Shown here: positions 1 through 64,000 of the stretch, piece after piece
Layout: every line of letters begins with the position of its first letter
Position numbering within the stretch: position 1 is the first letter of the stretch
Assembly: GCA_026387335.1 (NCBI GenBank)
Contig: JAPLLX010000004.1
Coordinates: forward strand, 77,955 to 141,954
Direction of reading: 5' to 3'
Source of the DNA: Candidatus Omnitrophota bacterium
Lineage (GTDB): Bacteria; Omnitrophota; Gorgyraeia; Gygaellales; Profunditerraquicolaceae
Length of the DNA: 64,000 nucleotides
Notes under the pieces: generated by a model
What the model was told of the DNA's origin: nothing
The model's database searches: none
Seen by the model: only the letters and a program-made list of their open reading frames with translations
Program-made: the position numbers and the translations under genes

Positions 1-4
1 TTTT

Positions 5-2290
5 TTAGAAACCTACTTCGCTCTTCTTTCTGAAACTTAATACGCCGTGCTTTGAATATAAAATAGCCCCAAATATCACGACCACACAAAGCGCGATACT
101 AATTATAACACCAGCGTTAGTTATACGATAGTGAATAATTATAGGAGCGGCTAATAGCGAAACCATGTTGATTACTTTGATCATCGGGTTTAAGGCCGGG
201 CCGGAAGTATCCTTTAAGGGATCTCCAACGGTGTCGCCGACAACCGAAGCCTTATGCGCTTCGGAACCCTTGCCTCCGTATAAACCGTCTTCAATAGTCT
301 TCTTGGCATTATCCCAGGCGCCGCCGGCGGTAGCCATAAAGACCGCCAGAAGCTGTCCTGAAATAATTACGCCGGCCAAAAACCCGCCTAAAGCCTCAAC
401 CCTTAAGACCATCCCGATCAAAAGCGGGCTTAACACTGCGATTAAAGCCAAACCGACCAGTTCTTTCTGCGCCGATATCGTGCAGATATCCACCGCTTTT
501 TTATAATCCGGCTTGACTTTTCCTTCCATTAAACCCGGGATATGAAATTGCCTGCGCACTTCATCAACAATCAGGGCTGCTGCCCGGGCCACGGAATTAA
601 TCATCAGGCTGGAGAATAAACAGGGTATTGCCGCGCCGATAAGTAAACCGACAAAAACAATCGGCTCCGAAACCCGGATACCTGTGGTCAAAAGCCGTAA
701 AGACTCGGCTATACCCATCTGCGCCTGGACTTTGGTGACATCGGTCAAAAAAGCGCCGAACAAGGAAACCGCGGCGATTACCGCTGAACCTATAGCGACG
801 CCTTTAGTAATTGCCTTAGTGGTATTTCCTACGGCATCCAGGTCGGCCATGATCTGGCGGGCCTTTGGTTCCAAATGCGCCATTTCTCCGATACCGTTAG
901 CATTATCCGCGATAGGCCCGAATGAATCCATAGCCACGTTATTTCCGGTCAAGGTAAGCATACCGATACCGGTCATCGCTACGCCATAAAGGATAAACAC
1001 AACGGGTTGTCCCCAATAGATCACTATAGCAGCCATAATAGTAAGCGCGATAACTATAAATTGCCAAGCGCTGGACTCAAGGCCTATAGATAGCCCGCGT
1101 AAGATCAAGGTCGCCGCGCCCGTCCTGGATGAACCAGCGATTTCTTTTACCGGAGCGTGATGCGTATGGGTAAAATATTTGGTTATTTCGTCAATGACAA
1201 TAGCCAGAACTATACCCATGGCTACGGAGAAAAACGCCCTCCATTCGTGCATATAGTAATGGGCTAGAAATAAAAACGCGATTATTGAAATCGCGGCAGA
1301 TGAATAAAACCCGCGGTTTATACTCTTAAACGCGTCCTGACCTTTGCCGTCTTCTTTCTTGCTCCCCTTTACCAGATACGTACCGATAATTGAAGAAAGG
1401 ACTCCGATACCGCGCACTAATAACGGAAAGACTATCCACTTTAATTCTCCGGTGATAGAAACCAGCGCTAAACCTAAAATCAAACCGGAGACAATAGTTA
1501 CTTCGTAAGATTCAAAAATATCCGCGGCCATACCCGCGCAATCACCGACATTATCGCCTACCAGGTCAGCGATGACCGCGGCGTTTCTAGGGTCATCTTC
1601 GGGAATATTCTTTTCTACCTTACCTACAAGGTCAGCTCCGACATCCGCTGCTTTAGTATAGATGCCGCCGCCGACACGCATAAAGAGCGCCAGGAGCGTT
1701 CCGCCGAAACCAAATCCCAATAATACGTCGGGAGAAGCGATACCAAAAATAATAAATATCAGCGTGCCGCCTAAAAGCCCAAGACCGTCGGTAAGCATAC
1801 CGGTAATAGTACCGGTACGATAGGCTATCTTTAAGGCCTCGGCAAAACTTCTGCGGGAGGCGGAAGCTACGCGCACGTTACCTTCAACTGCCATGCGCAT
1901 ACCGAATTGGCCTACGGTAAGAGAGAAGAAAGCACCCATAACGAACGCCGCTGCCCTGCCTAAACCAACAATAAGGCGGACCAAATCCGGAGTAAGATTG
2001 CTGAAACGCTTCAGCGCTTCATCACTCGGAGGAATAACATAAACCGAAAAGAATAAGACGCCGGTAAGGACTAAAATTAAAGGAAGTATGCTTTTTAACT
2101 GACGGGAAAGGTAAGCGTCCGCGCCTGTGCGTATCGCGTTCCAGACATCCTGCATACCCTGAGTTCCTTTATCGTGAGCTAAAACCTGCTTGCGCAGGAA
2201 CAAAGCGTAACCTAATCCCATAAAGGCGATTAAAAGCACGCCCCAAATCGCCACCATCTCAAAAACACTCGCATTCATTAAACCTAACAT
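5..2290 (-). CDS. hppA: Membrane-bound proton-translocating pyrophosphatase (K+-independent type)
   Basis: 761 aa polytopic protein with the DNVGDCAG PPase motif; GNTTKA (Lys) variant suggests K+-independence; typical length. Confidence 0.88.
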   Translation of the reverse strand: MLGLMNASVFEMVAIWGVLLIAFMGLGYALFLRKQVLAHDKGTQGMQDVWNAIRTGADAYLSRQLKSILPLILVLTGVLFFSVYVIPPSDEALKRFSNLTPDLVRLIVGLGRAAAFVMGAFFSLTVGQFGMRMAVEGNVRVASASRRSFAEALKIAYRTGTITGMLTDGLGLLGGTLIFIIFGIASPDVLLGFGFGGTLLALFMRVGGGIYTKAADVGADLVGKVEKNIPEDDPRNAAVIADLVGDNVGDCAGMAADIFESYEVTIVSGLILGLALVSITGELKWIVFPLLVRGIGVLSSIIGTYLVKGSKKEDGKGQDAFKSINRGFYSSAAISIIAFLFLAHYYMHEWRAFFSVAMGIVLAIVIDEITKYFTHTHHAPVKEIAGSSRTGAATLILRGLSIGLESSAWQFIVIALTIMAAIVIYWGQPVVFILYGVAMTGIGMLTLTGNNVAMDSFGPIADNANGIGEMAHLEPKARQIMADLDAVGNTTKAITKGVAIGSAVIAAVSLFGAFLTDVTKVQAQMGIAESLRLLTTGIRVSEPIVFVGLLIGAAIPCLFSSLMINSVARAAALIVDEVRRQFHIPGLMEGKVKPDYKKAVDICTISAQKELVGLALIAVLSPLLIGMVLRVEALGGFLAGVIISGQLLAVFMATAGGAWDNAKKTIEDGLYGGKGSEAHKASVVGDTVGDPLKDTSGPALNPMIKVINMVSLLAAPIIIHYRITNAGVIISIALCVVVIFGAILYSKHGVLSFRKKSEVGF

Positions 2291-2308
2291 TTTGTTACTT
2301 CTCCTTTC

Positions 2309-2716
2309 TTATCCTTGAGTTGTTGCCGCAATATTCAAATTTCTTATTCCTGCTGTATTTAAAATATCCAGTACGCCTACGATATCCTTAAAACGCACCA
2401 GCCTGTCTGAACTGACAATAACGCCTAAAGACGGATCCTTTTCGTGCCTGGCAATGACCTTATCCTTTAATTCCTTACGGGTGACCATCGAACCGTCCAG
2501 ATATATTGTTCCTTCATTGGTTATAGTTATATTTAGCGGCCCCATCTCCTTGACCGGAAGGGCGCTGGCAGCCTGCGGAAGATTGACCTTCAGGCTGGAC
2601 TGTAAGATTAAAGGCGTGGTTATCATGAATATTATCAAGAGGACCAGGATAACATCGGTAAAGGGGGTTATGTTAATCTCGGCTATTAATCTTTGTTTAT
2701 GAGCGCGTAAGTTCAT
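2309..2716 (-). CDS. exbD: ExbD/TolR family biopolymer transport protein
   Basis: 135 aa, single N-terminal TM helix, ExbD/TolR-like N-terminal region (ITPFTDVILVLLIIFMITTP). Confidence 0.75.
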   Translation of the reverse strand: MNLRAHKQRLIAEINITPFTDVILVLLIIFMITTPLILQSSLKVNLPQAASALPVKEMGPLNITITNEGTIYLDGSMVTRKELKDKVIARHEKDPSLGVIVSSDRLVRFKDIVGVLDILNTAGIRNLNIAATTQG

Positions 2717-3330
2717 TTTTGTTTAACCGTCAATAAGTCCATTGTTTCGGAAGCGCACAGCTCCATATCGGTAATAAAATTATCGATTTTCTTGGTAAAA
2801 TAATTATAGGCGATAACCGCCGGGACCGCGACGCATAAACCCATAGCTGTGCAGGCCAACGACTCGGATATTCCGCTGATGACCACACTTATACCGCCGG
2901 AACCGCTCATAGATATATCGTGAAACGCCCGGATGATCCCTAAGACAGTGCCAAAAAGCCCTATGTAAACAGCGGTGCTGCCTATAGTGCCGACTATGCT
3001 GGTGAATTTTTCTAATTTAGTCGTCTCAATAGTTATTTCTCTCTCCATGGTATTGGATATAAGCATCTCATTATGGCCATGCAGATTAAGGCCCGAATAG
3101 ACTACGCTGGAAAACGGGGTATCCGTAGCTTTACAGGTCTCCAGAGCCTTAAGAATATCGCCCTTTGCCAACTCCCGGCTAACTCTTAACATAAAATCCG
3201 GCCTCTTGATCTTGGACCTTCTGCGGTAGTAAACATACCTTTCTATAATAATAGCTAACGATAAAACCGAACAAGCTAAAAGAACATAAATCGTCAGGCC
3301 GCCGCTTTTAAGCATCTGCCATATGGTCAT
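2713..3330 (-). CDS. exbB: MotA/TolQ/ExbB proton-channel family protein
   Basis: 205 aa, 3 TM, conserved C-terminal MotA/TolQ/ExbB core; 4-nt overlap with exbD. Confidence 0.75.
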   Translation of the reverse strand: MTIWQMLKSGGLTIYVLLACSVLSLAIIIERYVYYRRRSKIKRPDFMLRVSRELAKGDILKALETCKATDTPFSSVVYSGLNLHGHNEMLISNTMEREITIETTKLEKFTSIVGTIGSTAVYIGLFGTVLGIIRAFHDISMSGSGGISVVISGISESLACTAMGLCVAVPAVIAYNYFTKKIDNFITDMELCASETMDLLTVKQK

Positions 3331-3932
3331 CTGGAGCCTCCTCTGATATTTGTTTTTTTCTTAGTGTAGAAAAAACGCGTAAACCTGAAAGCCAAAAATA
3401 TTAATACCGCAAAGAGTATTAAAATAAAAACTACTTTTGTGTATTTAACAATTGCGGCGCCAAAAAGAGCCAACAGAAATATCCTTGGCAAAACCCCGGC
3501 TAACGTGCATAATACAAACGGTATAAACGCAATCCGGGTAATACCCGCGGCGATGGAAAAGACCTTAAAAGGGATTATCGGCAGGACTCTTCCGATAAAT
3601 ACGCTGGCTACCCCGTACTTTTTAGCAAATTCTTCCGCCTTATAAATATGCTGCGGCTTGATAAGTATGAACCTGCCGAATTTTAATAACACCGGCATAG
3701 CGGCATACCTGCCTAAGGCATATCCCACCATGGCCCCTAAGGTTGAACCCAGGGACCCAAAAATAAGCACCGCAGCCAAAGGTATACCTATTGCCCCGGC
3801 GCCGATTATAATCACCTCGGAAGGTATAGGGACTACGCAGGACTCCAAAAACATAGCCAGGAATACGCCTAAATCGCCGAACCTGACAATTAACGCGGTT
3901 AAATCATTCTGCAAAACAGCGGAATAATCCAC
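3327..3932 (-). CDS. DedA/SNARE-associated (VTT-domain) membrane protein
   Basis: 201 aa polytopic, DedA-like G-rich re-entrant region (GRVLPIIPFKVFSIAAG). Confidence 0.65.
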   Translation of the reverse strand: MDYSAVLQNDLTALIVRFGDLGVFLAMFLESCVVPIPSEVIIIGAGAIGIPLAAVLIFGSLGSTLGAMVGYALGRYAAMPVLLKFGRFILIKPQHIYKAEEFAKKYGVASVFIGRVLPIIPFKVFSIAAGITRIAFIPFVLCTLAGVLPRIFLLALFGAAIVKYTKVVFILILFAVLIFLAFRFTRFFYTKKKTNIRGGSR

Positions 3933-3941
3933 AAATGCCCT

Positions 3942-4319
3942 CTATTCTTTCGGTTTTTCCTGGCTCTCTTTATAAGAGAATACCACCCTAAGTTTATTCT
4001 TATCCAACTGGGCCAGTTCTACTTCTTTTGTCGGTTCCAGCGCTTTCTTCGGGCAGGAATCCACGCACTGCGCGCAATATATGCATCTGCTTAAATCAAA
4101 TACCGCCTCAAATTTATTATCGGCGACCTTATTAATGGTAATAGCGTTAGTCGGGCAGTCGCGCATGCACATTTTACAGCCGATGCACCTTTCGGGGTAA
4201 AACTTAAGCTTGCCGCGGAACCTATCCGGCATATCTAATTTTTGAGCCGGATACAAATTTGTAGCCGGTTTCTTAAAAATAGACCCGAGCACCTCTCTTA
4301 ACATCTTTCCCGGTCTCAT
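3942..4319 (-). CDS. nuoI: 2x[4Fe-4S] ferredoxin-like subunit (NuoI/HycF/EchF family)
   Basis: Two CxxCxxCxxxCP motifs ([24 protein letters not shown]); position in cluster. Confidence 0.85.
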
Positions 4320-5257
4320 CTAAAAAACATTCCTTTCATAGTCAGATTAAATAAAAGCTGCAGCAGGGCCAGCGGAACCAGGTATTTCCAGCAAAAGTTA
4401 ATCATCTGGTCCATACGCAGCCTGGCGACAACCGTGCGTAATAATGAAATCAGGCTTATAATAAAGAGGATCTTAATAATAAAAATCAGGAATCCTATAA
4501 CCGGATGGAGATTTAAACCAAAAGGGAAAAAAACTAAAGCTAGCAGCGCGCTTCCCACAATCATCTCCACGTCTAGGGTCATCCTCAAGAAAGCCAGCAT
4601 TCTTCCGCTGTATTCAGTAAACCCTCCGGCAACCACTTCTGTTTCTGCTTCCGGGATATCAAAGGGAACTTTTTCCAGCTTACCTAATAGACTGACTAAG
4701 GCTATGGCAAAACCCAATAGGTTAAACATCCAAACATAAGGATGGCTGGTATAAAAAACAGCTATCTCTCTTAACGACCAGGTATCTGCCAAAAGCGCCG
4801 AAGAGAGGATACCCATAAATAAAGGAACCTCGTAAGCGAATAATTGCATAAGCGAACGCACTGAGCCGATCCGGGAATATAACGAAGTTGAATACCAGCC
4901 TCCGATGAAGAAGGCCAATGTAGGCAGGGTTAATAGATACAGGACAACTATGACATCCCCGTTAAAAGAAAAAAGCGCGTCCGCCTTCCATAGAGGAATA
5001 TAAAAAAAGGCGGTTATGGCTGAAGCTAACGCGAATAGCGGAGCTATTTTAAACATCTTCGGGTTAGACGCAGCCGGCACAATATCCTCTTTGCTCAAAA
5101 GCTTGATAAAATCCGCTACCGGTTGAAACCAGGGCGGACCGACCCTGTTTTGCAACCGGGCATAGATCTTGCGGTCAATAAATTCCGCGATCCAGGCGAA
5201 ATTAATCAGAAAAACAAACCCCGGAAATATAAAAATATAAAATAATTCTCCTAACAT
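4316..5257 (-). CDS. nuoH: NuoH/HycD/EchB-family membrane subunit
   Basis: 313 aa polytopic, NuoH-like conserved loops; operon context. Confidence 0.85.
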
Positions 5258-5259
5258 AA

Positions 5260-6498
5260 TTATCCCGTTAACCCCTTTGCGCTTAGTTTTTTATTAAGCG
5301 CGGTAAAATCTATCCCCTGTTTCTTGTACCACTCTAGGCTGTAAGCATGTAAAGCCGGCCAGCTGATTATCTTACCCGTAGCGCTTTCCTGCTCTTTGAG
5401 AGCGATCAAGCGGTCGGTGCAGGAAAAACACGGGTCAATCGCCGCGATGACAATAGGCATATCCGCCAGGTATCTATCGCGCAGCATATGCTTCACCGCC
5501 TGGATATTGGCTAAAGTAGGCGCCCTGACCTTGACCCTATCCGGCTTCTCAGTGCCGTTGGCCCGGACATAATGCACGTCTTCTCCGCGCGGAGCTTCGT
5601 AACGGCTTAAGGCTTCTCCGGCGGGAATCTTACGCGGGGCCTTAATCGCTATAGGCCCGTCGGGTAAATTTTTCAGGGCCTGGCGGATTATTTTATAAGA
5701 TTCCATCAACTCTTTAACCCGGACCACTGTCCGGCCATAAACGTCACAACGCTCATCCGTAATCACCTTAAATTCTAATTCGCCATAGGCAGCGTAGGGA
5801 TCATCCGCTCGAACGTCGCGCTTAACACCGGATGCGCGGGCAGTCGGGCCTACCGCATCCAGGCGCAAGACATCTTCGCGGGAAAGAATTCCTACTCCGG
5901 ATAACCTTTTGATTATAGTTGACTCTTGCGTAGCAACTTCAATATAATACTTTGTCCTCTCTTCAAGTATATCTAAAGCTATAAGTATCTCCTGGGATTG
6001 CTCAGGACTTATATCGCGCCTTACCCCTCCTATTGTATTCATACCGTAATTAACCCGGTTGCCGGTAATCGAAGCAAGAATATCCATTACTACTTCCCTA
6101 TCCCTCCAGGAATACATAAGCAGGGTATCAAATCCGATTTCATGGCCGGCCACTCCCAGCCACAAAAGGTGGCTGTGAATTCTTTCTAATTCGCCGATGA
6201 TAGTGCGGATATACAGCGCGCGTCTCGGGACAGCTAATCCGGCAATCTCTTCAACCGCCTGAATAAAACAGGTAGAGTGTGAATGCGAACATATTCCGCA
6301 GACGCGCTCAATAAGGTAAATATCCTGGATGTAGGTTCTCTCTTCGGCAGCCTTTTCTATTCCGCGGTGGTTATAGCCTAAACGAATATCCACGCCGAGG
6401 ATCTTCTCGCCTTTAAGGGCCACGCTAAAACCTTCCGGCTCTTTTAATGCCGGATGCTGCGGGCCGATGGGAATCTTAAAATCTTTAGAATTATGCAT
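5260..6498 (-). CDS. NuoD-family / group-4 [NiFe]-hydrogenase large subunit (retains Ni-Fe cysteine ligands)
   Basis: 412 aa; N-terminal RVCGICSHSH (RxCGxCxxxH) and C-terminal DPCFSCTDR (DPCxxCxxR, identical in form to HycE) followed by about 45-aa tail; GPQHPA motif. Confidence 0.8.
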   Translation of the reverse strand: MHNSKDFKIPIGPQHPALKEPEGFSVALKGEKILGVDIRLGYNHRGIEKAAEERTYIQDIYLIERVCGICSHSHSTCFIQAVEEIAGLAVPRRALYIRTIIGELERIHSHLLWLGVAGHEIGFDTLLMYSWRDREVVMDILASITGNRVNYGMNTIGGVRRDISPEQSQEILIALDILEERTKYYIEVATQESTIIKRLSGVGILSREDVLRLDAVGPTARASGVKRDVRADDPYAAYGELEFKVITDERCDVYGRTVVRVKELMESYKIIRQALKNLPDGPIAIKAPRKIPAGEALSRYEAPRGEDVHYVRANGTEKPDRVKVRAPTLANIQAVKHMLRDRYLADMPIVIAAIDPCFSCTDRLIALKEQESATGKIISWPALHAYSLEWYKKQGIDFTALNKKLSAKGLTG

Positions 6499-6982
6499 TT
6501 TTGTCTACCCCCTGCTCTGTATCTAAAGCGGGTTTCCAGTCTTTTCTTAAAGGAAACTGATCAACCGGCCAATCATCAGTCAGCGGATAACGGTTCCCTT
6601 GCGGGAGGCCCTCAACCTTGGCTCCGAATAAATCCTCTAATTCCCTTTCATAGATCTCAGCTCCCGGGAAATAAGAAGTGACGGTTTTAATCAAAGGATT
6701 GGCTTTTGCTACGCTGGTCTTTAAATTGACCATGACTCTGGATTCGCCGGTCAAATGATATATAAATCCCAGCCTCTCCTGCTCATCCAGGCCGGTTATA
6801 GTGCATAAATGCGTAAGCTCTAATTCCTTGGCTAAATAAGCGAATACCGGCATAAAATTATCCAGGCTTACTTCAATAGACATGCGGCGCGGCCGGATTA
6901 TATTAACAGAACCTTCCAGATAATTAAATTTTTTTAGCAGTTCCTCTTTAATTTTTTCTTCCTGAGACATAGCTACCTCCAA
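6491..6982 (-). CDS. nuoC: NuoC/30-kDa subunit family
   Basis: 163 aa NuoC-like; overlaps the large-subunit start by 8 nt. Confidence 0.8.
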   Translation of the reverse strand: MEVAMSQEEKIKEELLKKFNYLEGSVNIIRPRRMSIEVSLDNFMPVFAYLAKELELTHLCTITGLDEQERLGFIYHLTGESRVMVNLKTSVAKANPLIKTVTSYFPGAEIYERELEDLFGAKVEGLPQGNRYPLTDDWPVDQFPLRKDWKPALDTEQGVDKNA

Positions 6983-7429
6983 CTATTTTTTAGCTTCCTT
7001 GTCTTCCAGGCTGGCTAAAAGTTTAACCACGCCGTCAATAATTGCCTTGGGGCTGGCCGGGCAACCCGGAATATACGCCGCGACAGGAATAACCTTATCT
7101 ATACCCGAAGCCACGTTATAACAGCCGCGAACTACACCTCCGGAACAAGCGCAGGCGCCTACCGCCACTACAAACTTGGGCTCCGGCATCTGCTCATAAA
7201 TCCGGCATAATCTGTCTTCTATCTGTTTAGTCACCGGCCCTGAACAAACTAGGACATCCGCATGGCGCGGTGTACCTTTTAACACCACCCCAAAACGCTC
7301 CAGGTCATAGCGGGGAGTAAGCGCGGCGATGATTTCAATATCGCAGGCATTGCAGGCCCCGGTGTTAAAATGCAGGATCCAGGGAGATTTAATCCTGGCC
7401 CAGGTAATTATTTTTTTAATCAGGCTCAT
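6983..7429 (-). CDS. NuoB-family / hydrogenase-type small subunit (CxxC variant)
   Basis: 148 aa; first cluster ligands as GACNACDIE (CxxC as in HycG/EchC, not CCxxE of true NuoB), GACACSGG, GCPA motifs. Confidence 0.8.
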   Translation of the reverse strand: MSLIKKIITWARIKSPWILHFNTGACNACDIEIIAALTPRYDLERFGVVLKGTPRHADVLVCSGPVTKQIEDRLCRIYEQMPEPKFVVAVGACACSGGVVRGCYNVASGIDKVIPVAAYIPGCPASPKAIIDGVVKLLASLEDKEAKK

Positions 7430-7439
7430 AACGCTCTTC

Positions 7440-7772
7440 CTATTTTCTTAATAATATGTATAAACCCATAATCCCGCCGATAATATAGAGCGCGGCCATA
7501 ACCAATATCCCCGCGTCGGCAATAGGCATAGTAGTAATAATCAGGGTAGCCACGTGCGCCAGCGTAAAGAAAAAGGCGAAAGGGAAAAAGGTGCTGTAAT
7601 CCGGCTGGGCAGTATTGTCAAAATTATTCTCCCCGCAGGCATAAGACTTAGAGCAGCCCGGCTTAAACTTATCGGAATGAAAGGCTATCTCCTTACCTAA
7701 ACGGTTTAAGATAAAGAGTAAAGCCAATATTATTATAAAAACAACCGCCGGGTTGATTAACCAATTATGCAT
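7440..7772 (-). CDS. nuoA: NuoA-family membrane subunit
   Basis: 110 aa, 3 TM, NuoA-like; cluster context. Confidence 0.65.
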   Translation of the reverse strand: MHNWLINPAVVFIIILALLFILNRLGKEIAFHSDKFKPGCSKSYACGENNFDNTAQPDYSTFFPFAFFFTLAHVATLIITTMPIADAGILVMAALYIIGGIMGLYILLRK

Positions 7773-7778
7773 AAAAAG

Positions 7779-8072
7779 TTACCCTTTCAGCCTTCTGACT
7801 TTCCGGACATCCAGTGAATTATTATAAATATGAATGCCTACGACTACCCCCACGGCTACCGTAATCATGACTACCTCTACTACTATCACCGTAATTACCA
7901 GGGCCTGAGCTAAATGCAGGTGCCCGCTTTTTGCGCCGGCGGCTATAATCAAAAGCGTTACGGCTTTAATCAAAATCTCTAACCCGATCAAGGCGCGCAC
8001 CAGATTATAACTGGCCATTATACAGTATATGCCGATGATAAAAAGCAGGACGACAAAAATCGCGCTAAGCAC
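7779..8072 (-). CDS. nuoK: NuoK-family membrane subunit
   Basis: 97 aa, 3 TM with conserved Glu-containing helices. Confidence 0.75.
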   Translation of the reverse strand: MLSAIFVVLLFIIGIYCIMASYNLVRALIGLEILIKAVTLLIIAAGAKSGHLHLAQALVITVIVVEVVMITVAVGVVVGIHIYNNSLDVRKVRRLKG

Positions 8073-8556
8073 TCTTCTTCCTTTCTTTAAATAATACCGC
8101 TACGCCAAAAACTCCGCCTAAGAGTATAATGACCTGGCCCAATAAATCCAACTGCCTCAGGTGCCACAATATGAAACGCGTATTTTCTCCGCTTTCCGGT
8201 AAGGGAAGCTGGACTTGGGAATGCGGGCCCAGCAAAACAAGTATCAGCCCTACGCCGATAAGAATAACCGGCAGGAGCCGGAAACGCGCGAACATAGACT
8301 TCATCCGTTCCAGGATTTCCTGATGCGTATACGGCTGGGTAAGGCTGACTACGCTCACGAATAAAACCGGGATTAACCCCGCGCAAACAGATAATTCAAA
8401 GACCGCCGCTAAATTGGCTTCCATCTTAAACATTATTACCGTAAGCACCGCGCTGGTAAGAGCCAGGCCTATAGCGGAACGCAAAAGGCTACGGGTCATT
8501 ACTGTCCATAATGCCGCGCTAACCAATAATATTAAACTGAGTAGATCCAGAAACAA
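8065..8556 (-). CDS. nuoJ: NuoJ-family membrane subunit
   Basis: 163 aa, NuoJ-like N-terminal TM region. Confidence 0.7.
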   Translation of the reverse strand: MFLDLLSLILLVSAALWTVMTRSLLRSAIGLALTSAVLTVIMFKMEANLAAVFELSVCAGLIPVLFVSVVSLTQPYTHQEILERMKSMFARFRLLPVILIGVGLILVLLGPHSQVQLPLPESGENTRFILWHLRQLDLLGQVIILLGGVFGVAVLFKERKKSA

Positions 8557-8557
8557 A

Positions 8558-9988
8558 TTACCCTCCGAATATGGAATTAAAACTTAAAATAAATCTATTC
8601 AGTATAAAAGGCGTAAAAATCCCTGCTCCAATAATCAAAGCCGCCAGTATTAACGCGGGGAAGGTGAGGCTGAATCCCGCTTCTTTTATATCCTTAAATT
8701 CAGCGTTGGGTTTTCCAAAGAAAACTTTCCTTTGTAAAATTAGAAAGTAGGTCAAGGTTAAAATACTGCCTAAGACCGCGATCACCGCGTAAGCCCGGAA
8801 ACCGGCCATCCAGAGCGCAATCACTATAACCAACTTGCTCCAGAAACCAGCTAATGGCGGAATCCCGGCGCAAGATAAACTTCCGATAATTGAAGTTAGG
8901 CTGGTTACCGGCATCTGTTTAGCTAAACCGCCCATCTCCTCTATATCTCTTGAACCAAGCTGACACTCAACCGCTGCGGAATTTAAGAAAAGCAGGGATT
9001 TAAAGGCGGCGTGATTAAAAATATGCAGGGCTGCTCCGGCTATACCTAAAACCGAGCCGCTTCCTACGCCTAAAATAATATAGCCGACCTGGCTGATACT
9101 GGAATAGCTAAGCATCCGCTTAAAATCGCTTTGGGTAAGCGCGGCTATTGCCGCCAGAATCGCCGAAAGAGCGCCCACCAACAAAAGAATGCTTTTTATT
9201 GCCGGGCTAAAACTAATCACCGATACCAATATCCTGATTAAAACATATACCCCGGCAATCTTAGTGACTACGCCCGCCAATAATACCGAGGCCGCAGCCG
9301 GCGCCGCAGTATAAGCGTCCGGCAGCCAACCGTGAAAAGGCATAAGCCCGGATTTAATAAACAGGGCCACAATAAATAAGCCTATCCCTAAGCTGATTAA
9401 AAAATCCTTATTATGATTAAGCAGGACTGCATGGATAACCGCAAAGCTGGTGCTCCCGGCAATGAGCATAAACAGAGCGATACCGGCAAGCATTAAAACT
9501 GTGGCTACTCCGGAAAGCAGAATATATTTAAATGCTCCTTCTAACCCTAAAATATCCCGGTTAAAGGCTATGAGAATAAAGGAAGAAATCGCGGTAATCT
9601 CTAAATATATATACAGAGAAAAAATATCCTGCGCTAACGCTACGCCGTTCATCCCGGCCACGGCAATTAAAATTATATTAATAAAATTAAACCGCCCTGC
9701 GCTATCTTTAAGGGTTTGCCGGGTAGCAAAAAGAGCGCTAAAAGAGACCAAACCGATACAGAATAAAATAACTTTGCTTAAACTATCAGCGCTCAACTCA
9801 AAGCTAAATATACTGCCGAAGGCGTGCGGGTTGATCTTCCAAAAAGCTGCATCCGGAATAAACACCGCAGCCATCTGGAGTAAAGATAGGCAAATAGCGC
9901 CTCCGAAAGCCAGCTTCCGGATTCCCTTAAGCGGCAGATTCAGGATAAGGACGCTAAAAAATGGGACCAAAATCAATAACGCGCTCAT
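8558..9988 (-). CDS. NuoM/NuoN-type antiporter-like subunit
   Basis: 476 aa, about 14 TM, Mrp/NuoLMN proton-pumping family signature regions (e.g. WLPDAY...). Confidence 0.8.
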   Translation of the reverse strand: MSALLILVPFFSVLILNLPLKGIRKLAFGGAICLSLLQMAAVFIPDAAFWKINPHAFGSIFSFELSADSLSKVILFCIGLVSFSALFATRQTLKDSAGRFNFINIILIAVAGMNGVALAQDIFSLYIYLEITAISSFILIAFNRDILGLEGAFKYILLSGVATVLMLAGIALFMLIAGSTSFAVIHAVLLNHNKDFLISLGIGLFIVALFIKSGLMPFHGWLPDAYTAAPAAASVLLAGVVTKIAGVYVLIRILVSVISFSPAIKSILLLVGALSAILAAIAALTQSDFKRMLSYSSISQVGYIILGVGSGSVLGIAGAALHIFNHAAFKSLLFLNSAAVECQLGSRDIEEMGGLAKQMPVTSLTSIIGSLSCAGIPPLAGFWSKLVIVIALWMAGFRAYAVIAVLGSILTLTYFLILQRKVFFGKPNAEFKDIKEAGFSLTFPALILAALIIGAGIFTPFILNRFILSFNSIFGG

Positions 9989-10006
9989 TTAAATATGCTC
10001 TTCTTT

Positions 10007-11842
10007 CTATAAAATAACCAACACTCCGAAGATAACCAGCATACCTACGAGGGACCAGGCTAAATAAATAGAGTAATTACCCGTGTGCAGCCTCCTGATC
10101 CCTAAAGATAAACCGTTCGCTAACCAAACGCTCAATCCATCGGAAAGCCAATTTACTGCTTTATCTATACCTAAACTAATCCGGGAAATAATATTTACTA
10201 TGCCTAAACCCCAATTATAGGGGTCAAAAAATCTTTTTTCGGCCAAATCATAAATTTTGGCCATAAACGGAGCGTAACGGATATGGTCCAGGGCGTGCAA
10301 ACCGCTTCCTTTAATCTTTACGCCAAAAAGGTGATTAGCTACGGCTAAAAATAAAACCGCGAAAGTAACTACTACCATCCAGATACTGGCAGGGAAACCG
10401 CTGAAATTATGCCCGGCTAACCTTATCCCTAGTATTGGCTGAATCAGGTGATTTAATGGCAGCTGGTTAAAAACGCCAAAGATCAGGCAAACGAGCGCGA
10501 TAACAATCATCGGGATCAACATACTAAAACACGCTTCCTTAGTCTTGGCGTTCTCCGGGCTAAGCTTGCCTAGAAAAGCAGCGTGGCCTAATTTTAAAAA
10601 TGACGCGGCAGTAAAAAATGAACCTAACACCGCGATAAAATAAAATATCCATCCCCGCTCAATCGCGCCCTCATAAACCAATTCTTTGGAGAAAAATCCG
10701 TTAAACGGCCAGACTCCGGATATAGCCACAGCGGTAATTAAGAAACAGGTAAAAGTTACCGGCATCTTCTTAGCTAACCCCCCTAATTTCTCTAAATTAG
10801 TCGTGCCTACCTGCTTTTCCACGCTGCCAGCGCTAAGGAATAACCCGCTTTTATACAACGCGTTGTTGATCATATGAAAAAGCCCGCCGACAATACCGGC
10901 CGGGACTGCCGTACCAATACCCAGGATCATATATCCTACCTGGCTAACGGCGTGATACGACAAGAGGCGCTTATAATCCTTCTGGATCAAAGCCATCAGA
11001 ACAGCCAGGATTATAGTTATCGCGCCTACCGTCATAAGCAAAATACTGACTCCGGATTTTGTAGTCATCTGAAACATATCCAGCGAGATCCTGGTCAGAA
11101 AATATATGCCTAAAAGCTTCTCTAACGCCGCCGGAACAAAGCTCATAAAAGGAAGTGGCGCGTCGGTAGCGGCGTCCGGAATCCAGCTATGAAAAGGCAT
11201 TGCCCCGCCTTTTGAAATCGCGCCGATCATAAGAAGTATAAAGGCCAGGTTCGTAACGCCATTATTTAAAGGAAGATTCATTCTGGAAATTGCCATTGTG
11301 CCGCTTAAATGCCCGGTCAGGGCAATACCCAGCATCATACATAAATCGGTTATACCTACGATAATAAAGGCTTTGGTGGCAGTCTTAAAAGCTTCCTTGT
11401 TCCCGACGGCGATCATCCCGAAGAGTAAGAGCAAGAAAGCCTCCCAGAAGAAAAAGAGGACCAGCAGATTATCGGATAAAAATACCCCGTTACTAAAAGC
11501 TATCGCCAAAAGGAAATAACCGTAGAACTGGCTAAGGAAATTCCTCCCCCGCATAAAAACAACAGAATATAAGGCGATAAAAAAGCCAAAAAACGCGGTA
11601 GCTAAAAGCATAAAGGAGCTAAACTGATATAATCTAAAGGATAATTCCAGTCCTGGGCTGATCCAGGGCAAAGTAAAGGTGAGCTTCTGTTGAAATAAGA
11701 AAATTGCCAGGAGTAAGCTAGCCAAACTGGAAAATACTAACAGGCTTTCTTTTATTCTCCGCAGTTTTTCCGGAAGAAAAAACATGATCACTCCGGAGAA
11801 TAAAGGAATAATTATTGTAAGTAGCAATGCCTTAGCTATCAT
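10007..11842 (-). CDS. nuoL: NuoL-type antiporter-like subunit with C-terminal extension
   Basis: 611 aa; NuoL-sized, HSWIPDA motif, long C-terminal helix/TM extension. Confidence 0.8.
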   Translation of the reverse strand: MIAKALLLTIIIPLFSGVIMFFLPEKLRRIKESLLVFSSLASLLLAIFLFQQKLTFTLPWISPGLELSFRLYQFSSFMLLATAFFGFFIALYSVVFMRGRNFLSQFYGYFLLAIAFSNGVFLSDNLLVLFFFWEAFLLLLFGMIAVGNKEAFKTATKAFIIVGITDLCMMLGIALTGHLSGTMAISRMNLPLNNGVTNLAFILLMIGAISKGGAMPFHSWIPDAATDAPLPFMSFVPAALEKLLGIYFLTRISLDMFQMTTKSGVSILLMTVGAITIILAVLMALIQKDYKRLLSYHAVSQVGYMILGIGTAVPAGIVGGLFHMINNALYKSGLFLSAGSVEKQVGTTNLEKLGGLAKKMPVTFTCFLITAVAISGVWPFNGFFSKELVYEGAIERGWIFYFIAVLGSFFTAASFLKLGHAAFLGKLSPENAKTKEACFSMLIPMIVIALVCLIFGVFNQLPLNHLIQPILGIRLAGHNFSGFPASIWMVVVTFAVLFLAVANHLFGVKIKGSGLHALDHIRYAPFMAKIYDLAEKRFFDPYNWGLGIVNIISRISLGIDKAVNWLSDGLSVWLANGLSLGIRRLHTGNYSIYLAWSLVGMLVIFGVLVIL

Positions 11843-13284
11843 TTAATCACTCCCAACATCTGCCCAACAGCTCCTTGCGCAAATTTATACGGGTAATAAA
11901 TCAAAAATCCGGCGGCCAGAGATAGCAGGGCTAAGCTAACCACGCTGGCCACCATTACGGGGCTGGCTTCCTTGCCCGCGACATTTACCTTACCCAGAAA
12001 GACCATATTAAATACTCGAAAAAGATAAATAATAGTCAAAAAGGCGCCGATTAAGAATATAAGCACCACCCAAAGCCTCCCCGAGGCTAACGCGCCGCTA
12101 AAAACCAGGTATTTACTGAAAAAACCTCCGAACGGAGGTATTCCCATTACTGAAAAAGCGCAAGCCAGGAACGCTATTGCCGTAAACGGCATAGTAGAAA
12201 TCAATCCACCCAACTTAGTAATATCTTTAGTCTTAGTATTTTGCTCTACTATCCCGGCGCAAAGGAATAAGCCGGCTTTGGCCAAACCGTGCATCAAAAT
12301 AAAAAGGAGCGCGCCTAAAACCGCGATTTCATTGCCGATGGCTAAACCAAAAAAGATAAAACCAATCTGGCTAATCGTAGAATAAGCGATGATCCTCTTT
12401 AAATCTGTTTCGATTAATGCCGCGCCCGCCGAGACAATCGCGCTTAGGCCGGCGATCAAAGGCAGAAGCGTATGCCATAAAACATCGGGAGTAATATTCA
12501 CGATAAAAATACGCGCGTAAACATAAACGCCTATTTTAACTAAGACCGCGGCGTGCAAAAGTGCTGTAACCGGGCTGGGCGCGACACCGGCGTCAGGTAG
12601 CCAGGTATGAAACGGCAGGGTCGCGGATTTAGAGAGTATACCGACCAGAATCAAGGCGACGACCAGATTGGAAATATTGCCTTGGGTCTTTAGGACTTCT
12701 TTAATAACAGGTAAATCAAAAGAGCCGGTCTGTTGATAAATACTGATGAAACCGATTAACATTATCAGGCTTCCAAAGACCGTCACTAAAAATGCCTTAT
12801 CCGCCTTTAAAACATAAGGCTTGTCTCTAAAGAACCCGATCAGCCGCCAGCTGGTTATGGCGGTGATCTCCCAGAATATATACATAAGGATCAGGTTAGC
12901 GGAGAAAACCAAACCCATCATCGAGCCTAAGAAAAGAGTGACCATACAATAATATTCATTCTGATTCTCGTAGTGGCTGACATAGCTGAATGAATACAAA
13001 ACAATGACCGCGCTGATCAGGCTGGATATACAAGCCATAAATACCGCGAGATTATCGGCAAGCAGGGTAAAATTAAGGCCGAGAGCGAACGGCTGTTGGA
13101 TAAGAATAGTTTTACCGGATAAGACAAAAGGAATGAGCTTTAAGGAAAGAATGAACGAACTTAGAATAAAGACAAAAGACAGTATATTTCTCAGGCGGCC
13201 AGAGAACTTAGCCACCCAAGGCAGGCAGAACGCGCCAATAACAGGAATAAAAATGATACCCAAAACCAAAGTACTATAATTCAT
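11839..13284 (-). CDS. NuoM/NuoN-type antiporter-like subunit
   Basis: 481 aa, FHTWLPDA motif, polytopic; first gene of the cluster. Confidence 0.8.
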   Translation of the reverse strand: MNYSTLVLGIIFIPVIGAFCLPWVAKFSGRLRNILSFVFILSSFILSLKLIPFVLSGKTILIQQPFALGLNFTLLADNLAVFMACISSLISAVIVLYSFSYVSHYENQNEYYCMVTLFLGSMMGLVFSANLILMYIFWEITAITSWRLIGFFRDKPYVLKADKAFLVTVFGSLIMLIGFISIYQQTGSFDLPVIKEVLKTQGNISNLVVALILVGILSKSATLPFHTWLPDAGVAPSPVTALLHAAVLVKIGVYVYARIFIVNITPDVLWHTLLPLIAGLSAIVSAGAALIETDLKRIIAYSTISQIGFIFFGLAIGNEIAVLGALLFILMHGLAKAGLFLCAGIVEQNTKTKDITKLGGLISTMPFTAIAFLACAFSVMGIPPFGGFFSKYLVFSGALASGRLWVVLIFLIGAFLTIIYLFRVFNMVFLGKVNVAGKEASPVMVASVVSLALLSLAAGFLIYYPYKFAQGAVGQMLGVIK

Positions 13285-13373
13285 ACTTCATCCCTTGTTT
13301 AGCATCCTTCTGAATCATTTCAGGCAGGCCCGAAAAACCTTGCAGAAAGGTCAGTTAAGACGAATTGGGTAGT

Positions 13374-13401
13374 ATTTTAGCAAAAATAGCCCAGCTGTCA
13401 A
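13374..13401 (-). promoter_or_regulatory. Candidate sigma70-type promoter for the hydrogenase/nuo-like cluster (TTGACA-N16-TAAAAT on minus strand)
   Basis: Minus-strand TTGACA (rc of 13396-13401), 16-nt spacer, TAAAAT (rc of 13374-13379), about 90 nt upstream of the first cluster gene. Confidence 0.4.
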
Positions 13402-13421
13402 GTTAAGTAATTAAATCTATT

Positions 13422-15614
13422 CTATTTTATAAACAACATTTCGCGATACTTAGGCAATTCCCAGGCGTCATCGGGAACTACGCACTCAAGCTGATCCACG
13501 TGTTTTCGGATATGCTCCATTAAGGGCTTGAGCTCCTTAAAATAAAGTTCCGCCCGCTTTTCATCGTTTGTTTTCTGCGCTTTCGCCAGCAGTTTATCCA
13601 TCTCCAAAGCATTGCGCCGGACATAGTAAATTTTTGAGACTACCTCGATAAGGTGTTCCTTTTTATCTTTTAACGCGCCTGCGTCAAGCGCTAAGCCTGC
13701 TGTTTTTTTCAAGGCTACCAATTCCTGCAAAGTGCGCGCCAATAACTTTTCATATCTATAGCCCGCCGGAACTACCGAAGCGTTGACCATTTCTTTTAAG
13801 GTATTCGCCTCAATCTCAAGGGTCAGGTTATACATATGAATCCAGATATGGTAACGGGCAATGAGCTCTTCTTTCGAGAATACTTTGTATTTTTCAAAGA
13901 GCGCTATATTTTTTTCTTTAGTTAAAGCCTCCAGGGCCTCATAAGTTGCCGCCATATTAGGAAGAGAGCGCTTCTTGGCTTCTTTAATCCACGCTTCCGC
14001 GTAATTATTTCCTTCAAAACGAATATCCTTGGTCTCTTTGGCTATCTCAGAGATAACCTTAAGGACCGCGGTATTGAAATCTTTGCCGCTGGAAGCTTTT
14101 TTAATCTTTTCGGCGACATAATCCAGGCTTTCGGCAATAATAGTATTAACTACCGCGATAGGTGTGGAGATATTCTGGGACGAACCGACTGCGCGGAACT
14201 CAAACTTAGCCCCTGTAAAGGCAAAAGGCGAAGTGCGGTTCCTATCGGTCGTATCTTTATTGAATTTCGGCAGGCGGCCGATCCCTAAGTCCATAATATC
14301 ATTCTTAGAAACCTTGGATTTTACGCCTTTTTCAATCATATTCAGTATTTCAGTCAATTGCTGGCCCAAGAATACGCTGATAATCGCCGGCGGAGCCTCA
14401 TTTGCGCCAAGGCGGTGTTCGTTACCAGCCATAGCCACGGATGCGCGCAAAAGATCGGCATGTAAATATACCGCGCGCAACACCGCAGCCAATAGCGCCA
14501 GGAATTGTAAATTATCTTCCGGGGTTTGACCGGGGTTGAGTAAATTGTTTCCCTTATCATCGGACAAAGACCAGTTTAAGTGCTTACCGCTTCCATTTAT
14601 CCCGGCAAACGGCTTCTCATGCAAAAGACAGACCATATCATGTCTAAGGGCGATTTTCTTCATTAACTCCATTAAAAGCTGGTTATGGTCTGCCGCCAGA
14701 TTTGACTCTTCAAAAATAGGAGCAAACTCATACTGATGCGGAGCGACTTCATTGTGCCGGGTCATCAAGGGAATACCCAGCTTATACGCCTCTTCGGCAA
14801 CCTCAAACATAAAATTAACTACCCTCTCCTTGATCGTTCCAAAATACTGATCTTCGAGCTGCTGGCCTTTTGGCGAAGGCGCTCCCACCAAGGTCCTGCC
14901 AGTCATCACCATATCCTGACGCAGATTATAGTAATTCTTATCAATAAGGAAATACTCCTGCTCCGGGCCGCAAGTGGAAAATACCTTCTTAATATCTTTA
15001 TGCCCAAAGAGCTTTAATAAACTTAACGCTGCTTTATTCAGCGCCTCGTCAGAACGTAAAAGAGGAAGTTTCTTATCTAACGCTTCGCCATGATAAGAGA
15101 TAAATATAGTCGGTATACAAAGGGTTTTGCCGAGCTTACTTTCAATGATAAATGCCGGACTTGACGGATCCCAGGCAGTATAACCCCGGGCCTCAAATGT
15201 GGCGCGGATCCCGCCGGAAGGAAAACTAGAAGCATCCGGCTCTCCCTGAATCAATTTATTTCCGGAAAACTTTTCAATTACTTTTCCGGGCCCGGTGATA
15301 GAAATAAAACTATCGTGCTTCTCCGCGGTAAGTCCGGTCATCGGCTGGAACCAATGGGTATAATAGCTGGCGCCCTTAGAAATAGCCCAATCTTTCATGG
15401 CGTTGGCTATCTCATTTGCCTGCTCCAAGGTTATGGTCCTACCTTCGGATATCCAGGTCTTAAAAGCCGCAAATGTATTTTTGGAGATATGCTTTTGCAT
15501 GGCCTTCATATTAAAAGTATTTTCACCGAAGTAAGAAGATACTTTTTGGGGAGCATCAACCTTATCCAGTTCTACGCTCTTAATTTTAAGTAAAACCTTC
15601 TGTCTCATACTCAT
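13422..15614 (-). CDS. glnN: Glutamine synthetase type III
   Basis: 730 aa, GSIII-length, N-terminal GSIII-specific region and catalytic core motifs. Confidence 0.8.
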   Translation of the reverse strand: MSMRQKVLLKIKSVELDKVDAPQKVSSYFGENTFNMKAMQKHISKNTFAAFKTWISEGRTITLEQANEIANAMKDWAISKGASYYTHWFQPMTGLTAEKHDSFISITGPGKVIEKFSGNKLIQGEPDASSFPSGGIRATFEARGYTAWDPSSPAFIIESKLGKTLCIPTIFISYHGEALDKKLPLLRSDEALNKAALSLLKLFGHKDIKKVFSTCGPEQEYFLIDKNYYNLRQDMVMTGRTLVGAPSPKGQQLEDQYFGTIKERVVNFMFEVAEEAYKLGIPLMTRHNEVAPHQYEFAPIFEESNLAADHNQLLMELMKKIALRHDMVCLLHEKPFAGINGSGKHLNWSLSDDKGNNLLNPGQTPEDNLQFLALLAAVLRAVYLHADLLRASVAMAGNEHRLGANEAPPAIISVFLGQQLTEILNMIEKGVKSKVSKNDIMDLGIGRLPKFNKDTTDRNRTSPFAFTGAKFEFRAVGSSQNISTPIAVVNTIIAESLDYVAEKIKKASSGKDFNTAVLKVISEIAKETKDIRFEGNNYAEAWIKEAKKRSLPNMAATYEALEALTKEKNIALFEKYKVFSKEELIARYHIWIHMYNLTLEIEANTLKEMVNASVVPAGYRYEKLLARTLQELVALKKTAGLALDAGALKDKKEHLIEVVSKIYYVRRNALEMDKLLAKAQKTNDEKRAELYFKELKPLMEHIRKHVDQLECVVPDDAWELPKYREMLFIK

Positions 15615-15637
15615 CTCTTCCCCCTTTGCATATTTAA

Positions 15638-16378
15638 TTATTTATTCTCTACGCCGGCCTTTTTACCTCTTATATCCTTGGCTAAAATAATAGCCTCGGC
15701 AACTTCCCGCATAGACTTACGCGAATCCATACTCTGCTTTTGTATTAACCTGTACGCCTCTGACGGAAGAATATTTGCTTCCTGAGATAAGATATCTTTA
15801 GCCCGCTCCACCAGCTTACGGGTAGTTAAAGCCTCTTCGGCGGAACGCGCCCTTAAATCCAGCTCGGCATTCTCAATCGCGATTGCCGCTTGGTTGGCTA
15901 ACGCGGTAAGAAGATCTAACTCCGGCTTAGAAAATACATGTTTTTTGGAAGTATAACAATTCAGGACCCCGATCACTCTTCCTTTTACCGCCAGAGGCAC
16001 GCAGGCCAATGAACAAAGCTTTTCTTTCTTGGCAATATCTCTATTTAAGTAGCGCTCATCATCATTAACATTCAAAACACACAACGATTTATTTTCTTTA
16101 GCCACAATACCGGCGATCCCTTCGCCCAGGTGAATATTAGGCTTCTTATTATAGGCCTCAGAAATAGATTGCGTTGCCCTGACTACCAGTTCCTTCTTAT
16201 CCGGGTCAAGCAGCATCAACGAAGATATCTTGGAATTCATTATTTCAGCGGTAACCTGAACTATTAAACGCAGTAATTCTTCCAGGTACATCCCGGAATT
16301 AATCAGGTTAGCTACCTTAGCTAACACCTCAATCTGCCTGGTGTAAATTTCATAACGCGTGGTCTTTTTTTGGGGCAT
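15638..16378 (-). CDS. GAF-ANTAR domain RNA-binding response/anti-termination regulator
   Basis: N-terminal GAF-like region and C-terminal ANTAR helix bundle (LSQEANILPSEAYRLIQKQSMDSRKSMREVAEAIIL). Confidence 0.7.
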   Translation of the reverse strand: MPQKKTTRYEIYTRQIEVLAKVANLINSGMYLEELLRLIVQVTAEIMNSKISSLMLLDPDKKELVVRATQSISEAYNKKPNIHLGEGIAGIVAKENKSLCVLNVNDDERYLNRDIAKKEKLCSLACVPLAVKGRVIGVLNCYTSKKHVFSKPELDLLTALANQAAIAIENAELDLRARSAEEALTTRKLVERAKDILSQEANILPSEAYRLIQKQSMDSRKSMREVAEAIILAKDIRGKKAGVENK

Positions 16379-16380
16379 TT

Positions 16381-17529
16381 TTAACTTTTATTTAAAAAGT
16401 TGCTTATCCTGCGCAATGCTTCTTTTAAATTTTCCAGGCTGGAGGCATAAGAAATCCTGATATAACCCTCTGCGCATTGGCCAAAAGCCGTTCCCGGAAC
16501 AACAGCCACCTTCTCTTCCTTAAGAAGTTTCTGAGAAAATTCTAACGACTGCAATCCGGTTTTCTTTATTGAGGGAAACACATAAAAAGCTCCCTGGGGC
16601 TTATTACAAACTAATCCTATCTGGTTAAGCTCATCTACCACCAACTCGCGGCGGCGGCGATATTCCCGTTTCATCTCTTCCACTGGTTTCTTTCCGCTTA
16701 CCAGGGCTTCCGCCGCGGCCATTTGACTAGTTATCGGCACGCACATAATCGTATACTGATGGATTTTAGTCATTCCCGCGATAATATCTTTTGGTCCGCA
16801 AGCAAATCCCACGCGCCATCCGGTCATCGCGAATGACTTAGAAAATCCGTTAAAATAAACAGTATTTTTCTTTGACCCGGGTAAGGTGGGAAAAGGAGTA
16901 TGCTCAAAGTCATAAGTCAGGTCGCCATAAACCTCATCCGAAATGCAAATAAGATTATGCTTCAATATCACTTTGCTTAAAGCCTCTAATTCCTTTTTAC
17001 GATAACTTACACCGGTAGGATTAGTCGGATAATTTAAAATTATACCCTTGGTCTTTTTATCAATCGCCTTTTCCAGTTTTTCAGGCGTCAACTTAAAATT
17101 ATCTTTTGTAGTGTCTATATATACGGCTGAGCCTCCGGCTAACTCGGTCACCGGGCCGTAAGAAACATAGCAAGGTTCTGGGATGATTATTTTATCCCCG
17201 GGATTGATTAGCGTCCTTAAAACCAGGTCCAAGCCTTCGCTTACTCCCACAGTTATCAGTATTTCATCATCCGGAGAATAATCCAGGTCATACTTGGACT
17301 TTAAATAGCGGTGCAATCCCAGGCGTAATTTATATAAGCCCTTATTTGAGGTATAGCTGGTAAAACCCTGCTCCAGCGAATATATGCCTGCCTCACGTAT
17401 TGCCCAGGGAGTGACAAAATCCGGCTCACCCACACCTAAGGAGATAACGTCTTTCATACCCAGGACCAGGTCAAAAAAAGCCCGGATCCCGGAAGGCTGC
17501 ATCTGGTCTACTTTTTTAGATATTTTCAT
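16381..17529 (-). CDS. PLP-dependent aminotransferase class I/II (aspartate aminotransferase-like)
   Basis: 382 aa; LGVGEPDF, SKSFAMTGWRVGF (PLP-lysine region) motifs. Confidence 0.8.
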   Translation of the reverse strand: MKISKKVDQMQPSGIRAFFDLVLGMKDVISLGVGEPDFVTPWAIREAGIYSLEQGFTSYTSNKGLYKLRLGLHRYLKSKYDLDYSPDDEILITVGVSEGLDLVLRTLINPGDKIIIPEPCYVSYGPVTELAGGSAVYIDTTKDNFKLTPEKLEKAIDKKTKGIILNYPTNPTGVSYRKKELEALSKVILKHNLICISDEVYGDLTYDFEHTPFPTLPGSKKNTVYFNGFSKSFAMTGWRVGFACGPKDIIAGMTKIHQYTIMCVPITSQMAAAEALVSGKKPVEEMKREYRRRRELVVDELNQIGLVCNKPQGAFYVFPSIKKTGLQSLEFSQKLLKEEKVAVVPGTAFGQCAEGYIRISYASSLENLKEALRRISNFLNKS

Positions 17530-17548
17530 TTCTTTACCTATGTCTAGT

Positions 17549-18034
17549 TTAATACGATATCGCTATCCTCTTATTTTCTTCCTTATGTTTTAAAATCACT
17601 CCGTCTTCCTTGTACTTCTTAAGCAAAAAGTGCGTAGTTGTCCCGCGGACATTCTCCAGACAAGAGAGTTTCTCGGCGACAAAACTAGAAACTGTATGTA
17701 TATTCTTGCCTTCTACGATAACCAAAAGGTCATACGTGCCTGAAATTAAATAACAGCTGGAAACCTCCGGGAACGAATAAATCCTCTCCGCGATCTTATC
17801 AAACCCGGCGTCTTTCTGCGGTATAATATTGACCTCAATGAGCGCGCGTAACCCCGCATCCTCATTCCTGACTAAATCTCTATTTACCACCGCTTTATAT
17901 TTTAAGATCACGCCCTCTTTTTCATATTTTTTAATCGCGCTCTTTATTTCCTGGGGCTTCTTCTTTAACATCTTGGCTATCTCCTCAGGAGTAGCTCGGC
18001 CGTCTTTTTCCAATATCTCCAATATTTCTTCCAT
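17549..18034 (-). CDS. Lrp/AsnC family transcriptional regulator
   Basis: 161 aa; N-terminal HTH (LDEIDRKIL-like) plus RAM domain. Confidence 0.8.
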   Translation of the reverse strand: MEEILEILEKDGRATPEEIAKMLKKKPQEIKSAIKKYEKEGVILKYKAVVNRDLVRNEDAGLRALIEVNIIPQKDAGFDKIAERIYSFPEVSSCYLISGTYDLLVIVEGKNIHTVSSFVAEKLSCLENVRGTTTHFLLKKYKEDGVILKHKEENKRIAISY

Positions 18035-18053
18035 TTAGCCCTCCGCTTTTTCG

Positions 18054-18770
18054 TTAAAGGTTACAAATCGCAGGCATATTTCTTTTATGCCCTGACCTGG
18101 CTATCATACTTTTGACTTTAGCGACTTTCTCTTTTCCCGCTCTCTGTTTTTGCCGGTGTTCCAATCTATAGAGTATATCATCTAATTCATTATAAGTTAT
18201 ACCCATCTCTCCTTCATCGGTCTGGCCCGGCCAAAGCCCGGCAGTAGGCGCCTTCGTAATGATATGCCCCGGAATACCCAGCTCTTTGGCCAGCAAGCGT
18301 ACATCTTTTTTTAATAAACCGGCTATAGGCAATATATCTACTCCGCCATCCCCGTATTTAGTGAAATACCCGGCCATTAATTCGGATTTATTTCCTGTGC
18401 CGCAGACCAGATAATTAAATTTATTGGCAAAATAATACAAAACCGTCATTCTTAAGCGCGGCCGCAAGTTGGCATAAGCTAAATTTGAGGCCTTAGGCAG
18501 GACTTTTAAGAAACTACCGTAAATACCGGATAAATCCACGGTCTTAGTCCTTACCTTAAGCTTTCCAGCTACTATTTTGGCGTCTTTTATATCCTGAGCC
18601 TGGCTCTGACAAGGCATAAATAGGCCCAATACATTCTCTTTACCTACCGCTTCTTTTGCCAAAGCGCAGACTACTGCGGAATCTATGCCTCCGGATAGCC
18701 CTAAGACAATACCTTGGGCATTTGCTTCCTTGACTTGCTTTCTTATCCAAACAACGATTTTATCTTTCAT
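18054..18770 (-). CDS. nadE: NH3-dependent NAD+ synthetase
   Basis: 238 aa; PP-loop SGGIDS motif. Confidence 0.8.
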   Translation of the reverse strand: MKDKIVVWIRKQVKEANAQGIVLGLSGGIDSAVVCALAKEAVGKENVLGLFMPCQSQAQDIKDAKIVAGKLKVRTKTVDLSGIYGSFLKVLPKASNLAYANLRPRLRMTVLYYFANKFNYLVCGTGNKSELMAGYFTKYGDGGVDILPIAGLLKKDVRLLAKELGIPGHIITKAPTAGLWPGQTDEGEMGITYNELDDILYRLEHRQKQRAGKEKVAKVKSMIARSGHKRNMPAICNL

Positions 18771-18859
18771 AGAAACGGTATCTTAACGTTGATTTGTAAT
18801 TTAAAGCTTATCTTACCTCAAATTGGGATGAGGGTCAAGGGTAAATAGGGATAGCCAGA

Positions 18860-19330
18860 CTAGCCTCTGGATATCTTAAGGATTTTGTATTTGAGGGTGC
18901 CGGCGGGGATTTTAATCTCAATTTTCTCGTTTAATTTGTGATTCAATAGTCCGCTTCCAATAGGAGAAGAAATAGAAATCTTACCCTGCTCGTAATCCGC
19001 CTCTTCCCCGGAAACAAGAAAATACTCCACTTCTTCGCCAGTATCTAAATCTTTAAGCCTTACTCTCGCGCCGATTAAGACTTCATCCGCAGAGATATTA
19101 TCATCCAGAAGACGCGCGCAAGAGAGTTTTTGCTCCAATTCGGCAATTCTTTTTTCATTTAGCCCTTGAGCGTCCTTGGCCGCGTCATATTCGGCATTCT
19201 CGGATATATCTCCGTGAGCCCGGGCCTCTCCTATAGCTTTAGAAAGAGCTTTGCGCTTGGTATTCTTCAGATACTCCAACTCCTCAACCAATTTTTGGTG
19301 TCCGGCTTTAGTCAAATATAAATCGGCCAT
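18860..19330 (-). CDS. greA: Transcription elongation factor GreA
   Basis: 156 aa; N-terminal coiled-coil with acidic tip and C-terminal FKBP-like domain typical of GreA. Confidence 0.9.
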   Translation of the reverse strand: MADLYLTKAGHQKLVEELEYLKNTKRKALSKAIGEARAHGDISENAEYDAAKDAQGLNEKRIAELEQKLSCARLLDDNISADEVLIGARVRLKDLDTGEEVEYFLVSGEEADYEQGKISISSPIGSGLLNHKLNEKIEIKIPAGTLKYKILKISRG

Positions 19331-19333
19331 AAT

Positions 19334-20017
19334 TTATTTTCCTTTACAGGCGTTGACGCAAACTCCGCAAATATACTGGTCAACCAGCTTTTGTTTCTGA
19401 AAATCCTTGAGTTTCTCAAAACACTTTAGATGGTCAAAGTCTCCCGGGCTTTCCTTAATTGCTTCTGCCGGGCATATTTTAACACACAAACGGCAAGCCC
19501 CGCAATCATCTTTTGTTTGCGTATCTGTCTTTAAGGGCATATCAGTTAAAATCGTAACCAGACGGAACTGGCTCCCTAATTTTTTATTTACCAGTAAATT
19601 ATTCCTGCCTATCCAGCCCAGGCCAGCTAAAACACCCAATTTTTTATGCGAAAGATGCGCCTTCTGGTTTTCCCAGTCTAAAATTATGGAAGCCGGGATT
19701 GGTAGGGTCCGAAAACCCTTATTTTGTATAAAATTTGCGATCCTTAACGCCGTCTGGTCTAAAGACGCGTTTACCGTGCGGTAGTGGTGGAAATAAAGCC
19801 GCGTAGGAGCGCAGGAAATCTCATCTAGTATACCCTGCGCTAACCTTAAGCCTAAACAAACAGCCTTATCTAATTTTACCAGGGATTTTTCAGACAGTTT
19901 AAAATCGCTCTTTATTCCCTGGATATCCGCTACCCCGAATAAAGAAATCCCTTGGGCAATAGCGAACTTCTTTAAAGCCGCGTAATTCTTATTTTTATCC
20001 ATTGGCCAGAGGGCCAT
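19334..20017 (-). CDS. 4Fe-4S protein, epoxyqueuosine reductase (QueG)-like, short form
   Basis: 227 aa; GWIGRNNLLVNKKLGSQFRL (QueG-like) and CGACRLCVKICP / CGVCVNAC ferredoxin motifs; shorter than canonical QueG. Confidence 0.5.
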   Translation of the reverse strand: MALWPMDKNKNYAALKKFAIAQGISLFGVADIQGIKSDFKLSEKSLVKLDKAVCLGLRLAQGILDEISCAPTRLYFHHYRTVNASLDQTALRIANFIQNKGFRTLPIPASIILDWENQKAHLSHKKLGVLAGLGWIGRNNLLVNKKLGSQFRLVTILTDMPLKTDTQTKDDCGACRLCVKICPAEAIKESPGDFDHLKCFEKLKDFQKQKLVDQYICGVCVNACKGK

Positions 20018-20026
20018 GGTTTGGCA

Positions 20027-21886
20027 TCATTTTGCCAAAGCCATGAACTTCCTTAAATAAACCATCAAAATTGATATTGCCGCCGGAGTCACCCCGGATA
20101 TGCGCGAGGCTTGGCCCAGGTTAAGCGGCTTGAGTTTATCCAGCTTCTCTTTTGTTTCCCGCGAAAGGCTGGGTATTTTTGTATAATCAAGCGCGGCGGG
20201 GATTTTGATTTTTTCCAGATTCTTAAATTTCTCCACATCCTTTAACTGCCGCTGAATAAACCCCTTATATTTTACCTCAATTTCAACCTCTTTAGCAATA
20301 GCGAATTCCGGGAGACTGACCCAAGACCGGATATCGTTTAAACTCACCTGCGGCCTTTTCAGCAACTCTTCCAGGGTCACTTCCTTCTTTAACCAAGCTG
20401 TATTCAGGAGAGCCAATGCCGCGTTAATTTTTGCAGACGGTTGTATCCGGGTATTTTTAAGGAATTTTATCCCTTTAGCGGTATCTTCAATCTTTTTCTG
20501 CGCCAGCTTATAACTTTCTTTGTCCAATAATCCTAAGTCATATCCTATTTTACTTAAACGCGTATCCGCGTTATCTTCACGTAAGATCAGGCGGTATTCT
20601 ACCCGGGAGGTAAACATCCTATACGGCTCATTTGTGCCTTTAGTAGTCAAATCATCAATTAAAACTCCTAGATAACTGGAGGCGCGGTCTAAAATGAGTG
20701 GCTCCTTTTTCCTTATTTTTAATGCCGCGTTAATTCCGGCAAGCAAACCTTGAGCTGCCGCCTCTTCATAACCGGTAGTCCCGTTAATTTGACCGGCTAA
20801 ATATAAATTCTTTACCAGCTTGGTCTCTAACGTAGGATACAACTGGGTGGGTTCAGCCATAAAATACTCTATACCGTAACCAAAACGGATTACCTTGGCC
20901 TCCTCTAATCCCTCGATAGAACGAATCATCTTAAGCTGGACATCTTCAGGCAAGCTGGTGGAAAGGCCATTAGGATAGACTTCATCCGTACTTAACCCCT
21001 GCGGCTCCAAGAACACTTGATGCCTCAATTTATCTTTGAACTTAACAATTTTATCTTCGATTGACGGGCAGTAGCGCACGCCGGTAGCCTTAATTATCCC
21101 TGAATAAAGCGGTGAACGATCCAAGTTCTCCAGAATAATCTTATGCGTCTGTGGGTTAGTGTAGGTGATATGGCAGGGAATTTGTTCCTGCGCAAGCTTT
21201 ATTGTTGAAAACGCAAACGGGCTGGGCGGATTATCGCCATATTGAATTATAAGTTTAGAATAATCTATTGTCTTTTTGTCCAGGCGCGGGCAGGTTCCGG
21301 TTTTAAACCTTAAGAGGTTAAACCCAAAAGACTTCAAATTATCAGCCAAGCCAATTGCCGCGCGTTCGTTAAGGCGGCCACCGCTATGGTGTTCTAAACC
21401 TATATGAATTAAACCGTCTAAAAAAGTTCCGGGAGAAAGTACCAACGCGCTCGCCCTGATCTCCTCATCTTTAGCGGTGACGACACCTCTGACCTGATTA
21501 TCCGTAACAATTAACTTCTTAGCTTCTCCTTCTTTGACCTCTAAGTTAGGAATATGCGTAACCAACTCTTGCATATGCCGATTATACAAATCCAAATCAA
21601 TCTGAGCCCGCGAAGACTGCACTGCCCGGCCCTTGGAAGCATTAAGAATTCTGAATTGTATACCGCAGGCATCAGCTGCGCGAGCCATCTGGCCGCCTAA
21701 AGCGTCAATTTCTTTGACCAGCTGGCCCTTGCCGACTCCTCCGATTGCCGGGTTACAGCTCATGCGTCCGATAGAATGAATATCCATCGTCAGCATAAGC
21801 GTTTTACAGCCCATTCGCGCGCTCGCCAATGCCGCTTCAATTCCCGCATGCCCCGCGCCCACCACTATAACATCGTAACTGTTCAT
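20027..21886 (-). CDS. mnmG: tRNA uridine-5-carboxymethylaminomethyl modification enzyme MnmG (GidA)
   Basis: 619 aa; N-terminal FAD-binding DVIVVGAGHAG and MnmG-specific conserved blocks. Confidence 0.9.
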   Translation of the reverse strand: MNSYDVIVVGAGHAGIEAALASARMGCKTLMLTMDIHSIGRMSCNPAIGGVGKGQLVKEIDALGGQMARAADACGIQFRILNASKGRAVQSSRAQIDLDLYNRHMQELVTHIPNLEVKEGEAKKLIVTDNQVRGVVTAKDEEIRASALVLSPGTFLDGLIHIGLEHHSGGRLNERAAIGLADNLKSFGFNLLRFKTGTCPRLDKKTIDYSKLIIQYGDNPPSPFAFSTIKLAQEQIPCHITYTNPQTHKIILENLDRSPLYSGIIKATGVRYCPSIEDKIVKFKDKLRHQVFLEPQGLSTDEVYPNGLSTSLPEDVQLKMIRSIEGLEEAKVIRFGYGIEYFMAEPTQLYPTLETKLVKNLYLAGQINGTTGYEEAAAQGLLAGINAALKIRKKEPLILDRASSYLGVLIDDLTTKGTNEPYRMFTSRVEYRLILREDNADTRLSKIGYDLGLLDKESYKLAQKKIEDTAKGIKFLKNTRIQPSAKINAALALLNTAWLKKEVTLEELLKRPQVSLNDIRSWVSLPEFAIAKEVEIEVKYKGFIQRQLKDVEKFKNLEKIKIPAALDYTKIPSLSRETKEKLDKLKPLNLGQASRISGVTPAAISILMVYLRKFMALAK

Positions 21887-21896
21887 CTTCTAAATC

Positions 21897-21911
21897 AGGG
21901 ACGGTTCTCAA
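21897..21911. repeat. Left inverted repeat AGGGACGGTTCTCAA (with hairpin 21897-21931 followed by T7)
   Basis: Exact reverse complement of 22484-22498. Confidence 0.7.
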
Positions 21912-21987
21912 GCCAAAGCAAAAGCGTCCCTTTTTTTATGTTAGAAATCAGTAAATTATGCGTCTATTGTACTAGGAGGTGGTAAAT

Positions 21988-22464
21988 ATGCCAAGAACAG
22001 CAAGAATTACCGTAGAAAATGGTTGTTATCATATTATCACAAGAGGAAATCAGAAACAATCTGTTTTCCTAAAGCCTCATGATTACGAAAAATATTTAAG
22101 CTTTCTTATGAGATATAAGAAGAAGTTCAAATTTAAGTTATACTGCTTTTGTTTAATGCCTAATCATGTGCACCTTATCATTGAGTTAAATAATCCTTCT
22201 ATTCTCAATAGAATTATGCGTGGTTTAAATTTAAGCTATACTCGATATTTTAATTTCAAATATAAAAAGGTTGGACACCTCTGGCAGGACCGATTCAAGA
22301 GTAAAATCATAGAAAAGGATGCTTACCTTTTAGAATGCATAAACTATGTCGAATCTAACCCAGTAAGAGCATCCTTGTCATCACACATAAATGAATATGG
22401 TTGGAGTAGTTATAATTTTAGGGGGACAAACAACGAACTAGTTGACAGTCTATTTTCTTTGTAG
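21988..22464 (+). CDS. REP-associated tyrosine transposase (IS200-like HuH Y1 transposase)
   Basis: HuH motif NHVHLIIE; HLWQDRF and YVESNPVRASL (RAYT Tyr helix) motifs; ATG at 21988 preceded by AGGAGG at 21974-21979 (tracker start at 21979 is an upstream GTG). Confidence 0.8.
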   Translation: MPRTARITVENGCYHIITRGNQKQSVFLKPHDYEKYLSFLMRYKKKFKFKLYCFCLMPNHVHLIIELNNPSILNRIMRGLNLSYTRYFNFKYKKVGHLWQDRFKSKIIEKDAYLLECINYVESNPVRASLSSHINEYGWSSYNFRGTNNELVDSLFSL

Positions 22465-22483
22465 GGGACGCTTTACGATTGAG

Positions 22484-22498
22484 TTGAGAACCGTCCCT
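22484..22498. repeat. Right inverted repeat TTGAGAACCGTCCCT (within hairpin 22465-22497)
   Basis: Exact reverse complement of 21897-21911. Confidence 0.7.
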
Positions 22499-22500
22499 GA

Positions 22501-23784
22501 TTATTCTTTGGCGAGCTTTATTAGGAAGGGTAGGATCTGGCGGCCAAGCATCTCTCCGATTGAGCCAAGCTTAGCTGCTTTTTCGGAAAAACTCATTGAG
22601 CCATCCGGTTTGATATTCCCGCCGCAGACAAGCAGAGGGACCGGATCCGCGGTATGCGCCTTGACTGCGCAAACAGTAGAGTGATCCGCGGTTATCGCGA
22701 TAATCGTATTAGCCAGGTCTATTTTACTTAAAAGGCTGGAGAAGAAATATTTGTCAATCGCCTCTATGCTTTCTTTCTTCTTCTGAAAATCCCCATCGTG
22801 CGCCGGCTCATCCGGGCCTTTAATATGCACATAAATCCCGTCATATTTTTGGATGGAGTCCAGGGCGATCTTGGCCCAGACAGGATAATCCACATCCAGG
22901 TGGCCGCTGGACTGCGGGACATCAATAATATCAATTCCCGTTAAGAGGGCGATCCCCTTTTCAACCGGCATCTGCACAAACGAACCGAATCTTAAATTAA
23001 ATTCTTCCTGAATTGGAGGAAATTTCGGCAGATGGTCTCCGGCATCTCTTGATAAAATTAAATTCCCGGGCATTTTGCCTTCGCTTATCCTTTTCTTATT
23101 TATCGCTGCCGCATTTAAAACCTGCATTGACTTCTCGGTAAACTCATTAAGCAGTTTAGCCGCTTCCTGGGCTTCCGGAGAGTTTTCATACCCGGGCATA
23201 GCTTCCGAAACCGCGACTATATTTTCAAATTTCTCTTTGGCTACCCCAAATACGCCCTCGCGGTCGTAAGCAGGGTCAGTATTAGTGATCCAGCCGGATA
23301 ATTTCTGATGCATGCCTCTGATCACTAAAATACCGCGGTGGCCGATCGTGCTTTTAAATTCAAAAGTAGCGCTGGAAAGCGTGACTTTAGAATTAATTTC
23401 TTTAGCTAAAGCTACCGCTTCCTCGGTAGTCAAATTCCTGCCCACCCGCCTGTCTTTAATAGTCTTTCCGTCTTCAGCGACTGTAGCAAAATTTACGCGG
23501 AAAGCCACATCCCCGTCATTGACTTCTAATCCTTCGGCGAATGATTCTAAGGGCCCGCGGCCGGTATAATATTTATGCGCGTCATACCCCAGCAAGCTTA
23601 TTACCGCGATATCCGATTCAGGAGCAATACCCTTACCGACAGGATAAACTATGCCGGTCTGGCCGATTTGGGCAAGGCGATCCATATTTGGGGTAAGCGC
23701 TGCCTCAAGCGGCGTCTTATCGCCTAACTGTTTTAAAGGCAGATCTCCTAAACCATCCAAAACTATATATAATATTTTTTTCAT
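22501..23784 (-). CDS. apgM: 2,3-bisphosphoglycerate-independent phosphoglycerate mutase, archaeal type
   Basis: 427 aa; alkaline-phosphatase-superfamily metal ligands; ApgM-like N-terminus (LDGLGD). Confidence 0.75.
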   Translation of the reverse strand: MKKILYIVLDGLGDLPLKQLGDKTPLEAALTPNMDRLAQIGQTGIVYPVGKGIAPESDIAVISLLGYDAHKYYTGRGPLESFAEGLEVNDGDVAFRVNFATVAEDGKTIKDRRVGRNLTTEEAVALAKEINSKVTLSSATFEFKSTIGHRGILVIRGMHQKLSGWITNTDPAYDREGVFGVAKEKFENIVAVSEAMPGYENSPEAQEAAKLLNEFTEKSMQVLNAAAINKKRISEGKMPGNLILSRDAGDHLPKFPPIQEEFNLRFGSFVQMPVEKGIALLTGIDIIDVPQSSGHLDVDYPVWAKIALDSIQKYDGIYVHIKGPDEPAHDGDFQKKKESIEAIDKYFFSSLLSKIDLANTIIAITADHSTVCAVKAHTADPVPLLVCGGNIKPDGSMSFSEKAAKLGSIGEMLGRQILPFLIKLAKE

Positions 23785-23785
23785 C

Positions 23786-26098
23786 TTAGCACTTTGAGAA
23801 ACCGCAGGCGTGGCACTTCATACAACCTTCTTCGTGGCGCAGAGCTCCTCCGCAGTCAGGGCATACTCCGACAATATCTCCCCCTGAAGAATTACCTGTA
23901 TCAGAAACAACCGGCTCATCATCATACGAATGTTTCATCGGAATAGACGTAGCCTCTAGGGTCGCTTTTACCGTTTGCTTATTTACCAGCCTGCGTTCAA
24001 CCACGCGGGCAATAGCATCGGCGCAGGAAAATATACGCTGCCCCTTTTCCCAGGAAGGTGAAGGGCAACGGATATTGCGTAACTGCTCCATAATGGATTT
24101 AACTTCGATTCCGGCGCGAAAAGCCAAAGAAACTAAACGTCCGATAGCTTCCAATTGGCTCGCGGCGCAACCGCCAGCCTTACCCATCTGAGTAAATAAC
24201 TCAAACGGCCTTCCTTCTTCATCCACATTTATCGTGACATAAAGATTCCCACAGCCAGTGGAGACTTTGGTCGTGGTCCCGATAATGACTTCCGGCCGCG
24301 GCCGGGGAGCAATCTCTTTCTTAGAATCCACGAGGGTAAGATTTTGAGACTTTGCGTCTTTCTTTTGCTCAGAAGAACCGATATTTAAAACCTGCTCTTC
24401 GCGGGATTTATCCCGATAAACCGTAATACCCTTACAATCTAACTGATAAGCCAATAAATAAGCCTTGCGCACATCTTCAACTGAAGCATCGTGAGGAAAA
24501 TTTATGGTCTTGGAGGTGGCGTTATGCACATATTTCTGAAATGCCGCCTGCATGCGCACGTGCCATTCGGGGGCTATATCATGCGCGGTAACAAATACCC
24601 TCTTTACATCTTCGGGCACGCCTTCAATATGCTGGATTGAGCCGCTCTCGGCGATCTTCTCCATTAATTCCCGGCTATAAAATCCTCTATCTTTGGCCAC
24701 CTCTTCAAACAAGGGTTCAACTTCCACTAATTTATCATTATCCATAACATTACGGTAATAGGATATGGCAAATAAGGGTTCAATTCCCGAAGAACAGGGG
24801 CCGGCTATAATACTTATGGTCCCGGTAGGGGCGATGGTCGTAAGTGTGGCGTTACGCATCCGGGTTGTGCCGTCTTTACGGTCATAAATACTCCCTTTAA
24901 AAGCGGGGAATGTGCCTTTAGACTTACCTAATTCCAAAGATTTCTTGGTGGCTTCATTCAGGATAAACGACATTACTTTTTCCGCTAAGGCAACCGCCTC
25001 ATCGCTATTATAAGGAATATTCAGGCGGATCAATAGGCTTGCCCAACCCATAACGCCCAGTCCGATTTTACGCGTGGCTTTGGTCGCCTTTTCAATTTGC
25101 GGCAGCGGGAATTTATTTACATCGATTAAGTTGTCCAGGAAGTGCACGGCCAACCGCGTAACCTCTTTTATTTTATCCCAATCAATTTCATAGCGCCCGT
25201 TTGTTCTTTTGCACATCTGGTCTAAGTTTAGAGAACCCAGGTCGCAGCTTTCATAAGGAAGGAGGACTTGCTCGCCGCAAGGATTAGTTGACTCATATTT
25301 TCCAAGTTTCGGCGTAGGGTTAAATTCATTCATCCGGTCAATAAAAATAATCCCCGGTTCTCCGTTTTTATGCGCCTGCTTGACCACTAAATCAAATACT
25401 TCTTTAGAACTGACTTGTTTTACGGGTTTATGCGTATGGGGATCGATCAAATCGTAATTTTCGCCCTTCTCAAGCTTGCGCATGAATTCATCAGTCATCG
25501 CGATAGATATGTTGAAATTAGTAATCTGCTTGTTATTTTCTTTGCAGGTGGAAAATTCCATGACATCCGGATGGTCGACCCTTAAGATCCCCATATTCGC
25601 TCCCCGGCGGGTCCCTCCCTGTTTTACCGCTTCGGTTGCCGCGTCATATACACGCATAAATGAAATGGGCCCGGAGGCGATGCCGCCGGTTGTCTTCACC
25701 ACAGCGTTCTTCGGGCGCAGGCGCGAGAAAGAAAATCCCGTGCCGCCGCCGGATTTATGGATCATCGCCGTAGTTTTTAAACTTTCAAAAATAGATTCCA
25801 TGGAGTCTTCAATCGGCAGGACGAAACAAGCGCTCAGCTGCCCCATATCTTTTCCGGCATTCATAAGGCAGGGAGAGTTAGGCAGAAACTCTAAGGAGCT
25901 CATCGCCCGGTAAAAATCATCTTCTAACTTCCGGATCTCTTTTTCACTTCCGCCGTAAAACTTATCCGCTACCGCTATAGCTTGGGCAACGCGCCTGAAT
26001 AATTCTTCGGGTGTCTCAATTGTTTTACCTTCCTCATCTTTCTTGAGATACCTCCTCTTTAAAACCGTTAAGGCGTTTTCAGATAGTTTGAGGTTCAT
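23786..26098 (-). CDS. nrdJ: Adenosylcobalamin-dependent ribonucleotide reductase (class II)
   Basis: 770 aa; class II RNR conserved blocks, C-terminal CxxC...CxxC zinc-ribbon tail. Confidence 0.85.
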   Translation of the reverse strand: MNLKLSENALTVLKRRYLKKDEEGKTIETPEELFRRVAQAIAVADKFYGGSEKEIRKLEDDFYRAMSSLEFLPNSPCLMNAGKDMGQLSACFVLPIEDSMESIFESLKTTAMIHKSGGGTGFSFSRLRPKNAVVKTTGGIASGPISFMRVYDAATEAVKQGGTRRGANMGILRVDHPDVMEFSTCKENNKQITNFNISIAMTDEFMRKLEKGENYDLIDPHTHKPVKQVSSKEVFDLVVKQAHKNGEPGIIFIDRMNEFNPTPKLGKYESTNPCGEQVLLPYESCDLGSLNLDQMCKRTNGRYEIDWDKIKEVTRLAVHFLDNLIDVNKFPLPQIEKATKATRKIGLGVMGWASLLIRLNIPYNSDEAVALAEKVMSFILNEATKKSLELGKSKGTFPAFKGSIYDRKDGTTRMRNATLTTIAPTGTISIIAGPCSSGIEPLFAISYYRNVMDNDKLVEVEPLFEEVAKDRGFYSRELMEKIAESGSIQHIEGVPEDVKRVFVTAHDIAPEWHVRMQAAFQKYVHNATSKTINFPHDASVEDVRKAYLLAYQLDCKGITVYRDKSREEQVLNIGSSEQKKDAKSQNLTLVDSKKEIAPRPRPEVIIGTTTKVSTGCGNLYVTINVDEEGRPFELFTQMGKAGGCAASQLEAIGRLVSLAFRAGIEVKSIMEQLRNIRCPSPSWEKGQRIFSCADAIARVVERRLVNKQTVKATLEATSIPMKHSYDDEPVVSDTGNSSGGDIVGVCPDCGGALRHEEGCMKCHACGFSKC

Positions 26099-26192
26099 TT
26101 TTTTAAGTCTCCTTTAGAAAAAAAATAAAAAGTCCGCTTTGATTTGAACAAGCAATAATAACACGCCTTCACGTTTCTTGTCAATGAAAAAT

Positions 26193-26238
26193 TACAATAT
26201 ATTGTATGATTAGTTTTAAGCTTATACAATGGATTGTG
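26193..26238. promoter_or_regulatory. Candidate tandem NrdR boxes upstream of nrdJ
   Basis: Palindrome TACAATATATTGTA (26193-26206) matches the NrdR core CwAtATaTwG; second half-conserved box TACAATGGATTGTG (26225-26238); centres 32 bp apart; 95-140 bp upstream of nrdJ. Confidence 0.45.
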
Positions 26239-26246
26239 TTCAGAGC

Positions 26247-27275
26247 TTACTTTATTGTCCGGCAGGATTCCCGTACCACTAACTCCGTCGGAAGAATTAT
26301 TTTTTTAACCGCTTCCCCTTTAGGGGACTTCATTAAGCGGTTTAATTCCTTGACTCCTTCTTCGGCCATCTTAATCAAAGGCTGCCTTACGGTGGTTAAA
26401 GCTACCGGCCCGTATAGCCCTGAAGGATTATCATCAAATCCTACAATAGATAAATCTTGCGGAATATTTTTCCCCAATTCCCTGGCTACCGCCATTACCT
26501 CCAGGGCCATAGAATCCGAGGCCACAAATACAGCGGTAGGAGGCTCGGGAATTTTAAATAATTTCTCGGCGGCCTGTCGCGCCTGCCCCCGGGAATAATC
26601 CGTTTTAAATATATATTCTTCTTTTACCGGTATATGTTTTTTCCTTAACTCGGCCACATAGCCTTCCAGGCGTTTGGCCGCGGCCTGAGTAGCTATATCT
26701 CCGCTTATATGGGCTATTCTTTCATGACCCAGGCTGACTAAGTAATCAACCGCGCTCCTGGCTCCGCCGGAATTATCGATAGCTACACAGCTTACCGGTA
26801 GATCCTCAACGTAATTATTAATCACCACGCAGGGGATATCCAGTTTCAGGGCATCTTCGATCTGAAAGCGGGTGCCGATTATATCCGAAAAAATTACCCC
26901 TCCCACCCCTCTTAAATTAAGCGGCTCCTTGGTGTGGCTATCGGTCAAATGCAATAGTAGATCCAGTTTAAATGCTTCGCAGAGTGTACCGGTCGCGCGG
27001 ATCAGTTCCAAAGCGTAGAACGAATAAAAAACCCCTTCATAACGGGGAATAAGCAGAGCGACCACATTGCTTTTACCTGTGGCTAACCTCTGGGCAAATA
27101 TGGAAGGCTGGAATTTTAATTCTTTTACGGCGTTGACTACCTTGGCGCGGTTTTTTTCCTTTACCGCTCCCACTTTGTTAATCACGCGCGATACCGTGGT
27201 TATGGAGACTCCGGCGAGGCGGGCGACGTCGGTAATGGATTTATTCCCGGAAGGAGTTTTCTTGGTGCGCGTCAT
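26247..27275 (-). CDS. LacI family transcriptional regulator
   Basis: 342 aa; N-terminal HTH_LacI (ITDVARLAGVSITTVSRVIN) plus periplasmic-binding-like sugar domain. Confidence 0.85.
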   Translation of the reverse strand: MTRTKKTPSGNKSITDVARLAGVSITTVSRVINKVGAVKEKNRAKVVNAVKELKFQPSIFAQRLATGKSNVVALLIPRYEGVFYSFYALELIRATGTLCEAFKLDLLLHLTDSHTKEPLNLRGVGGVIFSDIIGTRFQIEDALKLDIPCVVINNYVEDLPVSCVAIDNSGGARSAVDYLVSLGHERIAHISGDIATQAAAKRLEGYVAELRKKHIPVKEEYIFKTDYSRGQARQAAEKLFKIPEPPTAVFVASDSMALEVMAVARELGKNIPQDLSIVGFDDNPSGLYGPVALTTVRQPLIKMAEEGVKELNRLMKSPKGEAVKKIILPTELVVRESCRTIK

Positions 27276-28444
27276 TTAACTATATCGCCGATTTTAATCG
27301 GATCAGCTTCTCTTTTTATATCGCAGGCGGAGATATTGCGCCGGATCTGAATTGCCTCAATACCGGCAATGGCCCTCTCTCCTCTATATACTTTAAGGGT
27401 ATCTCCGATTTTTAGGCCGGCGTCCTGACCTAGATCTACAATAACAAAATTATTATCCCTGTTCACCGCCAAAACCTTGCCTACTACGCTAGCCTCAGCG
27501 TTTCCTGCCTTTAGCGCTGATGAATCCGGCTGCGGCCGCACGACTATTGCCGGTAACTCAACTGAATCTTTCTTCTCCTGCTTATTGAAGTATTCTGTCT
27601 TGGCCCCGCTTTTAATGCTGTCGATGCGCTGCTTAAGGCCGCCTATCTGAGTAACTCCTTCGGTAAGCATTATTTCCATCTCCGAGAGCCGGCGGGCTAA
27701 CTCATCCTTGCTTTCCTTAAGTTCCTGGACCCTTTTCTCTAAACTTATCTTGCGGGAATTAAGGCCCTGAAGTTCCCGGCTTAAGGCCGCGTTTTCATTC
27801 TTGATCGTCTTATAATTATCCTGGATCTGGGTCTTATCATTTTTCTCTCTGACCAATTCCTGAGCCAGGCTATCCATCAATTTCTGGTTGTACTCAAACT
27901 GCCGTTTTAAATCCGTATTTTCCCTTTTAAGGTTATTCAGGTCCAGCACCAGGCTGTTCTTCTCTCTCTGCACCTGTTCGTTGGCTATCTGTAATGATTT
28001 AAAATCGTCGCGTAAGGAGCTGATCTGTAATTCCAACTCTCCCTTTGTTTTCAATACCTCGGCCCAATAAGCGTCATTAGTTTGCGGGAGAGCCGATTCT
28101 TCCTGACGCGAGGCTGATGATTCTATTTGCGAGGCTTGTTCCTTTAATTGCTTGGCTAACTCTTCTTTGGCCTTATTCGCTTCTTCGTATTTATTTTCCA
28201 ACTCCTGTTTCTGTTGAGTAACATTCTCAAAATCCTTATTTAAAGAGGTTATCTTACTTTCATAACCGCGCAGGGAGCTGGTCAGCTTATCCACCTTGAC
28301 ATTGAGAGTCGTATTCTCGGTTTTTAAATCATCCCTCTCGCGTATAAGATTCTGCCGGACACTGAACGCCTGCACAAAAAGAATAAGGCAAACTAACGTA
28401 AATATAGCAAGGCCGATAATAATGAACTTTGCCTTCTGCTCCAT
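27272..28444 (-). CDS. Membrane-anchored coiled-coil protein, unknown function
   Basis: 390 aa; N-terminal TM helix, about 250-aa heptad-rich coiled coil, small C-terminal beta-rich domain. Confidence 0.5.
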   Translation of the reverse strand: MEQKAKFIIIGLAIFTLVCLILFVQAFSVRQNLIRERDDLKTENTTLNVKVDKLTSSLRGYESKITSLNKDFENVTQQKQELENKYEEANKAKEELAKQLKEQASQIESSASRQEESALPQTNDAYWAEVLKTKGELELQISSLRDDFKSLQIANEQVQREKNSLVLDLNNLKRENTDLKRQFEYNQKLMDSLAQELVREKNDKTQIQDNYKTIKNENAALSRELQGLNSRKISLEKRVQELKESKDELARRLSEMEIMLTEGVTQIGGLKQRIDSIKSGAKTEYFNKQEKKDSVELPAIVVRPQPDSSALKAGNAEASVVGKVLAVNRDNNFVIVDLGQDAGLKIGDTLKVYRGERAIAGIEAIQIRRNISACDIKREADPIKIGDIVK

Positions 28445-28510
28445 TTAGATTCTCCTCCTTGTCCACAGGGACACACCGGCGCAATACCAATTAGCGCCGG
28501 GTGTTACGGA

Positions 28511-29743
28511 TTATAACTGCGCAAAGACCCTTTGCATTACCAAACTTGCCGCTCCAAAAGCAACAGCATTCTCTCTGAGCTGAGAATAAAATATCTTTAA
28601 GTCTTCCGCTGATTCCCTGAAAGCCCAGTCTTTAACCGTAGAACTGACTTTCTTTAAGAACTCCTCGCCGGCCTCTTCCAGGCCTCCGCCTATGACAACT
28701 ACTTCCGGATTAAGCAGATTGACTAAAGAAGCGATTTTAATCCCGAGCATCTTCCCGGCTTTATCCAAAGCTTCACAAGCTGTACTGTTTCTCGCCCGGG
28801 CGGCGCTAAATACATTCTTCAAATTTATATTTTCTATAGGGACAGAGGTAAGCTTAATAAACTCTTGCTCCTTCTCTTTGTCCTTAAGTAAATTTTTCTT
28901 TACCTCTTCAACGATCCCTAAGTCTATATCCCAGCGTTTAAGAAAACAGGAATTCCCGGCCTTACAATTAAAATCATCCTGCTCTTTGTAATTATAAACC
29001 GAGGTTTCCCCGGCATACCCAAGTGCCCCGCGGTAGACCTCGCCATTGATCATTATACCGCAGCCTACTCCGGAGAACATATAAATAACGTTTTTATAAC
29101 CCTGCTCTAAATGCAGCCAGTGCTCGCCGAAACAGGCGCTGGTCGCGTCATTCTCAACCAAGGTGGGCAGATTAAACTCTTTCTCCATCAGGGCCCTTAA
29201 CGGCACATCCAGCGTCGCATAGGTATAATAATGGTCGGTCTTCTGCGGCCAATGTATAAGGCCATTGCCTTTATTGATCAAGCCGGCTATCCCTACGCCG
29301 ATACCCTGGATATTGGCGGTATATTCTTTTGAGCGCCGCAATATTTCACGCACAATATCCAAGACGCATTCCGAGATTTCTTTAACCGTTGGCTGGGGCC
29401 GAGCGCTTTGAGTCTTGGTGATTATGTTCCCTTTTAGGTCCACCAGGAGTCCGACCATACTCATAAGGTTCAGGCCCACTCCGATAACAAAACCCGCTTG
29501 CGGATTGAGATCCAAAAGGACCGGCCTTCTGCCGCCCTCAGAAACATCCAGATCTTTTTCAAAGACCAGATTATGTCTTATGAATTCATCAATATAGCTG
29601 GATATGGTTACGACATTTATACCCATATCCCGCGAAATATCCGGACGGCTTATGGGCCCGCGCTTCCTTAATATATCCAAAATCTCTATATTGCGTTTCT
29701 CTTTTTCGCTAAGTACTTCTTTTTGTAAGTCTATCTCACGCAT
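28511..29743 (-). CDS. ROK family transcriptional regulator (NagC/XylR-like)
   Basis: 410 aa; N-terminal winged HTH, ROK sugar-kinase-like fold with Cys/His-rich zinc region. Confidence 0.8.
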   Translation of the reverse strand: MREIDLQKEVLSEKEKRNIEILDILRKRGPISRPDISRDMGINVVTISSYIDEFIRHNLVFEKDLDVSEGGRRPVLLDLNPQAGFVIGVGLNLMSMVGLLVDLKGNIITKTQSARPQPTVKEISECVLDIVREILRRSKEYTANIQGIGVGIAGLINKGNGLIHWPQKTDHYYTYATLDVPLRALMEKEFNLPTLVENDATSACFGEHWLHLEQGYKNVIYMFSGVGCGIMINGEVYRGALGYAGETSVYNYKEQDDFNCKAGNSCFLKRWDIDLGIVEEVKKNLLKDKEKEQEFIKLTSVPIENINLKNVFSAARARNSTACEALDKAGKMLGIKIASLVNLLNPEVVVIGGGLEEAGEEFLKKVSSTVKDWAFRESAEDLKIFYSQLRENAVAFGAASLVMQRVFAQL

Positions 29744-29842
29744 AAATGCGCAATCCTTTTTCCGTGGCGATTATTCTTAGTTATTTATACTACCAATCAG
29801 ATTATAAGTCAAGTAATTTTAACGGGTAAGAAAGAAAGGCGG

Positions 29843-31444
29843 TTAATGCGCGTCAATCAGATCAACACTCCGCTCAGTTATGCCTTCCGGAGAAACCAAA
29901 ACCATAATTATGAGCTTGGTGCCGCCTGATTTATAGGAAGTTTTAAATTCAGGCTGGTTTATACCGGCCTTAACCCCACCCATATCGCCTGACCACAGAT
30001 ATTGTAATTCAACTTGTAAGCAGCCGCTAGGGCCCAAAGATGCGGAAGAAGAAACAGTCAACTCTTTATCTTTTTCGGGTAGGTACAAGCTGGCTTTCAG
30101 GTTAATTTTACTCATATCCAGGTTAGCATATTCTTCTTTTAATGCCGTATCCAGGCTGATTGTAATATTGTAGTCCAGGGGCTTAGCCTGCTCTATCTCG
30201 TTTAACCGGCTTTGAGCTAAAAGTAACCTTTCCTGGTCGATATCCTGACCTTTGGCCACTATTAGATCATAATATTCCTTGGCCGCGGGAGAATCCCCCT
30301 CCCATTGCTTTAAGAGTCCAAGTTGGTATAAGCTGGCTAATGTATAAGACGAAACAACGCTCTTCTGAGCGAGCGTTTCCAAATAACCCCTTCCGGCTTT
30401 AAGGTCTCTTAACATATAAATAAAAATAATACCTGTTTTATAAGTAAGCTGGTCGGAATAGCTGCTTTCCGGGAATGATTTAAGAAAATTAACATAAATA
30501 TCCTTGGCTGGCCCGAAAGCTTTAGCTTTCTCTAAGTTAAAGCCCCGCAAGTACATTAGCTTCTCATCAAAAGCTTTTTCGCCTCCGATTTCCTCTATCT
30601 TCTGAAATATCTCCTCGGCATAAAGCATATCGCAAGGCGCGTTATCCCGATAAGCGAAATCTTTAGCTATAGCGATTAATTCCGGGATTAATTTCTCTTT
30701 GGGGATGCCGCTTTTTAAGAGCCTTTGAATGTAGGAATTATAAATATTCTCGGCTAATTCCAAGTGGCCGTCTTTATAGAAACCTTCGGCGATAGCTTTT
30801 AACTGCGCGTCTTTTATTTCCGGCCCGGATAACTTAGCGGTATAGATCTTATATAATTCTTTGGCTTTTGAGTTTTCGCCGTAGACCAGAAGCTTATCCG
30901 CGATTTCCTTAATAGTGTTGATATCACTGTTTGCTTGCGCGTATTCCGGGACAGAACTCAGCAAATCCGTTAAGGCGGCATCGCTAAAAGTATCCTGCTG
31001 GTCTTTATGGAACTGATAAATCAGCAGCTTGGAATAAATATTCACCGCATCCTTAGAGCTGCTGGAAATTATGGCTTTCTGGGAGCTATTCACAATATCC
31101 TCGCGGTAATCATTGCCTTTAGCGAAATATTCATCCCAGGCCTTAGCCTCTTCCAAATATTTAAGCTGGGAATAACGCGTCAAGGCAACATAGTAATCCA
31201 GCAATGCCTGGACCGCTTTATTATCCGAACTAAGAGCCTTTAAGGATTCCGCGAATTCAGAATATTTATTATCCTTAAAGTATTTATCTTTTAAGGCGAC
31301 AAGGCAGGGGCTCTCTCCTGTTTTAGCCGCGCCGATACATTGAGTCAACGCGTTGGCCTCTTTTGTTTCCTGAGCATAAACTGCGGGTGAAGAAATAAAT
31401 GTAACTAGGAATAAAGCCGTGAGGAAAGAAAGATTTTTTCGCAT
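29843..31444 (-). CDS. Secreted protein with helical-repeat N-terminal region, unknown function
   Basis: 533 aa; cleavable signal peptide (AVYA-QE); helical repeats then beta-rich C-terminus. Confidence 0.45.
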   Translation of the reverse strand: MRKNLSFLTALFLVTFISSPAVYAQETKEANALTQCIGAAKTGESPCLVALKDKYFKDNKYSEFAESLKALSSDNKAVQALLDYYVALTRYSQLKYLEEAKAWDEYFAKGNDYREDIVNSSQKAIISSSSKDAVNIYSKLLIYQFHKDQQDTFSDAALTDLLSSVPEYAQANSDINTIKEIADKLLVYGENSKAKELYKIYTAKLSGPEIKDAQLKAIAEGFYKDGHLELAENIYNSYIQRLLKSGIPKEKLIPELIAIAKDFAYRDNAPCDMLYAEEIFQKIEEIGGEKAFDEKLMYLRGFNLEKAKAFGPAKDIYVNFLKSFPESSYSDQLTYKTGIIFIYMLRDLKAGRGYLETLAQKSVVSSYTLASLYQLGLLKQWEGDSPAAKEYYDLIVAKGQDIDQERLLLAQSRLNEIEQAKPLDYNITISLDTALKEEYANLDMSKINLKASLYLPEKDKELTVSSSASLGPSGCLQVELQYLWSGDMGGVKAGINQPEFKTSYKSGGTKLIIMVLVSPEGITERSVDLIDAH

Positions 31445-31445
31445 T

Positions 31446-32684
31446 TTATTTTCTCTTTTTGTTATTGTGTTTTAATTGCGGTTTTTTCCAAAACTCCCGG
31501 ATCACATAATAAGCCTTACGCGGAGTGCGTATATCCAGGCCGCTATTTGGGTCGCCGGATATGGCCACCAGGCCAAACCACTCTTCATTCATATTCTTAT
31601 TGCCTTCGGCCTGAATATCAAAATAATAGCTTCCGTTAGACCAGTTAGAGACCGTATCGTGGGCTTTCCAGGAATCAGGATTACTCTCGTCATGCTTCCA
31701 CCATTCATCAGACCATTCAAACATTGTCCCACCGAGACAATTGCCCGCTCCCCCTTTTACCCGGCCGAGATTCTCGTAAATCTGGCGCCACTGGGACTCT
31801 AAGAAAAAAGCCTGCATATTCTGGTTTTCTTTCTTTAAATACGCGTCATAGCAATCCGCGCCAAATTCCGAAATAAGAATTGGCTTATCAAATGTCGCCC
31901 TTAAGGACCGGAAAAGATTGCCGAAAGTCTTGCCCCGATAGATAATGCAAGCTACCAGATCCACATCCGGCGCTACTTTATTCGCGTATTCCAGACCCGC
32001 TAATTCACCGTTACCCAGGGCAACCGGGTGATTCGGATCGATCTTATGTATCTCTTTAGCAATCTCATTTACAAAAGAATAATAAGTCTTGGCCCGCATG
32101 GCTTTTTGTTTTTGCGGATCGGGTTCCTTATCAATCTCATCGCTTGACCAGGGATTAACGCTGCCTATGCAGGAATAATTATTCTCGTTCCCCAATATCC
32201 AAAGCAATACACCCGGTTCATCTTTAAGGGAAGCAACCATATCTAATACTTCTTTCTTTACTTTATCCTGAAATTTTTTATCGCCATAGAAAGGACAGGG
32301 ATATTCCCAAAAGCCCAGCCAACTGCCTATGATCGTACGGATACCGTATTTTTCGTATAAATCCCGGATTACCGTTTTTACCTCTTGCGTATCTTCGTGG
32401 GACTGGTAAAGCCTGATGGTATTAATACCCATCTCTTTCATCAGTTTACCATCAATAAGCCAGGGCTTATGCGGGTCAGACCACCAATCATGTTCATGAT
32501 TTTTACCGATAAGAATAGGATTATAGCAAACGCCTTTTACAATATAGCCCCTGCCGCCGACAATAAGTTGGTAGTCTTTATTCTTAAATTGTTGGATATA
32601 GACTGTCGGGCCCTTTTTACAGCCGGAAAGAGAGAATAAAAAGACGACACAGGCTACAAGATAAATAGGGACAGCGACCATTTT
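31446..32684 (-). CDS. Lipoprotein glycoside hydrolase, clan GH-A TIM barrel (GH5/GH72-like)
   Basis: Lipobox LSGC; YIVKGVCYNP, catalytic-like LGNEN and ISEFG motifs; start moved to the internal Met (tracker 32783) to avoid 56-nt overlap with the upstream gene. Confidence 0.6.
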   Translation of the reverse strand, partial: KMVAVPIYLVACVVFLFSLSGCKKGPTVYIQQFKNKDYQLIVGGRGYIVKGVCYNPILIGKNHEHDWWSDPHKPWLIDGKLMKEMGINTIRLYQSHEDTQEVKTVIRDLYEKYGIRTIIGSWLGFWEYPCPFYGDKKFQDKVKKEVLDMVASLKDEPGVLLWILGNENNYSCIGSVNPWSSDEIDKEPDPQKQKAMRAKTYYSFVNEIAKEIHKIDPNHPVALGNGELAGLEYANKVAPDVDLVACIIYRGKTFGNLFRSLRATFDKPILISEFGADCYDAYLKKENQNMQAFFLESQWRQIYENLGRVKGGAGNCLGGTMFEWSDEWWKHDESNPDSWKAHDTVSNWSNGSYYFDIQAEGNKNMNEEWFGLVAISGDPNSGLDIRTPRKAYYVIREFWKKPQLKHNNKKRK

Positions 32685-32727
32685 TCTGTTGAAAAAATGG
32701 TCGCTGTCCCTATTTAATGCGTTATTT

Positions 32728-33885
32728 TTATTCGTACTTGATCTCATCCAAATAGAAAGTAGCGCCTTCAGGATTATTATCAACGTTTGCCGACCAGCAG
32801 AAACCGCCGATAATATAAGACATATCCTTGCCCTTTAAATCAATGCTGTATTGCTTCCACTCTTTTTCCAGGATTACCGGGCCGATAACCGCGCTGTCTG
32901 AATCCGAGAATTCGCCCATTATGCCGCCAACCTTAAACTCTTCAATGCGCTCGCCGCCTTTTAAACCGCGGGCCCAAAAGGTAAGCTTGGTTGCTTTGGA
33001 TAAATCGAATCCTCCGTCAACAGTACCCCAGTTATTCGCCGGGTTCTGCCAGAATATGCCTGCCCAGCCTGAACCTTGCGCCTTAAGGCCATTGTAGATT
33101 ACTTTGATACAAGTATCCCCTAAATAAGGATCCTCTTTGGACGCGCCTTCATACTTTATATCGCCGTAATCACCCATCCAGCCCGAAGGAATAAAATGAT
33201 TCCTGGCTGAAGAGCGGTCAGAAAAAACATAGAAAGGCAAGGCTTCCTGTTTTTTGCTTTCCGGTTTTAACGCGGGATCCGACTCAAATTTAATATCATC
33301 GATGTAGAATGTCGCTCCCTCGGGATTTAAATCTGCGTTCGTGGCCCAGCCGAATCCGCCGTTAATATAGGAAACATCCCTACCGGCCAGATTGACGGTG
33401 TATTGCTTCCAGGTATCGGTCAATTCAATAGGGCCCATCTCTACAGCTGCTGTATCCGGATAGGTGCCCTTTATACCGCCGACCATCACCTTTTGTATCA
33501 CTTCCCCGCCTTTTAAGCCACGGGCCCAAAAGGTGAGTTTATTCATACCGCTTAAATCAAAACCGCCTTTTTTGTTTCCCCAGTTATTCGCCGGGTTCTG
33601 CCAATAAACGCCTGCCCAACCCTGATTCTGGGTTTTCTTCGCGCTATAAATAAACTGGATACTGGTCGTGCCGCCATGAGGATTATCCGCTGATTGATCA
33701 TTCATCTTTATATCGCCGTAATCACCCATCCAGCCCGAAGGAATAAAATGGTTGGTTTTGGCGTTTTTATCGCTATAAACCCCAAACTCCTTTGGCGTAT
33801 CTGTTGCTTGTTCTTGAGCCGAGGCCAAAATCGGCAGGGCTAAAAACAACACCGCTAAAAACATAACTAACCTTTTCATAAACAC
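32728..33885 (-). CDS. Secreted protein of two tandem about 170-aa repeat domains (possible carbohydrate-binding/beta-sandwich)
   Basis: 385 aa; signal peptide; repeated blocks FIPSGWMGDYGDIK...WQNPANNWG...LTFWARGLKGGE...NPEGATFY. Confidence 0.6.
   Translation of the reverse strand: MFMKRLVMFLAVLFLALPILASAQEQATDTPKEFGVYSDKNAKTNHFIPSGWMGDYGDIKMNDQSADNPHGGTTSIQFIYSAKKTQNQGWAGVYWQNPANNWGNKKGGFDLSGMNKLTFWARGLKGGEVIQKVMVGGIKGTYPDTAAVEMGPIELTDTWKQYTVNLAGRDVSYINGGFGWATNADLNPEGATFYIDDIKFESDPALKPESKKQEALPFYVFSDRSSARNHFIPSGWMGDYGDIKYEGASKEDPYLGDTCIKVIYNGLKAQGSGWAGIFWQNPANNWGTVDGGFDLSKATKLTFWARGLKGGERIEEFKVGGIMGEFSDSDSAVIGPVILEKEWKQYSIDLKGKDMSYIIGGFCWSANVDNNPEGATFYLDEIKYE
32731..33786. repeat. Intragenic tandem duplication (2 x about 530 bp)
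   Basis: Units about 33256-33786 and 32731-33237 share long identical stretches (e.g. TATATCGCCGTAATCACCCATCCAGCCCGAAGGAATAAAATG). Confidence 0.7.
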
Positions 33886-33959
33886 CTCCCTTTTTTAATT
33901 ATAAGTTATAAATTGTAAGTTGCGCGTTATTAAAATGTCTCCTTTCTCCTCCTGAATAA

Positions 33960-36230
33960 TTATCTCCAAAGCCTCTGATATGTATAATAAGCTTTTCTTA
34001 AATGCCGCAAAAACGGGCTCTCTTTTCCGTTGCCTTGAGACGCTAGCCCCAGCCATTCCTCATGCATGAAACCGTCGGGAAACGGGCCGGCCCATAAACC
34101 TTTGGTATCATGTATCGAAGGCTCATAGGCCTTCCACCATTCATCCAGCCATTCAAATACAACGCCGCCTATAGCATTCCCGGCGCCTAAACTATAGGCC
34201 ATATTATCTTCGATGTTCTCCCAGGAAGCCTTATGATACGCGGCTTGCCCGTCTTCTCCTTCTTCAGGAGTTTTTCCTTCGGCGTAAGCCGGACAGCCAA
34301 ATTCAGTAATGAAAGCCGGCCTATCCGCTTCTTCCTTCACGCTCTTCCATAAACGGCCAAAGCCATAATCTCCCCGGTAAGCATTGGTGCCGAATATATC
34401 GATATCGGGAGCGTCTTTACCGAATTTATCCAGGAATAAAATATCGCCGCTGCATATGGCCACGGGATGATCCGGGTCAATGGATTTAATTATTTTCGCT
34501 ACTTCATTAGCGAATTTAAAAAAGGCATCCGGTTCGGTATTAGCGTTACAGGCGTAACCGTAGACGTTCTCGTTTCCTAAAAGCCAGAATAATATAAACG
34601 GCTCATTCTTATATTCATTGACCATACCTTTTACTGATTCAATCATCTTAGTTTTTTGCTCTTCATTATTGTAATCGGTCCCCGGATTCCAGGCCGCGCC
34701 TGAACCCAAGGCGTATTTCCCGAGGAAATCGCCCATTATTACGCGGATCCCGTAATTTTCATACATATCCCGTAAAACTTTTTTATCGACTTTGCCCGGA
34801 TGATGATAAAGCCGTATGGTATTTACTCCCATACTCTGCATAAATTTAAAATCGCCTGTGGGGGTCTTTCTCGGATCAACATCCAAATAAGAATCATACG
34901 GGCCGTCAGCCCGGCCGTTCTGGTTAAAATCGTCCTCCATCCAGCTTGTCTGCGTCCCTTCGTCAGGAGACTGCCCTACTTTAGTCGGAGAATAAGTAAT
35001 ACCTTTAATTATATACGGCGAACCCTCTACCACAAGCTGCCAGTCCCCGTTTTCATATTTCGCTGCATAAACTTTCCCTTCTCCGGATCTTTTTATAATT
35101 TTTGTGAGATCCTGTTTGGGCTTAGTTGTTACTTTATCCGTTTTTCCGGACTTAACAAATTTTCCGGGGTTGGTAACCGCTATGTCATTAGCCACGTCAT
35201 TATCGTAGCCATTGATTATTTTGATATCCGCTCCCTCTAATTTATAGCCGAGCTGCGGATTATTACGCAGGATAAAGTTTATTTTGGCAATCGCGGCCTG
35301 GCCTACGTACCAAGGGGTATGCCAATAGGTCCAGCCGTAGCTAGCCGGATAATGCACGACTATTGAGTAATAACATTTAAGCGCCTGTTTTATTAATCCT
35401 GACTTTTCTAAGATCAGCGCGGTATAAAATAACCTTACTCCCTGCGGTTCAGACGCTGTTGCCCATTTTAAGAAGGCGGCTTCTAAATCCGGAGAATGCG
35501 AAAAATCCCAGATATCTCCCTCCAGGCGTTTTTCTTTTTGGGCTTTCTTTAGCTCCGGGTCCCACCTTACTGAACTGGTATTGGGATAAATGCCCTCTCC
35601 CACGGCAGCGATTAAGCCTTCTTGGTCCTTAACAATATATTTATAATCTCTTGTGCTAATATTTTTAAACTCGCCGTATTTCTCGTAATTTATAATATCT
35701 TCCGTCCCCGGGTCATAAAGAACCACTTTAGTGGGAAGCTGGCTCACCTTCTTCTTCTGCTCGACTTCAATGGAGCCGGTCTCAATCTTCTTAACGCTCT
35801 GCTCGGAAGCCAACTTTATAGACCAAAACCAGCCTCGCGGGTCCCAGGCCTGGGCAAAGGGATATTTGTTAATGATTAATTTAAATATTTTCTTGGCTTC
35901 CCCCGTCTTTTCCTGGCGCATTAAAGACTCTGCCTGGATAAAGTAGGCGGTGGCCACATCATTTAATACCTGGACATCTTCAATTTCATTCTTGGCCTTA
36001 GGCAGGGCCTTTAAAGTCGCCTCTTCTTTATCCGCCTCGTCTTTATATAGATCGATCAGCTCCTGCGTATATTTAAAAGTAGCTTCTATATCTTTTTTCC
36101 CGTGGGCTGCCCAAGATTTATTAATCAACTCACCGCTAGATGGCTTAGCGTTAACCACGGGGCTTTCAGCAAAAGAAATTGCCGCGCCTAAAAATGTTAG
36201 AGCCAAGATATAAGTAAAAATCTTTCTCAT
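33960..36230 (-). CDS. Secreted glycoside hydrolase, clan GH-A (paralog of 31446-32684) with N-terminal helical/TPR-like extension
   Basis: 756 aa; signal peptide; YIIKGITYSP, LLGNEN and ITEFG motifs parallel to the smaller paralog. Confidence 0.6.
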   Translation of the reverse strand: MRKIFTYILALTFLGAAISFAESPVVNAKPSSGELINKSWAAHGKKDIEATFKYTQELIDLYKDEADKEEATLKALPKAKNEIEDVQVLNDVATAYFIQAESLMRQEKTGEAKKIFKLIINKYPFAQAWDPRGWFWSIKLASEQSVKKIETGSIEVEQKKKVSQLPTKVVLYDPGTEDIINYEKYGEFKNISTRDYKYIVKDQEGLIAAVGEGIYPNTSSVRWDPELKKAQKEKRLEGDIWDFSHSPDLEAAFLKWATASEPQGVRLFYTALILEKSGLIKQALKCYYSIVVHYPASYGWTYWHTPWYVGQAAIAKINFILRNNPQLGYKLEGADIKIINGYDNDVANDIAVTNPGKFVKSGKTDKVTTKPKQDLTKIIKRSGEGKVYAAKYENGDWQLVVEGSPYIIKGITYSPTKVGQSPDEGTQTSWMEDDFNQNGRADGPYDSYLDVDPRKTPTGDFKFMQSMGVNTIRLYHHPGKVDKKVLRDMYENYGIRVIMGDFLGKYALGSGAAWNPGTDYNNEEQKTKMIESVKGMVNEYKNEPFILFWLLGNENVYGYACNANTEPDAFFKFANEVAKIIKSIDPDHPVAICSGDILFLDKFGKDAPDIDIFGTNAYRGDYGFGRLWKSVKEEADRPAFITEFGCPAYAEGKTPEEGEDGQAAYHKASWENIEDNMAYSLGAGNAIGGVVFEWLDEWWKAYEPSIHDTKGLWAGPFPDGFMHEEWLGLASQGNGKESPFLRHLRKAYYTYQRLWR

Positions 36231-37075
36231 CCGACAACCGCTCCTTGGGTCACTCCTTTAACAATATACTTCTGCATCAAAAGATAAAGCCCTATTATGG
36301 GCAAGACCGCAATAGTCAGCCCGGCCATTAACAGCGGATAACGCGTGACGAACTCTCCCTGAAAAGTCATCAGGGCGACCTGTAGCGGCATAAGCGGCCG
36401 GGAATCAAAGATAAGCAGGGCAAGAATAAATTCATTCCAGACATTCAGCGCGTTTAAGACGACGACTACCGCCAATACCGGCTTAGCCAAAGGCAGGGCC
36501 ACGTGCCACCAGATGCCGAACTTGGAACAACCGTCGATACGGGCGGCGTCTTCCAGCTCTTTGGGCATCTTATCAAAAAAAGTTTTCAGCAAAAATATAC
36601 TGGTAGATAAACCCACGTTGATCATACACAAAATATAGCCTATAGGAGTGTTCCTTAAATGTAATTTATTTAAAAGGACATAGAGGGCCACGAAACTCCC
36701 TTGAATAGGGATCATCATTGCCGCGATAAACATAAAGAAAATTATGTTCTTGCCGGGAAACTTCAGACGGGAGAAAGCGTAAGCAGCCATGGAAGAAATA
36801 ATGATTATTCCGATAACAACTACGGTAGTATAAAGAAGACTATTTAAAAAATATCTGCCGAACCCGCCCTCTATCCAGGCCTGATAATAATTTTCAAAGT
36901 GGAGGACTTTAGGAATAAGCGACATATCCTTAAAAATCGTCTCTTGGGTTTTTAGGCTCGAGGAAATCATCCAGAGTAAAGGAAAAAGGCAGGTCACTGC
37001 TACGGTCAGCATGAATAAATGGATAACCAGATTTACGCTTATTTTCTTGGACTTATAATAAAGAGAAGACTTCAT
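36227..37075 (-). CDS. Carbohydrate ABC transporter permease (MalG-like)
   Basis: 282 aa, 6 TM, EAA loop (EAARIDGCS). Confidence 0.85.
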   Translation of the reverse strand: MKSSLYYKSKKISVNLVIHLFMLTVAVTCLFPLLWMISSSLKTQETIFKDMSLIPKVLHFENYYQAWIEGGFGRYFLNSLLYTTVVVIGIIIISSMAAYAFSRLKFPGKNIIFFMFIAAMMIPIQGSFVALYVLLNKLHLRNTPIGYILCMINVGLSTSIFLLKTFFDKMPKELEDAARIDGCSKFGIWWHVALPLAKPVLAVVVVLNALNVWNEFILALLIFDSRPLMPLQVALMTFQGEFVTRYPLLMAGLTIAVLPIIGLYLLMQKYIVKGVTQGAVVG

Positions 37076-37080
37076 AGTTT

Positions 37081-37953
37081 TTAAGCCTTGGCTTTCTTAT
37101 TAACCAAATACTGGGCAAAAGAAATCATGCACAAAATTACGCCGAAAGTTATACCCTGGGCGCAGGCGTAGCCAAAACGACTAGAACCGCGCATGGAAGC
37201 CAGTATCCTTAATACCGGCACCTCCGTGTGGTAGCCCGGGCCGCCGCCGGTCATAGTATAAATAAGGACAAAAACCTGCATCGTCCCTAAAATCGTGAGT
37301 ATCGCCACCAGCACGACAACCGGTATCATAAGCGGAACGGTAACATTCTTAAAAGAATTCCAGGCGTTTGCTCCGTCCACGCGCGCGGCTTCGTAAAGCT
37401 CACGCGGAATAGTCTGCAGCCCGGCCAAAAACAATAAAAATCCCCAGCCAAAACCTTTCCAGCAATGCACAACCGCGACAGTAGTTAAGGCCGTATTCGG
37501 GTCAGAGAGCCAGTTACGGGTTAAATTCGTAAAACCAAAATGGGTGAGCCAATGGTTTAATATCCCGTAATTGCCGTTTAAGATCCACTGCCAGACCAGG
37601 CCGACCACTACTTCTGACAATACCGGAGGGATAAAAAATATGACCCGGTAAAAATTCTTCATCCGGATTTCGCGGTCACAGGCCCAAGCTAATAAAAAGG
37701 CGAGCGCGTTCTGAAAAGTAAGCGCTATAAGGGTGATGTAACCTGACTGCCATAAAGACTGCCACCATATTTTATCGGCGATAATCTCCTTAAAATTGCT
37801 TAAACCGACAAATATCTTGGTGGGCAATATCCCGTCCCAGTCAAAAAACGCGAGTTGAAAGACCGAAATGAAAGGAATTATATAAAATACGGCGAAAATC
37901 AGTACCGCGGGAAAAACAAATAGGTAATTTTCTAAAGTGGTTTTTAATCTCAT
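37081..37953 (-). CDS. Carbohydrate ABC transporter permease (MalF-like)
   Basis: 290 aa, 6 TM, EAA loop (EAARVDGAN). Confidence 0.85.
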   Translation of the reverse strand: MRLKTTLENYLFVFPAVLIFAVFYIIPFISVFQLAFFDWDGILPTKIFVGLSNFKEIIADKIWWQSLWQSGYITLIALTFQNALAFLLAWACDREIRMKNFYRVIFFIPPVLSEVVVGLVWQWILNGNYGILNHWLTHFGFTNLTRNWLSDPNTALTTVAVVHCWKGFGWGFLLFLAGLQTIPRELYEAARVDGANAWNSFKNVTVPLMIPVVVLVAILTILGTMQVFVLIYTMTGGGPGYHTEVPVLRILASMRGSSRFGYACAQGITFGVILCMISFAQYLVNKKAKA

Positions 37954-39254
37954 CTCTTTTTGGCTAATTCGCGCTCTTTTATTTTCTGCACTTCGGCCGC
38001 TACCTGCTCAGGAGTTTTTTCGCCGATGATTATAGATTGGATTCCTTTATCCAGCGACTCAATTACCGGAGAAAATTCCGAAACCCCCCAGACATTCGGA
38101 TGCGTGGCATAATCCATAGCCCGGGCAAAATTGGCCATAACATCTGAAATTTTATTTACGCTCTCCTTATTTGCCGGAAGATTATTGGTGCTCTCCGCCA
38201 GATACGCCTGCTGCGGCGCTTCAGTAAGCCAGCGCAAAAATTTCACCGCCTCTTCTTTATTTTTTGAACGGGCGTTGATCATGAAAGACGAACCTGCCCC
38301 GCCCCAGATAGCCATCGGAAATTTATCCGAAGCCTTAGGCGGAAGGAACGCGCCGTATTCAAGATTCGGGTTCATTCCCTTATAGACATTCACGCACCAG
38401 GAACCGTTAAAGGCAAAAACCGCTTTGTCATTGGCAAATAATTGCTCGGCCGTTTTATTGACCATCGTAACCAACCCGCTGGCCAAGAGGCCGGATTCCT
38501 GCATATCTTTAAATAAAGATAAGACCTTGATCCAATCCGGATCAGTATAAGGAACCTCGCCCTTTATCGTCGCGATGACCTTATCTTTGCCCATTATATT
38601 AAAAGCGTAATTATTGGCTAAGCAATCGATCATCCAGATCTCGCCCCATCCGGAAACTAACCCCTGCAAATTAGCCGCTTGGATTTTCTTGCCGATTTCT
38701 AAAAATTCTGAGAAATTCTGCGGAGGGCGGTTAGGATTAAGCCCTAATTGCCTGAATAAAGACTTATTATAGACCATTTGTATGGTCATTATATCAATCG
38801 GTGTCCCGTAGATACCCGGCGCGACACCGTAACTGTTCCCTTCGCTGAATTCATTTACCGCTAAGGCCTTGGCAAAAAAACTATTCTTCCACTTAGCGTT
38901 ATCTTCCAGCATGTAAGGAGTAAGATCGAGGATAAAACCGGCTTTGATGAATGAAGAAAAATCCCTTTTTTCACCTAATATCCCGAAAACATCGGGCAGG
39001 TTTGAGCCTTGAGCTGCCGCGCGCACCTTCTGTGAATAGGCGTCGGATGGAGCGTAAAGTTCAAAGTCTACTTTTATTCCGGACTTAGCTTCGTATCTTT
39101 TAGCCAGCTCCCTGAATGCCGGTTCACGGTCAGTCATCCAGTGCCATACCGAAATAGATTTCCCGGAATTAGATTTAGAGGAGCAACCTGCGGTCAGAAT
39201 TAAAGAAATTAACCCTAAAACTGCGAATAATCTTCCTTTACCCATAGTTGTCAT
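37950..39254 (-). CDS. Extracellular solute-binding lipoprotein, family 1 (sugar ABC transporter)
   Basis: 434 aa; lipobox LTAGCSS; SBP_bac_1-like. Confidence 0.85.
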   Translation of the reverse strand: MTTMGKGRLFAVLGLISLILTAGCSSKSNSGKSISVWHWMTDREPAFRELAKRYEAKSGIKVDFELYAPSDAYSQKVRAAAQGSNLPDVFGILGEKRDFSSFIKAGFILDLTPYMLEDNAKWKNSFFAKALAVNEFSEGNSYGVAPGIYGTPIDIMTIQMVYNKSLFRQLGLNPNRPPQNFSEFLEIGKKIQAANLQGLVSGWGEIWMIDCLANNYAFNIMGKDKVIATIKGEVPYTDPDWIKVLSLFKDMQESGLLASGLVTMVNKTAEQLFANDKAVFAFNGSWCVNVYKGMNPNLEYGAFLPPKASDKFPMAIWGGAGSSFMINARSKNKEEAVKFLRWLTEAPQQAYLAESTNNLPANKESVNKISDVMANFARAMDYATHPNVWGVSEFSPVIESLDKGIQSIIIGEKTPEQVAAEVQKIKERELAKKR

Positions 39255-39266
39255 TCCAGCCTTTCT

Positions 39267-39323
39267 TGATTTCGATATGCCTCAGGCGTTTATATCGAAA
39301 TCACACTTGCCTCTGGCAAGTGT
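39267..39323. promoter_or_regulatory. Two adjacent inverted repeats in the 5' region of the ABC transporter operon (candidate operators / 5'-UTR structure)
   Basis: GATTTCGATAT-N13-ATATCGAAATC (39267-39301) and ACACTTGCC-TCT-GGCAAGTGT (39303-39323), 13-70 nt upstream of the SBP start. Confidence 0.3.
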
Positions 39324-39409
39324 ATTGAATTTCTTCCTTACCTATTATAGGTGAGAACATAAAATTTAACATATTTTCAAAACAAAAGCAAGGTTTTTTA
39401 AGCTCTTTT

Positions 39410-40096
39410 TTAAACTCTTAAAATTCTGGACAAACCCATAAGATCTGCCCTTTCTAAGTCCATGCCGATACGATATCCGTCACCGTCACGGCCTGACCAG
39501 ACTGCCAGCCCCCTGGCGTAAAGCGGCTCTCCTTTATCCGGTACATGCAGCCAGGCCTCCAGCGGAGTATTCACTTTCAGCTCCTGCTTAAGCGCCAGGC
39601 CTAGGCCTTTAGCGCTTATGTCGCTGGTTTCAGCCTGCATCTCTACCCCACTATTAAGATCAAGGAGCGTTGCCGGAAGCCTTACGTTAAACCTCTGGAA
39701 TATCCTGCGGTCTTCCATATTCTCGCCTCCTTCTTTTTTCGCCAAACTACTCTCCCCGCCTTTTATAATCTCCATCGGGACGCTATCATAAACAAACTTG
39801 TAGATCTTCTCTTTATCCGGGCCAAGTAAATCCGTAAAATAAAGGCCGTAGGTATTATAGCCTTCTACCTGCTTGTGCCAGGCGACCCAGGCCTTAGCCC
39901 GGATAGAAACTCCTTCGGATAGGGTAAGGTCAAACTTTACGTAGGTATCCAAGGCAAGTTTTAAATTCAAAATAACTTGCATGCCTTTAAAATTAATATC
40001 CTTAATCTGACAGGCTACTTCAGAGAGAGCGCCATCCAGCTTAATCTTGGCCTTTTTATTTACCTGCCATCTTGATAATTTCCTGCGTTCCTGCAT
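39410..40096 (-). CDS. Tandem PilZ-domain protein (c-di-GMP receptor-like)
   Basis: Two halves each with RxxxR and D-I-[SN]-x-x-G motifs (ERRKLSR...KDINFKG; DRRIFQR...SDISAKG). Confidence 0.6.
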   Translation of the reverse strand: MQERRKLSRWQVNKKAKIKLDGALSEVACQIKDINFKGMQVILNLKLALDTYVKFDLTLSEGVSIRAKAWVAWHKQVEGYNTYGLYFTDLLGPDKEKIYKFVYDSVPMEIIKGGESSLAKKEGGENMEDRRIFQRFNVRLPATLLDLNSGVEMQAETSDISAKGLGLALKQELKVNTPLEAWLHVPDKGEPLYARGLAVWSGRDGDGYRIGMDLERADLMGLSRILRV

Positions 40097-40453
40097 TTAT
40101 GCGCCTCTCCACCATTGTTTAACTAACTCGCCGGGAAAATTCTCCTGAACATACTGGCCTATCCTGTTCTTTACCGCTTCTTCAATCCGGTTAAAAGAAA
40201 GGCCATAGATATTTCTTTCGCGCGCGTTATCCTGCCAAGCTACGTGCGCTCCGGCATTAAATACTAAATCTTCAGCCAGAGCCAGATTAAAATTTGAGAA
40301 AGCTTCGGGAAAAAGATTCTTGTTCAAAGAAACGCGCATACCGCGGGTGCTGATGTCTTCCACAACACAAGGAATAGGCCTGACCCCTTCTTCAAAGGTC
40401 AACTCTGCTTCTTGATTGATCTGCCACCGCGCTACGCTTCTACGTTCTTCCAT
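40097..40453 (-). CDS. PilZ-domain protein
   Basis: 118 aa; ERRSVAR (RxxxR) and EDISTRG (DxSxxG) motifs. Confidence 0.65.
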   Translation of the reverse strand: MEERRSVARWQINQEAELTFEEGVRPIPCVVEDISTRGMRVSLNKNLFPEAFSNFNLALAEDLVFNAGAHVAWQDNARERNIYGLSFNRIEEAVKNRIGQYVQENFPGELVKQWWRGA

Positions 40454-40535
40454 CGCCCCTCTTTGCCCTAACCTACTGAGGCAAGCTAACTTACCACCAT
40501 TATCCTTCTATTTGCCCAATTCTGCAACAAATAAA

Positions 40536-43500
40536 TTATTTTATTTCATCCGTCATTTTTTTCCCAGGCGGCGCGTGTATTAACCTTAAAAGAAAAAGCC
40601 CTATTTCCCCCAACAGCTCTCTACCTAACTGCCAGCTTATCTTATTACTATTCATTGTAACCGGGCTAGAGATTGATACTCTCCTTATTTCAACATTTAA
40701 TCTTCGGGTATCTATTGCCTGTTCGGGCTGCGGCCCGGTTTTTACTTCCCCGCGCGTCGTCGCCATCGCTCCAAACAGACCCACCACCGGCGAGCTGGAA
40801 AGGATAAGGTAAATTTCCGAGCCTAATTCCTCTTGCAGCGATTGCGCGCCTAATCTAACATTCTCGCTTTCATCACTCTTCCACTGCTGGATATAATCAA
40901 TTATTAACTTCTTAATGGCTAAACTTTCTGTTTCTCGGAATAACCGGCTAATCTTTGGAGCATCATTCTGGTACTTAAGCATACCGTGCATCTTCCAACC
41001 AAGGTTCCCTGAAAAATTCCCCCATATTCTTTCGGGTTCTATTTCAACTAAATAATCCAAAGCCGTATTGGTTCCTCTCTCCCCTTGATGATCCAGGGCG
41101 ATTTTATCAAGTATCCTCAAAGCTTCTTTCATATTCAACTTTTTAATCATTTCAGCGATTCTTTCAATACTGTTGTATTTAATTAAAATACTACCGCTGT
41201 TTTCCCTGAAGAAGAGAATCGCCTCAACAGCTTCCCGATAAGGAAGTTCAGCTAAAAGGGCCATTGCTTCCATCTGGATGACATCTTCTTTAGCGCCCTG
41301 ATAATCTTTGAGCTTGCCAATAACTTCCTGAATATCCTTTCTATTATTAAATATACTGTGCATATTCCTTATCTCTTGCCAAATGTCGTTAAATTTTAAA
41401 AGTTCATCTAAAGTATGAGGTATTTTCCCTTTATAGTATTTACGCCTATTCTCTTCCCAGGGAAGAAAGGTATAGAAGTTTTTATACCCAGGAACACTAT
41501 CTCCAATGTTTAAAGTAGCCAGGATCTTATTCTGATGAAGCCACATGAATTCGGCAATACCGCATTCATCGCCTTTATAGAATTGTGTCTCGGGGGAATG
41601 TGCGGCCATGATAAAATCGGTATAGTATGTTACTGCCGGAGTACTTAAATATAGGTAAACATCTGGCTTAGCGCTTTGTAGAAGTTCTATAAAATCCTTA
41701 AGCATCACTCTTACATAACCAAAGAAATTGCCCCTGATTACCCACCAGGTCTTTCCTTCCTTACTCCTATAGAGCAAGATTTGGTATTTCTTTGTTGAAG
41801 CGGCTCTTAATTCCTCTAAGGTTGGCGGTTGGATAAGAAAAGGCTTTTGAATATCGCCGTAGTCCAACTTAAGGGCAGCTGGATTATCAAATTCTTTGAG
41901 TACTTCGGTAAGAGTACCCGGACCTTCCTTTCTTACCTTTGGAAGTATTATTTTTGGCTTCGCAGAAGACAGGAAAAATCTTTTTTGAAATTCTTCGCTA
42001 AAATTACGTTCGATTATCTGCCAATCAAGTTCTAACGCTCTGCCTCCCGAACTACCATCGTAATCGTAAGGCGACTTCTTGAGTTCGTGGGGGAAAAATA
42101 AAATTTTTATTCCATCGATATCTTCTGTTATGTAGCCCTGTAAGTTAAATAATTTGTTTTCTTTACTAACTGGCGAGCTGGACTGCGGCGCTAGGGGTAA
42201 GCCGGAATTAATTGTTGCGGGCACTCCGCTAACATCAACCTCGCTATCCTTAATAAGCACAAAATTCGTATCAGCTAAAAGGTCTTGAACGTGGATAACC
42301 CCTTCTTGACTGCGCGTATAAAGATATATACGTGAATTTTTAGGCTTCTTTGAAAATTCCAGTACAGGAGCGATAAGCCGGCCATTTTCTTTCAAATGAG
42401 GAAGAATATTTTTAATTCCTCCTTCTGTTATAGCCGCGCTAATTACAATCACATCGAATACCTCACGAAGATTCCTATTCAAATAGTCAAATACGTTTTC
42501 GGTGATTACCTTTACATTAGTAACGCGCTGCCGGACGAGGTTTTCTCCAGCCTCTTTTGCCACTTCTTTGATCAATTCAATACCTATTACCTCTCCCTCT
42601 CGCCCCACCTGGCGGCTTAAGATTGCCAGCGAATATCCGCATCCAGAGCCAACCTCAAGAACACGTTCGCCTAATTTAGGATTAACATTAATCAGCATCC
42701 AATAGATTAACGCAGGCTGTGATGTTGTAGAATCATTGCCAGAAAGATTAATTGCTTCATTGAGATGCGCAAGATGTCGCCGGGCCTGCGGTACAAAGTA
42801 GAATCTCTTTACGGCGCGGAAAGCTTTCCAAAGACGCGGACTATATTTAACCCATAAACCCAAAACCGACTTAACATTTATTAATAGCCTCTTCTGAGAC
42901 CGACTTGCTTGAATACGCTCGGACAACCTATTAAACCATTCTCTTACCGGCGAACTGGAGCGATCAAACGGTGAGGCGGCGGGTTTGGTTGCCGGCGAGC
43001 CGGAGCCGCTATCTTTCCCCTTTTTCTTCTTTTGGCTTGCCTCAAGACGCAGGTTGACGATACAGAGTTTCTCTTCTACTTCATCCAATATTAGCCTGAG
43101 TTCTTGGATTTTTGAATCATGGTTACTGACTTCTGCCGAGAGTAGCGCCCTGTCTTCCTGAAGAACCTGATATCTCATTTCGTATGTGGGAAGTAAACTT
43201 AAAAACTCATCACGCGCATAATTCTGATAATTACTCCTGAACATAGCGATGGCTTGTTTAAAACCTAAGATGATTTCGCTTAGTCTCTGGATTTTCAACT
43301 CAACTTTTTGGATACGTAAAGACAACTCCTTTTGTCTCCTTTCCCATGCCTGGCGGTCCTGACCAGATAACTCCTGCTGGACACGCTGTAATTCTTCCAA
43401 TTTTTCCCTACCGGTTATAAGTTGATATTCCAGCGCAGCTGCCTGCTCTTTAAGTCTAGAGATAGCTTTCTTGTTAAGGGGCTTTTGGTAAAATACTGTC

Positions 43501-46500
43501 CTATCGAATAGTTCTACCCGATAAGAACCACCTAAACGTGGATTAATAATAATTACAATCCTCTTCATTGTTCTGTTCGATAATTCAATGGTCCGGTCTA
43601 GGACAACTTTGGGCTCTCTGCGCCGGTGCTGTCTATAAATCGGCGAGCTGGAGCGGTCCACCGGCGAGCTGGAGACAATGAATTCTTCCCATAATATCGG
43701 TTCTTTCAAGCGGTCATCCCGGCTGACAATCAAACCATGCCTATTCCACAATAAACGATCCAACTCATCATTCAATCTTCCAAAATCATAGATTCTATCA
43801 GGGCCAACTAAGGGTAATAGAAGCCTTAAGTACGCTTCCGTATTACTGGTAATATTAAAATTGTAACCAAAGAATACCCCTTGTAATTGGTAATCTTTGA
43901 TTGCCGTTATGATACCTAGGGCTTTAGCTATACCTTTATATACATCGTGGGGGCCGATATGAAGAGGCAATGGCAAAAACTTGTGATTTTTTATTCCTAC
44001 AAACACACACAAGCTACATCCACTGATACAAGTGGTATAAAGAGCTTCTTCAGCATCATCTTCTATCAATAAATTGTTCGGGTAAATCTCATGCATCATT
44101 TGGCCATCATCGAATTGACGAAACTTTCGGTCAAATTTTACAAAATCCTTTCCGTCAAAGAAATACGAACAACCTCGTTTTAGTTCATTATTCACTACCA
44201 TAGCATCTAAACTAAGGTCTATTAAATACCTTCTGCCCATATCAATAAGATTCTGCCTCGGGGATTCGCGGCTTGCCGACGAGCTAGCGGATTCTTTTCT
44301 CCCACTGAATAACCTGTTATGTTCTTCAAAAACAACCTCTTCGACGCGCGTGTACTGTTTCCAAAGCTTGATGGACAAGACATTCGCCATCCATAAAAGA
44401 CTTAGGGTATTCAATCTTTCCTTTTTTTGTCGCAACGAATCTCCAACGGTATCTCTTATTTGCTCCATTTCTTCGGAATTGAGCGGCGGTATCAGCTTAG
44501 CAAAAACATTGCTTATGGCTTTTTTCACTTGCTTCACCGGCGAACTGGACTGAGCCAGTGGCGAGGCAGTAGAATGTAAACAAGACTCCACTACTGACTC
44601 CAATATTTCTATTTGTTTTTGTTCTGGTAATGTAAAAAGGTAGGGGCTAATTAAAAAGCGCATTAAGGAATGGTCGGCTATAAGAATATACTCCGGAGGC
44701 GCAGTAGCCATATAATACCTAGTCAATATAAAACGCTTTGCTAACTCTTTCCTTATCCCGGAAATAGCCAGGCCATAATCATCGCCATACAGTAAAGAGA
44801 TTGCCTTGGTTAATCTTAATGGCCGCATTTCGCTAAGCTTGGAATGTTCCTCTCGAACAAAACTATCAATTAAGTCAAATTCTACTTTAAACCTTTCAGT
44901 TAATGCTTTCGTTATTCTGCCGATATCAGCCGCATCTATCCTTTTCATCTTAGGAAACAATCTAACTGATAATAATTCATTCAACACTGCTATTTTTATC
45001 TTATCTTTTATATCACTAGAGACGTCTATCGGCGAGCTGGTAGGACTAGAAATTTGTTGTGGGCTTAAAGCCTTAAGGCCTACTGCTATTGCCTCTTCTA
45101 TTTTTCCAACATATTCATCGAGGTTTATGGGATCTAGAATCGTAGTTAGCGTTAAATCAGGTAGGTCGAGTTTGCCGGCAGCCATTAAAGTGTTCAGGGT
45201 TAACTGAAAGCGCAAGGAAATACCTGGCTTAAAACATTCTTTATTTAACCACTTTAAAAAGGATACGAATTCCTGCGGGGTAGAGCAAGGCGGGATAAGA
45301 ATACTCTCTTCTTCCTGTGTGTCAGTCCTGTCAAAACTTATTAAACCCGAATATTCCAAAGCAAAAATTCTATCATCGAAAGCACTCTCTTTCTTATAAT
45401 CTAATTTTGCGCTTATAGTTAGCGGTAACCTGGAATACCGGGCGCCAGGATCAATTTCTTCAAAGAAAACCTGAAGCAGCCTGATTTCTGGCTTAGAGAC
45501 GATCAGATGCCCGGTAGTTTGGCAAACGCGGAATATTTTTTTCAATGCCTCTATATCGTTTATTTCTTTCAGTAAGAGAGGGTAGATTATTCTTTCTTGA
45601 TAACCAGAATTTAAAAATGCACCCCTGAATTTCACGGTGTGGTTTGCTATGCCTTTTAATAACTCTAAATCTTTTACTCGCTTTAACCAAGAGGGAAGAG
45701 TTGTCTGTTCGTAGCTACTAGTATAATCGCCTCTTTTCCTGTGGTCAGAGATCAGCAAACTAACTATCCTTAATTCTTTTATGTCTTTTATTAATCTTAA
45801 CCAGGAATAAAGCGGGCACCTTTCATAACTCCAGGAATCACCATAATTTTCTCTAAAATCAAAAATAAGGGCACTAACTATCTCTAACCATTCTATCCCC
45901 TTATCCTCTAAGTATTTTCTCCATCTATGAGAAATGCCTGCATAATGACGTCGGGCATCAGGATTCTCTTTGTATCCCTCTATAAAATCATCTTCGAGCG
46001 CTTTCAATAATTCTTCTTTTCCTACTGGCGAGCTGGAGCGGAAAATCTCTCCTAGCTTAATCATAAACTGCGAGCTGGGGAAAACGGTACTTTCAGGCGT
46101 CACGACTGGTTTAAGATGCCTTAAAATTTCTTTCCAGTCAGCCCAGGGATGAAATTTGTTATAGAAATTGGGGTGCTGTAAACGGTCGTCAGGTAATTCA
46201 TTTAGATTACTTACGCTAATATAAAAAACATTCCCCGGGCCAAAAATGAGACGGGTAGTCATATAACCGAATTTAGAGGATTCGAAGAGTTGCTGACCGC
46301 GTCCCATAGCCGAAATATAATTATCGTATGCATCAAACTCTTCTTTCGACAAATTCTCCTGAATTTTCTCCCAGAGTTCCCGCTGGTATCTAAATAGCCT
46401 TTTGAATCTTTCATGAATTTTGTTTACCTTGTCATCCTCAAAGATTTCCGCTTTGCTAACACATAACGGTACGACAGCAAAAGTCTTTATCAAATCGGTA

Positions 46501-49500
46501 TAGTGCGCAAGATATCTTTTAAGTATATTTTCTATAGCCCTAGGGTTTGCTGAATTCAGAAGCACATTAGCCACCTCAGGAGAAAGTAAATTATAGGAAA
46601 TGCCAGCTGTCTTAAGCAGACGCTCTTGAAGAATTTCCTGGATACGTCTTTTAGTATTAGCATCTCCGGGTAGCCACCCTTTTGTGAGGAAGTGGTCTAA
46701 CTCCACTCCCTTCTCCCTTAATTCTTCCAAAACATACTTCAAATAAGGGTAAAATGATGGGTCATTATTGTGATCGAGCCTGATCATTATCCCGCTGGGG
46801 AGTGCCTTTTTGAGTAGCTGGATAATATCATTTGCCAGATCTTTAGGCATATGGATTATCTTCTTGCGCGAAGAATTAACAATACAGTGAATGCAGCCGT
46901 GATAACAACCATCCGAAAGGCGAAGAATCGTATTCCCCTGCTGTATCTCAAAGTTGTCAAGAAATACAGCGCATTCCTTTGTCATTTCCACCGGCGAGCT
47001 AGCAAGCGGGTATAGTTTATTTCTAATTTTCTCCAATTTTTCCTCATAAGAAAGACCAGATATCATCTCCAGCAGGCTATTGAATGAACCAGATTTAATT
47101 CTTTCACGCGCTTCCGCCATTAGCTGCTTATTGCTCCAGTAAGTATAAAATTCATTTAAGTGTATTGTATGTTCTTCCGGGTCGGTTCCAAAATAGTATT
47201 CCAAAGATAAATACATCTTAACCCAAGATAGATTATCTCCGAGTCCGGGCTCCTGAATATATACAAATGTTTTATCCAGATCCCGCTTTGCTATGTCTAG
47301 ATATTCGCTACTACCAACAGACCGTAAGTCTATATAATGGATAGTCGCTTCGGCACCCGGATCAACAAAATGTATCTTTACGAATGGTGCGTACCTGCTT
47401 ATCTCTTTGACTCCGTGATTTTTCAATTTCGAGATAATATTACTAGTTAAATCCCGCCAGGATTCAGAATAATTCATCGGTAATAGAAAATCGATATCGT
47501 CCACGGCCGCCAAAGGAACAAAACCAGATTCATCTTGCAAATAACGACAACTTCCCACTAACTTAATTCCACTGCGCACCATTTTAAGAATAGACTCAAG
47601 CAATCCTGTATTTAGCCAATATCCTTCGTCTCTTTGTATTACTAAAGCCGGCGAGCTGGAAAGGCCCTTACTCAAGCGACTATCCGCCCTAACCGCTTCC
47701 TTATCCAATTCCTTAACGAACAACTCAATATAAATCTTATTAAAGTAGCCCATTAGATAATCTTTGAGTTCGTCGTTCAGGGCGCGCGACTCCTCAATAA
47801 TATTCCTTATATCCTCGGCGTAGTCTGTTGCGCGTTGAGCAGTCCATTGAAAACGCGGTAAGGTAAGATTATAAATGCGGTCAAAAACCTTAATTATTTG
47901 CGCTGCTGCGTGATAGGACGATCTCCCTGCTAGAATCCTATTTAAATACTCTTTTTCTGTTTCACCCGGCCTCTTGGTAACAATTTCTAAAATTCTATAA
48001 ATCTGATTAGTCTTTCTAAAACTAAAACCTGAATTAATAAATAGCCTGATATAGAGTTGTATCCATAACCAAGGCACCGATTTTCCTTCATCCCGATATT
48101 CCTCAATAACATCATGCAGCAGGGTGGCAGCAATATATACATTTAAAGGCAATCCTAAGGCAATGAGATTATTTTTAAATTTCTCACTTTCCAGGATTTT
48201 ATCTACCTCGTCTAAGGTAACGCCTAAAGGATGCATAAAGTAGGGATAGTTCAGGAACTCACGGACGCCATGACGATGTATGCGTTTGGCAAATTTATAA
48301 GCAAAAGAAGGAAGCATTATGTCCCATCCGGACATTATTTTAAAAAGGTTTTGTTCTAGCCTTGCATAGTTCTCCTTAAACCACGCCTCAAAATCAGTAA
48401 TGGGCCAGTATTGATAAAGAAAGATGTCAATAGAGTGAATGCCTTTTTCTAAAAAGGTAGCTTTGGCTTTGTGTATTAGTCTTAATTCCGGGAAGAAACG
48501 AAACCGCTTTTTTCCAGTGGTCAATAAATACCCTCCTGGCCTTAGCCTACGATATAATTCAGAGGCAATAATGAACGTATTAATAGGAAGATGGCCCTCT
48601 TGCTTATCTTCAAGAATATACTCTAGGTAGTTATAAAGAATAAGGTAAAAAATTTCCTCCTCTCCTAAATCTGTTTGAATCTTAACGAAATCGTTTACCT
48701 CTTTTTTAACTTTCCAGGTTCCGTCTGCTACTTTATTAAAATATTCCTCACGAAAATCTTCTATTTCTTTAGCGCTAAAACTATTTTCACTTAAGGATTG
48801 AAAATGTTCCTCAAGATATGCGCCTTCGAATGCTTTATCAAGATCTTCTCTGCTAGAATCAAAAGCAATAACCTCAAAGTTACTCTGCCCTAGCTTTATA
48901 CCCTCTTTCTTGACGCATACCAAGAAAGCAATCACCATACGGTGAGGCTCAGCTAAGGTAAAGAGGCCGCCTATTTTACGTACCGCTCCCCAACTCAACG
49001 CCCGAATCTTCGGGGTATCTCCATTCTTAAGGCTATCTAAAATAAGCGGATAAACCTTGAGAAGCTCTCCAAATACGCCTCCTTCTTTCCCTTCAGGCCC
49101 CGTATTAAATAAGCAAAATCGATATTTATTTGACGTCTCCGCCGGCGAGCTGGTGCCATATGGAGCTATAATAAGATGTGGCGGTGAAAATCTATCTTTA
49201 ATCATCTCTTCTGTGATAACGATTTCACCTTCTATAATTTTATCTTGGAGGTAATTTAAGAATTCTCTTAAATCAATCAAATCTTCCTTAGACAGCTTTT
49301 CGATATTACTAGGATAGGTAAACCGGGAAGGAATATTGATTAATTGTAAAATCCAAAAGCCCTCACGATATCTTTTTTCAAGATCACAAATTAGTTTATC
49401 TATATAAGCACATAACCCGGAGCGACCCCACCAAAAGCCTTCTTCACAAGCACAGATTCCTATTATTTTTCTTTCCCGGCCGCTTTCAATACATATATCC

Positions 49501-52500
49501 CAAACCTCATTAAAAGGGTAAAGAAAATTAACATTCTTTTCCCTATGATTGAAAAGTAATTCTCTGTACTTATCCCCTATATCACCAATAGAGATTAGTC
49601 CGGTATCAGTAGATAATGCCTTACGATCGACTATTAAATTAACATCTATATCTTCTATATCTTTCATGTTAACCCGTCCGTCTTGCGCCCGGTAGAGCGC
49701 ACTGCCAAATAATTCTACATTTTTTATGGCTTCTGGGATACCCAAGCATTCTTTAGTTATTTTAGATATCTCTTTAAGAACCGTCCAAAGTTTATAGATA
49801 TTTAACCATGGCTCTGCATCCTCTTGTTCTATGAGAGGTAGTTTTTTGGCTTCTTCCCAGTTTTTAGGTATAGCGGAGCGAACCACTGGGCTGGAACCAA
49901 CTTTGCTTAATTCACATAAGCCTATCAACACGTGAATATCCAGCTTGTGGAAGGAGGCAAGGCCGGGGAATTTCGAGCTTCGGAGTTTAAGCAGGAGATC
50001 TCTGGCTAAGTAGGGATAGTTAGCTATAAGCCTTCGTGCAGCAAGATAGGCTGCTAACGAAGCGTTGGAATCCCCTACTTTTATAAGGAAGTCGTAGATT
50101 TCATAGGCTAAGCCTATGTCTATCCCTTCTAACTCCTCTGCTATTTTGCTGGCTTCGTGAATGTCATCCCAAATTCCGTTAAAATTACCTTCGCCACTCT
50201 CTGTATCATCCTTGGCTCTTTGGGCATAAGCTATAGCATCTAATTGTAGTCTCTTTGCAGGAGACGGGTTGATGAGGTTTACTACTGGAGAACTGGATAA
50301 AACAAAACCAGGCTTCCTGGCCCGTAATTCCAACATTTTACTTATGTCTAAATTCTGACTTTTAACCCTGGCATTTTTTATTTCAATATTTGTAAAACCT
50401 TCAAACGCCTTCCCTAAAGATTCATAGTCGAAGAACCGATAAATAATTTCTTTGTGAATAACGAACAGGTCTTCATTAATCCGCAAACCCCTGCCATATC
50501 TTTTATCGGATTTAGAATACACTATAACAAAAACCTTCCCTCCCGGCTTAAGCACCCGCCGGATTTCATCAACTGTGTGTCTCATCTGGCTATCATTTAA
50601 AAAATAGAGGCTGGCATTGGCAATGACTACATCAAATTCTTCATCAGGAAAGGGGAAAGGTTTTAGAAAATCTTGGATACGGGCAAACAACCTGTCCGTG
50701 ATATTATGTTTACTTGCTTCCTTAGACATATAATCTAGGCAAACTGGAGAAATATCCGTAGCTGTTACCAAACAACCCATTTGCGCTAAAATAACGGCGT
50801 CCTGCCTGCAGCCGCAACCTAAATCAAGCACCTTTTGGCCTTTTTTGATCAACTCTTCATTTAACAGCCTACCTAAAAATTCGCTCTGAGGTAATCTTCT
50901 ATTTTTCCAGATACGGGACCATAAAACTTCATGCCTGTTATAAAGCTCTTCCGTATTCACCGAGTTAATTGACGAGCTGGTGCCGTTATTTAATTTGTCC
51001 GCAAGGAAATTAACCAATTCCTCAGAGGCGTCTATAACTTTTATGTCTTTACCTAAAATCTCCTCAATTAAATCTTTGATAGAACTGTAGTGGCTACATC
51101 CTAAAATCAAAACTTTTATCCCCAATGACTTTAGTTCTTCCAAAGGTTGCTTAATTAATCTTTTTATTTCGGCTTTCCCCCAAGCTTGAATTGCTACATG
51201 CTCTCCCTCTCTCATGGTGCGTTCTATTGTTTTTACTACCGCATCGGGAAGAGCCTTGGAAAATACGCTTAGTTCGCTATTCCCTCTTATTAAAGCATCC
51301 TCAAATGCGCCGCTTTGAATAGTCCGCGCGGTAGCAATTACTCCAATTTTTTTACTCTGGGGTAATTCTAGGGCTAGGGCAGCTTTTACCGCGGAATCAA
51401 TGAAACCGAATACTTCTATGCGGTATTTTTTAAGCAATTCTCGTGCCTCTTCCGGAAAATGGGCCGTGATCGTTCCGCAGGCAATAACAATTTTAAAAGG
51501 ATCGTATTTTTCTATGATATCTCTGATTGCCTCGCAGGTAAGGCGCTGGATTTCTGCTGCGGGCTTAGAGCCAAGAGGCGCTTGCTGCATATTCCAGTAA
51601 TATATATACTTGTGAGGTAATCGCCGACGAATCTCATCGAATCCCTTCCTACCGCCTTCACCCGAATCTAAAACCGCTATTGAACCGTTCCTTCTCACCG
51701 TTGAACTGGAACGGCAAGTCAGTTCATTCATCAACCAAATGGTCGCGGGTATGCGCTTAAGGCCATTTATTAAAGGAACGCAAATCTGGTTGCTGCTATC
51801 CGGGTCATACTCATCTACTGAAAAACTTAATTTCCCTTGAAGTAACTCAAAATCATTACCTCTACGGCCAGCCCTATCTCCTATTTTTACTATAGCGTCA
51901 ATGGGAACCCCTAACCTCAAAGATAAATCTTTTAGAGGTAACCCCTTATTTACCTCTAGAGGTAAAATTTCAATGGCTATGCTTGTTCCTTTTGCGTGAG
52001 CAGCAATTTGATACTTTAGAAATAATTCTTCCAGGTGCCTCTGTCTGTAGGCTATCAGATTCTGTTTAGGCGGAACAAGGGTAATTTTATGATCAGTCAG
52101 GGACGCGGACCAATAACTAAAATCTAAGGCATCTGAATATTTAGGTTTTGTAAAATATGCCTGCCAGGAAGGCTCTCGACAAACTAACGCCGGTCCTGTC
52201 TTTATGAATCTTGCGATCTCTTTACGCAACTCATCAGCGAATATTATTTCATAATAAATTTCTCTTGTTCCCATATTATAACCGACTGCCCCGCCCGAAT
52301 GATAGAGATGAACCCTATTGAGTTTTTCACCATTTAGTATCCACGGTTTTAATTGTGGCCTTAAGACAGTTTCTATATACTCCGGCGAACCGCCTGTTGC
52401 TATCGCAAAGTCTTTTTCTATCTCCAGATTTCTATCCATCGCTGCAAACATTTCAGCCTGAAATATGCCTTCAAAGAGCGTCCCATCAAAATCGCTGATT

Positions 52501-55500
52501 ATTGCTCTAAAGTACTCGCCAATGGCGCTATCAAATCTTTCTTGCATAATTTTACGTAACTCTAAATCATTTGCAGCGGCAGAAATATTCTTATGAATCG
52601 GCGAACTGGTGGGCTCTATGCCCTTGGCTTGCTCATCGCTAGGCTCAAAAGGAACCCAAGGACTGAAATTAGCAAGCATAAATTCTAATAACTCAATTAA
52701 AATCTCTTCTTTCCAGTTATCGCAGAGTTCAAAGAAATAAGGATGGATAAATATGGCAGGAGGGTTGATTTTGACGTTAGCGGTATAAGGTTGCTTAGTT
52801 TCGGGGTCTAGGCCTAATTCTTCCTGGCCAGGGGTAATCATCAAAATGAAGCTAAATTCCGGCGGCCCCCGGATTATATTATTACCTTTATCCGGCATCA
52901 ACCTCTGCGCATCTATCTGCCAGATATCAAAACTTGCGCCTTTATCTATCAGGGTTAGAACATATTTATTCCCGATTAATTTAACTGTCACTAACGATGC
53001 AATCTTTATTTCGCCATATTGATTCACTGCTTCGGCGCGCCTATCTACTGGAGGTATAGAGCTATGCGCCGGATTAAAAATCCGTTGTTTCTCTACCGCT
53101 GAGCTAGTGTTATTTTTCTTGCGGTAGATATATCCTTCGCCGATTTCATCTTCATGATACGCCGCAAGAATACCTTCTTTAACCAGCCCGCTGAAACTTG
53201 GTTCTTCCATTCCGCTTACAAATATAAACCCTTCCTCATTCAAAGAGGAAACTAACGCTTGAGCAGCATGATATCTTATTTCTTCCTCTAAATATTCAAA
53301 CACCCACTGGCAGAATATTACATCCGTATCTTTAATGATTAAACCGGATTTGTTATCTTCTAAATCCAGATAGGAGAAGTTTACTAATTCTCTAACTTCG
53401 GGCTTCAATCTATAAATATCTCCCTTAGAGTTAAAATAATCCCTTAATTCGTAACCGTAAGGCAGACCTTCCTCTATACCCCTGTTTCTCCCTACTACCA
53501 CTTCTTCAACAAGATATTCCCCTCTTCGCGCTTCCTCTAACAACGCAAGGTTATTAGCTGTAGCAAAAATCTTGATATCCCAATTACCGATATTCAGCAT
53601 ATAATCCCTAAATAATTTAGCCACTATGACCGCTATTGCGCCGGCTTCCATTCCTAAGCCGCAACCCGTAGACCACAAGTATAGAAATTTATTTTCCTTA
53701 GACGCCCTCTCTTCAATCATGGATTTTAGAATATTTTCTAAATATTTAAAGTGGGTTGAGTAATTCCAGAAGAAAGTAGAACCAAAAATCTGATAAGGAG
53801 TCTCAAACGCTTTCCTCCTCTGGATTACCTCTTCCTTTGTGCTATATCCCTCTACCGACGAGCTGGAGATATGTAGTAACACTTTATTAAGCTTAAGGTT
53901 AGCTACGATGTACGGCGCATCAATAACGACTACTGCCCGGGGATCGTCCAGCGGCTTATCTGATATTTGAAAAATTCTAAAATCAGATGCCGTGCCTTTA
54001 TTCTTCATCCGGCTCTCAAATGCCTGGCGTCCATTTTGGCCTTTTAAAAATACGGGGACTTTGCCCTGTTCATCTGTCTTACCAAGAATGCATTTGGTAC
54101 CTCTAAATTCGGGATCAGGCGTAAATCCTACTTTTTGAAGGACTTTAGCCATAAAAGGATGGTATACTGAAGATGTTTGATGCAGCGTATAGTCTTTTAA
54201 TTCTGCTGTTTGCGGAATAATATTAAACAAAGCGTACAAAAATAAGTAAGAATATCTTTCCTGACGAAAGCCGACAGATACAAACCAGTGGTGCGGCTCA
54301 ATTGTCCTGGTATCGCTATAGGCATAAAAACTTAAGTATCCTATATGTCTATCCTGGTTATACCCCAATTGAAAATTGAGATTAAAAAAGGATTGATTAT
54401 GTTCCATTTCAACCCCGATTCTTTCAAGTAAAACCTCTATGGGTTCTTTCTTTTTGCGAAAAAGGGTAAATTCCTTTATAACGCCCTCTTCCGTGAGTGG
54501 CGAGCTGGAATCTCTGACGAATAACTTATAATCCTCTTCATTAATAACTGTATAACCCCTGCGCCTTAAACTATCATCCAGGCTAAGGGCATAGCCATTT
54601 TGAAAATCTGAGCGGGCTGCCGGGATTGCCCGGCGGAATTCGGTTATTATCCTATCGTTATGGGGAAAACCTTTGATTGTCTCCAGAAACCTCTGGTCCA
54701 GGCGCTCGCCTAAGAACCCGAATAAGGACTGCCTCCTTAATAGCGAGCCATTACTCTTTTGATAAACCAATACCGCTAAGATTTCCGGCGTTTCAATATC
54801 GTTATTCCCGACCAATAAAATTCCGCCTTCGCTTAAAGATCTTGCCAAAGCAGCAACATTGTCTTCGAAATCATCCTGGTTGAACCAGCGGATGACATTC
54901 ATACACCTGGCTACATCGGCCCGCAGCCTGGTATAAACCACTGAACGGAAATCCGTCTCGATAAAATCAATTTTTCCGACATCAGAACAGCAAACATCCT
55001 CAAAGGCTTCTTCATTACTGTCCAAAGCAATTACTTTTGCCTTCTTATCTTTAAGCGCTGTTCTTGCGTAGTTATTTAATTCAATTGTAGTAATCGCTCC
55101 CTTTCCGCAGCCCACATCTATAATAACCAGCTCTTTCCTGTTATTTAAACCCATAGCCGAAAGCAAATAACCGAACAGATAGCTATCTAAAACCTTTAAA
55201 CGCCCGGCTACAGTCTCCATCGCCCCGACATTAACCGAACTGGAGGAATGGGTTTTTAAGTAATCCAGGGTATTCTTTAGATGCTGGACAAGCTGCTTGA
55301 TTTCCAGTCCTTTTATCTCATCCTGGTCAAAGGTATATTCATTTATATCAGCGATGGATATTTCGCCTGAATGCAGCTTTTCAATAAAGACTGGAGCTTC
55401 CCGGGGATTTCTAAAATCGATTTCGTTTTTATTTCTATTTAATTTAGCAACAAAACCAGCTAGATAAATTGTTAAGTATAGAGCCGACATCTTGGTAGTT

Positions 55501-58500
55501 ACATACACCGACGAGCTGGAGCGAATCGGCGAGGCCGAAACTACTTCATGGCTATCCCCTTCAATCTTACCTTTGTGCATATTAACGAAGTCTCTAACCT
55601 TATAAACAAATAAACTGCCTGCTCTATTGAATATGGTAGTATCGGGTAAGCTAATCCAGGAAAGAGTATCCATTTCATCGCCAGGGGGAATAGCCAAGAT
55701 TAAATCCGCTCCGACAAACAGTGCGACTTTAAGCATATACCTTGCTAGCCCCGGATACGGCCTTATGGCATAGATAACGTCTGCATCTTTATATAATACA
55801 AGATCCGGCTGATATATATCATCTAACGCTGTGTCAATTCCGGGATAGCGCACTTTAACTTCCTTTAGCGCTGCTGGCGCAATATCAGTTACTATTATCC
55901 TTGTGTCGGAAGGAAATACCTCCCTGAGCCTTCCTGCGGCTTCAGTATATTGCGAGATACCGATTTCAATAATTTTTTTCGCAAGGGGATAATTATGGAA
56001 TATATAACTAGAGGTAAATTGCCATATATCGGCTGGAGAAGATGTTTTTTCCCAACCCCAACCGGCAGCAGGAGGAGGCCATGTACGATAAAAGATTTGA
56101 TTCGCCTTTAACGGCGGTAAACCTGCTTCATTACCCCAGGGGTCAAACGGCAGTCTATCCGGAACAAAGATAAACGGTGAGAATACTGAAGGATCCAGCT
56201 GGCGCCGCTGCCGGGCTAATTCAGCAGGAGACCTTAACGCATTTTTGACCCTGGAATCCATCGGACTGCTGGATAGAAGGCTGGAATAATCAGCGTAAAG
56301 ATTTTCCCTGACGATTTTATACTTACCATCGCCTAACTTCTGCTCATACTGGACTAAGGTCTCGTTTAGCTGCGGCCAGACATAAGCAGTCATGTATTTT
56401 ATTTCTATATCTTTAGGCGCAGGATCTATTATTATTTTTCTCTCTTGCCCCTTAAAGAATCGCTGATTAAAGGACTGTCTGAGCCTATTAGCAAATACCG
56501 TAGGCTGGTCCTGGTGAGCAATAAGGATTTGCTCACTATCTTGAAAGATACTTCTTATGCCATATGTGGTCTGCTTATTCCATTCTTCAATAAGGGTTCC
56601 TTTTTTAAAGTCATCGAGATCTATATGCCCCAGATAAATACCTGCGTCCTTTACAAAAAATATCGCCAACGGACATCCTTTACAAGTAAATGACATAGAT
56701 TCATTAGCAAACCAGAAACCGGAAGATATGCCGCACTGGAGATTAAGCTCAACGCTAATCTTAGGTCTGGATAATACCAGGGATCTCACAGGGCTAGAAG
56801 AGATACAGGGTCCTTCTTTCAGGAAATCCGCAAAAATAGCAAAGAGTTCGTTATATATAACGCCTCCCAGGTGGCCTCTCTTGGCCAAGGCCAACAGGAT
56901 TTTATCTTTGGGAGTTCCGATTAGGTTGGCTGTCTCAAAAACGCAGGGCCAGGATACAATATGGTCACCGAGGGCGCCTACTATTAAACAAGGTTGGGTG
57001 ATTTGACTAAGGTCTACGCGCCTTCCTCCCACTTCAAAAAGGCCTTTGGCAAGAAGATCGCGTTGAATGATATCTTTAAGATAACGCAGGTGGGCTGAGC
57101 CGACGTGCCGGGCAGTTAGGTAGCTCCACAAAACCAGGTAATTATCGGACACTTGGCCTTGCCAATACCGATTAAGTAGATTAGCAATGCCCGCATGAAC
57201 GATTTCCTCATTTTTTAGAGGCTGAATAAGGTTGAAGAAAGTATCCAGGCTAAGGCCGGGAAAAATTCCTCCGCTCTGTTTAAAGATGTCATCCACAACC
57301 CCGCTCTCAAGGGCTGCCTGGGTCAGGGCATAGATGAGGCCACCGGCATCTTTACCGACTTTAACTGTCGCTGCGCCGGTAAAAATCGTTAATTTCCTGA
57401 CTAGTTGAGGATAAAGACTGGTAAAAACCAGGGATAGCGTTCCTCCAATACAGTAGCCGCCAACGTCAATCTTATCTTCACCGGTCAATTGCTTAATCTT
57501 CTGGTAGGAATTAAGAATCTCCGCGATATAGTCCTCAAAAGTAGCCAGGTCTTTATTCTCCTGAGTTACTCCCTGCCAATCAGTCAGGTAGACTTCAAAA
57601 CCGCGTCCAAGGAGATACTGAATCATACTTCTGCGGATAAGGTCAAAGATATGTGAACCGCCGATCCAGGAATAGATTAAAAGCAGAGGCGTCTTATTGT
57701 TAAGTTTTTCAGGCATATAGCGCTTAAGATGCAGTAATCTGGACTTATAGACAATCTCAGAAGGTGTTTTTGTCAGGCTTTCAGCCCCTAGGCCGTTGTG
57801 GGTGCGTCGAATCTCGGGGAACTGGTTAAATAACTCATAGCTATCGCTAAAATATAGCCGTTGTCCTTCTATGGACCTGGTAAAATAATCAGCATTAAAC
57901 TTCAGGGCCTGGCTTAAAAGGAGCTGGTAAACCGCTGGGTAGTTAAAGTAATGGGCCTTAAATAAAGGAACGATATCTTCATTTAAAGAGTTTAAAGCAT
58001 TGATGTAATATCTACCGAAATGAGATACGCCGCTATATCCAATCTGTGTGTAGATATCCTCAAAGAAATCCTGGATGAGCTGACGGTAAATCTCGCTATA
58101 TTCTTCCTCGGACTTATGCTCAATCTTAGTGACCATATCGCTGTCAGCGGGTACGATTGTAATACTGGACGAACTCGTGCAAACCGTTGCCCCCACCGGT
58201 GAGCTGGAACCATAAATATATTTCATTGTCCCGATTACTTCTGATAATGCCTCATTATGGGCCTTCCCTTCAAATATGACCTTCCAATACCGGGCTGCCA
58301 ATTGAAAATCTGCTTTATTTGCCGCCCAACAGTAAGAATTAAACTCTTTATAATCCTTTACTTCCATCTTGAAGCCTTTATCCGTCTTAAAGTCTTTATA
58401 CTTTATCAATCTATCTAAAACTCCATCTATTTCCTTATCGGATAACGGTGGAATCGGCTCTTCCGGCCGGGAATTTAACGTTTCTTTAAAAAGCCGTGGA

Positions 58501-61500
58501 CGATACCATCCGGCAAAAATTACTACATTCTTATTATCCGATTCAAGCCCAAGGTTGCGCCATTTAAATACGCTCCAGTCTCCGAAGGCATTATCAATGC
58601 CTTGCTCTCTTAATGCTTTTCTTATATCAAACCGTATTTTAAACATGTCGGATAACATCATCAAGGGCATCCCTGTATTTACTTTCTGCTGAATAATAAC
58701 CCCATTAATATAAAGCTTAGGCGCAAATCCCTGAATTTTAACCAATTGCCAGCTATCTATATTTACTGCCCGGGCTCCTACCATCTCTGTAATCAACTCC
58801 ATACCGACAGCCTTCTGAGGATACATCATTGAGCCGAGGCCGCTGGGTATTTTAAATACCACTCCGGGATACCTATCTGCTGTATACACTTTCATCAGGC
58901 AGCCTTCGTCTATAAACTCAACCCCTTCTTTTCTTTGTCCGGCTTCGGAAAGGGTGGCGGTCACCTCATTTAAGTTCGTTAAAAACATTCTTTGTTCATC
59001 TACCACCGCATCTACCGGCGAACTGGAGTAGATAAGCCGCAGGCCCTTGTTTTTAACTTTAATATTCTCTCTTATTTGCTCAATCCTGTCCGACCATTCC
59101 GGCTCTATTTCCAATGCTTTTCTTAGGTCTTCTTCCGCCAATTTCTCTTTCCCTAATGCCACAAAACAATCAGCCCGTTTAATATAAGCCCTGCTCTCTT
59201 CTGGATTAATTTCCAAGGCTTGATTAAGGTATTCCACGGAAGTCCTTACATAGGATTTAGGGAAACCGGGTTTATCTACGCCTTTTAATATGAAATCGGC
59301 TGCGTGGATAAACCGCAGCGCTGACCATTCCGTAAGGCTTAGCTCTTTAAATTTCTTGTGTAGGCTATACTCAATAAAATCGTCCTGCAACACCCAATAA
59401 TTATCCCTCTTGATAAACAGCTTATTTATATCAAACACATCGCTCGTAAACCCATAAATGAAGTCTGCCATTACTTTTCTTTTGTCGGATAACTCAAAGA
59501 GCGACGCAGTATGAAAAAACATTTTTTCGGCGTTACAACTTTCTCTGACTAGGATTAAAGAACTATTAAATCCGACGGCTTCTCCGATAATATAGAAAAT
59601 CTCCGCTAACGAAAAGGGAGTAGCTGCCTTAAAACGAATAGCGGACTGCAGATTAAAGTTATGTTCGGAGCGCTTGAACTTATCGTTCAGAGTTAAAAAT
59701 ATTTCATTTAAGACAACTCTTGCCTCAATATCAACCAACTTCTCTTGATCTATTCTCCCTTCTTGAAAATCCTGCCGGGCTTTTGTTAATGCCGCGTAAC
59801 TGCGTTTTAATAAGGGAATCCCTTTCTTATCCCGGAGAGTATCTATCCAACCCTTAAAATCCTCAAAAGCCTTATCGCTATAACCTAATAGCCTTATTAG
59901 TTCTTCAGCCTTCAGGTATGGCAACTGCAGGTCAAGCTTAATAACATTATTAATTTTTGACAGAGGGCTGGAAGCGGGCAAAAGGCAATTAAAGCCGTCG
60001 GCGGTTAACACCTTATAAACATACTCCGGCGTAATTTTAATATCTTCCAACAGACCGTAATCCGTAATATCCCAACAAGTATATTTAAGGTTTCTATCGG
60101 CTTTCTGTAAAGTATATAAAAACATTCTGTTTTTGCTAAAAACCACTTCCCTGCCCCTGGTCTCATCCACGAGATGGAACAGTAATTTTTTATCCAGATA
60201 AAGCTTTCTTTTTATCTCATTTCCATTCCTGTCCCGGCCTTCTATAATTTCCTCTATAGGCCAAGAACGATCCGGGACATTACCTTTCTCTATTATAATG
60301 GATTTCTCCTTATCTCCTCTTAGCATCCTGGCAATATCTTTCATCCTCCCCATCTCTATCTTTACCTCCCAGGCCAATGCATAGGCTAAAGTATAACTTC
60401 TTTCCACTTCGTATCCGCGGATCACATACCCGGATGGCCCGACTACCAGAATATAAGTCTTATCCCGGCTTTGGTCTATATACATAATATGGCAATAATT
60501 ATTGGCTTCACGATAAACCAGGCCTTCTTTTAAGGTCTTCCGGATAATCTCCCTCACTTCTGGCTCATTAGTGATTATGCCGTTTTTGGTTTGGGCCCCA
60601 AAATACGAAAGGCCGTTAGGCTGGAATTTGATTATATGTTCTTTGATATATTCCCAGCCAAAAGGATTTTTCCGCTCCTGGCTGTTGTAGCCTCTAAAGA
60701 GTACGCTAACATCTTTAGCCTTGATAATATCCTGCAAATTTCCGTTTTTAGGGAAATTTAAATCAAAACCTTTCCTACTTACGGCTTCTTCCAGGCTAAA
60801 CCAACCGCTCAGCCTTTTAGAAAATTCCGCTTCTTGAAAAGCCCGGATTACTTTAGCCCTTGCCTCCTGACCATCTGACTCTTCCCGCAAGATACTCAGT
60901 ATAGTCTTCTCTATCCCGGTGACCCTTTTCTCGTAATCATTCTCGTTTTCTTCCTTTCCCGCATAAAAGTAAAATTCCGCGGGTTCTGTTTCCTTTAATC
61001 CTCTGTTCTTTAGTGCCCTTTTAATCTCTTCTTTGCCTTCTTTAACCTGTTCAGCCTTTTGGATATTGCCTACATAAACTACCAAAAGCAGCTCTTGCGC
61101 ATCAAAAATTGAAAACACCAACTGACCGTTTAAGCAACTAAAGCTCTCCCTATATCCGGACTTCCTGGCTAGCTCCTCTAACCTAAGGCTGGTTTCTTCA
61201 GAATCTATATCCCAACCGTTGATTAGAGATTCTACTAATAAATCCTTGGCGCTATATGTAAAATCTATTACCCCTTTATCAAACAGATAAGAATATTGAG
61301 GATAGTATATATAAAGATCCGGTAATGATTCTTCGGCTATATCCGCCATTTTATTCTTAAGGATAAGGGTTAGTTCTACATAGAGCTTAAAATCTCTTTC
61401 ATCCCGCTCTCTAGTTTTATCTTTCTTATCCAATTTCTTACTTTCCCGTTCCTTTAATTCTAATAACCCGGCAAGACGGTTCCTCAAAGCATCTTTGTCT

Positions 61501-64000
61501 AAAATTAAACTTCTTAAGATAAGAAGAATTTCATCTCTAATGAAATACTTCTGCTTTCTCATCTCTATTAATCTATGCACAAATATACCCCAGGCATCTT
61601 CGCCTTTAAGTAAACCGATTACCTGCGTATCTAATTCGTTGTCATCGGGAAATTTAACTTTAAGCTCAAGCCAGAGGTCTACTGCTTTAGCTATACTCCC
61701 TGCCCCCAGTTTTATATAGGCCTTAACTAATGCCTTCTCTAATGACTTTTTATAAGACTTGGGAAATCTTATATCCGTAAAGATCTGGTTGGCCCTAAGA
61801 CCTTCAGCCTTGCTAACAAATGCTTCATATGAGCCTTTGAGTTCCGCTTCTTCCCAATAAGAAAACACCTCGTTATAATGAAACTCTGCCAGGATGGTTA
61901 TGTCAAGACGTTGCCTTTCTGCAATATTTTTGGCTTTTTCAAAATACTTTCTTGCCTGTTCAAAGTTCTTTTCTTTAACCGAAACTTGGCCTAACGAATT
62001 CAATGCCGAAATCGTTAAAGTCAGGCTTTTTAACTTTTCCGCGTACTCTTCTAACAATAATGCGAGTTCTTTGGTTTGGACTAACTTATCGTCTACGTAA
62101 TATGTACTAATTAAATGGAGTAAGTTGTGTATAGTTTTATTCAGCCCATCCGTATCCCTGTCTTCAAAAGCGTATTTATCAATCCGGCTGCGGATTTCTC
62201 CGGCCTCGTCTTTTACCGGCGAGCTGGTGGCAACACCAAAACCCCCAACTATTGCGCCTACCGAAGAGCTGGCCTTATTATCAACCCGGGCAAAAAACTC
62301 ATTAAATTCTCTCGCGTAAGTTGCGGCGGTAAATAATGCGTTGATAACACTCTTAAGCCGCACTGAGGTAGCCTGGTAAGTGCCGAATTTAAGCCGTTCG
62401 TATTTCCACATCTCAATAGCTCTAAATACTATTTCACGGTATGCTTCGGGAGACCGATTCTCAGGAATCAAGGTATTACCTTCTAAATTAATCGGAATCC
62501 CCTGGCTGTGTATGGTGCCTGCGCGGTATGGAGGCGCTAAAACTAATGCCCTGGGAGCCGGGACCTCAGTAAAACCGCTTGCCTCGCTATCCTCGTCAGA
62601 ATCTAAAACTATTATATCTAAAGCCGCTAACATCGCCTGCTTTACCTTAGAGTCAAAATTATCTATAAAAATAAAATTTCCCTGGCCGCTCTTCTTTTCT
62701 TTTAATAATTTTTTCTGGAGGCGGCGTAATCTTTTTGCTATATCTACGCTCCGGCCATCCGTATTCAGGATAGCGCCGCCAATTAATACATCTGCGCCTG
62801 CATTAATCCAGGCCCTAATATTATCTTCCCTCCAGGCCCTCTCCAGGTTAATTTTTTCAGGTGTCAGGCGGCCGACATAACCTATGGTCAACCTGTTAGG
62901 GTCTAAAGCAAAAATCTCCCTATATTCATGCATAATATCTTTTTCTGCATCTAAATACCTCACTGTCGCAGCCCTCGGGTCTTCCGGCCTGCAGCCTTCG
63001 TCTTCCCATCTTACATAAGCCCGTACCCTGGCCTCCTCTTCAATAAGCGCTTTTAAAAATTCCTCTTTCGCTTTTTCCCCGCTTTTCAATACCTGTATAG
63101 CTGTAGGCCGAATAGAATCAACCTCTCCTTCCTTAAAAGTATGTCCTCTGACTAACATATTTAAATAATCAAGGAATAATTTTTCTAACCATTTAAGATA
63201 AGTGCCGTTAGTTACGCCGATAATATCCAGTTCGCAATCAAATAACCTCATAACGTCAAGCGCGTGCTTATAAGATACTGCGCCTCGCCAATTCGCGGTG
63301 CGTAAACCACCGGTAGTGATATCTAAAAATTCTTTTCCGCTACAAGGATCTCGGCGCAAGAAAATCTTATCCAGAAGCCAATCATCGCTAATCCCGGTCA
63401 TCCACTTTACAGCCTGCCTATTCCCCCATGTATTTTCATAACAATGACGATTAAAATAAGTATGCGTTACCATAGCCTTTAAAGCCTGCTGCTTAAGGTT
63501 GACTATCGTAGGTAATAAATCCGGCATGGCAAATTTTAAAAGGCCGTTATTATTTTCATCGTCAGATATATCTATGAAAACATTAACTAATGCCGACTGA
63601 CCGTCATTGGCAAAAATTACCACATCTTTGCAATTTAGGCCATTCTGCTCTATAAACCAGGCTATAAAACGTAAGGTTGCGAGGCTGTAGAAACGACTGA
63701 AATCTCCCCAGCTTATCTCATTATCAGGAGCCTCATAATCATATACTACTTTGGTATAGTTATGGTTAAGTCCTTCGGGCATATGTTTTAGGAAAACTGC
63801 CTCAGCCCCTGCGGGGCTAACTCCTCTTTTAACTTCAACTTTCACCTTCTCCCCATTAAATTTACCATCAAAATCCATCATAAAATCTGCTTCGGCCAAA
63901 CGCCTAACATTATTGATTTCCGTAGAATTATTCTGGCCAAAGTGTAACTCGCGTAAAGCGCCGGATTTATCCCGGATGTATCCATAGTCAGCTTCAATAT
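40536..64000 (-). CDS. Giant multi-module protein (>7,800 aa, 5'-partial in window): chain of diverse enzyme-like domains separated by SSSPV linkers
   Basis: Single uninterrupted frame of 23.4 kb; frame still open from 63900 to the window edge with no start codon, so the TTG at 63899 is internal; multiple recognisable catalytic motifs (see the domain sub-features). Confidence 0.85.
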   Translation of the reverse strand, partial: IEADYGYIRDKSGALRELHFGQNNSTEINNVRRLAEADFMMDFDGKFNGEKVKVEVKRGVSPAGAEAVFLKHMPEGLNHNYTKVVYDYEAPDNEISWGDFSRFYSLATLRFIAWFIEQNGLNCKDVVIFANDGQSALVNVFIDISDDENNNGLLKFAMPDLLPTIVNLKQQALKAMVTHTYFNRHCYENTWGNRQAVKWMTGISDDWLLDKIFLRRDPCSGKEFLDITTGGLRTANWRGAVSYKHALDVMRLFDCELDIIGVTNGTYLKWLEKLFLDYLNMLVRGHTFKEGEVDSIRPTAIQVLKSGEKAKEEFLKALIEEEARVRAYVRWEDEGCRPEDPRAATVRYLDAEKDIMHEYREIFALDPNRLTIGYVGRLTPEKINLERAWREDNIRAWINAGADVLIGGAILNTDGRSVDIAKRLRRLQKKLLKEKKSGQGNFIFIDNFDSKVKQAMLAALDIIVLDSDEDSEASGFTEVPAPRALVLAPPYRAGTIHSQGIPINLEGNTLIPENRSPEAYREIVFRAIEMWKYERLKFGTYQATSVRLKSVINALFTAATYAREFNEFFARVDNKASSSVGAIVGGFGVATSSPVKDEAGEIRSRIDKYAFEDRDTDGLNKTIHNLLHLISTYYVDDKLVQTKELALLLEEYAEKLKSLTLTISALNSLGQVSVKEKNFEQARKYFEKAKNIAERQRLDITILAEFHYNEVFSYWEEAELKGSYEAFVSKAEGLRANQIFTDIRFPKSYKKSLEKALVKAYIKLGAGSIAKAVDLWLELKVKFPDDNELDTQVIGLLKGEDAWGIFVHRLIEMRKQKYFIRDEILLILRSLILDKDALRNRLAGLLELKERESKKLDKKDKTRERDERDFKLYVELTLILKNKMADIAEESLPDLYIYYPQYSYLFDKGVIDFTYSAKDLLVESLINGWDIDSEETSLRLEELARKSGYRESFSCLNGQLVFSIFDAQELLLVVYVGNIQKAEQVKEGKEEIKRALKNRGLKETEPAEFYFYAGKEENENDYEKRVTGIEKTILSILREESDGQEARAKVIRAFQEAEFSKRLSGWFSLEEAVSRKGFDLNFPKNGNLQDIIKAKDVSVLFRGYNSQERKNPFGWEYIKEHIIKFQPNGLSYFGAQTKNGIITNEPEVREIIRKTLKEGLVYREANNYCHIMYIDQSRDKTYILVVGPSGYVIRGYEVERSYTLAYALAWEVKIEMGRMKDIARMLRGDKEKSIIIEKGNVPDRSWPIEEIIEGRDRNGNEIKRKLYLDKKLLFHLVDETRGREVVFSKNRMFLYTLQKADRNLKYTCWDITDYGLLEDIKITPEYVYKVLTADGFNCLLPASSPLSKINNVIKLDLQLPYLKAEELIRLLGYSDKAFEDFKGWIDTLRDKKGIPLLKRSYAALTKARQDFQEGRIDQEKLVDIEARVVLNEIFLTLNDKFKRSEHNFNLQSAIRFKAATPFSLAEIFYIIGEAVGFNSSLILVRESCNAEKMFFHTASLFELSDKRKVMADFIYGFTSDVFDINKLFIKRDNYWVLQDDFIEYSLHKKFKELSLTEWSALRFIHAADFILKGVDKPGFPKSYVRTSVEYLNQALEINPEESRAYIKRADCFVALGKEKLAEEDLRKALEIEPEWSDRIEQIRENIKVKNKGLRLIYSSSPVDAVVDEQRMFLTNLNEVTATLSEAGQRKEGVEFIDEGCLMKVYTADRYPGVVFKIPSGLGSMMYPQKAVGMELITEMVGARAVNIDSWQLVKIQGFAPKLYINGVIIQQKVNTGMPLMMLSDMFKIRFDIRKALREQGIDNAFGDWSVFKWRNLGLESDNKNVVIFAGWYRPRLFKETLNSRPEEPIPPLSDKEIDGVLDRLIKYKDFKTDKGFKMEVKDYKEFNSYCWAANKADFQLAARYWKVIFEGKAHNEALSEVIGTMKYIYGSSSPVGATVCTSSSSITIVPADSDMVTKIEHKSEEEYSEIYRQLIQDFFEDIYTQIGYSGVSHFGRYYINALNSLNEDIVPLFKAHYFNYPAVYQLLLSQALKFNADYFTRSIEGQRLYFSDSYELFNQFPEIRRTHNGLGAESLTKTPSEIVYKSRLLHLKRYMPEKLNNKTPLLLIYSWIGGSHIFDLIRRSMIQYLLGRGFEVYLTDWQGVTQENKDLATFEDYIAEILNSYQKIKQLTGEDKIDVGGYCIGGTLSLVFTSLYPQLVRKLTIFTGAATVKVGKDAGGLIYALTQAALESGVVDDIFKQSGGIFPGLSLDTFFNLIQPLKNEEIVHAGIANLLNRYWQGQVSDNYLVLWSYLTARHVGSAHLRYLKDIIQRDLLAKGLFEVGGRRVDLSQITQPCLIVGALGDHIVSWPCVFETANLIGTPKDKILLALAKRGHLGGVIYNELFAIFADFLKEGPCISSSPVRSLVLSRPKISVELNLQCGISSGFWFANESMSFTCKGCPLAIFFVKDAGIYLGHIDLDDFKKGTLIEEWNKQTTYGIRSIFQDSEQILIAHQDQPTVFANRLRQSFNQRFFKGQERKIIIDPAPKDIEIKYMTAYVWPQLNETLVQYEQKLGDGKYKIVRENLYADYSSLLSSSPMDSRVKNALRSPAELARQRRQLDPSVFSPFIFVPDRLPFDPWGNEAGLPPLKANQIFYRTWPPPAAGWGWEKTSSPADIWQFTSSYIFHNYPLAKKIIEIGISQYTEAAGRLREVFPSDTRIIVTDIAPAALKEVKVRYPGIDTALDDIYQPDLVLYKDADVIYAIRPYPGLARYMLKVALFVGADLILAIPPGDEMDTLSWISLPDTTIFNRAGSLFVYKVRDFVNMHKGKIEGDSHEVVSASPIRSSSSVYVTTKMSALYLTIYLAGFVAKLNRNKNEIDFRNPREAPVFIEKLHSGEISIADINEYTFDQDEIKGLEIKQLVQHLKNTLDYLKTHSSSSVNVGAMETVAGRLKVLDSYLFGYLLSAMGLNNRKELVIIDVGCGKGAITTIELNNYARTALKDKKAKVIALDSNEEAFEDVCCSDVGKIDFIETDFRSVVYTRLRADVARCMNVIRWFNQDDFEDNVAALARSLSEGGILLVGNNDIETPEILAVLVYQKSNGSLLRRQSLFGFLGERLDQRFLETIKGFPHNDRIITEFRRAIPAARSDFQNGYALSLDDSLRRRGYTVINEEDYKLFVRDSSSPLTEEGVIKEFTLFRKKKEPIEVLLERIGVEMEHNQSFFNLNFQLGYNQDRHIGYLSFYAYSDTRTIEPHHWFVSVGFRQERYSYLFLYALFNIIPQTAELKDYTLHQTSSVYHPFMAKVLQKVGFTPDPEFRGTKCILGKTDEQGKVPVFLKGQNGRQAFESRMKNKGTASDFRIFQISDKPLDDPRAVVVIDAPYIVANLKLNKVLLHISSSSVEGYSTKEEVIQRRKAFETPYQIFGSTFFWNYSTHFKYLENILKSMIEERASKENKFLYLWSTGCGLGMEAGAIAVIVAKLFRDYMLNIGNWDIKIFATANNLALLEEARRGEYLVEEVVVGRNRGIEEGLPYGYELRDYFNSKGDIYRLKPEVRELVNFSYLDLEDNKSGLIIKDTDVIFCQWVFEYLEEEIRYHAAQALVSSLNEEGFIFVSGMEEPSFSGLVKEGILAAYHEDEIGEGYIYRKKNNTSSAVEKQRIFNPAHSSIPPVDRRAEAVNQYGEIKIASLVTVKLIGNKYVLTLIDKGASFDIWQIDAQRLMPDKGNNIIRGPPEFSFILMITPGQEELGLDPETKQPYTANVKINPPAIFIHPYFFELCDNWKEEILIELLEFMLANFSPWVPFEPSDEQAKGIEPTSSPIHKNISAAANDLELRKIMQERFDSAIGEYFRAIISDFDGTLFEGIFQAEMFAAMDRNLEIEKDFAIATGGSPEYIETVLRPQLKPWILNGEKLNRVHLYHSGGAVGYNMGTREIYYEIIFADELRKEIARFIKTGPALVCREPSWQAYFTKPKYSDALDFSYWSASLTDHKITLVPPKQNLIAYRQRHLEELFLKYQIAAHAKGTSIAIEILPLEVNKGLPLKDLSLRLGVPIDAIVKIGDRAGRRGNDFELLQGKLSFSVDEYDPDSSNQICVPLINGLKRIPATIWLMNELTCRSSSTVRRNGSIAVLDSGEGGRKGFDEIRRRLPHKYIYYWNMQQAPLGSKPAAEIQRLTCEAIRDIIEKYDPFKIVIACGTITAHFPEEARELLKKYRIEVFGFIDSAVKAALALELPQSKKIGVIATARTIQSGAFEDALIRGNSELSVFSKALPDAVVKTIERTMREGEHVAIQAWGKAEIKRLIKQPLEELKSLGIKVLILGCSHYSSIKDLIEEILGKDIKVIDASEELVNFLADKLNNGTSSSINSVNTEELYNRHEVLWSRIWKNRRLPQSEFLGRLLNEELIKKGQKVLDLGCGCRQDAVILAQMGCLVTATDISPVCLDYMSKEASKHNITDRLFARIQDFLKPFPFPDEEFDVVIANASLYFLNDSQMRHTVDEIRRVLKPGGKVFVIVYSKSDKRYGRGLRINEDLFVIHKEIIYRFFDYESLGKAFEGFTNIEIKNARVKSQNLDISKMLELRARKPGFVLSSSPVVNLINPSPAKRLQLDAIAYAQRAKDDTESGEGNFNGIWDDIHEASKIAEELEGIDIGLAYEIYDFLIKVGDSNASLAAYLAARRLIANYPYLARDLLLKLRSSKFPGLASFHKLDIHVLIGLCELSKVGSSPVVRSAIPKNWEEAKKLPLIEQEDAEPWLNIYKLWTVLKEISKITKECLGIPEAIKNVELFGSALYRAQDGRVNMKDIEDIDVNLIVDRKALSTDTGLISIGDIGDKYRELLFNHREKNVNFLYPFNEVWDICIESGRERKIIGICACEEGFWWGRSGLCAYIDKLICDLEKRYREGFWILQLINIPSRFTYPSNIEKLSKEDLIDLREFLNYLQDKIIEGEIVITEEMIKDRFSPPHLIIAPYGTSSPAETSNKYRFCLFNTGPEGKEGGVFGELLKVYPLILDSLKNGDTPKIRALSWGAVRKIGGLFTLAEPHRMVIAFLVCVKKEGIKLGQSNFEVIAFDSSREDLDKAFEGAYLEEHFQSLSENSFSAKEIEDFREEYFNKVADGTWKVKKEVNDFVKIQTDLGEEEIFYLILYNYLEYILEDKQEGHLPINTFIIASELYRRLRPGGYLLTTGKKRFRFFPELRLIHKAKATFLEKGIHSIDIFLYQYWPITDFEAWFKENYARLEQNLFKIMSGWDIMLPSFAYKFAKRIHRHGVREFLNYPYFMHPLGVTLDEVDKILESEKFKNNLIALGLPLNVYIAATLLHDVIEEYRDEGKSVPWLWIQLYIRLFINSGFSFRKTNQIYRILEIVTKRPGETEKEYLNRILAGRSSYHAAAQIIKVFDRIYNLTLPRFQWTAQRATDYAEDIRNIIEESRALNDELKDYLMGYFNKIYIELFVKELDKEAVRADSRLSKGLSSSPALVIQRDEGYWLNTGLLESILKMVRSGIKLVGSCRYLQDESGFVPLAAVDDIDFLLPMNYSESWRDLTSNIISKLKNHGVKEISRYAPFVKIHFVDPGAEATIHYIDLRSVGSSEYLDIAKRDLDKTFVYIQEPGLGDNLSWVKMYLSLEYYFGTDPEEHTIHLNEFYTYWSNKQLMAEARERIKSGSFNSLLEMISGLSYEEKLEKIRNKLYPLASSPVEMTKECAVFLDNFEIQQGNTILRLSDGCYHGCIHCIVNSSRKKIIHMPKDLANDIIQLLKKALPSGIMIRLDHNNDPSFYPYLKYVLEELREKGVELDHFLTKGWLPGDANTKRRIQEILQERLLKTAGISYNLLSPEVANVLLNSANPRAIENILKRYLAHYTDLIKTFAVVPLCVSKAEIFEDDKVNKIHERFKRLFRYQRELWEKIQENLSKEEFDAYDNYISAMGRGQQLFESSKFGYMTTRLIFGPGNVFYISVSNLNELPDDRLQHPNFYNKFHPWADWKEILRHLKPVVTPESTVFPSSQFMIKLGEIFRSSSPVGKEELLKALEDDFIEGYKENPDARRHYAGISHRWRKYLEDKGIEWLEIVSALIFDFRENYGDSWSYERCPLYSWLRLIKDIKELRIVSLLISDHRKRGDYTSSYEQTTLPSWLKRVKDLELLKGIANHTVKFRGAFLNSGYQERIIYPLLLKEINDIEALKKIFRVCQTTGHLIVSKPEIRLLQVFFEEIDPGARYSRLPLTISAKLDYKKESAFDDRIFALEYSGLISFDRTDTQEEESILIPPCSTPQEFVSFLKWLNKECFKPGISLRFQLTLNTLMAAGKLDLPDLTLTTILDPINLDEYVGKIEEAIAVGLKALSPQQISSPTSSPIDVSSDIKDKIKIAVLNELLSVRLFPKMKRIDAADIGRITKALTERFKVEFDLIDSFVREEHSKLSEMRPLRLTKAISLLYGDDYGLAISGIRKELAKRFILTRYYMATAPPEYILIADHSLMRFLISPYLFTLPEQKQIEILESVVESCLHSTASPLAQSSSPVKQVKKAISNVFAKLIPPLNSEEMEQIRDTVGDSLRQKKERLNTLSLLWMANVLSIKLWKQYTRVEEVVFEEHNRLFSGRKESASSSASRESPRQNLIDMGRRYLIDLSLDAMVVNNELKRGCSYFFDGKDFVKFDRKFRQFDDGQMMHEIYPNNLLIEDDAEEALYTTCISGCSLCVFVGIKNHKFLPLPLHIGPHDVYKGIAKALGIITAIKDYQLQGVFFGYNFNITSNTEAYLRLLLPLVGPDRIYDFGRLNDELDRLLWNRHGLIVSRDDRLKEPILWEEFIVSSSPVDRSSSPIYRQHRRREPKVVLDRTIELSNRTMKRIVIIINPRLGGSYRVELFDRTVFYQKPLNKKAISRLKEQAAALEYQLITGREKLEELQRVQQELSGQDRQAWERRQKELSLRIQKVELKIQRLSEIILGFKQAIAMFRSNYQNYARDEFLSLLPTYEMRYQVLQEDRALLSAEVSNHDSKIQELRLILDEVEEKLCIVNLRLEASQKKKKGKDSGSGSPATKPAASPFDRSSSPVREWFNRLSERIQASRSQKRLLINVKSVLGLWVKYSPRLWKAFRAVKRFYFVPQARRHLAHLNEAINLSGNDSTTSQPALIYWMLINVNPKLGERVLEVGSGCGYSLAILSRQVGREGEVIGIELIKEVAKEAGENLVRQRVTNVKVITENVFDYLNRNLREVFDVIVISAAITEGGIKNILPHLKENGRLIAPVLEFSKKPKNSRIYLYTRSQEGVIHVQDLLADTNFVLIKDSEVDVSGVPATINSGLPLAPQSSSPVSKENKLFNLQGYITEDIDGIKILFFPHELKKSPYDYDGSSGGRALELDWQIIERNFSEEFQKRFFLSSAKPKIILPKVRKEGPGTLTEVLKEFDNPAALKLDYGDIQKPFLIQPPTLEELRAASTKKYQILLYRSKEGKTWWVIRGNFFGYVRVMLKDFIELLQSAKPDVYLYLSTPAVTYYTDFIMAAHSPETQFYKGDECGIAEFMWLHQNKILATLNIGDSVPGYKNFYTFLPWEENRRKYYKGKIPHTLDELLKFNDIWQEIRNMHSIFNNRKDIQEVIGKLKDYQGAKEDVIQMEAMALLAELPYREAVEAILFFRENSGSILIKYNSIERIAEMIKKLNMKEALRILDKIALDHQGERGTNTALDYLVEIEPERIWGNFSGNLGWKMHGMLKYQNDAPKISRLFRETESLAIKKLIIDYIQQWKSDESENVRLGAQSLQEELGSEIYLILSSSPVVGLFGAMATTRGEVKTGPQPEQAIDTRRLNVEIRRVSISSPVTMNSNKISWQLGRELLGEIGLFLLRLIHAPPGKKMTDEIK
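42255..42810 (-). other. Giant ORF module: protein-L-isoaspartate O-methyltransferase (PIMT)-like
   Basis: FYFVPQ, TTSQP (compare PIMT TISQP), RVLEVGSGCGYSLAILS (compare VLEIGTGSGY; 42631-42665), DVIVISAA. Confidence 0.6.
43665..44220 (-). other. Giant ORF module: CheD-like (chemoreceptor glutamine deamidase-like)
   Basis: TCISGCSLCVFV (compare CheD LGSCVAV) and HKFLPLPLHIGPHD (compare H.MLP); 43996-44048. Confidence 0.3.
46050..46980 (-). other. Giant ORF module: radical SAM core
   Basis: LSDGCYHGCIHCIVNS: CxxxCxxC (46881-46920). Confidence 0.5.
47010..47640 (-). other. Giant ORF module: minimal nucleotidyltransferase 2
   Basis: LVGSCRYLQDESGFVPLAAVDDIDFLL: GS-x(n)-DxD. Confidence 0.45.
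47700..48285 (-). other. Giant ORF module: RelA/SpoT-type HD hydrolase domain
   Basis: YFMHPLGV (compare YITHPLAVA), AATLLHDVIEE (48100-48135), IIKVFDRIYNLTLP (compare LIKLADRLHNMRTL). Confidence 0.6.
49200..49800 (-). other. Giant ORF module: minimal (Pol-beta-type) nucleotidyltransferase 1
   Basis: LFGSALYRAQDGRVNMKDIEDIDVNLIV: GS-x(n)-DxD signature (49633-49710). Confidence 0.5.
50400..50940 (-). other. Giant ORF module: class I SAM methyltransferase (TehB/TPMT-like)
   Basis: WSRIW, VLDLGCGCRQD (50801-50840), FDVVIANASLYFL, VLKPGGKVFV. Confidence 0.55.
51000..51690 (-). other. Giant ORF module: glutamate racemase (MurI)/Asp-Glu racemase-like
   Basis: IAVLDSGEGG (compare IGVFDSGVGG), VIACGTITAH (compare IACNTAS), IGVIATARTI, VLILGCSHYS. 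Confidence 0.55.
51795..52530 (-). other. Giant ORF module: HAD-superfamily (IIB-like) phosphatase
   Basis: Motif I AIISDFDGTLFEG (52441-52530 region), ATGGS, motif IV VKIGDRAGRRGNDFELL. Confidence 0.55.
53220..53850 (-). other. Giant ORF module: CheR-like methyltransferase
   Basis: FFWNYSTHFKYL, LWSTGCGLGMEAGAIAVIV (compare CheR IWSAGCSTGEEPYSIAM), IFATANNLALLEEARRGEY. Confidence 0.5.
54720..55215 (-). other. Giant ORF module: class I SAM-dependent methyltransferase
   Basis: Motif I VIIDVGCGKGA (55094-55127), acidic beta2 end (ALDSNEE), motif III-like LSEGGILLVG. Confidence 0.6.
55590..55995 (-). other. Giant ORF module: Rossmann-like UPF0146-type domain
   Basis: IIEIGISQYTEAAGRL...IIVTDIAP...DDIYQPDLVLYKDADVIYAIRPYPGL. 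Confidence 0.35.
56805..57741 (-). other. Giant ORF module: PhaC-like alpha/beta-hydrolase with Cys lipase box
   Basis: VGGYCIGGTL (GxCxGG box, 57441-57464), PLLLIYSWIGGSHIFDL, GDHIVSW (PhaC-like DHIxxW His motif). Confidence 0.6.
59070..59220 (-). other. Giant ORF module: TPR repeats
   Basis: YLNQALEINPEESRAYIKRADCFVALGKEKLAEEDLRKALEIEPEWS. Confidence 0.5.
62460..63899 (-). other. Giant ORF module: GT-B fold glycosyltransferase-like (GT4/GT5-like)
   Basis: DVVIFANDGQSAL (compare DVVHAHDWQTAL), YVGRLTPEKINL (compare VGRLxxQKG), acidic E-x7-E-like region. Confidence 0.5.

Follow-up and report, generated by a model that had tools for sequence, protein, structure and literature searches.

The 64-kb stretch of DNA analysed here (the window), from an uncultured Omnitrophota bacterium, carries on its minus strand 11 ORFs that run from position 13284 to 3942 and are tightly packed, with intergenic gaps of -8 to +18 bp. 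They encode three antiporter-like subunits, J-, K- and A-like subunits, and NuoB-, C-, D-, H- and I-like proteins (Table 1). The cluster and its motifs had been described in an earlier, sequence-only reading; when the sequence was re-read, both were found in place and on the minus strand. Pfam scans of the main ORFs outside the cluster, a giant ORF excepted, detected no NuoE-, NuoF- or NuoG-type family, in agreement with the proposed lack of an NADH module. The promoter-like site upstream of the first gene matches 11 of 12 consensus positions and has an extended -10 TG; it is a consensus match only, and such sites are as numerous in the region as expected from shuffling. Downstream, a run of genes for DedA, ExbB, ExbD and a membrane pyrophosphatase extends from 3932 to 5 with gaps of 9, -4, -4 and 18 bp. 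This arrangement is shared by the closest relatives, and the four genes are probably co-transcribed with the operon without encoding subunits.

Table 1. Features of the operon and of the adjoining genes in the window.
Feature	Coordinates	Strand	Length (aa)	Characteristics and basis
Promoter-like site	13374..13401	-		TTGACA, 16-nt spacer, TG-TAAAAT; ~90 bp upstream of first gene
Antiporter-like subunit 1	11839..13284	-	481	NuoL/MrpA/HyfD class, no C-terminal extension; PF00361 (E 4e-74) + PF00662
Antiporter-like subunit 2	10007..11842	-	611	NuoL-type, C-terminal lateral-helix extension; alignment with Nqo12
Antiporter-like subunit 3	8558..9988	-	476	MrpD/NuoN/NuoM class; Pfam PF00361, E 1e-65
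NuoJ-equivalent subunit	8065..8556	-	163	Like MbhD/MbsD fused to MbhE-like C-terminus; 19-orthologue profile
NuoK/MrpC-like subunit	7779..8072	-	97	Pfam PF00420 (E 3e-16); NCBIfam NuoK, MrpC models
Divergent NuoA/ND3-like subunit	7440..7772	-	110	18-orthologue profile
Hydrogenase small subunit, NuoB/MbhJ-like	6983..7429	-	148	One [4Fe-4S] site; Pfam PF01058
NuoC/MbhK-like subunit	6491..6982	-	163	TTG start; Pfam PF00329, E 2e-23
[NiFe]-hydrogenase large subunit precursor, NuoD family	5260..6498	-	412	Pfam PF00346 + PF00374
NuoH/MbhM-like membrane anchor	4316..5257	-	313	Pfam PF00146, E 2e-76
NuoI/MbhN-like ferredoxin-type subunit	3942..4319	-	125	2x[4Fe-4S]; Pfam Fer4 families
DedA/VTT	3327-3932	-		Pfam
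ExbB	2713-3330	-		Pfam
ExbD	2309-2716	-		Pfam
Membrane H+-pyrophosphatase	5-2290	-		Pfam

The large subunit keeps both Ni-Fe ligand motifs previously attributed to it, including all four cysteines. RVCGICSHSH (L1) corresponds to residues 65-74 with C67 and C70, and DPCFSCTDR (L2) to residues 355-363 with C357 and C360. A HycE-type tail follows, as had been claimed, but it comprises 49 residues (364-412) instead of about 45. Both motifs are kept in 120 of the 120 closest homologues, and nearly all of these have a tail of 45-49 residues. In an alignment of 78 sequences with identities down to 36%, C67, C70, C357, C360 and R363 do not vary, and at least 90% of the sequences share E20; the Glu-containing N-terminal loop of Mbh is also present. 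The HMMER alignment with E. coli HycE enters the tail and reaches query residue 389. With a conservation of 0.55 compared to 0.89 for the core, the tail is predicted to behave as a pro-peptide. Searches against PDB sequences yielded 344 bits for MbhL (49% identity), 290 bits for HycE (40%) and 227 bits for Nqo4, and the top fold matches of the AF2 model (pLDDT 88.8) are HycE and MbhL. The positions of the Nqo4 quinone ligands (His of STHGVL, Tyr of RMDY) are substituted as in MbhL (LKEPE, RVCG), which suggests that a quinone site is absent.

The small subunit likewise has a CxxC motif of hydrogenase type, as previously noted. C26 and C29 of GACNACDIE align with the CNGC of MbhJ (SGSCNGCDIE), and two residues are inserted compared to the CC motif of the complex I proteins NdhK and NDUFS7; C93/C95 and C123 are located further on. 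The best PDB matches are MbhJ (161 bits), HycG (121) and Nqo6 (112). For the NuoC/MbhK-like subunit, the gene call in the related locus L003 comprises 159 aa. The NuoI-like subunit contains two CxxCxxCxxxCP motifs (C45-C55 and C79-C89) and is the presumed electron entry point.

Homologues of all components of the full complex-I membrane arm that had been claimed (A, H, J, K and three pumps) were identified. The proposed gene order N/M-L-M/N-J-K-A-B-C-D-H-I holds for the three pumps and the other families, but not for the first gene. An N/M-like assignment of this gene was rejected on the basis of PF00662 and of a full-length match to the NCBIfam model HyfD (292 bits). The TM5 Glu and the Lys residues of TM7, TM8 and TM12 are present in its product. 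Residues 5-608 of the second pump align with residues 2-604 of T. thermophilus Nqo12; its best match, MbhH (180 bits), spans residues 9-459 only, and there are approximately 140 additional C-terminal residues. The third pump is matched by the MrpD, NuoM and NuoN models of NCBIfam. Since the charged motifs are conserved in the second and third pump as well, all three look active as judged from their channel Glu and Lys residues. The J subunit is a NuoJ equivalent as stated, but a profile of 19 orthologues fits MbsD (6u8y_D, E 1e-10) and MbhD (6cfw_D, E 8e-8) better than NuoJ (E 2e-3). Its residues 121-160 weakly match MbsE and MbhE, and the score for PF00499 is just under the cut-off. The A subunit proved to be a divergent NuoA/ND3 homologue, which was recognized by means of a profile: the single sequence had no Pfam match at the default threshold, whereas the top 12 PDB matches of the profile of 18 orthologues are all ND3 (best E 0.0015). 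PF00507 is touched below threshold by 17 of the 18 family members (best E 9.5e-6). The YxCGE motif aligns with (F/Y)ECG of ND3, and an invariant His73 occupies the place of the acidic pair in TM2 of ND3. The H-like subunit matches MbhM (146 bits) and then Nqo8 (133 bits).

When four subunits (D, B, H and the L-like pump) were searched singly against solved structures, P. furiosus Mbh ranked first and complex I second. The suggestion that the cluster resembles Mbh/Mrp-type enzymes more than nuoA-N is supported with respect to Mbh. It does not extend to Mrp: the membrane arm is of the complex-I type, the Mrp-type sodium module (MbhA-C, F) is absent from the cluster, and Pfam, NCBIfam and gene-order comparison revealed no MrpE/F/G-like genes in it. 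The large subunit does not fall among Cys-containing, inactive NuoD or Ehr proteins, a placement raised in the sequence-only reading. Together with MbhL and HycE, it excludes NuoD-like sequences in 99 of 100 NJ bootstraps, and it groups with Mbh, leaving HycE outside, in 78 of 100.

The large subunit has relatives in the genomes of 282 species. The order of the 11 genes is identical across relatives wherever contigs are complete and recurs in Omnitrophota, Planctomycetota, Verrucomicrobiota, Elusimicrobiota and other phyla. This constancy and the retention of both ligand motifs in all of the closest homologues indicate that these features are not due to chance. A search for a HycI-like endopeptidase had been recommended. 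Of 84 related loci, 74 of them informative, 61 have the corresponding gene immediately after the operon, either overlapping with the last subunit gene or adjoining it; these loci come from at least six phyla. In the 64-kb window neither hypA-F nor hycI was found, and hyp genes are likewise missing from the surrounding 10 kb at every related locus.

The absence of nearby hyp genes would fit a ferredoxin:acceptor oxidoreductase of Ehr- or complex-I-like type whose cysteines are relics of evolution. So would the best NCBIfam match of the large subunit, the NuoD model (344 bits, just below the cut-off of 360), and the Cys-less Ehr-like sequences P0140, P0176 and P0187, which adjoin a relative of 61% identity (P0121) in the tree. 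However, the four cysteines, the loop Glu and the Arg of the cleavage site are (nearly) invariant over hundreds of sequences, most lineages carry the gene of a dedicated maturation protease within the operon, residues for quinone ligation are lacking, and the NuoD-like clade is excluded by the phylogeny. A function other than that of a hydrogenase is thus extremely unlikely.

The window belongs to a monophyletic group with 10 further genomes (L003-L012) in which hycI is missing after subunit I and was not detected at distances of up to 10 kb from the cluster; a DedA gene is found in its place in the window and 8-9 related loci. Among the best 120 of 768 matches of an Omnitrophota HycI query, none was on the large contigs of this subclade, a negative that is confined to these 120 matches. 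One might assume that the enzyme of the subclade remains unmatured and is decaying or repurposed after the loss of hycI from the operon. Yet all 11 genes are intact, the subclade shows 100% conservation of the ligand motifs, and the tail is constrained as in hycI-bearing lineages (identity 0.60 compared to 0.49, both at 85-90% core identity). We consider decay or repurposing to be very unlikely; presumably, a HycI-type protease is encoded elsewhere in the genome.

In Mbh, ferredoxin delivers electrons via a NuoI-like subunit. P. furiosus Mbh (group 4d; cryo-EM structure 6CFW), the best solved match, shares with the window cluster the L1/L2 ligands, the CxxC small subunit and an MbhD-like J subunit, and the deposited MbhL chain stops at DPCLSCTDR, where the tail of the window protein begins. 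In contrast, Mbh is archaeal, is encoded by 14 genes and combines one antiporter-like subunit with the sodium module, whereas the window cluster is bacterial, comprises 11 genes (plus hycI in most relatives) and specifies three antiporter-like subunits, one with a NuoL lateral helix, and a NuoA homologue. E. coli FHL (group 4a; FHL-1, 7Z0S) and Hyf (hydrogenase-4) have HycI-type maturation in common with the family; the homology with HycE runs into the cleaved tail, and Hyf also has three antiporter-like subunits. The window cluster, however, lacks formate dehydrogenase and HycB/HyfA-type partners, has a NuoA homologue and a J-like subunit, and encodes C and D separately, which are fused in HycE; its large subunit is also nearer to Mbh.

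The Fpo-like 11-subunit [NiFe]-hydrogenase Hfo of Bathyarchaeia, Ca. Methanomethylicus and Pyrodictium (subgroup 4g-6) is uncharacterised and is discussed in the literature as connecting hydrogenases with complex I (Loh, Herve and Brune 2021, PMC7886697). The earlier idea of an evolutionary intermediate agrees with this published view. Hfo likewise comprises homologues of NuoA-D and NuoH-N, retains the L1/L2 ligands and lacks NuoEFG or an FpoFO module. It is archaeal and its genes are in nuo/fpo order, whereas the family of the window is bacterial and has the antiporter-like genes, J and K first. In a Bathyarchaeota relative (55% identity), the order is A-B-CD-H-I-J-K-L-M-N: C and D are fused, NuoA is recognised by Pfam, N is followed by an FrhB-like gene, and hycI does not adjoin the cluster. 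The NJ tree does not place this relative as sister to the clade of the window. The same 11 core families, a NuoL-type lateral helix, the lack of an NADH module and ferredoxin as presumed donor are also found in Fpo-like enzymes, cyanobacterial NDH-1 and the "ferredoxin-dependent complex I". The acceptor of all these enzymes is quinone or methanophenazine; the Ni-Fe cysteines are missing from their NuoD, and a CC motif is present in their NuoB. In contrast, the ligands are intact in the window and the quinone-binding Tyr/His positions are not conserved. Ehr complexes, membrane-bound group 4 relatives with antiporter-like subunits whose Cys-less members lie near the family, are by definition devoid of the Ni-Fe ligands that the window protein possesses in full.

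With a probability of roughly 0.65, the cluster encodes an energy-converting (group 4) membrane-bound [NiFe]-hydrogenase with a complex-I-type membrane arm, which is ferredoxin-dependent, proton-pumping and H2-evolving. The best structural match to Mbh, the bootstrap support of 99/100 and the hycI genes of 61/84 loci support the previous proposal of a group-4 H2-evolving or H2-oxidising ion pump. The coupling ion and the donor of electrons are inferred. The adjacent pyrophosphatase contains GNTTKA, which marks the K+-independent, proton-pumping type, and the c subunit of a nearby ATP synthase lacks the Na+ signature; both favour coupling to protons. Ferredoxin is favoured as partner because the 84 loci show no conserved neighbouring gene for a dehydrogenase partner (formate dehydrogenase, CO dehydrogenase, NuoEFG). 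The pta and ack genes 7 kb from the cluster in the relative L001 favour a fermentative setting.

During biosynthesis, nickel would be inserted into the large-subunit precursor before a HycI-type endopeptidase cuts off the 49-residue tail behind Arg363. Reduced ferredoxin, for example from pyruvate oxidation in fermentation, would then donate electrons to subunit I, and these would pass via the small-subunit cluster to the Ni-Fe site, where protons would be reduced to H2. The reaction at the D/B/H interface might cause conformational or electrostatic changes along the membrane arm that expel protons through up to four channels, to be used by the neighbouring F-type ATP synthase.

The small free energy between ferredoxin and protons can hardly power four proton channels unless H2 is very low; by our own estimate, this calls for a lower stoichiometry or for reverse operation. 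The same enzyme could mainly run in reverse, a gradient generated by the H+-pyrophosphatase and/or ATP hydrolysis driving electrons from H2 to ferredoxin and thus supplying low-potential electrons for CO2/CO fixation. With three pumps and the H/A/J/K channel, the H+/2e- ratio would be high, more in line with a reaction that consumes a gradient than with a weakly exergonic one. Moreover, 26 of the 84 loci have a pyrophosphatase gene no more than 2.6 kb from the cluster; at least three different arrangements occur, and both Omnitrophota and Planctomycetota are represented. This linkage may, however, simply be due to shared regulation of genes for membrane energetics. Two further points speak against the reverse mode: Mbh and FHL, the relatives that have been characterised, evolve H2, and Wood-Ljungdahl or other ferredoxin-consuming genes were found neither in the window nor conserved near the cluster. 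Gradient-driven reduction of ferredoxin by H2 has been proposed for archaeal Hfo (PMC7886697), and the reverse mode is mentioned for Omnitrophota group 4g enzymes (PMC10066038, supplement). We regard predominant reverse operation as rather unlikely and prefer an H2-evolving hydrogenase, which may work reversibly.

To our knowledge, no member of this enzyme family has been purified or assayed. Surveys that place the Omnitrophota enzymes in group 4g call the group uncharacterised (PMC7886697). Enzymes of this type are widespread among uncultured anaerobes and have been catalogued as "group 4g" or "Mbh-Mrp type". Less novel than first assumed, the operon of the window adds a member to a known, biochemically uncharacterised type of enzyme.

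The 11 genes between positions 13284 and 3942 encode another example of a group 4 hydrogenase type that is already known and widespread but uncharacterised; they do not constitute a new kind of system. The sequence-only reading had described a complex-I-like cluster with retained hydrogenase ligands, and both Ni-Fe motifs were found in the large subunit: the L1 motif RVCGICSHSH comprises residues 65–74 and the L2 motif DPCFSCTDR residues 355–363, in agreement with the group 4 patterns RxCGxCxxxH and DPCxxCxxR/H. The C-terminal tail that had been described is present as well, with a length of 49 residues and not of approximately 45. All of the 120 closest database homologues (78–99% identity) retain both ligand motifs, and nearly all of them possess a tail of 45–49 residues. 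These features of the large subunit are therefore not accidental. The Ni-Fe cysteines are invariant in a further 78, more distant homologues too. Moreover, the large subunit contains a conserved LKEPE loop with its Glu, and it has MbhL-like residues where Nqo4 carries the quinone-binding His and Tyr. In the small subunit, C26-x-x-C29 is in register with the CNGC of MbhJ and two residues longer than the CC of NdhK/NDUFS7, so that the proposed hydrogenase type of this motif holds. Like other group 4 small subunits, the protein is short, displays the CxxC...C...C pattern of a single proximal [4Fe-4S] cluster, and is accompanied by NuoC-, NuoH- and NuoI-like partners.

Four subunits were searched singly against the PDB, and the membrane-bound hydrogenase of P. 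furiosus (Mbh) ranked first each time (MbhL 344, MbhJ 161, MbhM 146, and MbhH 180 bits). The runners-up were complex I from T. thermophilus or other species, with E. coli formate hydrogenlyase (FHL) in between or lower. For the large subunit, HycE scored 290 and Nqo4 227 bits; the identity values of the core are 49% for MbhL, 40% for HycE, and 37.5% for Nqo4. An AlphaFold model of this subunit (pLDDT 88.8) gave HycE and MbhL, followed by NuoD homologues, as best fold matches, which added nothing to the sequence searches. When 1.8 billion cluster representatives were searched exhaustively with HMMER, almost all neighbours with 40–61% identity were found to have L1 and L2. The large-subunit phylogeny that had been suggested as a check was calculated as a neighbor-joining (NJ) tree of 128 sequences, i.e. 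a distance tree and not a maximum likelihood tree, built without the HydDB reference set; here, 99 of 100 bootstraps joined the window clade to MbhL and HycE and left the NuoD-like sequences outside, and 78 of 100 placed it with Mbh and apart from HycE. Scores and distance tree thus agree that the protein is nearer to group 4 catalytic subunits than to NuoD or FpoD. Neither is it Ehr-like: Ehr proteins have lost the Ni-Fe cysteines, whereas the window protein has all four and is not among the Cys-less homologues P0140, P0176, and P0187, which lie near it in the tree. These three proteins group beside the homologue P0121 (61% identity), which keeps the ligands and has an adjacent hycI gene. This arrangement suggests that hydrogenases of this type were repeatedly converted to non-hydrogenase complexes.

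The layout of the operon and of further features is listed in the table. A promoter-like sequence (TTGACA, a 16-nt spacer, and TG-TAAAAT) is located approximately 90 bp 5' of the first operon gene; the count of promoter-like sites in this region is not above that in shuffled sequence. No known RNA family of Rfam was matched in the entire window, and hence there is no riboswitch or other known RNA 5' of the operon. The genes on the 3' side follow on the same strand with hardly any gaps. No NuoE-, NuoF- or NuoG-type family was detected in Pfam scans of the main non-cluster ORFs (leaving out the giant ORF), as had been claimed for this module.

Features of the operon, its surroundings and one related locus
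Feature	Position	Strand	Family or product	Remarks
Operon	13284 to 3942	−	complex-I-like [NiFe]-hydrogenase	11 head-to-tail ORFs, spacing −8 to +18 bp
P1, P2, P3	transcribed first	−	antiporter-like, Proton_antipo_M	481, 611, 476 aa
J-like	fourth gene	−	Oxidored_q3-like	163 aa
K	fifth gene	−	NuoK-like	97 aa
A-like	7440–7772, sixth gene	−		110 aa, no Pfam match at default threshold
B, C, D, H	genes seven to ten (D: 5260–6498)	−	NuoB-, NuoC-, NuoD-, NuoH-like	D is the large subunit
I-like	last gene	−		125 aa, two [4Fe-4S] motifs
DedA/VTT gene	3327–3932	−	DedA/VTT	at the hycI position (3327–3942)
DedA/VTT (as above), ExbB, ExbD genes	2309–3932	−	DedA/VTT, ExbB, ExbD	3' of operon
Pyrophosphatase gene	5–2290	−	membrane pyrophosphatase	3' of operon
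Transposase gene	21979–22464	+	IS200-like Y1, PF01797	E 3e-18
Giant ORF	40536–63899	−		7,787 aa, TTG start, more than one third of the window
GC skew exception	56001–58000			+0.007
FrhB/FdhB-like gene of locus L088	17370–18896		F420-binding type	directly 3' of the last antiporter-like gene

Very large ORFs like the giant one at the end of the window are a reported trait of Omnitrophota (PMC10066038). Nearly all genes of the window are located on the minus strand; only two of the scanned ORFs are on the plus strand, and among these the transposase alone has a Pfam match. The GC skew is negative in nearly all 2-kb bins with a single exception. Minus-strand coding and negative skew suggest a location of the whole window within a single replichore that has a strong gene-strand bias.

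The full complex-I membrane arm of the earlier description was recovered, with H, A, J, and K subunits and three antiporter-like subunits. P1, P2, and P3 all share with MbhH the Glu motif of TM5 and the Lys motifs of TM7, TM8, and TM12. Residues 5–608 of the 611-aa protein align with residues 2–604 of Nqo12, i.e. over the full length; it therefore ends in a C-terminal extension of the NuoL type, from which the lateral helix is formed. The identities of the J- and A-like subunits were deduced from profile matches of modest strength. For the J-like orthologues, the profile matched MbsD (E 1e-10) and MbhD (8e-8), with NuoJ being weaker; the C-terminus weakly resembles MbsE and MbhE. The MbsD and MbhD matches make the 163-aa protein the equivalent of NuoJ in an Mbh-like form. 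Judged by its profile, the small ORF of 110 aa is a divergent NuoA homologue: the best 12 PDB matches are all ND3 (best E 0.0015) with YxCGE in register, and PF00507 was touched below threshold by 17 of 18 orthologues. His73 of this subunit, in the motif FFFT-I/L-x-HV, is invariant in all 18 aligned orthologues and occupies the site of the acidic pair in TM2 of ND3. No MrpE/F/G-like genes (MbhA–C, F) occur among the 11. The matches of the subunits thus indicate a peripheral arm that is Mbh-like in sequence and a membrane arm that is complex-I-like in composition, and of the proposed likeness to Mbh/Mrp-type hydrogenases only the former part stands: the Mrp module is absent. With the corrections of tail length and Mrp likeness, the sequence-only reading is correct in its observation, and its overall interpretation holds.

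When a single genome of each GTDB species was scanned, 282 species proved to have relatives of the large subunit. Among the best 80 of these 282 (71–88% identity), the MAG labels are Omnitrophota; Planctomycetota (Phycisphaerales, Sedimentisphaerales, Pirellulales); Verrucomicrobiota, Kiritimatiellia, and Victivallaceae; Krumholzibacteria; Elusimicrobiales and Endomicrobiales; Margulisiibacteriota; and Riflebacteria. On every complete contig the gene order is P1-P2-P3-J-K-A-B-C-D-H-I. The flanks vary by lineage, and the cluster is therefore a self-contained unit. Among more distant loci, L085 (61% identity) shows the same architecture as far as it is readable, with one antiporter-like gene before the contig end, plus hycI. 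In L087 from Methanoregula (58%), J-K, a fused double pump, and a third pump precede A-B-C-D-H-I-HycI; L089 from Anaerolineales (55%) has two pumps; and L088 from Bathyarchaeota (55%) has the nuo/fpo order A-B-CD-H-I-J-K-L-M-N. The FrhB/FdhB-like neighbour in L088 could point to an input module that is linked to F420 or a similar cofactor and belongs to an enzyme with Ni-Fe ligands.

The window and 83 loci related to it (1.3 Mb) were searched by tblastn with E. coli HypA–F, HycH, and HycI, and HycI was the sole query that was matched. In 61 of the 84 sequences, or 61 of the 74 that include the downstream region, a HycI homologue (E 1e-16 to 1e-25) is encoded right behind subunit I; the products carry the NCBI name hydrogenase maturation peptidase HycI and PF01750. 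This adjacency is strong evidence that the C-terminal tail of the family is a pro-peptide removed by cleavage and that the enzyme is a genuine [NiFe]-hydrogenase. Tail conservation is 0.55, with a few anchor positions, compared to at least 0.80 for every core segment. In the family tree, an adjacent hycI is ancestral and is absent in two places, namely in the monophyletic subclade of the window and the loci L003–L012, and in L001 together with L019. A DedA/VTT gene occupies the hycI position in the window and in the loci most closely related to it. In this subclade the ligands are invariant and the tail is constrained as in the hycI-bearing lineages, which argues that processing may go on by means of a protease encoded elsewhere. 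Among the best 120 of 768 HycI homologues, none was assigned to the subclade. No hypA–F gene was detected in the window, nor up to 10 kb from any of the related loci, and motif scans for HypC and HypA N-termini yielded nothing credible. A weak HypE match in L032 was discarded; it falls within an ORF of 969 aa that probably encodes a PurL-type protein. For one Omnitrophota genome, which may or may not carry this cluster, the accessible source data of Seymour et al. (PMC10066038) contain KEGG orthologues of hypA, C, D, E, and F.

The class (4g or "Mbh-Mrp type"), the idea, and an archaeal analogue have already been published. In MAG studies, membrane-bound hydrogenases of Omnitrophota were assigned to HydDB group 4g and named "Mrp-linked"; comparable clusters of Elusimicrobia were published as "Mbh-Mrp type", and a 4g enzyme was published for Endomicrobium. 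Group 4g is heterogeneous, loosely clustered, and polyphyletic (PMC13582414, PMC7886697), putatively ferredoxin-coupled, and biochemically uncharacterised, with no member of the family having been characterised (PMC7886697). The analogue is Hfo from Bathyarchaeia, an 11-subunit Fpo/Nuo-like enzyme with intact Ni-Fe motifs and without FpoFO or NuoEFG, which was argued to bridge hydrogenases and complex I (Loh, Herve and Brune 2021, PMC7886697). Hfo and the window cluster have the same inventory, i.e. homologues of NuoA–D and NuoH–N, the ligands, and neither FpoFO nor NuoEFG. In contrast to the fpo/nuo order A-B-C-D-H-I-J-K-L-M-N of Hfo, the window cluster is arranged as P1-P2-P3-J-K-A-B-C-D-H-I; it is bacterial, has an Mbh-like J, and in most of its family HycI is encoded in the operon. 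It does not fall into the 4g-6 clade of Hfo, as judged by L088 as a stand-in (55% identity, not the NJ sister) for true Hfo sequences. Mbh (group 4d) combines an Mrp-derived sodium module (MbhA, B, C, F) with a single antiporter-like subunit, whereas the window cluster lacks the module and has three antiporter-like genes. Complex I with its 14 Nuo subunits is distinguished by NuoEFG, the quinone Tyr/His in NuoD, and CCxxE in NuoB, none of which is found here.

The window result is thus mainly a sound annotation. The main new points are the family-wide operon with hycI and its loss from the operon in the window's subclade, the evidence for the small ORF as a NuoA homologue, and a recurrent linkage to pyrophosphatase. 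A membrane H+-pyrophosphatase gene is located at most 2.6 kb from the cluster in 26 of the 84 loci, which belong to Omnitrophota and three orders of Planctomycetota (the window and L003–L013, L015, L025, L026, L032, L033, L038, L045, L049, L051, L052, L057, L060, L061, L064, L068). At least three arrangements were distinguished, with the gene either on the strand of the cluster and 3' of it, on that strand and directly 5' of it, or 3' of it in convergent orientation. The pyrophosphatase gene of the window appears to be co-transcribed with the hydrogenase cluster via DedA, ExbB, and ExbD. A literature search for a link between pyrophosphatase and hydrogenase found no report.

With respect to the working of the enzyme, homology with Mbh and FHL suggests that reduced ferredoxin would give electrons to the NuoI-like subunit, from which they would pass via the cluster of the small subunit to the Ni-Fe site and yield H2. 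Powered by the reaction where D, B, and H meet, protons would be transferred via the region of H, A, J, and K and via the three antiporter-like subunits. Ferredoxin is the likely partner because no conserved dehydrogenase partner exists in the 84 loci. The motif GNTTKA of the window pyrophosphatase is that of the K+-independent type, and the ATP synthase c subunit of a relative with 99% identity lacks the Na+ signature; together with the missing Mrp sodium module, this points to protons as the coupling ion. By our own estimate, four channels would need more energy than electron transfer from ferredoxin to protons yields, unless H2 is very low. Either the stoichiometry is lower, or the enzyme may also run backwards, with a gradient-driven reduction of ferredoxin by H2, a mode that has been proposed for Hfo (PMC7886697). 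The pyrophosphatase linkage fits either direction.

Taken jointly, the data might describe the bacterial P1-P2-P3-J-K-A-B-C-D-H-I(-HycI) family as a distinct, never-characterised hydrogenase class with a full complex-I proton-pumping arm (three pumps, a NuoL lateral helix, and a NuoA with a His in place of the acidic pair), i.e. as a bacterial counterpart of Hfo; the pyrophosphatase linkage in two phyla could then mean a gradient-consuming, pyrophosphate-powered H2:ferredoxin oxidoreductase. We regard this joint reading as unlikely, with a probability of roughly 15%. If it were true, low-potential reductant would be made from trace H2 in energy-starved, ultra-small bacteria. Enzymes of this kind stand between simple energy-converting hydrogenases and complex I, and hence bear on the evolution of complex I and on the energy that a hydrogenase can conserve. 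Among uncultured anaerobes, the family is abundant in several phyla, including Omnitrophota, Planctomycetota, Verrucomicrobiota, and Elusimicrobiota, and probably sets their balance of H2 and ferredoxin.

Follow-up and report, generated by a model that had tools for sequence, protein, structure and literature searches.

In a giant gene, the short junctions between modules are the unit boundaries at which closely related genomes have gained, lost or swapped cassettes. We analyzed a window of 64,000 nucleotides (nt), the whole stretch of DNA, that contains the C-terminal part of a giant open reading frame (ORF) made up of approximately 27 mutually unrelated modules (median size approximately 250 aa). 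Between the modules is a five-residue junction peptide, [S/T/A]-S-S-P-[V/I/L/A], whose 14-nt coding sequence, TCC-AGY-TCG-CCG-GT, is nearly invariant. We believe that the giant gene is probably an in-frame cassette array, or polyprotein, in which the junction is the recombination point and may also be a peptide signal, possibly for processing.

The giant ORF is a real gene, as the initial annotation had claimed. In a six-frame scan, 23,460 nt (63998 to 40539, minus strand; 7,820 codons) had no stop codon, and the second-longest stop-free stretch in all six frames of the window was 2,325 nt. The stop codon is at 40536-40538 and the 5' end is beyond the right edge of the window (ORF at 40536..63998), so the translation of 7,820 aa is the C-terminal part of the protein, with the N-terminus past the window. 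An earlier figure of 23,364 nt was counted from the first in-frame TTG. We compared the window to L082, a metagenome contig and the sole close relative compared at nucleotide resolution. Its giant ORF has 7,442 codons without a stop, reaches 431 aa further than that of the window, and is still open at its end. The dN/dS in blocks common to the two was 0.18-0.38, indicating purifying selection on the giant ORF. Both sequences were assembled from metagenomes, and breaks in MAG contigs are common at this locus, as might happen if mis-assembly had created the frame or the mosaic, or if the gene were a decaying pseudogene. However, the stop-free frames in both sequences and the dN/dS argue against this, as does L082 itself, an independent assembly that continues across many of these junctions with 82-96% nt identity. 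In addition, the repeat is only 14 nt, under the usual assembler k-mer sizes, and any adjacency seen at a branch point has to be present in at least one genome. An artefact is thus extremely improbable, and we conclude that the giant ORF is neither an assembly chimera, a worry raised at the outset, nor a pseudogene.

Judged by synteny and homology, the source organism is an Omnitrophota bacterium. The syntenic loci from GTDB genomes (80 of 80) are all in Omnitrophota MAGs, a few of which carry the label 'uncultured Planctomycetales' in TPA assemblies. At these loci, SBP identity was up to 88%, and homologous giants carry the names Omnitrophica or Omnitrophota. Given an Omnitrophota host, the giant ORF falls into the "multi-enzyme" class of giant proteins already published for this phylum and so is not itself new. 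The genes downstream of the giant ORF are two PilZ genes and a sugar ABC transporter.

The modules were unrelated to one another. There was no self-BLAST match at E<1e-3 in the 7,820 aa, which is in agreement with the proposed chain of unrelated modules and not with one repetitive family. Pfam and NCBIfam gave approximately 12 different families, none dominating by copy number, with no internal paralogy. The initial annotation had counted at least 20 enzyme-like modules; there are many distinct modules, but family support (Pfam, NCBIfam and others) extends to approximately 12 of the approximately 27 segments. Its calls of a PhaC-like Cys alpha/beta-hydrolase (TIGR01836, 1.4e-45, NCBIfam), CheR-like (2.4e-24) and PIMT-like (4.6e-26) methyltransferases, a MurI-like (glutamate-racemase-like) module (7.9e-34), TPR and HAD (HAD-IIB) were borne out by Pfam or NCBIfam, which also matched UPF0146 and two Methyltransf_25 methyltransferases. 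Three calls stood in part. The GT-B assignment had no direct match and rests transitively on relatives annotated PF08323 and PF00534; the radical-SAM-like module has a CX3CX2C motif but a Pfam match (1.7e-5) under the gathering score; and the SpoT-like HD region has a visible H...HD motif but a PDB match of only E 0.12. The segments called two nucleotidyltransferases and a CheD-like deamidase had no sequence matches, and the single-sequence AlphaFold model had a pLDDT of 39. As predicted, there were no NRPS/PKS domains (C, A, T, KS, AT or ACP) by Pfam at E<=0.05 and no adhesin-type tandem repeats (no repeat-domain match in Pfam, no self-similarity at E<1e-3). The visible 7,820 aa, which lack the N-terminus beyond the window, had no signal peptide, transmembrane (TM) segment or HEAT repeat and, by Pfam, no peptidase or NUDIX domain. 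Pfam found no protease domain in the window's 7,820 aa, P0001 or L082.

The visible protein begins with the last 591 aa of an approximately 810-aa GT-B-like cassette (aa 1-591, 62226..63998; this and all features below are on the minus strand) that is also in P0004, P0005 and P0006, with other neighbours. Past junction TSSPV (ACCAGCTCGCCGGTA, 62214..62228; breakpoint relative to L082), the cassette at aa 592-1342 (59973..62225) has a TPR repeat at 662-696 (Pfam) and a remainder without assignment; L082 has a different segment with HATPase_c in its place. The degenerate junction ASSPL (GCTTCCAGCCCTCTG, 59961..59975), also a breakpoint relative to L082, is followed by a cassette common to L082 (aa 1343-1658, 59025..59972; TPR repeat at 1603-1634, otherwise without assignment). 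After breakpoint SSSPV (TCCAGTTCGCCGGTA, 59013..59027) there is a cassette without family assignment (aa 1659-1931, 58206..59024) that is cleanly missing in L082, where one junction motif is present. Breakpoint SSSPV (TCCAGCTCACCGGTG, 58194..58208), in a doublet with degenerate junction SSSSI (58161..58175), precedes the PhaC-like cassette (aa 1932-2400, 56799..58205; Pfam, NCBIfam). Three stable junctions, SSSPV (TCTTCTAGCCCTGTG, 56787..56801; nucleotide motif decayed), SSSPM (56259..56273) and TSSPA (56031..56045; nucleotide motif decayed), precede, respectively, a cassette with no Pfam match (aa 2401-2576, 56271..56798), a short segment without family assignment in Pfam (aa 2577-2652, 56043..56270) and the UPF0146 Rossmann-type cassette (aa 2653-2826, 55521..56042; Pfam, NCBIfam). 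Two cassettes missing in L082 come next: after breakpoint SSSSV (TCCAGCTCGTCGGTG, 55506..55520), a short one without family assignment (aa 2827-2917, 55248..55520) and, after SSSSV (TCCTCCAGTTCGGTT, 55233..55247), a Methyltransf_25 SAM methyltransferase (aa 2918-3164, 54507..55247; Pfam). Homology to a P0001/L001 cassette at another position (55% identity) starts at the latter junction.

In the central part of the protein, breakpoint SSSPL (TCCAGCTCGCCACTC, 54495..54509) precedes a cassette without family assignment in Pfam (aa 3165-3377, 53868..54506), and breakpoint SSSSV (TCCAGCTCGTCGGTA, 53853..53867) precedes one or more cassettes (aa 3378-3797, 52608..53867) with a CheR-like methyltransferase to approximately aa 3630 and a tail without assignment; this region has 64% identity to an L054 cassette and is replaced by other sequence in L082. 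The HAD-IIB hydrolase (aa 3798-4096, 51711..52607; Pfam, NCBIfam) lies between breakpoint TSSPI (ACCAGTTCGCCGATT, 52596..52610) and stable junction SSSTV (51696..51710), followed by the glutamate-racemase-like cassette (aa 4097-4340, 50979..51710; Pfam, NCBIfam), stable junction TSSSI (50967..50981) and the second Methyltransf_25 cassette (aa 4341-4568, 50295..50978; Pfam; 55% identity to an L044 cassette). L082 has an additional cassette of approximately 390 aa at breakpoint SSSPV (TCCAGTTCTCCAGTA, 50283..50297), the upstream junction of a cassette without family assignment (aa 4569-4701, 49896..50294). Stable junctions GSSPV (49884..49898; nucleotide motif decayed) and TSSPA (ACCAGCTCGCCGGCG, 49140..49154) flank one of the segments called a nucleotidyltransferase (aa 4702-4949, 49152..49895; without family assignment); the cassette after it (aa 4950-5447, 47658..49151) has a weak CheR-like match and the HD-like region (approximately aa 5250-5400).

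Toward the C-terminus, breakpoint SSSPA (TCCAGCTCGCCGGCT, 47646..47660) and junction ASSPV (GCTAGCTCGCCGGTG, 46989..47003) precede two cassettes missing in L082, one without family assignment (aa 5448-5666, 47001..47657) and the radical-SAM-like cassette (aa 5667-5988, 46035..47000). Two cassettes without family assignment in Pfam (aa 5989-6320, 45039..46034, and aa 6321-6484, 44547..45038) follow breakpoint SSSPV (TCCAGCTCGCCAGTA, 46023..46037) and stable junction TSSPI (ACCAGCTCGCCGATA, 45027..45041). Breakpoint SSSPV (TCCAGTTCGCCGGTG, 44535..44549) precedes the segment once called CheD-like (aa 6485-6776, 43671..44546; without family assignment), and from here to the stop codon the cassettes of L082 differ from those of the window. 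A perfect copy of SSSPV (TCCAGCTCGCCGGTG, 43659..43673), in a doublet with SSSPI (43638..43652), precedes a cassette without family assignment and with a coiled-coil-like look (aa 6777-7014, 42957..43670). Junction SSSPV (TCCAGTTCGCCGGTA, 42945..42959), the PCMT/PIMT-like methyltransferase (aa 7015-7273, 42180..42956; Pfam, NCBIfam), junction SSSPV (TCCAGCTCGCCAGTT, 42168..42182) and a cassette without family assignment (aa 7274-7734, 40797..42179; 30% identity to an internal L054 cassette) come next. A second perfect copy of SSSPV (TCCAGCTCGCCGGTG, 40785..40799) leads into the C-terminal tail of the translation (aa 7735-7820, 40539..40796), which has a degenerate junction, ISSPV (40659..40673).

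Cassette content changed at the junctions. The window and L082 were 82-96% identical in nucleotides in seven blocks, and there were seven cassette-level gains, losses or replacements. The block edges were within 6 aa of a junction in 13 of 13 cases (P about 5e-18), and identity ended inside or at the 14-mer. Three clean presence/absence cases left one junction copy, and the replacement cassettes in L082 encode HATPase_c, other methyltransferases and Response_reg. Variable junctions had a median of 1 mismatch to the consensus versus 4 for stable junctions (p = 0.0014); one breakpoint junction, at aa 1342, has a decayed nucleotide motif. The dS per block ranged from 0.034 to 0.418. In related species with flanking genes at 75-92% protein identity, the giants had only one cassette in common. 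Giants of other species had the same cassettes in other orders, and the common cassettes (55-66% identity) began and ended at junctions. Selection that retained only products joined at domain boundaries could also account for part of the match between breakpoints and junctions.

The junction motif was conserved as nucleotides and was specific to giant ORFs. The SSSPV linkers that had been noticed at first were strongly enriched, with 10 observed versus 0.012 expected in 7,820 aa, as was SSP[VILMA], with 23 observed versus 0.49 expected (both from composition shuffles). The 14-nt motif had 23 in-frame sense copies in the giant ORF and none, allowing up to two mismatches, in the other 40 kb of the window. 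Across loci there were 44 in giant ORFs versus 0 in 317 kb of flanks, and the core GCTCGCCG occurred 65 times in frame versus 6 times out of frame or on the opposite strand. Linker Ser was TCG in 64% (12% of all Ser), linker Pro was CCG in 73% (35% overall), and the SSS codon pattern TCN-AGY-TCN was in 75% of linkers versus 21% of control SSS runs.

More distant giants had other motifs at module boundaries, RAE[VLI]R, GARL[AS], RSExR and S[LM]TG[SA] (for example, RAEVR, GARLA, RSEAR and SMTGS), and these were conserved as peptides and not as nucleotides, with codons that varied synonymously. P0001 (SSP clade) retained SSSP[VL] with several codon sets, and some giants at the same syntenic locus had no recognisable punctuation. 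This retention of peptides with varied codons, and the lineage specificity of the motifs, like that of viral polyprotein cleavage sites, would fit a motif that is purely a peptide signal (a cleavage, modification or docking site), as would the cleavage of Omnitrophota giants proposed by West-Roberts et al. The nucleotide uniformity would then reflect recent descent of the junctions, and off-junction recombinants would have been lost. We consider this unlikely. TCG, CCG and TCN-AGY-TCN were kept across species in which synonymous sites were otherwise saturated, junction variants that change an amino acid were single-base changes of the same nucleotide template, and junction quality correlated with variability. 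Furthermore, new joins always restored exactly one motif copy, which random illegitimate joins under selection would rarely do.

A dual role of the junction, in the peptide and in recombination, is the reading that we prefer, and of its two parts the peptide signal is the more tentative: it may exist, by analogy. The synonymously varied motifs of other lineages resemble viral polyprotein and MARTX sites, making processing into separate enzymes by a cognate protease the most likely role of such a signal. Motifs of this kind at module boundaries lend some indirect support to the polyprotein precursor suggested in the initial annotation. Alternatively, the junction is a neutral flexible linker.

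It is very unlikely that the 14-nt junction is the target of a dedicated site-specific recombination system, integron-like with in-frame cassettes and possibly with circular intermediates. Such a system would account for a sharply bounded core of approximately 14 nt with no conservation in its surroundings, the strict strand and frame specificity, the clean single-cassette insertions and deletions, and the presence of one dominant motif variant per genome that differs between lineages, as in co-evolution of site and recombinase. However, no integrase, recombinase or transposase was found in the adjacent 40 kb or in the inspected syntenic loci, and the junctions had no attC-like secondary structure beyond the effect of GC content. 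The core has no obvious dyad symmetry, and there were no orphan cassettes or motif copies outside giant genes in the loci compared.

The codon bias at junctions also bears on a translational or RNA signal, either a ribosome pause at rare UCG-CCG for module folding or an RNA processing site. UCG-CCG would be read by minor tRNAs, with Pro a slow acceptor; TCG, a minor Ser codon, and likewise CCG are strongly favoured at junctions, exactly between folding units. Nonetheless, when a ribosome pauses at the junction, the completed module still has its final 30-40 residues in the ribosome tunnel, and the fixed upstream TCC-AGY codons and the breakpoints would not be explained. Together with the varied codons in other lineages, and with no Rfam match at the junctions and no SD-like sequence or consistent start codon after the motif, these considerations make such a signal highly improbable.

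In the array model that we favour, each cassette would be a complete, independently folding protein of ordinary size, and the identical, short, in-frame repeats would act as microhomology for exchange. Fourteen nt is short for RecA-dependent recombination; resolution within the repeat would probably be anchored in a neighbouring shared cassette. Resolution inside the repeat would always restore the reading frame and leave a single junction copy. We propose that recombination is limited to well-matched repeats and thereby keeps the junctions of an active array uniform in nucleotide sequence. Based on the Omnitrophota literature, we infer that the array is a strain-specific, variable arsenal of modifying and signalling enzymes in host- or prey-dependent, ultra-small bacteria.

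The junction motif bears on how Omnitrophota giants are constructed and evolve, and on whether each functions as a single chain or as several proteins. It provides an objective basis for dividing giants into units before structure prediction and annotation, opens the polyprotein question to direct testing, and probably explains the breaks in MAG contigs at giant loci. Low conservation of the giants is explained by cassette turnover and not by sequence divergence. The array also shows how bacteria can swap whole enzymes inside a single reading frame, which matters for protein evolution and for fusion-protein engineering. If our model is true, the giants would amount to exon shuffling in prokaryotic form, or to an 'integron of protein domains', and would yield strain-specific enzyme arsenals; the motifs would then be the first parsing rule for splitting proteins 10,000 to 150,000 aa long by functional unit.

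Published Omnitrophota giants include the 'Archaeovorin'-type set of >30,000 aa (West-Roberts et al. 2023, bioRxiv 10.1101/2023.11.21.568195) and the 'multi-enzyme metabolic clusters' in a catalogue of proteins of at least 10,000 aa (Nielsen & Lui 2026, bioRxiv 10.64898/2026.06.07.730766); a passage in PMC10066038 cites 39,678 aa for the Velamenicoccus archaeovorus protein. Omnitrophota giant ORFs were described as 'poorly conserved', with no mechanism given (Seymour et al.), and West-Roberts et al. did not split the proteins for analysis because information on cleavage points was lacking. Neither West-Roberts et al. nor Nielsen & Lui reported a linker, junction or cleavage-point motif or cassette exchange, and we could not find an earlier description of construction from cassettes with a repeated junction motif. 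It is possible, and we would put it no higher than that, that the Omnitrophota giants are an undescribed genetic system of in-frame cassette arrays with a motif that is both cut site and shuffling site. Like the published giants, ours is from the same phylum, is very long, varies greatly between genomes, and is tiled by methyltransferases, radical SAM, HAD, GT/starch-synthase-like, TPR, HATPase and receiver domains; unlike them, it shows no TM helix, HEAT repeat, peptidase domain or NUDIX domain in its visible 7,820 aa.

The MARTX toxins of Vibrio and related bacteria are large polypeptides in which unrelated effector enzymes are joined by short unstructured linkers; recombination makes the set of effectors differ from strain to strain. 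An internal cysteine protease domain cleaves these linkers after Leu. The giant is similar in being an array of unrelated enzymes on short linkers, and the variants GARL|A and ASPL|A would fit cutting after Leu. In contrast, there were no RTX repeats or Peptidase_C80 in the visible part of the window protein, the L082-specific segments or the P0001 Pfam list, and the giant arrays are far longer. To our knowledge, MARTX linkers are not a fixed nucleotide repeat.

The silent vls cassettes of Borrelia form a nearly continuous ORF bounded by short (17-bp) direct repeats. Polymorphic toxins have junction motifs, VENN in CdiA and PxxxxDPxGL in Rhs (Zhang et al. 2012, PMC3482391). In both, as in the giant, a short conserved in-frame motif marks the points of module exchange. 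However, one terminal or central module varies in those systems, the variants being either toxins that come with immunity genes or alleles of a single antigen, whereas here dozens of unrelated enzymes are involved. By Pfam, the 7,820 aa had no filamentous haemagglutinin, RHS/YD repeat, VENN or PxxxxDPxGL domain, and the PilZ and transporter genes downstream include no immunity gene. NRPS/PKS genes are also giant and modular, with recombinable modules; the modules of the giant are unrelated, stand-alone-type enzymes and not an assembly line.

Integrons have the tyrosine recombinase IntI next to the array and attC sites with a conserved hairpin between cassettes. The giant has no recombinase in the adjacent 40 kb and no such hairpin at its junctions; its cassettes are fused in one frame and its junction encodes protein. 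It shares with integron arrays an ordered set of unrelated cassettes, a conserved core boundary, content that varies between close relatives, and gain and loss of single cassettes. Finally, in viral polyproteins (with sites for picornavirus 3C, potyvirus NIa and flavivirus NS3), independent proteins are translated as one chain. There, as here, a short lineage-specific motif recurs at every junction; in contrast, the giant gene is on a bacterial chromosome, cleavage is predicted only, and the junction is also a recombination breakpoint.

The giant gene is real and under selection. A frame on the minus strand runs without a stop codon from window position 63998 to 40539 (7,820 codons; stop codon at 40536-40538), and the runner-up open stretch in all six frames is 2,325 nt. 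This confirms the single ORF of more than 23.4 kb reported in the initial annotation, whose 23,364 nt were counted from the first in-frame TTG. Because the frame is still open at the right edge, the window contains the gene's C-terminal part, its start lying beyond that edge; residues are numbered from the first visible codon. Blocks shared with L082, a closely related metagenome contig, have dN/dS values of 0.18-0.38. Next to the uninterrupted frame and these values, it is extremely improbable that the gene is an artefact. The translation has an ordinary amino acid composition, and no transmembrane-like segments were found in the visible 7,820 residues.

The gene lies at a locus that is conserved in Omnitrophota, the phylum to which its source organism is now assigned. 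Using the conserved solute-binding-protein (SBP) gene downstream of the giant gene as an anchor, we found 80 syntenic loci in GTDB genomes, every one of them in an Omnitrophota MAG, with SBP identity up to 88%. A giant ORF, open at the contig edge, was present in most of those with enough upstream sequence. The contigs of many of these MAGs (loci L002-L081) stop inside the giant gene or right beside it, as expected if co-occurring strains differed in cassette content and thereby broke the assembly. Directly downstream of the giant gene are two PilZ-domain genes (39410-40453, minus strand; 118 and 228 aa), followed by a sugar-utilisation cluster (26247-39254) with LacI, a ROK kinase, a coiled-coil protein, three GH2-like or unknown paralogues and an ABC transporter. 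L001, the locus of the related large protein P0001, and many of the 80 loci keep the same arrangement of giant gene, PilZ, PilZ, SBP, two permeases and GH2/TPR, in that order; the conserved PilZ neighbours hint at a link between the giant gene and c-di-GMP. GH2 genes beside giant genes have also been reported by Nielsen and Lui 2026 (bioRxiv 10.64898/2026.06.07.730766).

Elsewhere, over 40 kb, the window carries typical bacterial chromosomal genes, all on the same strand as the giant ORF. Besides the LacI/ROK/GH2/sugar-ABC cluster, this part encodes an H+-PPase, ExbBD, a complex-I/Mbh-like module with Mrp-type subunits, GSIII, MnmG and a class II RNR; no tRNA genes or Rfam families were found in the window. 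ORFs with family support are all on the minus strand across 1-64000 and GC skew is negative over the full 64 kb, consistent with a single replichore and strong gene co-orientation.

The modules of the giant protein are complete, mutually unrelated enzyme units. Pfam and NCBIfam, applied to the visible C-terminal 7,820 aa, supported the families that the initial annotation had named as TPR (aa 662-696 and 1603-1634), PhaC-like Cys alpha/beta-hydrolase (TIGR01836, about aa 2044-2371, E = 1.4e-45), HAD (HAD-IIB, aa 3833-4054) and racemase (glutamate-racemase-like, aa 4104-4340, E = 7.9e-34). Its count of at least four SAM methyltransferases was likewise matched by two Methyltransf_25 domains (aa 2959-3059 and 4390-4487), a CheR-like domain (aa 3407-3598, E = 2.4e-24) and a PIMT-like domain (aa 7052-7251, E = 4.6e-26). 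UPF0146 (aa 2673-2774) and a weak second CheR-like match (aa 5028-5108) were also found. All NCBIfam scores were under the equivalog cut-offs, indicating that the modules are divergent relatives rather than orthologues of housekeeping enzymes, and more than half of the cassettes obtained no family assignment from Pfam or NCBIfam. Pfam found neither NRPS/PKS nor adhesin-repeat domains in the giant protein, ruling out both identities as the initial annotation had done. A single repetitive family is ruled out as well, since self-BLAST detected no internal paralogy at E<1e-3.

Other parts of the earlier interpretation, which is supported in part overall, were less direct. The GT-B glycosyltransferase call had no direct match and was supported transitively: aa 1-591 are the end of a cassette of ~810 aa and align with PF08323- and PF00534-annotated regions of more distant giants. 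For the SpoT-like HD hydrolase the H...HD motif is visible and the PDB match weak; for the radical-SAM-like module (about aa 5694-5842) CX3CX2C is present and the profile match weak. An exhaustive HMMER search of 1.84 billion representative proteins returned only 199 relatives of the GT-B-like module, nearly all of them proteins of 800-7,300 aa. PDB sequence searches of the modules gave only TPR repeats and the one weak HD match, with nothing to back the two nucleotidyltransferases and the CheD-like deamidase named in the initial annotation, and a word-indexed protein database queried with the giant protein returned just 2, 1 and 5 matches. A single-sequence AlphaFold model of aa 6485-6776, made without an alignment, had an unusably low pLDDT of 39.

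One junction motif separates the modules and is conserved both as a peptide and as nucleotides. The pentapeptide SSSPV occurs 10 times in the giant protein (0.012 expected) and SSP[VILMA] 23 times (0.49 expected). With the degenerate forms SSSSV, SSSTV and TSSSI there are 29 junction sites, which split the protein into ~27 segments; Pfam envelopes nearly fill these segments, so that a segment corresponds to a single whole unit of enzyme size. The median junction spacing across related giants is 249 aa, and there is no conservation beyond the five motif residues. Junction doublets 4-17 aa apart are frequent, usually with one degenerate copy (aa 575/591, 1931/1942, 5973/5988, 6316/6320, 6478/6484, 6776/6783 and 6999/7014), and may be 'empty cassettes' left by cassette loss or footprints of an insertion mechanism.

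At the DNA level the consensus is TCC-AGY-TCG-CCG-GTR, in which each of the three serines has a codon of its own and the order of the three is fixed. With at most 3 mismatches permitted, the 14-mer matched the window 26 times (3.3 expected), and 23 of the 26 matches were in the giant ORF, all on the sense strand. In a codon survey of 174 junctions from 30 related giants, the serine before proline was TCG in 64% of junctions, versus 12% for all serines and 21% for other Ser-Pro dipeptides; the junction proline was CCG in 73%, versus 35% overall; and 75% of junction SSS runs followed TCN-AGY-TCN, versus 21% of other SSS runs. Such a codon preference could also reflect a translational pause at the junction, which we consider quite improbable. 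Internal translation starts are ruled out: an SD-like sequence is absent and the codon following Pro is frequently no start codon.

Amino acid variants at junctions (S to T, P to S, V to I or A) differ from the template by single bases, and nucleotide conservation is limited to about 14 nt. The motif core was in frame 65 times and in another frame or strand 6 times. Giant ORFs contained 44 copies of the 14-nt motif, whereas 317 kb of flanking DNA contained none; a Chi-like hotspot is ruled out by this and by the motif's absence from the window's other 40 kb. There was no Rfam match to the motif as a known RNA element. In related species the template varies, for example to GCC-GCC-TCG-CCG-CTG-GC (AASPLA) or to GGC-AGC-TCG-CCG-GCG (GSSPA); each gene has one dominant variant, and all have the core C-TCG-CCG in common.

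Conservation of the motif might instead reflect a purely peptide-level signal, with selection filtering the recombinants. P0001 keeps SSSP[VL] through several codon sets. However, a switch between TCN and AGY takes at least two substitutions, and protein-level selection therefore cannot maintain the TCN-AGY-TCN pattern. We consider this explanation unlikely, although it is partly compatible with exchange through the repeats themselves.

Cassettes are gained, lost and replaced exactly at the junction motif. L082, on the 476-kb metagenome contig Ga0247842_10000011, has seven blocks that match the window gene at 82-96% nucleotide identity, with unrelated sequence or nothing between them. Relative to the window, L082 has replacements at aa 592-1342 and 3378-3797, lacks aa 1659-1931, 2827-3164 and 5448-5988, has an additional cassette of ~390 aa at the junction at aa 4568, and has different cassettes from aa 6485 onward. 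In this one genome pair, 13 of 13 block edges were within 6 aa of a junction (chance probability about 5e-18), nucleotide identity stopped within the 14-mer or immediately after it, and a single junction copy was left where a cassette was absent. Two apparent exceptions in BLASTP, which extended past junctions, were spurious on inspection. The junction where aa 2827-3164 are missing (L082:8060-8100) reads TTCAACTTGCCGCTC (FNLPL), a decayed motif copy. The alternative cassettes of L082, which have this junction motif too, include HATPase_c, other methyltransferases and a receiver domain.

Junctions that differed between the window and L082 departed from the 14-nt consensus by a median of 1 mismatch, versus 4 for those inside conserved blocks (one-sided Mann-Whitney p = 0.0014, this pair). 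Better motif copies at varying junctions are a prediction of a homology-dependent mechanism, and the prediction holds. Across the shared blocks dS varied more than ten-fold, from 0.034 (aa 5989-6485) to 0.418 (aa 4569-5448), indicating that different cassettes have different histories and implying that some were transferred recently between lineages.

The cassettes are distributed as a mosaic among species. Synteny between L001 and the window is complete, and the proteins of the flanking genes are 75-92% identical, but the P0001 giant (at least 6,500 aa) has only one cassette of ~250 aa in common with the window, at 55% identity and in a different position. Further window cassettes recur beside different neighbours in loci L054 and L044 and in the large proteins P0003 and P0004-P0006. 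In every cross-species cassette alignment, similarity spans from one junction to the next. An initial test of HSP ends showed only ~2-fold enrichment at junctions because its strict regex missed degenerate junctions; the direct alignments and the L082 comparison were decisive.

We infer that cassettes are exchanged through identical, in-frame short repeats, with a neighbouring shared cassette probably serving as the homology anchor. Exchange of this kind would automatically preserve the reading frame, and active junctions would stay uniform because only matching repeats recombine. A dedicated site-specific recombinase acting at the junction would fit this model in part. In a test for attC-like structure, junction windows folded slightly better than random windows, yet they were also more GC-rich, and no integrase- or recombinase-type gene was found in the adjacent 40 kb of the window; we consider such an enzyme rather improbable.

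Related giants have lineage-specific peptide punctuation. The SSP motif is missing from large proteins whose GT module is about 30% identical, each of which has its own recurrent motif: GARL[AS] in P0045 (21 copies), RAE[VLI]R in P0090 and P0048, the latter annotated as Omnitrophota (14-15 copies), RSExR in P0130 and P0141, and RxS[LM]TG[SA] in P0008 and both its large neighbouring genes. For 7 of 8 of these distant giants, a copy of the motif precedes the predicted GT-module start by 20-65 aa, indicating that these motifs too mark module boundaries. Where DNA was at hand (loci L086 and L087), the motif codons were varied (Arg CGG, AGA or CGC; Ser TCA, TCT, AGC or TCG), and the motif is thus conserved as a peptide in those lineages. 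Three adjacent large ORFs at L087:924-23538 (2,995, 2,647 and 1,859 aa) all contain RxS[LM]TG[SA], again with varied codons, so that punctuation in that genome extends beyond a single ORF. Recognisable punctuation is absent from some giants at the same syntenic locus. The upstream giants of L008, L009, L049, L070, L076 and L056 have no SSP motif. The first five have long stretches in common (21-39% identity), L056 has true tandem repeats, and these giants appear to be a different architectural type.

Giant chimeric ORFs are themselves of a known kind, since multi-enzyme giants of Omnitrophota have been published. West-Roberts et al. 2023 (bioRxiv 10.1101/2023.11.21.568195) described a class with glycosyltransferases, methyltransferases, radical SAM, HAD, NUDIX and TPR/HEAT, Nielsen and Lui described 'multi-enzyme metabolic clusters', Seymour et al. 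2023 found giant ORFs to be common and 'poorly conserved', and Aravind's group mentioned Omnitrophota giants as effector or signalling assemblies. Linkers, junctions and in-frame cassettes go unmentioned in all of these, and full-text literature searches found nothing relevant on punctuation motifs. What appears to be undescribed is the architecture of punctuated cassettes in one frame that are exchanged at a nucleotide-conserved junction. This architecture offers a testable handle on how giant proteins are built, evolve and are possibly processed, and a variable cassette repertoire would serve the lifestyle proposed for Omnitrophota, which depends on hosts or prey.

The peptide motif may also be functional in itself, most plausibly as a site at which a cognate protease cleaves a polyprotein, which we suggest tentatively; no protease domain was seen in the visible giant protein, and the alternative is that the junction is a neutral flexible linker. 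Two of the motifs, GARL[AS] and [SA]ASPLA (P0045 and P0068; L027, L034 and L047), put Leu ahead of a small residue, similar to the sites that the cysteine protease domain of MARTX toxins prefers to cleave. The proposed junction cleavage is modelled, by analogy, on viral polyproteins and MARTX toxins.

What the first reader, a model, noticed from the sequence alone, without database searches (positions are those of the whole stretch)
40661..62238. About 26 copies of a Ser-Ser-Ser-Pro-Val linker punctuate the giant protein, most encoded by the same GC-rich 13-mer
The peptide S-S-[SP]-P-[VILAM] recurs at roughly 150-750-aa intervals. By residue composition about 1-2 copies are expected in 7.8k aa. 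The plus-strand coordinates are 40661-40673, 40787-40799, 42168-42184, 42947-42960, 43641-43655, 43659-43673, 44275-44291, 44535-44551, 45029-45049, 46024-46041, 46989-47007, 47646-47665, 49141-49160, 50285-50298, 51696-51716, 52596-52616, 53041-53072, 53864-53881, 54497-54514, 55506-55541, 56256-56279, 56782-56813, 58194-58214, 59013-59035, 59960-59986 and 62214-62238. Most copies use the identical codons TCC-AGC-TCG-CCG-GTG, seen on the plus strand as CCGGCGAGCTGGA. This GC-rich block sits in a roughly 40% GC gene. A few copies use AT-rich synonymous codons (50285, 56034, 56782) or are degenerate (SSSTV, SSSSV, SASSSAS, HSSIPPV). Conservation at the nucleotide level, beyond the peptide level, suggests more than a flexible linker. 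One possibility is in-frame microhomology junctions that permit module gain or loss by recombination. Another is rare-codon ribosome pause sites for co-translational folding of each module. A third is that the peptide is a processing or modification site. Candidates are a protease cleavage signal for a polyprotein, Pro-directed Ser phosphorylation, or O-glycosylation by the N-terminal GT module. I did not notice the 13-mer elsewhere in the window.
Basis: seen in the sequence. Interest (0 to 1): 0.85.

Follow-up and report, generated by a model that had tools for sequence, protein, structure and literature searches.

The report
Junction motif joining giant-protein enzyme modules
A five-residue Ser-Ser-Pro motif marks nearly every boundary between unrelated enzyme modules in a giant Omnitrophota gene, and a closely related strain has gained, lost or swapped whole modules exactly at these marks, so the motif looks like the seam along which these giant genes are built.

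Summary
The motif is real. The giant ORF (window 40536-63899, minus strand, still open at the window end) has 23 copies of SSP[VILAM], against 0.4 expected. The "identical 13-mer" claim is overstated. Only 3 copies are exact, 12 of 24 are within one mismatch, and 15 share AGYTCGCC.

The gene is an Omnitrophota multi-enzyme giant protein, a published class whose junctions have not been described. The motif [S/A]-S-S-P-[V/I/L/A] lies between Pfam domains, in low-confidence AlphaFold linkers, and at the ends of homology blocks shared with other giants (52% of ends within 20 aa, against 10% by chance).

The peptide is conserved across the phylum, with varied codons in higher-GC relatives, so it is selected as a peptide. 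Four low-GC loci nevertheless share the same DNA consensus, TCCAGCTCGCCGG.

A close relative (L007, 76-99.8% nucleotide identity per module) differs from the window by whole-module deletions, an insertion and replacements. Seven of nine breakpoints fall on the motif, and the clean junctions retain a single motif copy. Module order is scrambled between other relatives.

Best reading: a selected linker peptide whose near-identical coding copies act as in-frame short-homology recombination sites. Its protein-level role is untested. Cleavage by a subtilase-like protease is the most attractive lead.

The parts
40536..64000 (-). Giant multi-enzyme ORF. Stop codon at 40536-40538. The frame is still open at window end 64000, so the gene is cut at its 5' end (at least 7,820 codons). 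It is a mosaic of unrelated modules: TPR, PhaC-like alpha/beta hydrolase, UPF0146, several SAM methyltransferases, CheR, HAD, Glu racemase, radical SAM and PCMT.
   Evidence: There are no internal protein repeats and no TM-like segments.
62214..62228 (-). Junction motif TSSPV (aa 558-562), ACCAGCTCGCCGGTA, 1 mismatch to TCCAGCTCGCCGG
59961..59975 (-). Junction motif ASSPL (aa 1309-1313), non-canonical codons
59013..59027 (-). Junction motif SSSPV (aa 1625-1629), TCCAGTTCGCCGGTA; follows the TPR module
58194..58208 (-). Junction motif SSSPV (aa 1898-1902), TCCAGCTCACCGGTG
56787..56801 (-). Junction motif SSSPV (aa 2367-2371), AT-rich synonymous codons TCTTCTAGCCCTGTG; follows the alpha/beta-hydrolase module
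56259..56273 (-). Junction motif SSSPM (aa 2543-2547)
56031..56045 (-). Junction motif TSSPA (aa 2619-2623), non-canonical codons; precedes the UPF0146 module
55506..55520 (-). Degenerate motif SSSSV (aa 2794-2798), TCCAGCTCGTCGGTG (Pro to Ser by one C-to-T change), preceded by SASPIR. Left breakpoint of the block absent from L007.
54501..55538 (-). Block aa 2788-3133 (includes the Methyltransf_25 module), present here and absent from relative L007. In L007 the junction has decayed to FNLP.
54495..54509 (-). Junction motif SSSPL (aa 3131-3135). Right breakpoint of the block absent from L007.
53856..53870 (-). Degenerate motif ISSSS(V) (aa 3344-3348; L007 has ISSSPL here). Left boundary of the replaced CheR module.
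52635..53852 (-). CheR methyltransferase module (aa 3350-3755). In L007 it is replaced by about 420 aa with no detectable similarity.
52596..52610 (-). Junction motif TSSPI (aa 3764-3768). Right boundary of the replaced module (L007 has AASPI).
51699..51713 (-). Degenerate motif (R)SSST(V) (aa 4063-4067). It lies 5 aa before the position where a stand-alone Glu racemase begins, inside a segment with pLDDT below 50.
50961..50984 (-). Degenerate motif GTSSSINS (aa 4306-4313), between the racemase and methyltransferase domains, inside a segment with pLDDT below 50.
50283..50297 (-). Junction motif SSSPV (aa 4535-4539), TCCAGTTCTCCAGTA. L007 carries an extra 386-aa module here, flanked by two motif copies.
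49884..49898 (-).
49140..49154 (-). Junction motif TSSPA (aa 4916-4920). Start of the CheR-like + HD module shared with 24 database proteins; homology to P0001 begins here.
47646..47660 (-). Junction motif SSSPA (aa 5414-5418), exact TCCAGCTCGCCGG. End of the shared module and left breakpoint of the two-module block absent from L007.
46038..47645 (-). Two modules (aa 5419-5954, includes radical SAM), present here and absent from L007. The L007 junction is the left flank, one motif copy, then the right flank.
46989..47003 (-). Junction motif ASSPV (aa 5633-5637), GCTAGCTCGCCGGTG; precedes the radical SAM module
46023..46037 (-). Junction motif SSSPV (aa 5955-5959), TCCAGCTCGCCAGTA. Right breakpoint of the two-module block.
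45027..45053 (-). Doubled motif ISSPTSSPI (aa 6283-6291). Start of the 165-aa module shared with L004, L006 and L007.
44535..44549 (-). Junction motif SSSPV (aa 6451-6455), preceded by TASPLAQ. End of the 165-aa shared module.
44274..44291 (-). Degenerate motif SASSSA (aa 6537-6542), near the point (about aa 6519) where the window and L007 diverge into unrelated C-terminal module sets.
43638..43673 (-). Tandem pair SSSPVDRSSSPI (aa 6743-6754); one copy is the exact 13-mer
42945..42959 (-). Junction motif SSSPV (aa 6981-6985), preceded by AASPFDR; precedes the PCMT module
42168..42182 (-). Junction motif SSSPV (aa 7240-7244); follows the PCMT module
40785..40799 (-). Junction motif SSSPV (aa 7701-7705), exact 13-mer. 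Similarity to L007 resumes here (SSSPVV.LFGA..ATRGE).
40659..40673 (-). Last motif ISSPV (aa 7743-7747), non-canonical codons

Best explanation
The motif is the standard seam between modules in an Omnitrophota multi-enzyme giant protein. Each module is roughly one complete stand-alone enzyme. Modules are joined by an exposed pentapeptide [S/A/G/T/V]-S-S-P-[V/I/L/A] that is itself under selection as a peptide.

In the low-GC lineage that includes this window, the seam is encoded almost everywhere by the same 11-13 nt, TCC-AGC-TCG-CC(G)-G. These in-frame direct repeats are the places where whole modules are deleted, inserted, replaced and reordered. The most likely mechanism is short-homology recombination between motif copies: unequal exchange, or excision and re-insertion. 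That process would also keep the copies alike.

Shown: the motif is real and specific to the gene. It lies between domains. The peptide is conserved across the phylum with free codon choice in higher-GC relatives. Four low-GC loci share the DNA consensus. Module-level differences between strains break exactly at the motif. Module order is scrambled between relatives.

Inferred: recombination between the motif copies is the mechanism, rather than selection filtering random breakpoints. Recombination, rather than selection on the RNA or on translation, explains the uniform codons. What the peptide does in the protein remains unknown.
For: Motif enrichment and specificity to the gene.

Position between domains. 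The 12 Pfam domain stretches all lie between motif copies. A stand-alone racemase homolog starts 5 aa after a motif. In the AlphaFold2 model the motifs fall in segments with pLDDT below 50, between two folded domains.

Relatives. Exhaustive HMMER found only 24 relatives of one module. Many are giants with 13-17 motif copies against about 0.5 expected. The loci come from Ca. Omnitrophota MAGs and are single open frames longer than 21 kb.

The shared module is flanked by the motif on both sides in different contexts. Across the giants, 26 of 50 homology-block ends lie within 20 aa of a motif, against 10% for random motif positions (p=2e-13).

Selection on the peptide. L005 and L003 (50-54% GC) keep SSP[VIL] with near-background codons. 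The logo from 189 sites shows no conservation outside the 5 residues.

DNA-level uniformity. The window, L007, L004 and L006 (39-41% GC) share the consensus TCCAGCTCGCCGG, with 44-67% of copies within one mismatch. The figure is 0% in L003 and L005. The baseline same-codon fraction at conserved residues with four or more synonymous codons, in a diverged module, is 29%.

Strain comparison, window against L007. Event A: aa 5419-5954 are absent from L007, and the junction is the left flank, one motif, then the right flank, with the BLASTN alignments overlapping by the 13-nt motif. Event B: L007 has an extra 386-aa module flanked by two motif copies where the window has one. Events C and D: a deletion and a non-homologous replacement, both bounded by motifs. 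Per-module nucleotide identity ranges from 76% to 99.8%.

Module order is scrambled: A-B-C-D-E in L004 against D-C-E-A-B in L006.
Against: Eleven to thirteen nucleotides is below the usual minimum for RecA-dependent recombination, so a RecA-independent or dedicated mechanism has to be assumed. No recombinase was found in the parts of the window I annotated.

Selection alone could place surviving breakpoints in linkers, although it would not be expected to restore exactly one intact motif each time.

The comparison rests on one closely related locus. One of the five differences (event E, near aa 6519) does not break on a clean motif.

Higher-GC relatives keep the motif without DNA uniformity, so recombination at identical DNA cannot be why the motif exists.

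Uniform codons could instead reflect selection on translation or on the mRNA in low-GC lineages. TCG at S(+1) is also enriched in L003 (7 of 16).

Individual sites decay (SSSSV, SSSTV, FNLP), so no single site is indispensable.
Confidence: 0.6

Rival explanations
1. Polyprotein cleavage site. The giant protein is cut after the aliphatic residue of [S/A]-S-S-P-[V/I/L/A] by a subtilase-type (S8) or other dedicated protease, releasing individual enzymes from one translation product. This is compatible with the recombination-seam reading and may be the reason the peptide is conserved.
For: The peptide is conserved across the phylum at nearly every module boundary, with free codon choice in higher-GC relatives. 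Each module is about one complete stand-alone enzyme. The motifs lie in exposed, low-confidence linkers. L006 carries a Peptidase_S8 module with candidate Asp, His and Ser catalytic residues read by eye from the sequence; it begins just after an SSPV motif. L006 also carries an M54 peptidase. West-Roberts et al. (bioRxiv 10.1101/2023.11.21.568195) report S8 and C39 peptidase domains in these giants. They state that the cleavage points are unknown. From my own knowledge: small-small-Pro-aliphatic/aromatic (AAPF, AAPL, AAPV) is the classic P4-P1 pattern of subtilisin and elastase substrates.
Against: No protease domain was detected in the window's giant gene or in the L004 and L007 stretches. 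There are no proteomic data. Individual sites decay without obvious consequence. The match to subtilase specificity is recalled from memory, not tested. This reading does not explain the DNA-level uniformity.
Confidence: 0.3
2. Post-translational modification or docking site. The Ser-Ser-Pro seam is phosphorylated, O-glycosylated or bound by a partner domain, to regulate the linkers or protect them from proteolysis.
For: The motif is Ser-rich, contains Pro and is conserved as a peptide in exposed linkers. Giants of this class carry kinase-like, phosphatase and glycosyltransferase modules: APH, DSPc, SpoIIE and GT5/GT1 in L002.
Against: No bacterial modification system is known to me with this sequon. 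The visible part of the protein has no TM-like segments, so periplasmic O-glycosylation systems would not reach it. There is no direct evidence.
Confidence: 0.12
3. Translation-level signal in low-GC lineages. The fixed codons (rare TCG followed by CCG) slow or pause ribosomes at each module boundary, to help co-translational folding of a protein of more than 7,800 aa.
For: The codon choice is strongly position-specific beyond what the peptide requires, and is shared by four low-GC loci. TCG makes up only 8-12% of Ser codons in these genes.
Against: TCC, AGC and CCG are the preferred codons of the window's ordinary genes. Higher-GC relatives show no comparable codon pattern. There is no conservation or rare-codon clustering beyond the 15 nt. 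It does not explain the motif-to-motif indels.
Confidence: 0.1
4. A plain flexible linker with no specific recognition. Its similarity across copies would be convergence plus lineage codon preference, and the breakpoints at the motif would be only what selection lets through.
For: The flanks are polar and look disordered. Individual sites decay.
Against: Generic linkers do not converge on one pentapeptide enriched roughly 60- to 500-fold across a phylum. Third-position conservation exceeds both codon usage and the 29% saturation baseline. The junctions restore exactly one motif copy.
Confidence: 0.08
5. An RNA-level element: a processing site for cutting the >23-kb mRNA, a protein-binding site or a structured element.
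For: A GC-rich 13-mer within an AT-rich gene; West-Roberts et al. raise the possibility that the transcript is cleaved.
Against: There is no conservation outside 15 nt. Motif-centred 80-nt windows fold only slightly better than random windows, as expected from their GC content. Rfam gives no hit. Higher-GC relatives lack a conserved RNA sequence.
Confidence: 0.05

Closest known systems
Archaeovorin-type / 'multi-enzyme metabolic cluster' giant proteins of Candidatus Omnitrophota (West-Roberts et al. 2023, bioRxiv 10.1101/2023.11.21.568195; 2026 preprint 10.64898/2026.06.07.730766)
   Same: Related loci come from the same phylum. Both are very long single ORFs tiled with many unrelated enzyme domains: methyltransferases, glycosyltransferase-like, radical SAM, HAD, HD and CheR. 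A carbohydrate-import gene cluster lies next door.
   Different: The visible part here is about 7.8k aa rather than more than 30k. No SecA-DEAD, HEAT or TM regions were seen in it. Neither paper uses the words linker, junction, shuffling or polyprotein, and neither reports a recurring boundary motif (its only use of 'motif' is in a cited title). One says explicitly that cleavage points are unknown.
Junction motifs of polymorphic toxins (VENN in CdiA, PxxxxDPxGL in Rhs). Comparison from my own knowledge.
   Same: A short conserved peptide motif marks the boundary of exchangeable protein modules. Its conserved coding sequence serves as the crossover point for module replacement. In Rhs it is also a cleavage site.
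   Different: Those systems have one junction per protein, separating a constant region from a single variable toxin tip with a cognate immunity gene. Here there are more than 25 junctions per protein, between unrelated housekeeping-type enzymes, and there are no immunity genes.
Viral polyproteins with 3C/3CL-type cleavage sites. Comparison from my own knowledge.
   Same: One long ORF of unrelated functional units, separated by a short, loosely conserved recognition peptide at each boundary.
   Different: No embedded protease was found in this gene. Cleavage has not been shown. The host is a cellular bacterium.
Integron gene cassettes (attC x attI). Comparison from my own knowledge.
   Same: Functional units are bounded by a repeated site and can be gained, lost and reordered.
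   Different: The units here are protein modules joined in frame inside one ORF. The site is 11-13 nt with no imperfect inverted repeats. No integrase was found among the neighbours I annotated.
Exon shuffling, and the conserved 'boundary sequences' proposed for mosaic lambdoid phage genomes. Comparison from my own knowledge.
   Same: Modular evolution by recombination at short conserved sequences between functional units, with the reading frame preserved.
   Different: There are no introns, and the junction is translated and selected as a peptide. The phage boundary sequences lie between genes, not inside one ORF.

Membership tests
Omnitrophota giant multi-enzyme proteins (Archaeovorin-type) | Encoded in Candidatus Omnitrophota genomes | tested here: met
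   The window itself is unlabelled. Loci holding the shared module are Ca. Omnitrophota MAGs: JBDRLN010000018, OY759724, and one labelled Planctomycetales.
Omnitrophota giant multi-enzyme proteins (Archaeovorin-type) | One very long ORF tiled by many distinct enzyme domains (GT, methyltransferases, radical SAM, HAD, NUDIX and others) with no dominant repeat | tested here: met
   At least 12 distinct domain types and no internal protein repeats. Relatives have the same architecture.
Omnitrophota giant multi-enzyme proteins (Archaeovorin-type) | Length above 30,000 aa, numerous TM regions and a divergent SecA-DEAD domain (as in West-Roberts et al.) | tested here: inconclusive
   Only 7,820 codons are visible and the gene runs off the window. 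The visible part has no TM-like segment and no SecA domain.
Protease-processed polyprotein | A conserved short recognition peptide at the boundaries of functional units | tested here: met
Protease-processed polyprotein | A cognate protease encoded in the polyprotein or beside it | tested here: not met
   There is no peptidase domain in the window's giant gene or among the annotated neighbours. An S8 module is present only in relative L006.
Protease-processed polyprotein | Cleavage products observed | not testable with these tools
   This needs proteomics or expression experiments.
Integron-like cassette system | attC-type site with imperfect inverted repeats, plus a tyrosine-recombinase integrase | tested here: not met
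   Conservation is limited to about 15 nt, with no flanking symmetry. No integrase Pfam hit among the 20 neighbours scanned.
In-frame mobile mini-elements (REP/MITE, Rickettsia palindromic elements) | A palindromic element of tens to about 150 nt inserted into genes throughout the genome | tested here: not met
   The conserved core is only 13-15 nt. It is absent from the other 40 kb of the window apart from one 8-mer match.
2A/StopGo ribosome-skipping peptide | C-terminal D(V/I)ExNPG|P consensus | tested here: not met
   The logo shows only [S/A]SSP[V/I/L/A], with no NPGP.
Known structured RNA family | Rfam covariance-model match, or conserved structure around the motif | tested here: not met
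   No Rfam hit in the window. There is no excess folding energy beyond the GC effect.

The most novel reading that the evidence does not exclude
The SSP seam may be a dedicated dual-purpose 'module cassette' site. At the DNA level, any enzyme module flanked by two copies could be excised and re-inserted in frame at any other copy in any giant gene, which would amount to exon shuffling without introns, or an integron for protein domains. At the protein level, the same pentapeptide could be the cleavage site at which a subtilase-type protease cuts the giant polyprotein into individual enzymes. That would answer the open question of whether, and where, Omnitrophota giant proteins are cleaved.
Probability: 0.25. 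Interest if true: 0.92.

Novelty: new variant of a known kind. Interest (0 to 1): 0.76.

Why it matters
Giant multi-enzyme genes of Omnitrophota are a recent and puzzling discovery. The published work asks whether the products act as one chain or are cut up, and says the cleavage points are unknown.

A short, recognisable seam at nearly every module boundary has three practical uses:
- It gives a rule for cutting these proteins into units for structure prediction and annotation.
- It gives a concrete candidate site to look for in proteomes, as cleavage or as modification.
- It offers an explanation of how such genes are assembled and why almost every one is unique in sequence: whole-enzyme modules are shuffled in frame at a shared 13-nt junction.

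If the recombination reading holds, this is a bacterial counterpart of exon shuffling, operating inside a single ORF.

Tried and rejected
Approaches that led nowhere:
- Exact look-up of the giant protein failed because of the 5000-residue limit.
- Looking up a neighbouring gene returned only a 2-kb Logan contig.
- The word-indexed homolog search with the C-terminal 5000 aa found only P0001.
- A search with the two modules missing from L007 found nothing, so their origin is unknown.
- The six-sequence alignment was too diverged for the genome scan. A four-sequence alignment worked.
- Single-sequence AlphaFold2 of the 165-aa shared module (aa 6283-6459) gave pLDDT 43. That is too low for a fold search, so none was run.
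- The literature search for 'SSSPV' returned only unrelated eukaryotic hits. 'Omnitrophota' plus 'polyprotein' returned nothing.

Readings considered and rejected:
- Stop-codon or sense-codon reassignment creating a false giant ORF. Relatives encode the same peptide with many different codons.
- Val at the end of the motif as a fossil GTG start codon. The codons are GTG, GTA and GTT, plus Ile, Leu and Ala codons, and Met is rare.
- Programmed frameshifting to a stop codon. By inspection of the consensus, there is no consistent out-of-frame stop after the motif.
- A conserved RNA structure.
- Assembly artefact as the cause of the indels. A 13-nt repeat is shorter than typical assembler k-mers (my own knowledge), and the flanks are unique sequence.
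- An S8 protease hidden in the window's giant gene.


Full report
OBSERVATION

The minus-strand ORF 40536-63899 is one open frame of 7,787 codons. The frame stays open for the remaining 99 nt up to the window edge. The gene is therefore cut at its 5' end, and the TTG 'start' is not real.

SSSP[VILAM] occurs 14 times, against 0.03 expected from 2000 residue shuffles. SSP[VILAM] occurs 23 times, against 0.40. The other 31 ORFs of the window (12,237 aa) contain three SSP, none with the canonical codons, and no SSSP.

The statement that most copies use the identical 13-mer is too strong:
- CCGGCGAGCTGGA occurs exactly three times, all in the gene.
- 12 of 24 SSP copies are within one mismatch of TCCAGCTCGCCGG, and 15 within two.
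- The core AGYTCGCC occurs 15 times in the gene, always in frame on the coding strand, and once elsewhere in the window.

The codon bias is position-specific and far from the gene's own usage. TCC is used at the first Ser in 13 of 14 copies. TCG is used at the Ser before Pro in 15 of 24, against a 12% background. CCG is used in 15 of 24, against 26%. An independent repeat search finds that the top repeat families inside the gene are all this motif.

WHAT THE GENE IS

Pfam shows a mosaic of unrelated enzymes: TPR, a PhaC-like alpha/beta hydrolase, UPF0146, several SAM methyltransferases, CheR, HAD, Asp/Glu racemase, radical SAM and PCMT. There are no internal protein repeats and no TM-like segments in the visible part.

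An exhaustive HMMER search of 1.84 billion representative proteins, using one module (aa 4905-5425, CheR-like plus HD), found only 24 proteins. Many are giants of 3,000-8,000 aa.

A scan of species-representative genomes placed this module in two Candidatus Omnitrophota MAGs and one MAG labelled Planctomycetales. In each case the whole 21-kb locus is a single open frame.

The gene therefore belongs to the published class of Omnitrophota giant multi-enzyme proteins. These are the 'Archaeovorins' of West-Roberts et al. 2023 and the 'multi-enzyme metabolic clusters' of a 2026 preprint. Those papers do not use the words linker, junction, shuffling or polyprotein, and I found no mention of a recurring boundary motif. 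[quoted passage not shown]

THE MOTIF IS THE MODULE BOUNDARY

The 12 Pfam domain stretches (about 21% of the protein) all lie between motif copies.

Homology between the window's protein and P0001 starts 3 aa from one motif and ends 18 aa before the next. The same module is flanked by the motif on both sides in most homologs, although its neighbours differ.

Over all giants in hand, I took the best alignment for each shared module. Of 50 alignment ends, 26 lie within 20 aa of a motif, against 10% for randomly placed motifs (p=2e-13).

A stand-alone glutamate racemase aligns with its N-terminus 5 aa after a motif.

An AlphaFold2 model of aa 4040-4560 (9-sequence alignment, mean pLDDT 61) has two folded domains. 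The three motif or motif-like sites fall in segments with pLDDT below 50.

A logo from 189 distinct sites gives [S 40%, A 20%, V, G, T]-S-S-P-[V 49%, I 15%, L 12%, A 12%]. The flanks are polar and nothing else is conserved.

PEPTIDE OR DNA?

Both levels matter, in different ways.

In higher-GC relatives (L005 50% GC, L003 54% GC, L002) the peptide is equally enriched, but the Ser, Pro and Val codons are close to background usage. That is the signature of selection on the amino acids.

In four low-GC loci the motif has the same DNA consensus, TCCAGCTCGCCGG. These are the window, L007, L004 and L006, at 39-41% GC. Their shared modules are only 35-67% identical in protein. Between 44% and 67% of copies lie within one mismatch of the consensus, against none in L003 or L005. 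In a diverged module shared by the window and L004, conserved residues with four or more synonymous codons use the same codon only 29% of the time. Shared descent therefore cannot explain the uniformity.

Conservation stops at about 15 nt. Motif-centred 80-nt windows fold only slightly better than random windows, as their GC content predicts. Rfam finds nothing.

THE DECISIVE COMPARISON

A metagenome scan with the 165-aa module aa 6288-6452 returned L007 (Ga0247842_10000011). It has the same downstream genes at 96-97% identity and a giant ORF whose shared modules are 76-99.8% identical at the nucleotide level. The two giants differ by whole modules:

- Event A. Window aa 5419-5954 (two modules, including radical SAM) are absent from L007. 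The L007 junction reads ...ADSRLSEGL-SSSPV-KKEELLKALED. That is the window's left flank, one motif, then the window's right flank. The two BLASTN alignments overlap by exactly the 13-nt motif.
- Event B. L007 has an extra 386-aa module flanked by two motif copies, at the place where the window has one (aa 4535).
- Event C. Window aa 2788-3133 are absent from L007. Both window breakpoints are motifs, and the L007 junction has decayed to FNLP (TTCAACTTGCCG).
- Event D. The window's CheR module is replaced in L007 by about 420 aa with no detectable similarity. Both boundaries lie on motifs.
- Event E. The C-terminal 1,268 aa of the window and 2,650 aa of L007 are unrelated. Divergence begins near a degenerate motif, and similarity resumes right at the last SSSPV.

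Seven of the nine breakpoints lie within 3 aa of a motif or a degenerate copy of it. A 13-nt repeat is too short to cause assembly collapse.

Between L004 and L006, five shared modules occur in scrambled order: A-B-C-D-E against D-C-E-A-B. The process therefore includes reordering, not only loss.

Five junctions in the window carry doubled motifs, such as AASPFDRSSSPV and SSSPVDRSSSPI. These could be scars from joining two motif-bearing ends, but that is a guess.

MECHANISM

Shown: the motif is the seam between modules. It is selected as a peptide. Module-level variation breaks on it.

Inferred: in the low-GC lineage the 11-13 nt direct repeats are themselves the recombination substrate, and repeated recombination keeps them alike. 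Each event creates a hybrid copy, and modules bounded by canonical copies are the ones that move. The repeats are below the usual RecA threshold, so a RecA-independent short-homology route or an unknown dedicated enzyme has to be assumed.

The alternative is that random breaks are filtered by selection. That fits less well, because the clean junctions (A, B and the left side of D) restore exactly one motif copy.

What the peptide does is open. The most attractive lead is proteolytic processing. Small-small-Pro-aliphatic is the classic P4-P1 pattern of subtilisin and elastase substrates (from my own knowledge). S8 peptidase domains are reported in this protein class. L006 has an S8 module with candidate catalytic Asp, His and Ser residues, read by eye from the sequence, starting just after an SSPV motif. 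However, no protease was found in the window's gene or in L004 or L007, and nothing here tests cleavage. Modification or docking, a translation pause and an RNA-level role are weaker rivals.

VERDICT

The pause-site idea is not supported as a general explanation. The processing or modification idea remains open.

The gene class is known. The junction motif and the module shuffling at it appear to be undescribed. The motif bears directly on the open question of how these giant proteins are built and whether they are cut.

Noticed in passing
window 63900-64000 (-): The giant ORF's frame has no stop codon up to the window edge. The gene continues upstream, and the listed TTG start at 63899 is an artefact of the window. 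The GT-like region is therefore not necessarily N-terminal.
   Followed up: yes
window 32738-33753 (ORF 32728-33885, -): A 552-nt internal tandem duplication (repeat families D1, D4, D8, D10; 70-98% identity) inside a 385-aa ORF with no Pfam match. The ORF lies in the sugar-uptake/GH2 cluster downstream of the giant gene.
   Followed up: no
window 40536-63899 compared with 1-40000: The giant gene has lower GC (0.38-0.44 per 2-kb window) than its neighbours (0.42-0.48). It prefers CCT/GTT codons where the neighbours prefer CCG. The motif uses the neighbours' preferred TCC, AGC and CCG. The modules may have a different origin or be under different selection from the rest of the chromosome.
   Followed up: partly
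window 44544-45038 (aa 6288-6452); L004 aa 5095-5262; L006 aa 630-815; L007 aa 3337-3504: A 165-aa all-helical module with no Pfam match is present in all four low-GC giants. It is 99.8% identical in nucleotides to L007. Against L004 and L006 it is 63-67% identical in protein, yet 55-75% of conserved degenerate codons are identical. That is far above the 29% seen in another shared module, which suggests recent exchange or unusual constraint. AlphaFold2 gave only pLDDT 43.
   Followed up: partly
window 42945-42980, 43638-43673, 44535-44570, 45027-45053, 55506-55541: Doubled motifs occur at five junctions (AASPFDRSSSPV, SSSPVDRSSSPI, TASPLAQSSSPV, ISSPTSSPI, SASPIRSSSSV). L006 and L007 show the same habit (SSPAASPV). 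These may be scars of joining two motif-bearing ends.
   Followed up: partly
L002 1-31010 (ENA ERZ25039459 contig_38025): Eight consecutive genes are called, including ones of 7546, 3669, 2020 and 1904 aa. They abut or overlap by a few bases, and most carry the motif. This looks like one much larger ORF split by frameshift errors in a long-read assembly.
   Followed up: no
P0001 / L002 16600-16950 and C-terminus: Tandem 20-aa repeats each contain the motif (SASSPIISWENIKEAGTSAR, six copies). There are also repeats of SSSPSRTESLR and QPFQDGVAWLL, so the motif can itself be amplified as part of a short repeat.
   Followed up: no
L006 aa 1999-2300 and aa 18-98: A giant ORF in a relative carries a Peptidase_S8 (subtilase) module with candidate Asp, His and Ser catalytic residues, and a Peptidase_M54 module. 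These are candidate processing enzymes for the motif.
   Followed up: partly
window 26247-40096 (-): Directly downstream of the giant gene lie a PilZ protein, a sugar ABC transporter (solute-binding protein plus two permeases), a GH2-like protein, three ORFs with no Pfam match, a ROK protein, a crescentin-like coiled-coil protein and a LacI regulator. This matches the published observation that giant genes sit next to carbohydrate-import systems.
   Followed up: partly
P0007, P0013, P0017: Three other giants (2,689-5,926 aa) share the CheR-like/HD module but have essentially no SSP motif. The seam is therefore a feature of some lineages of these mosaics, not all. Their taxonomy was not determined.
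   Followed up: no
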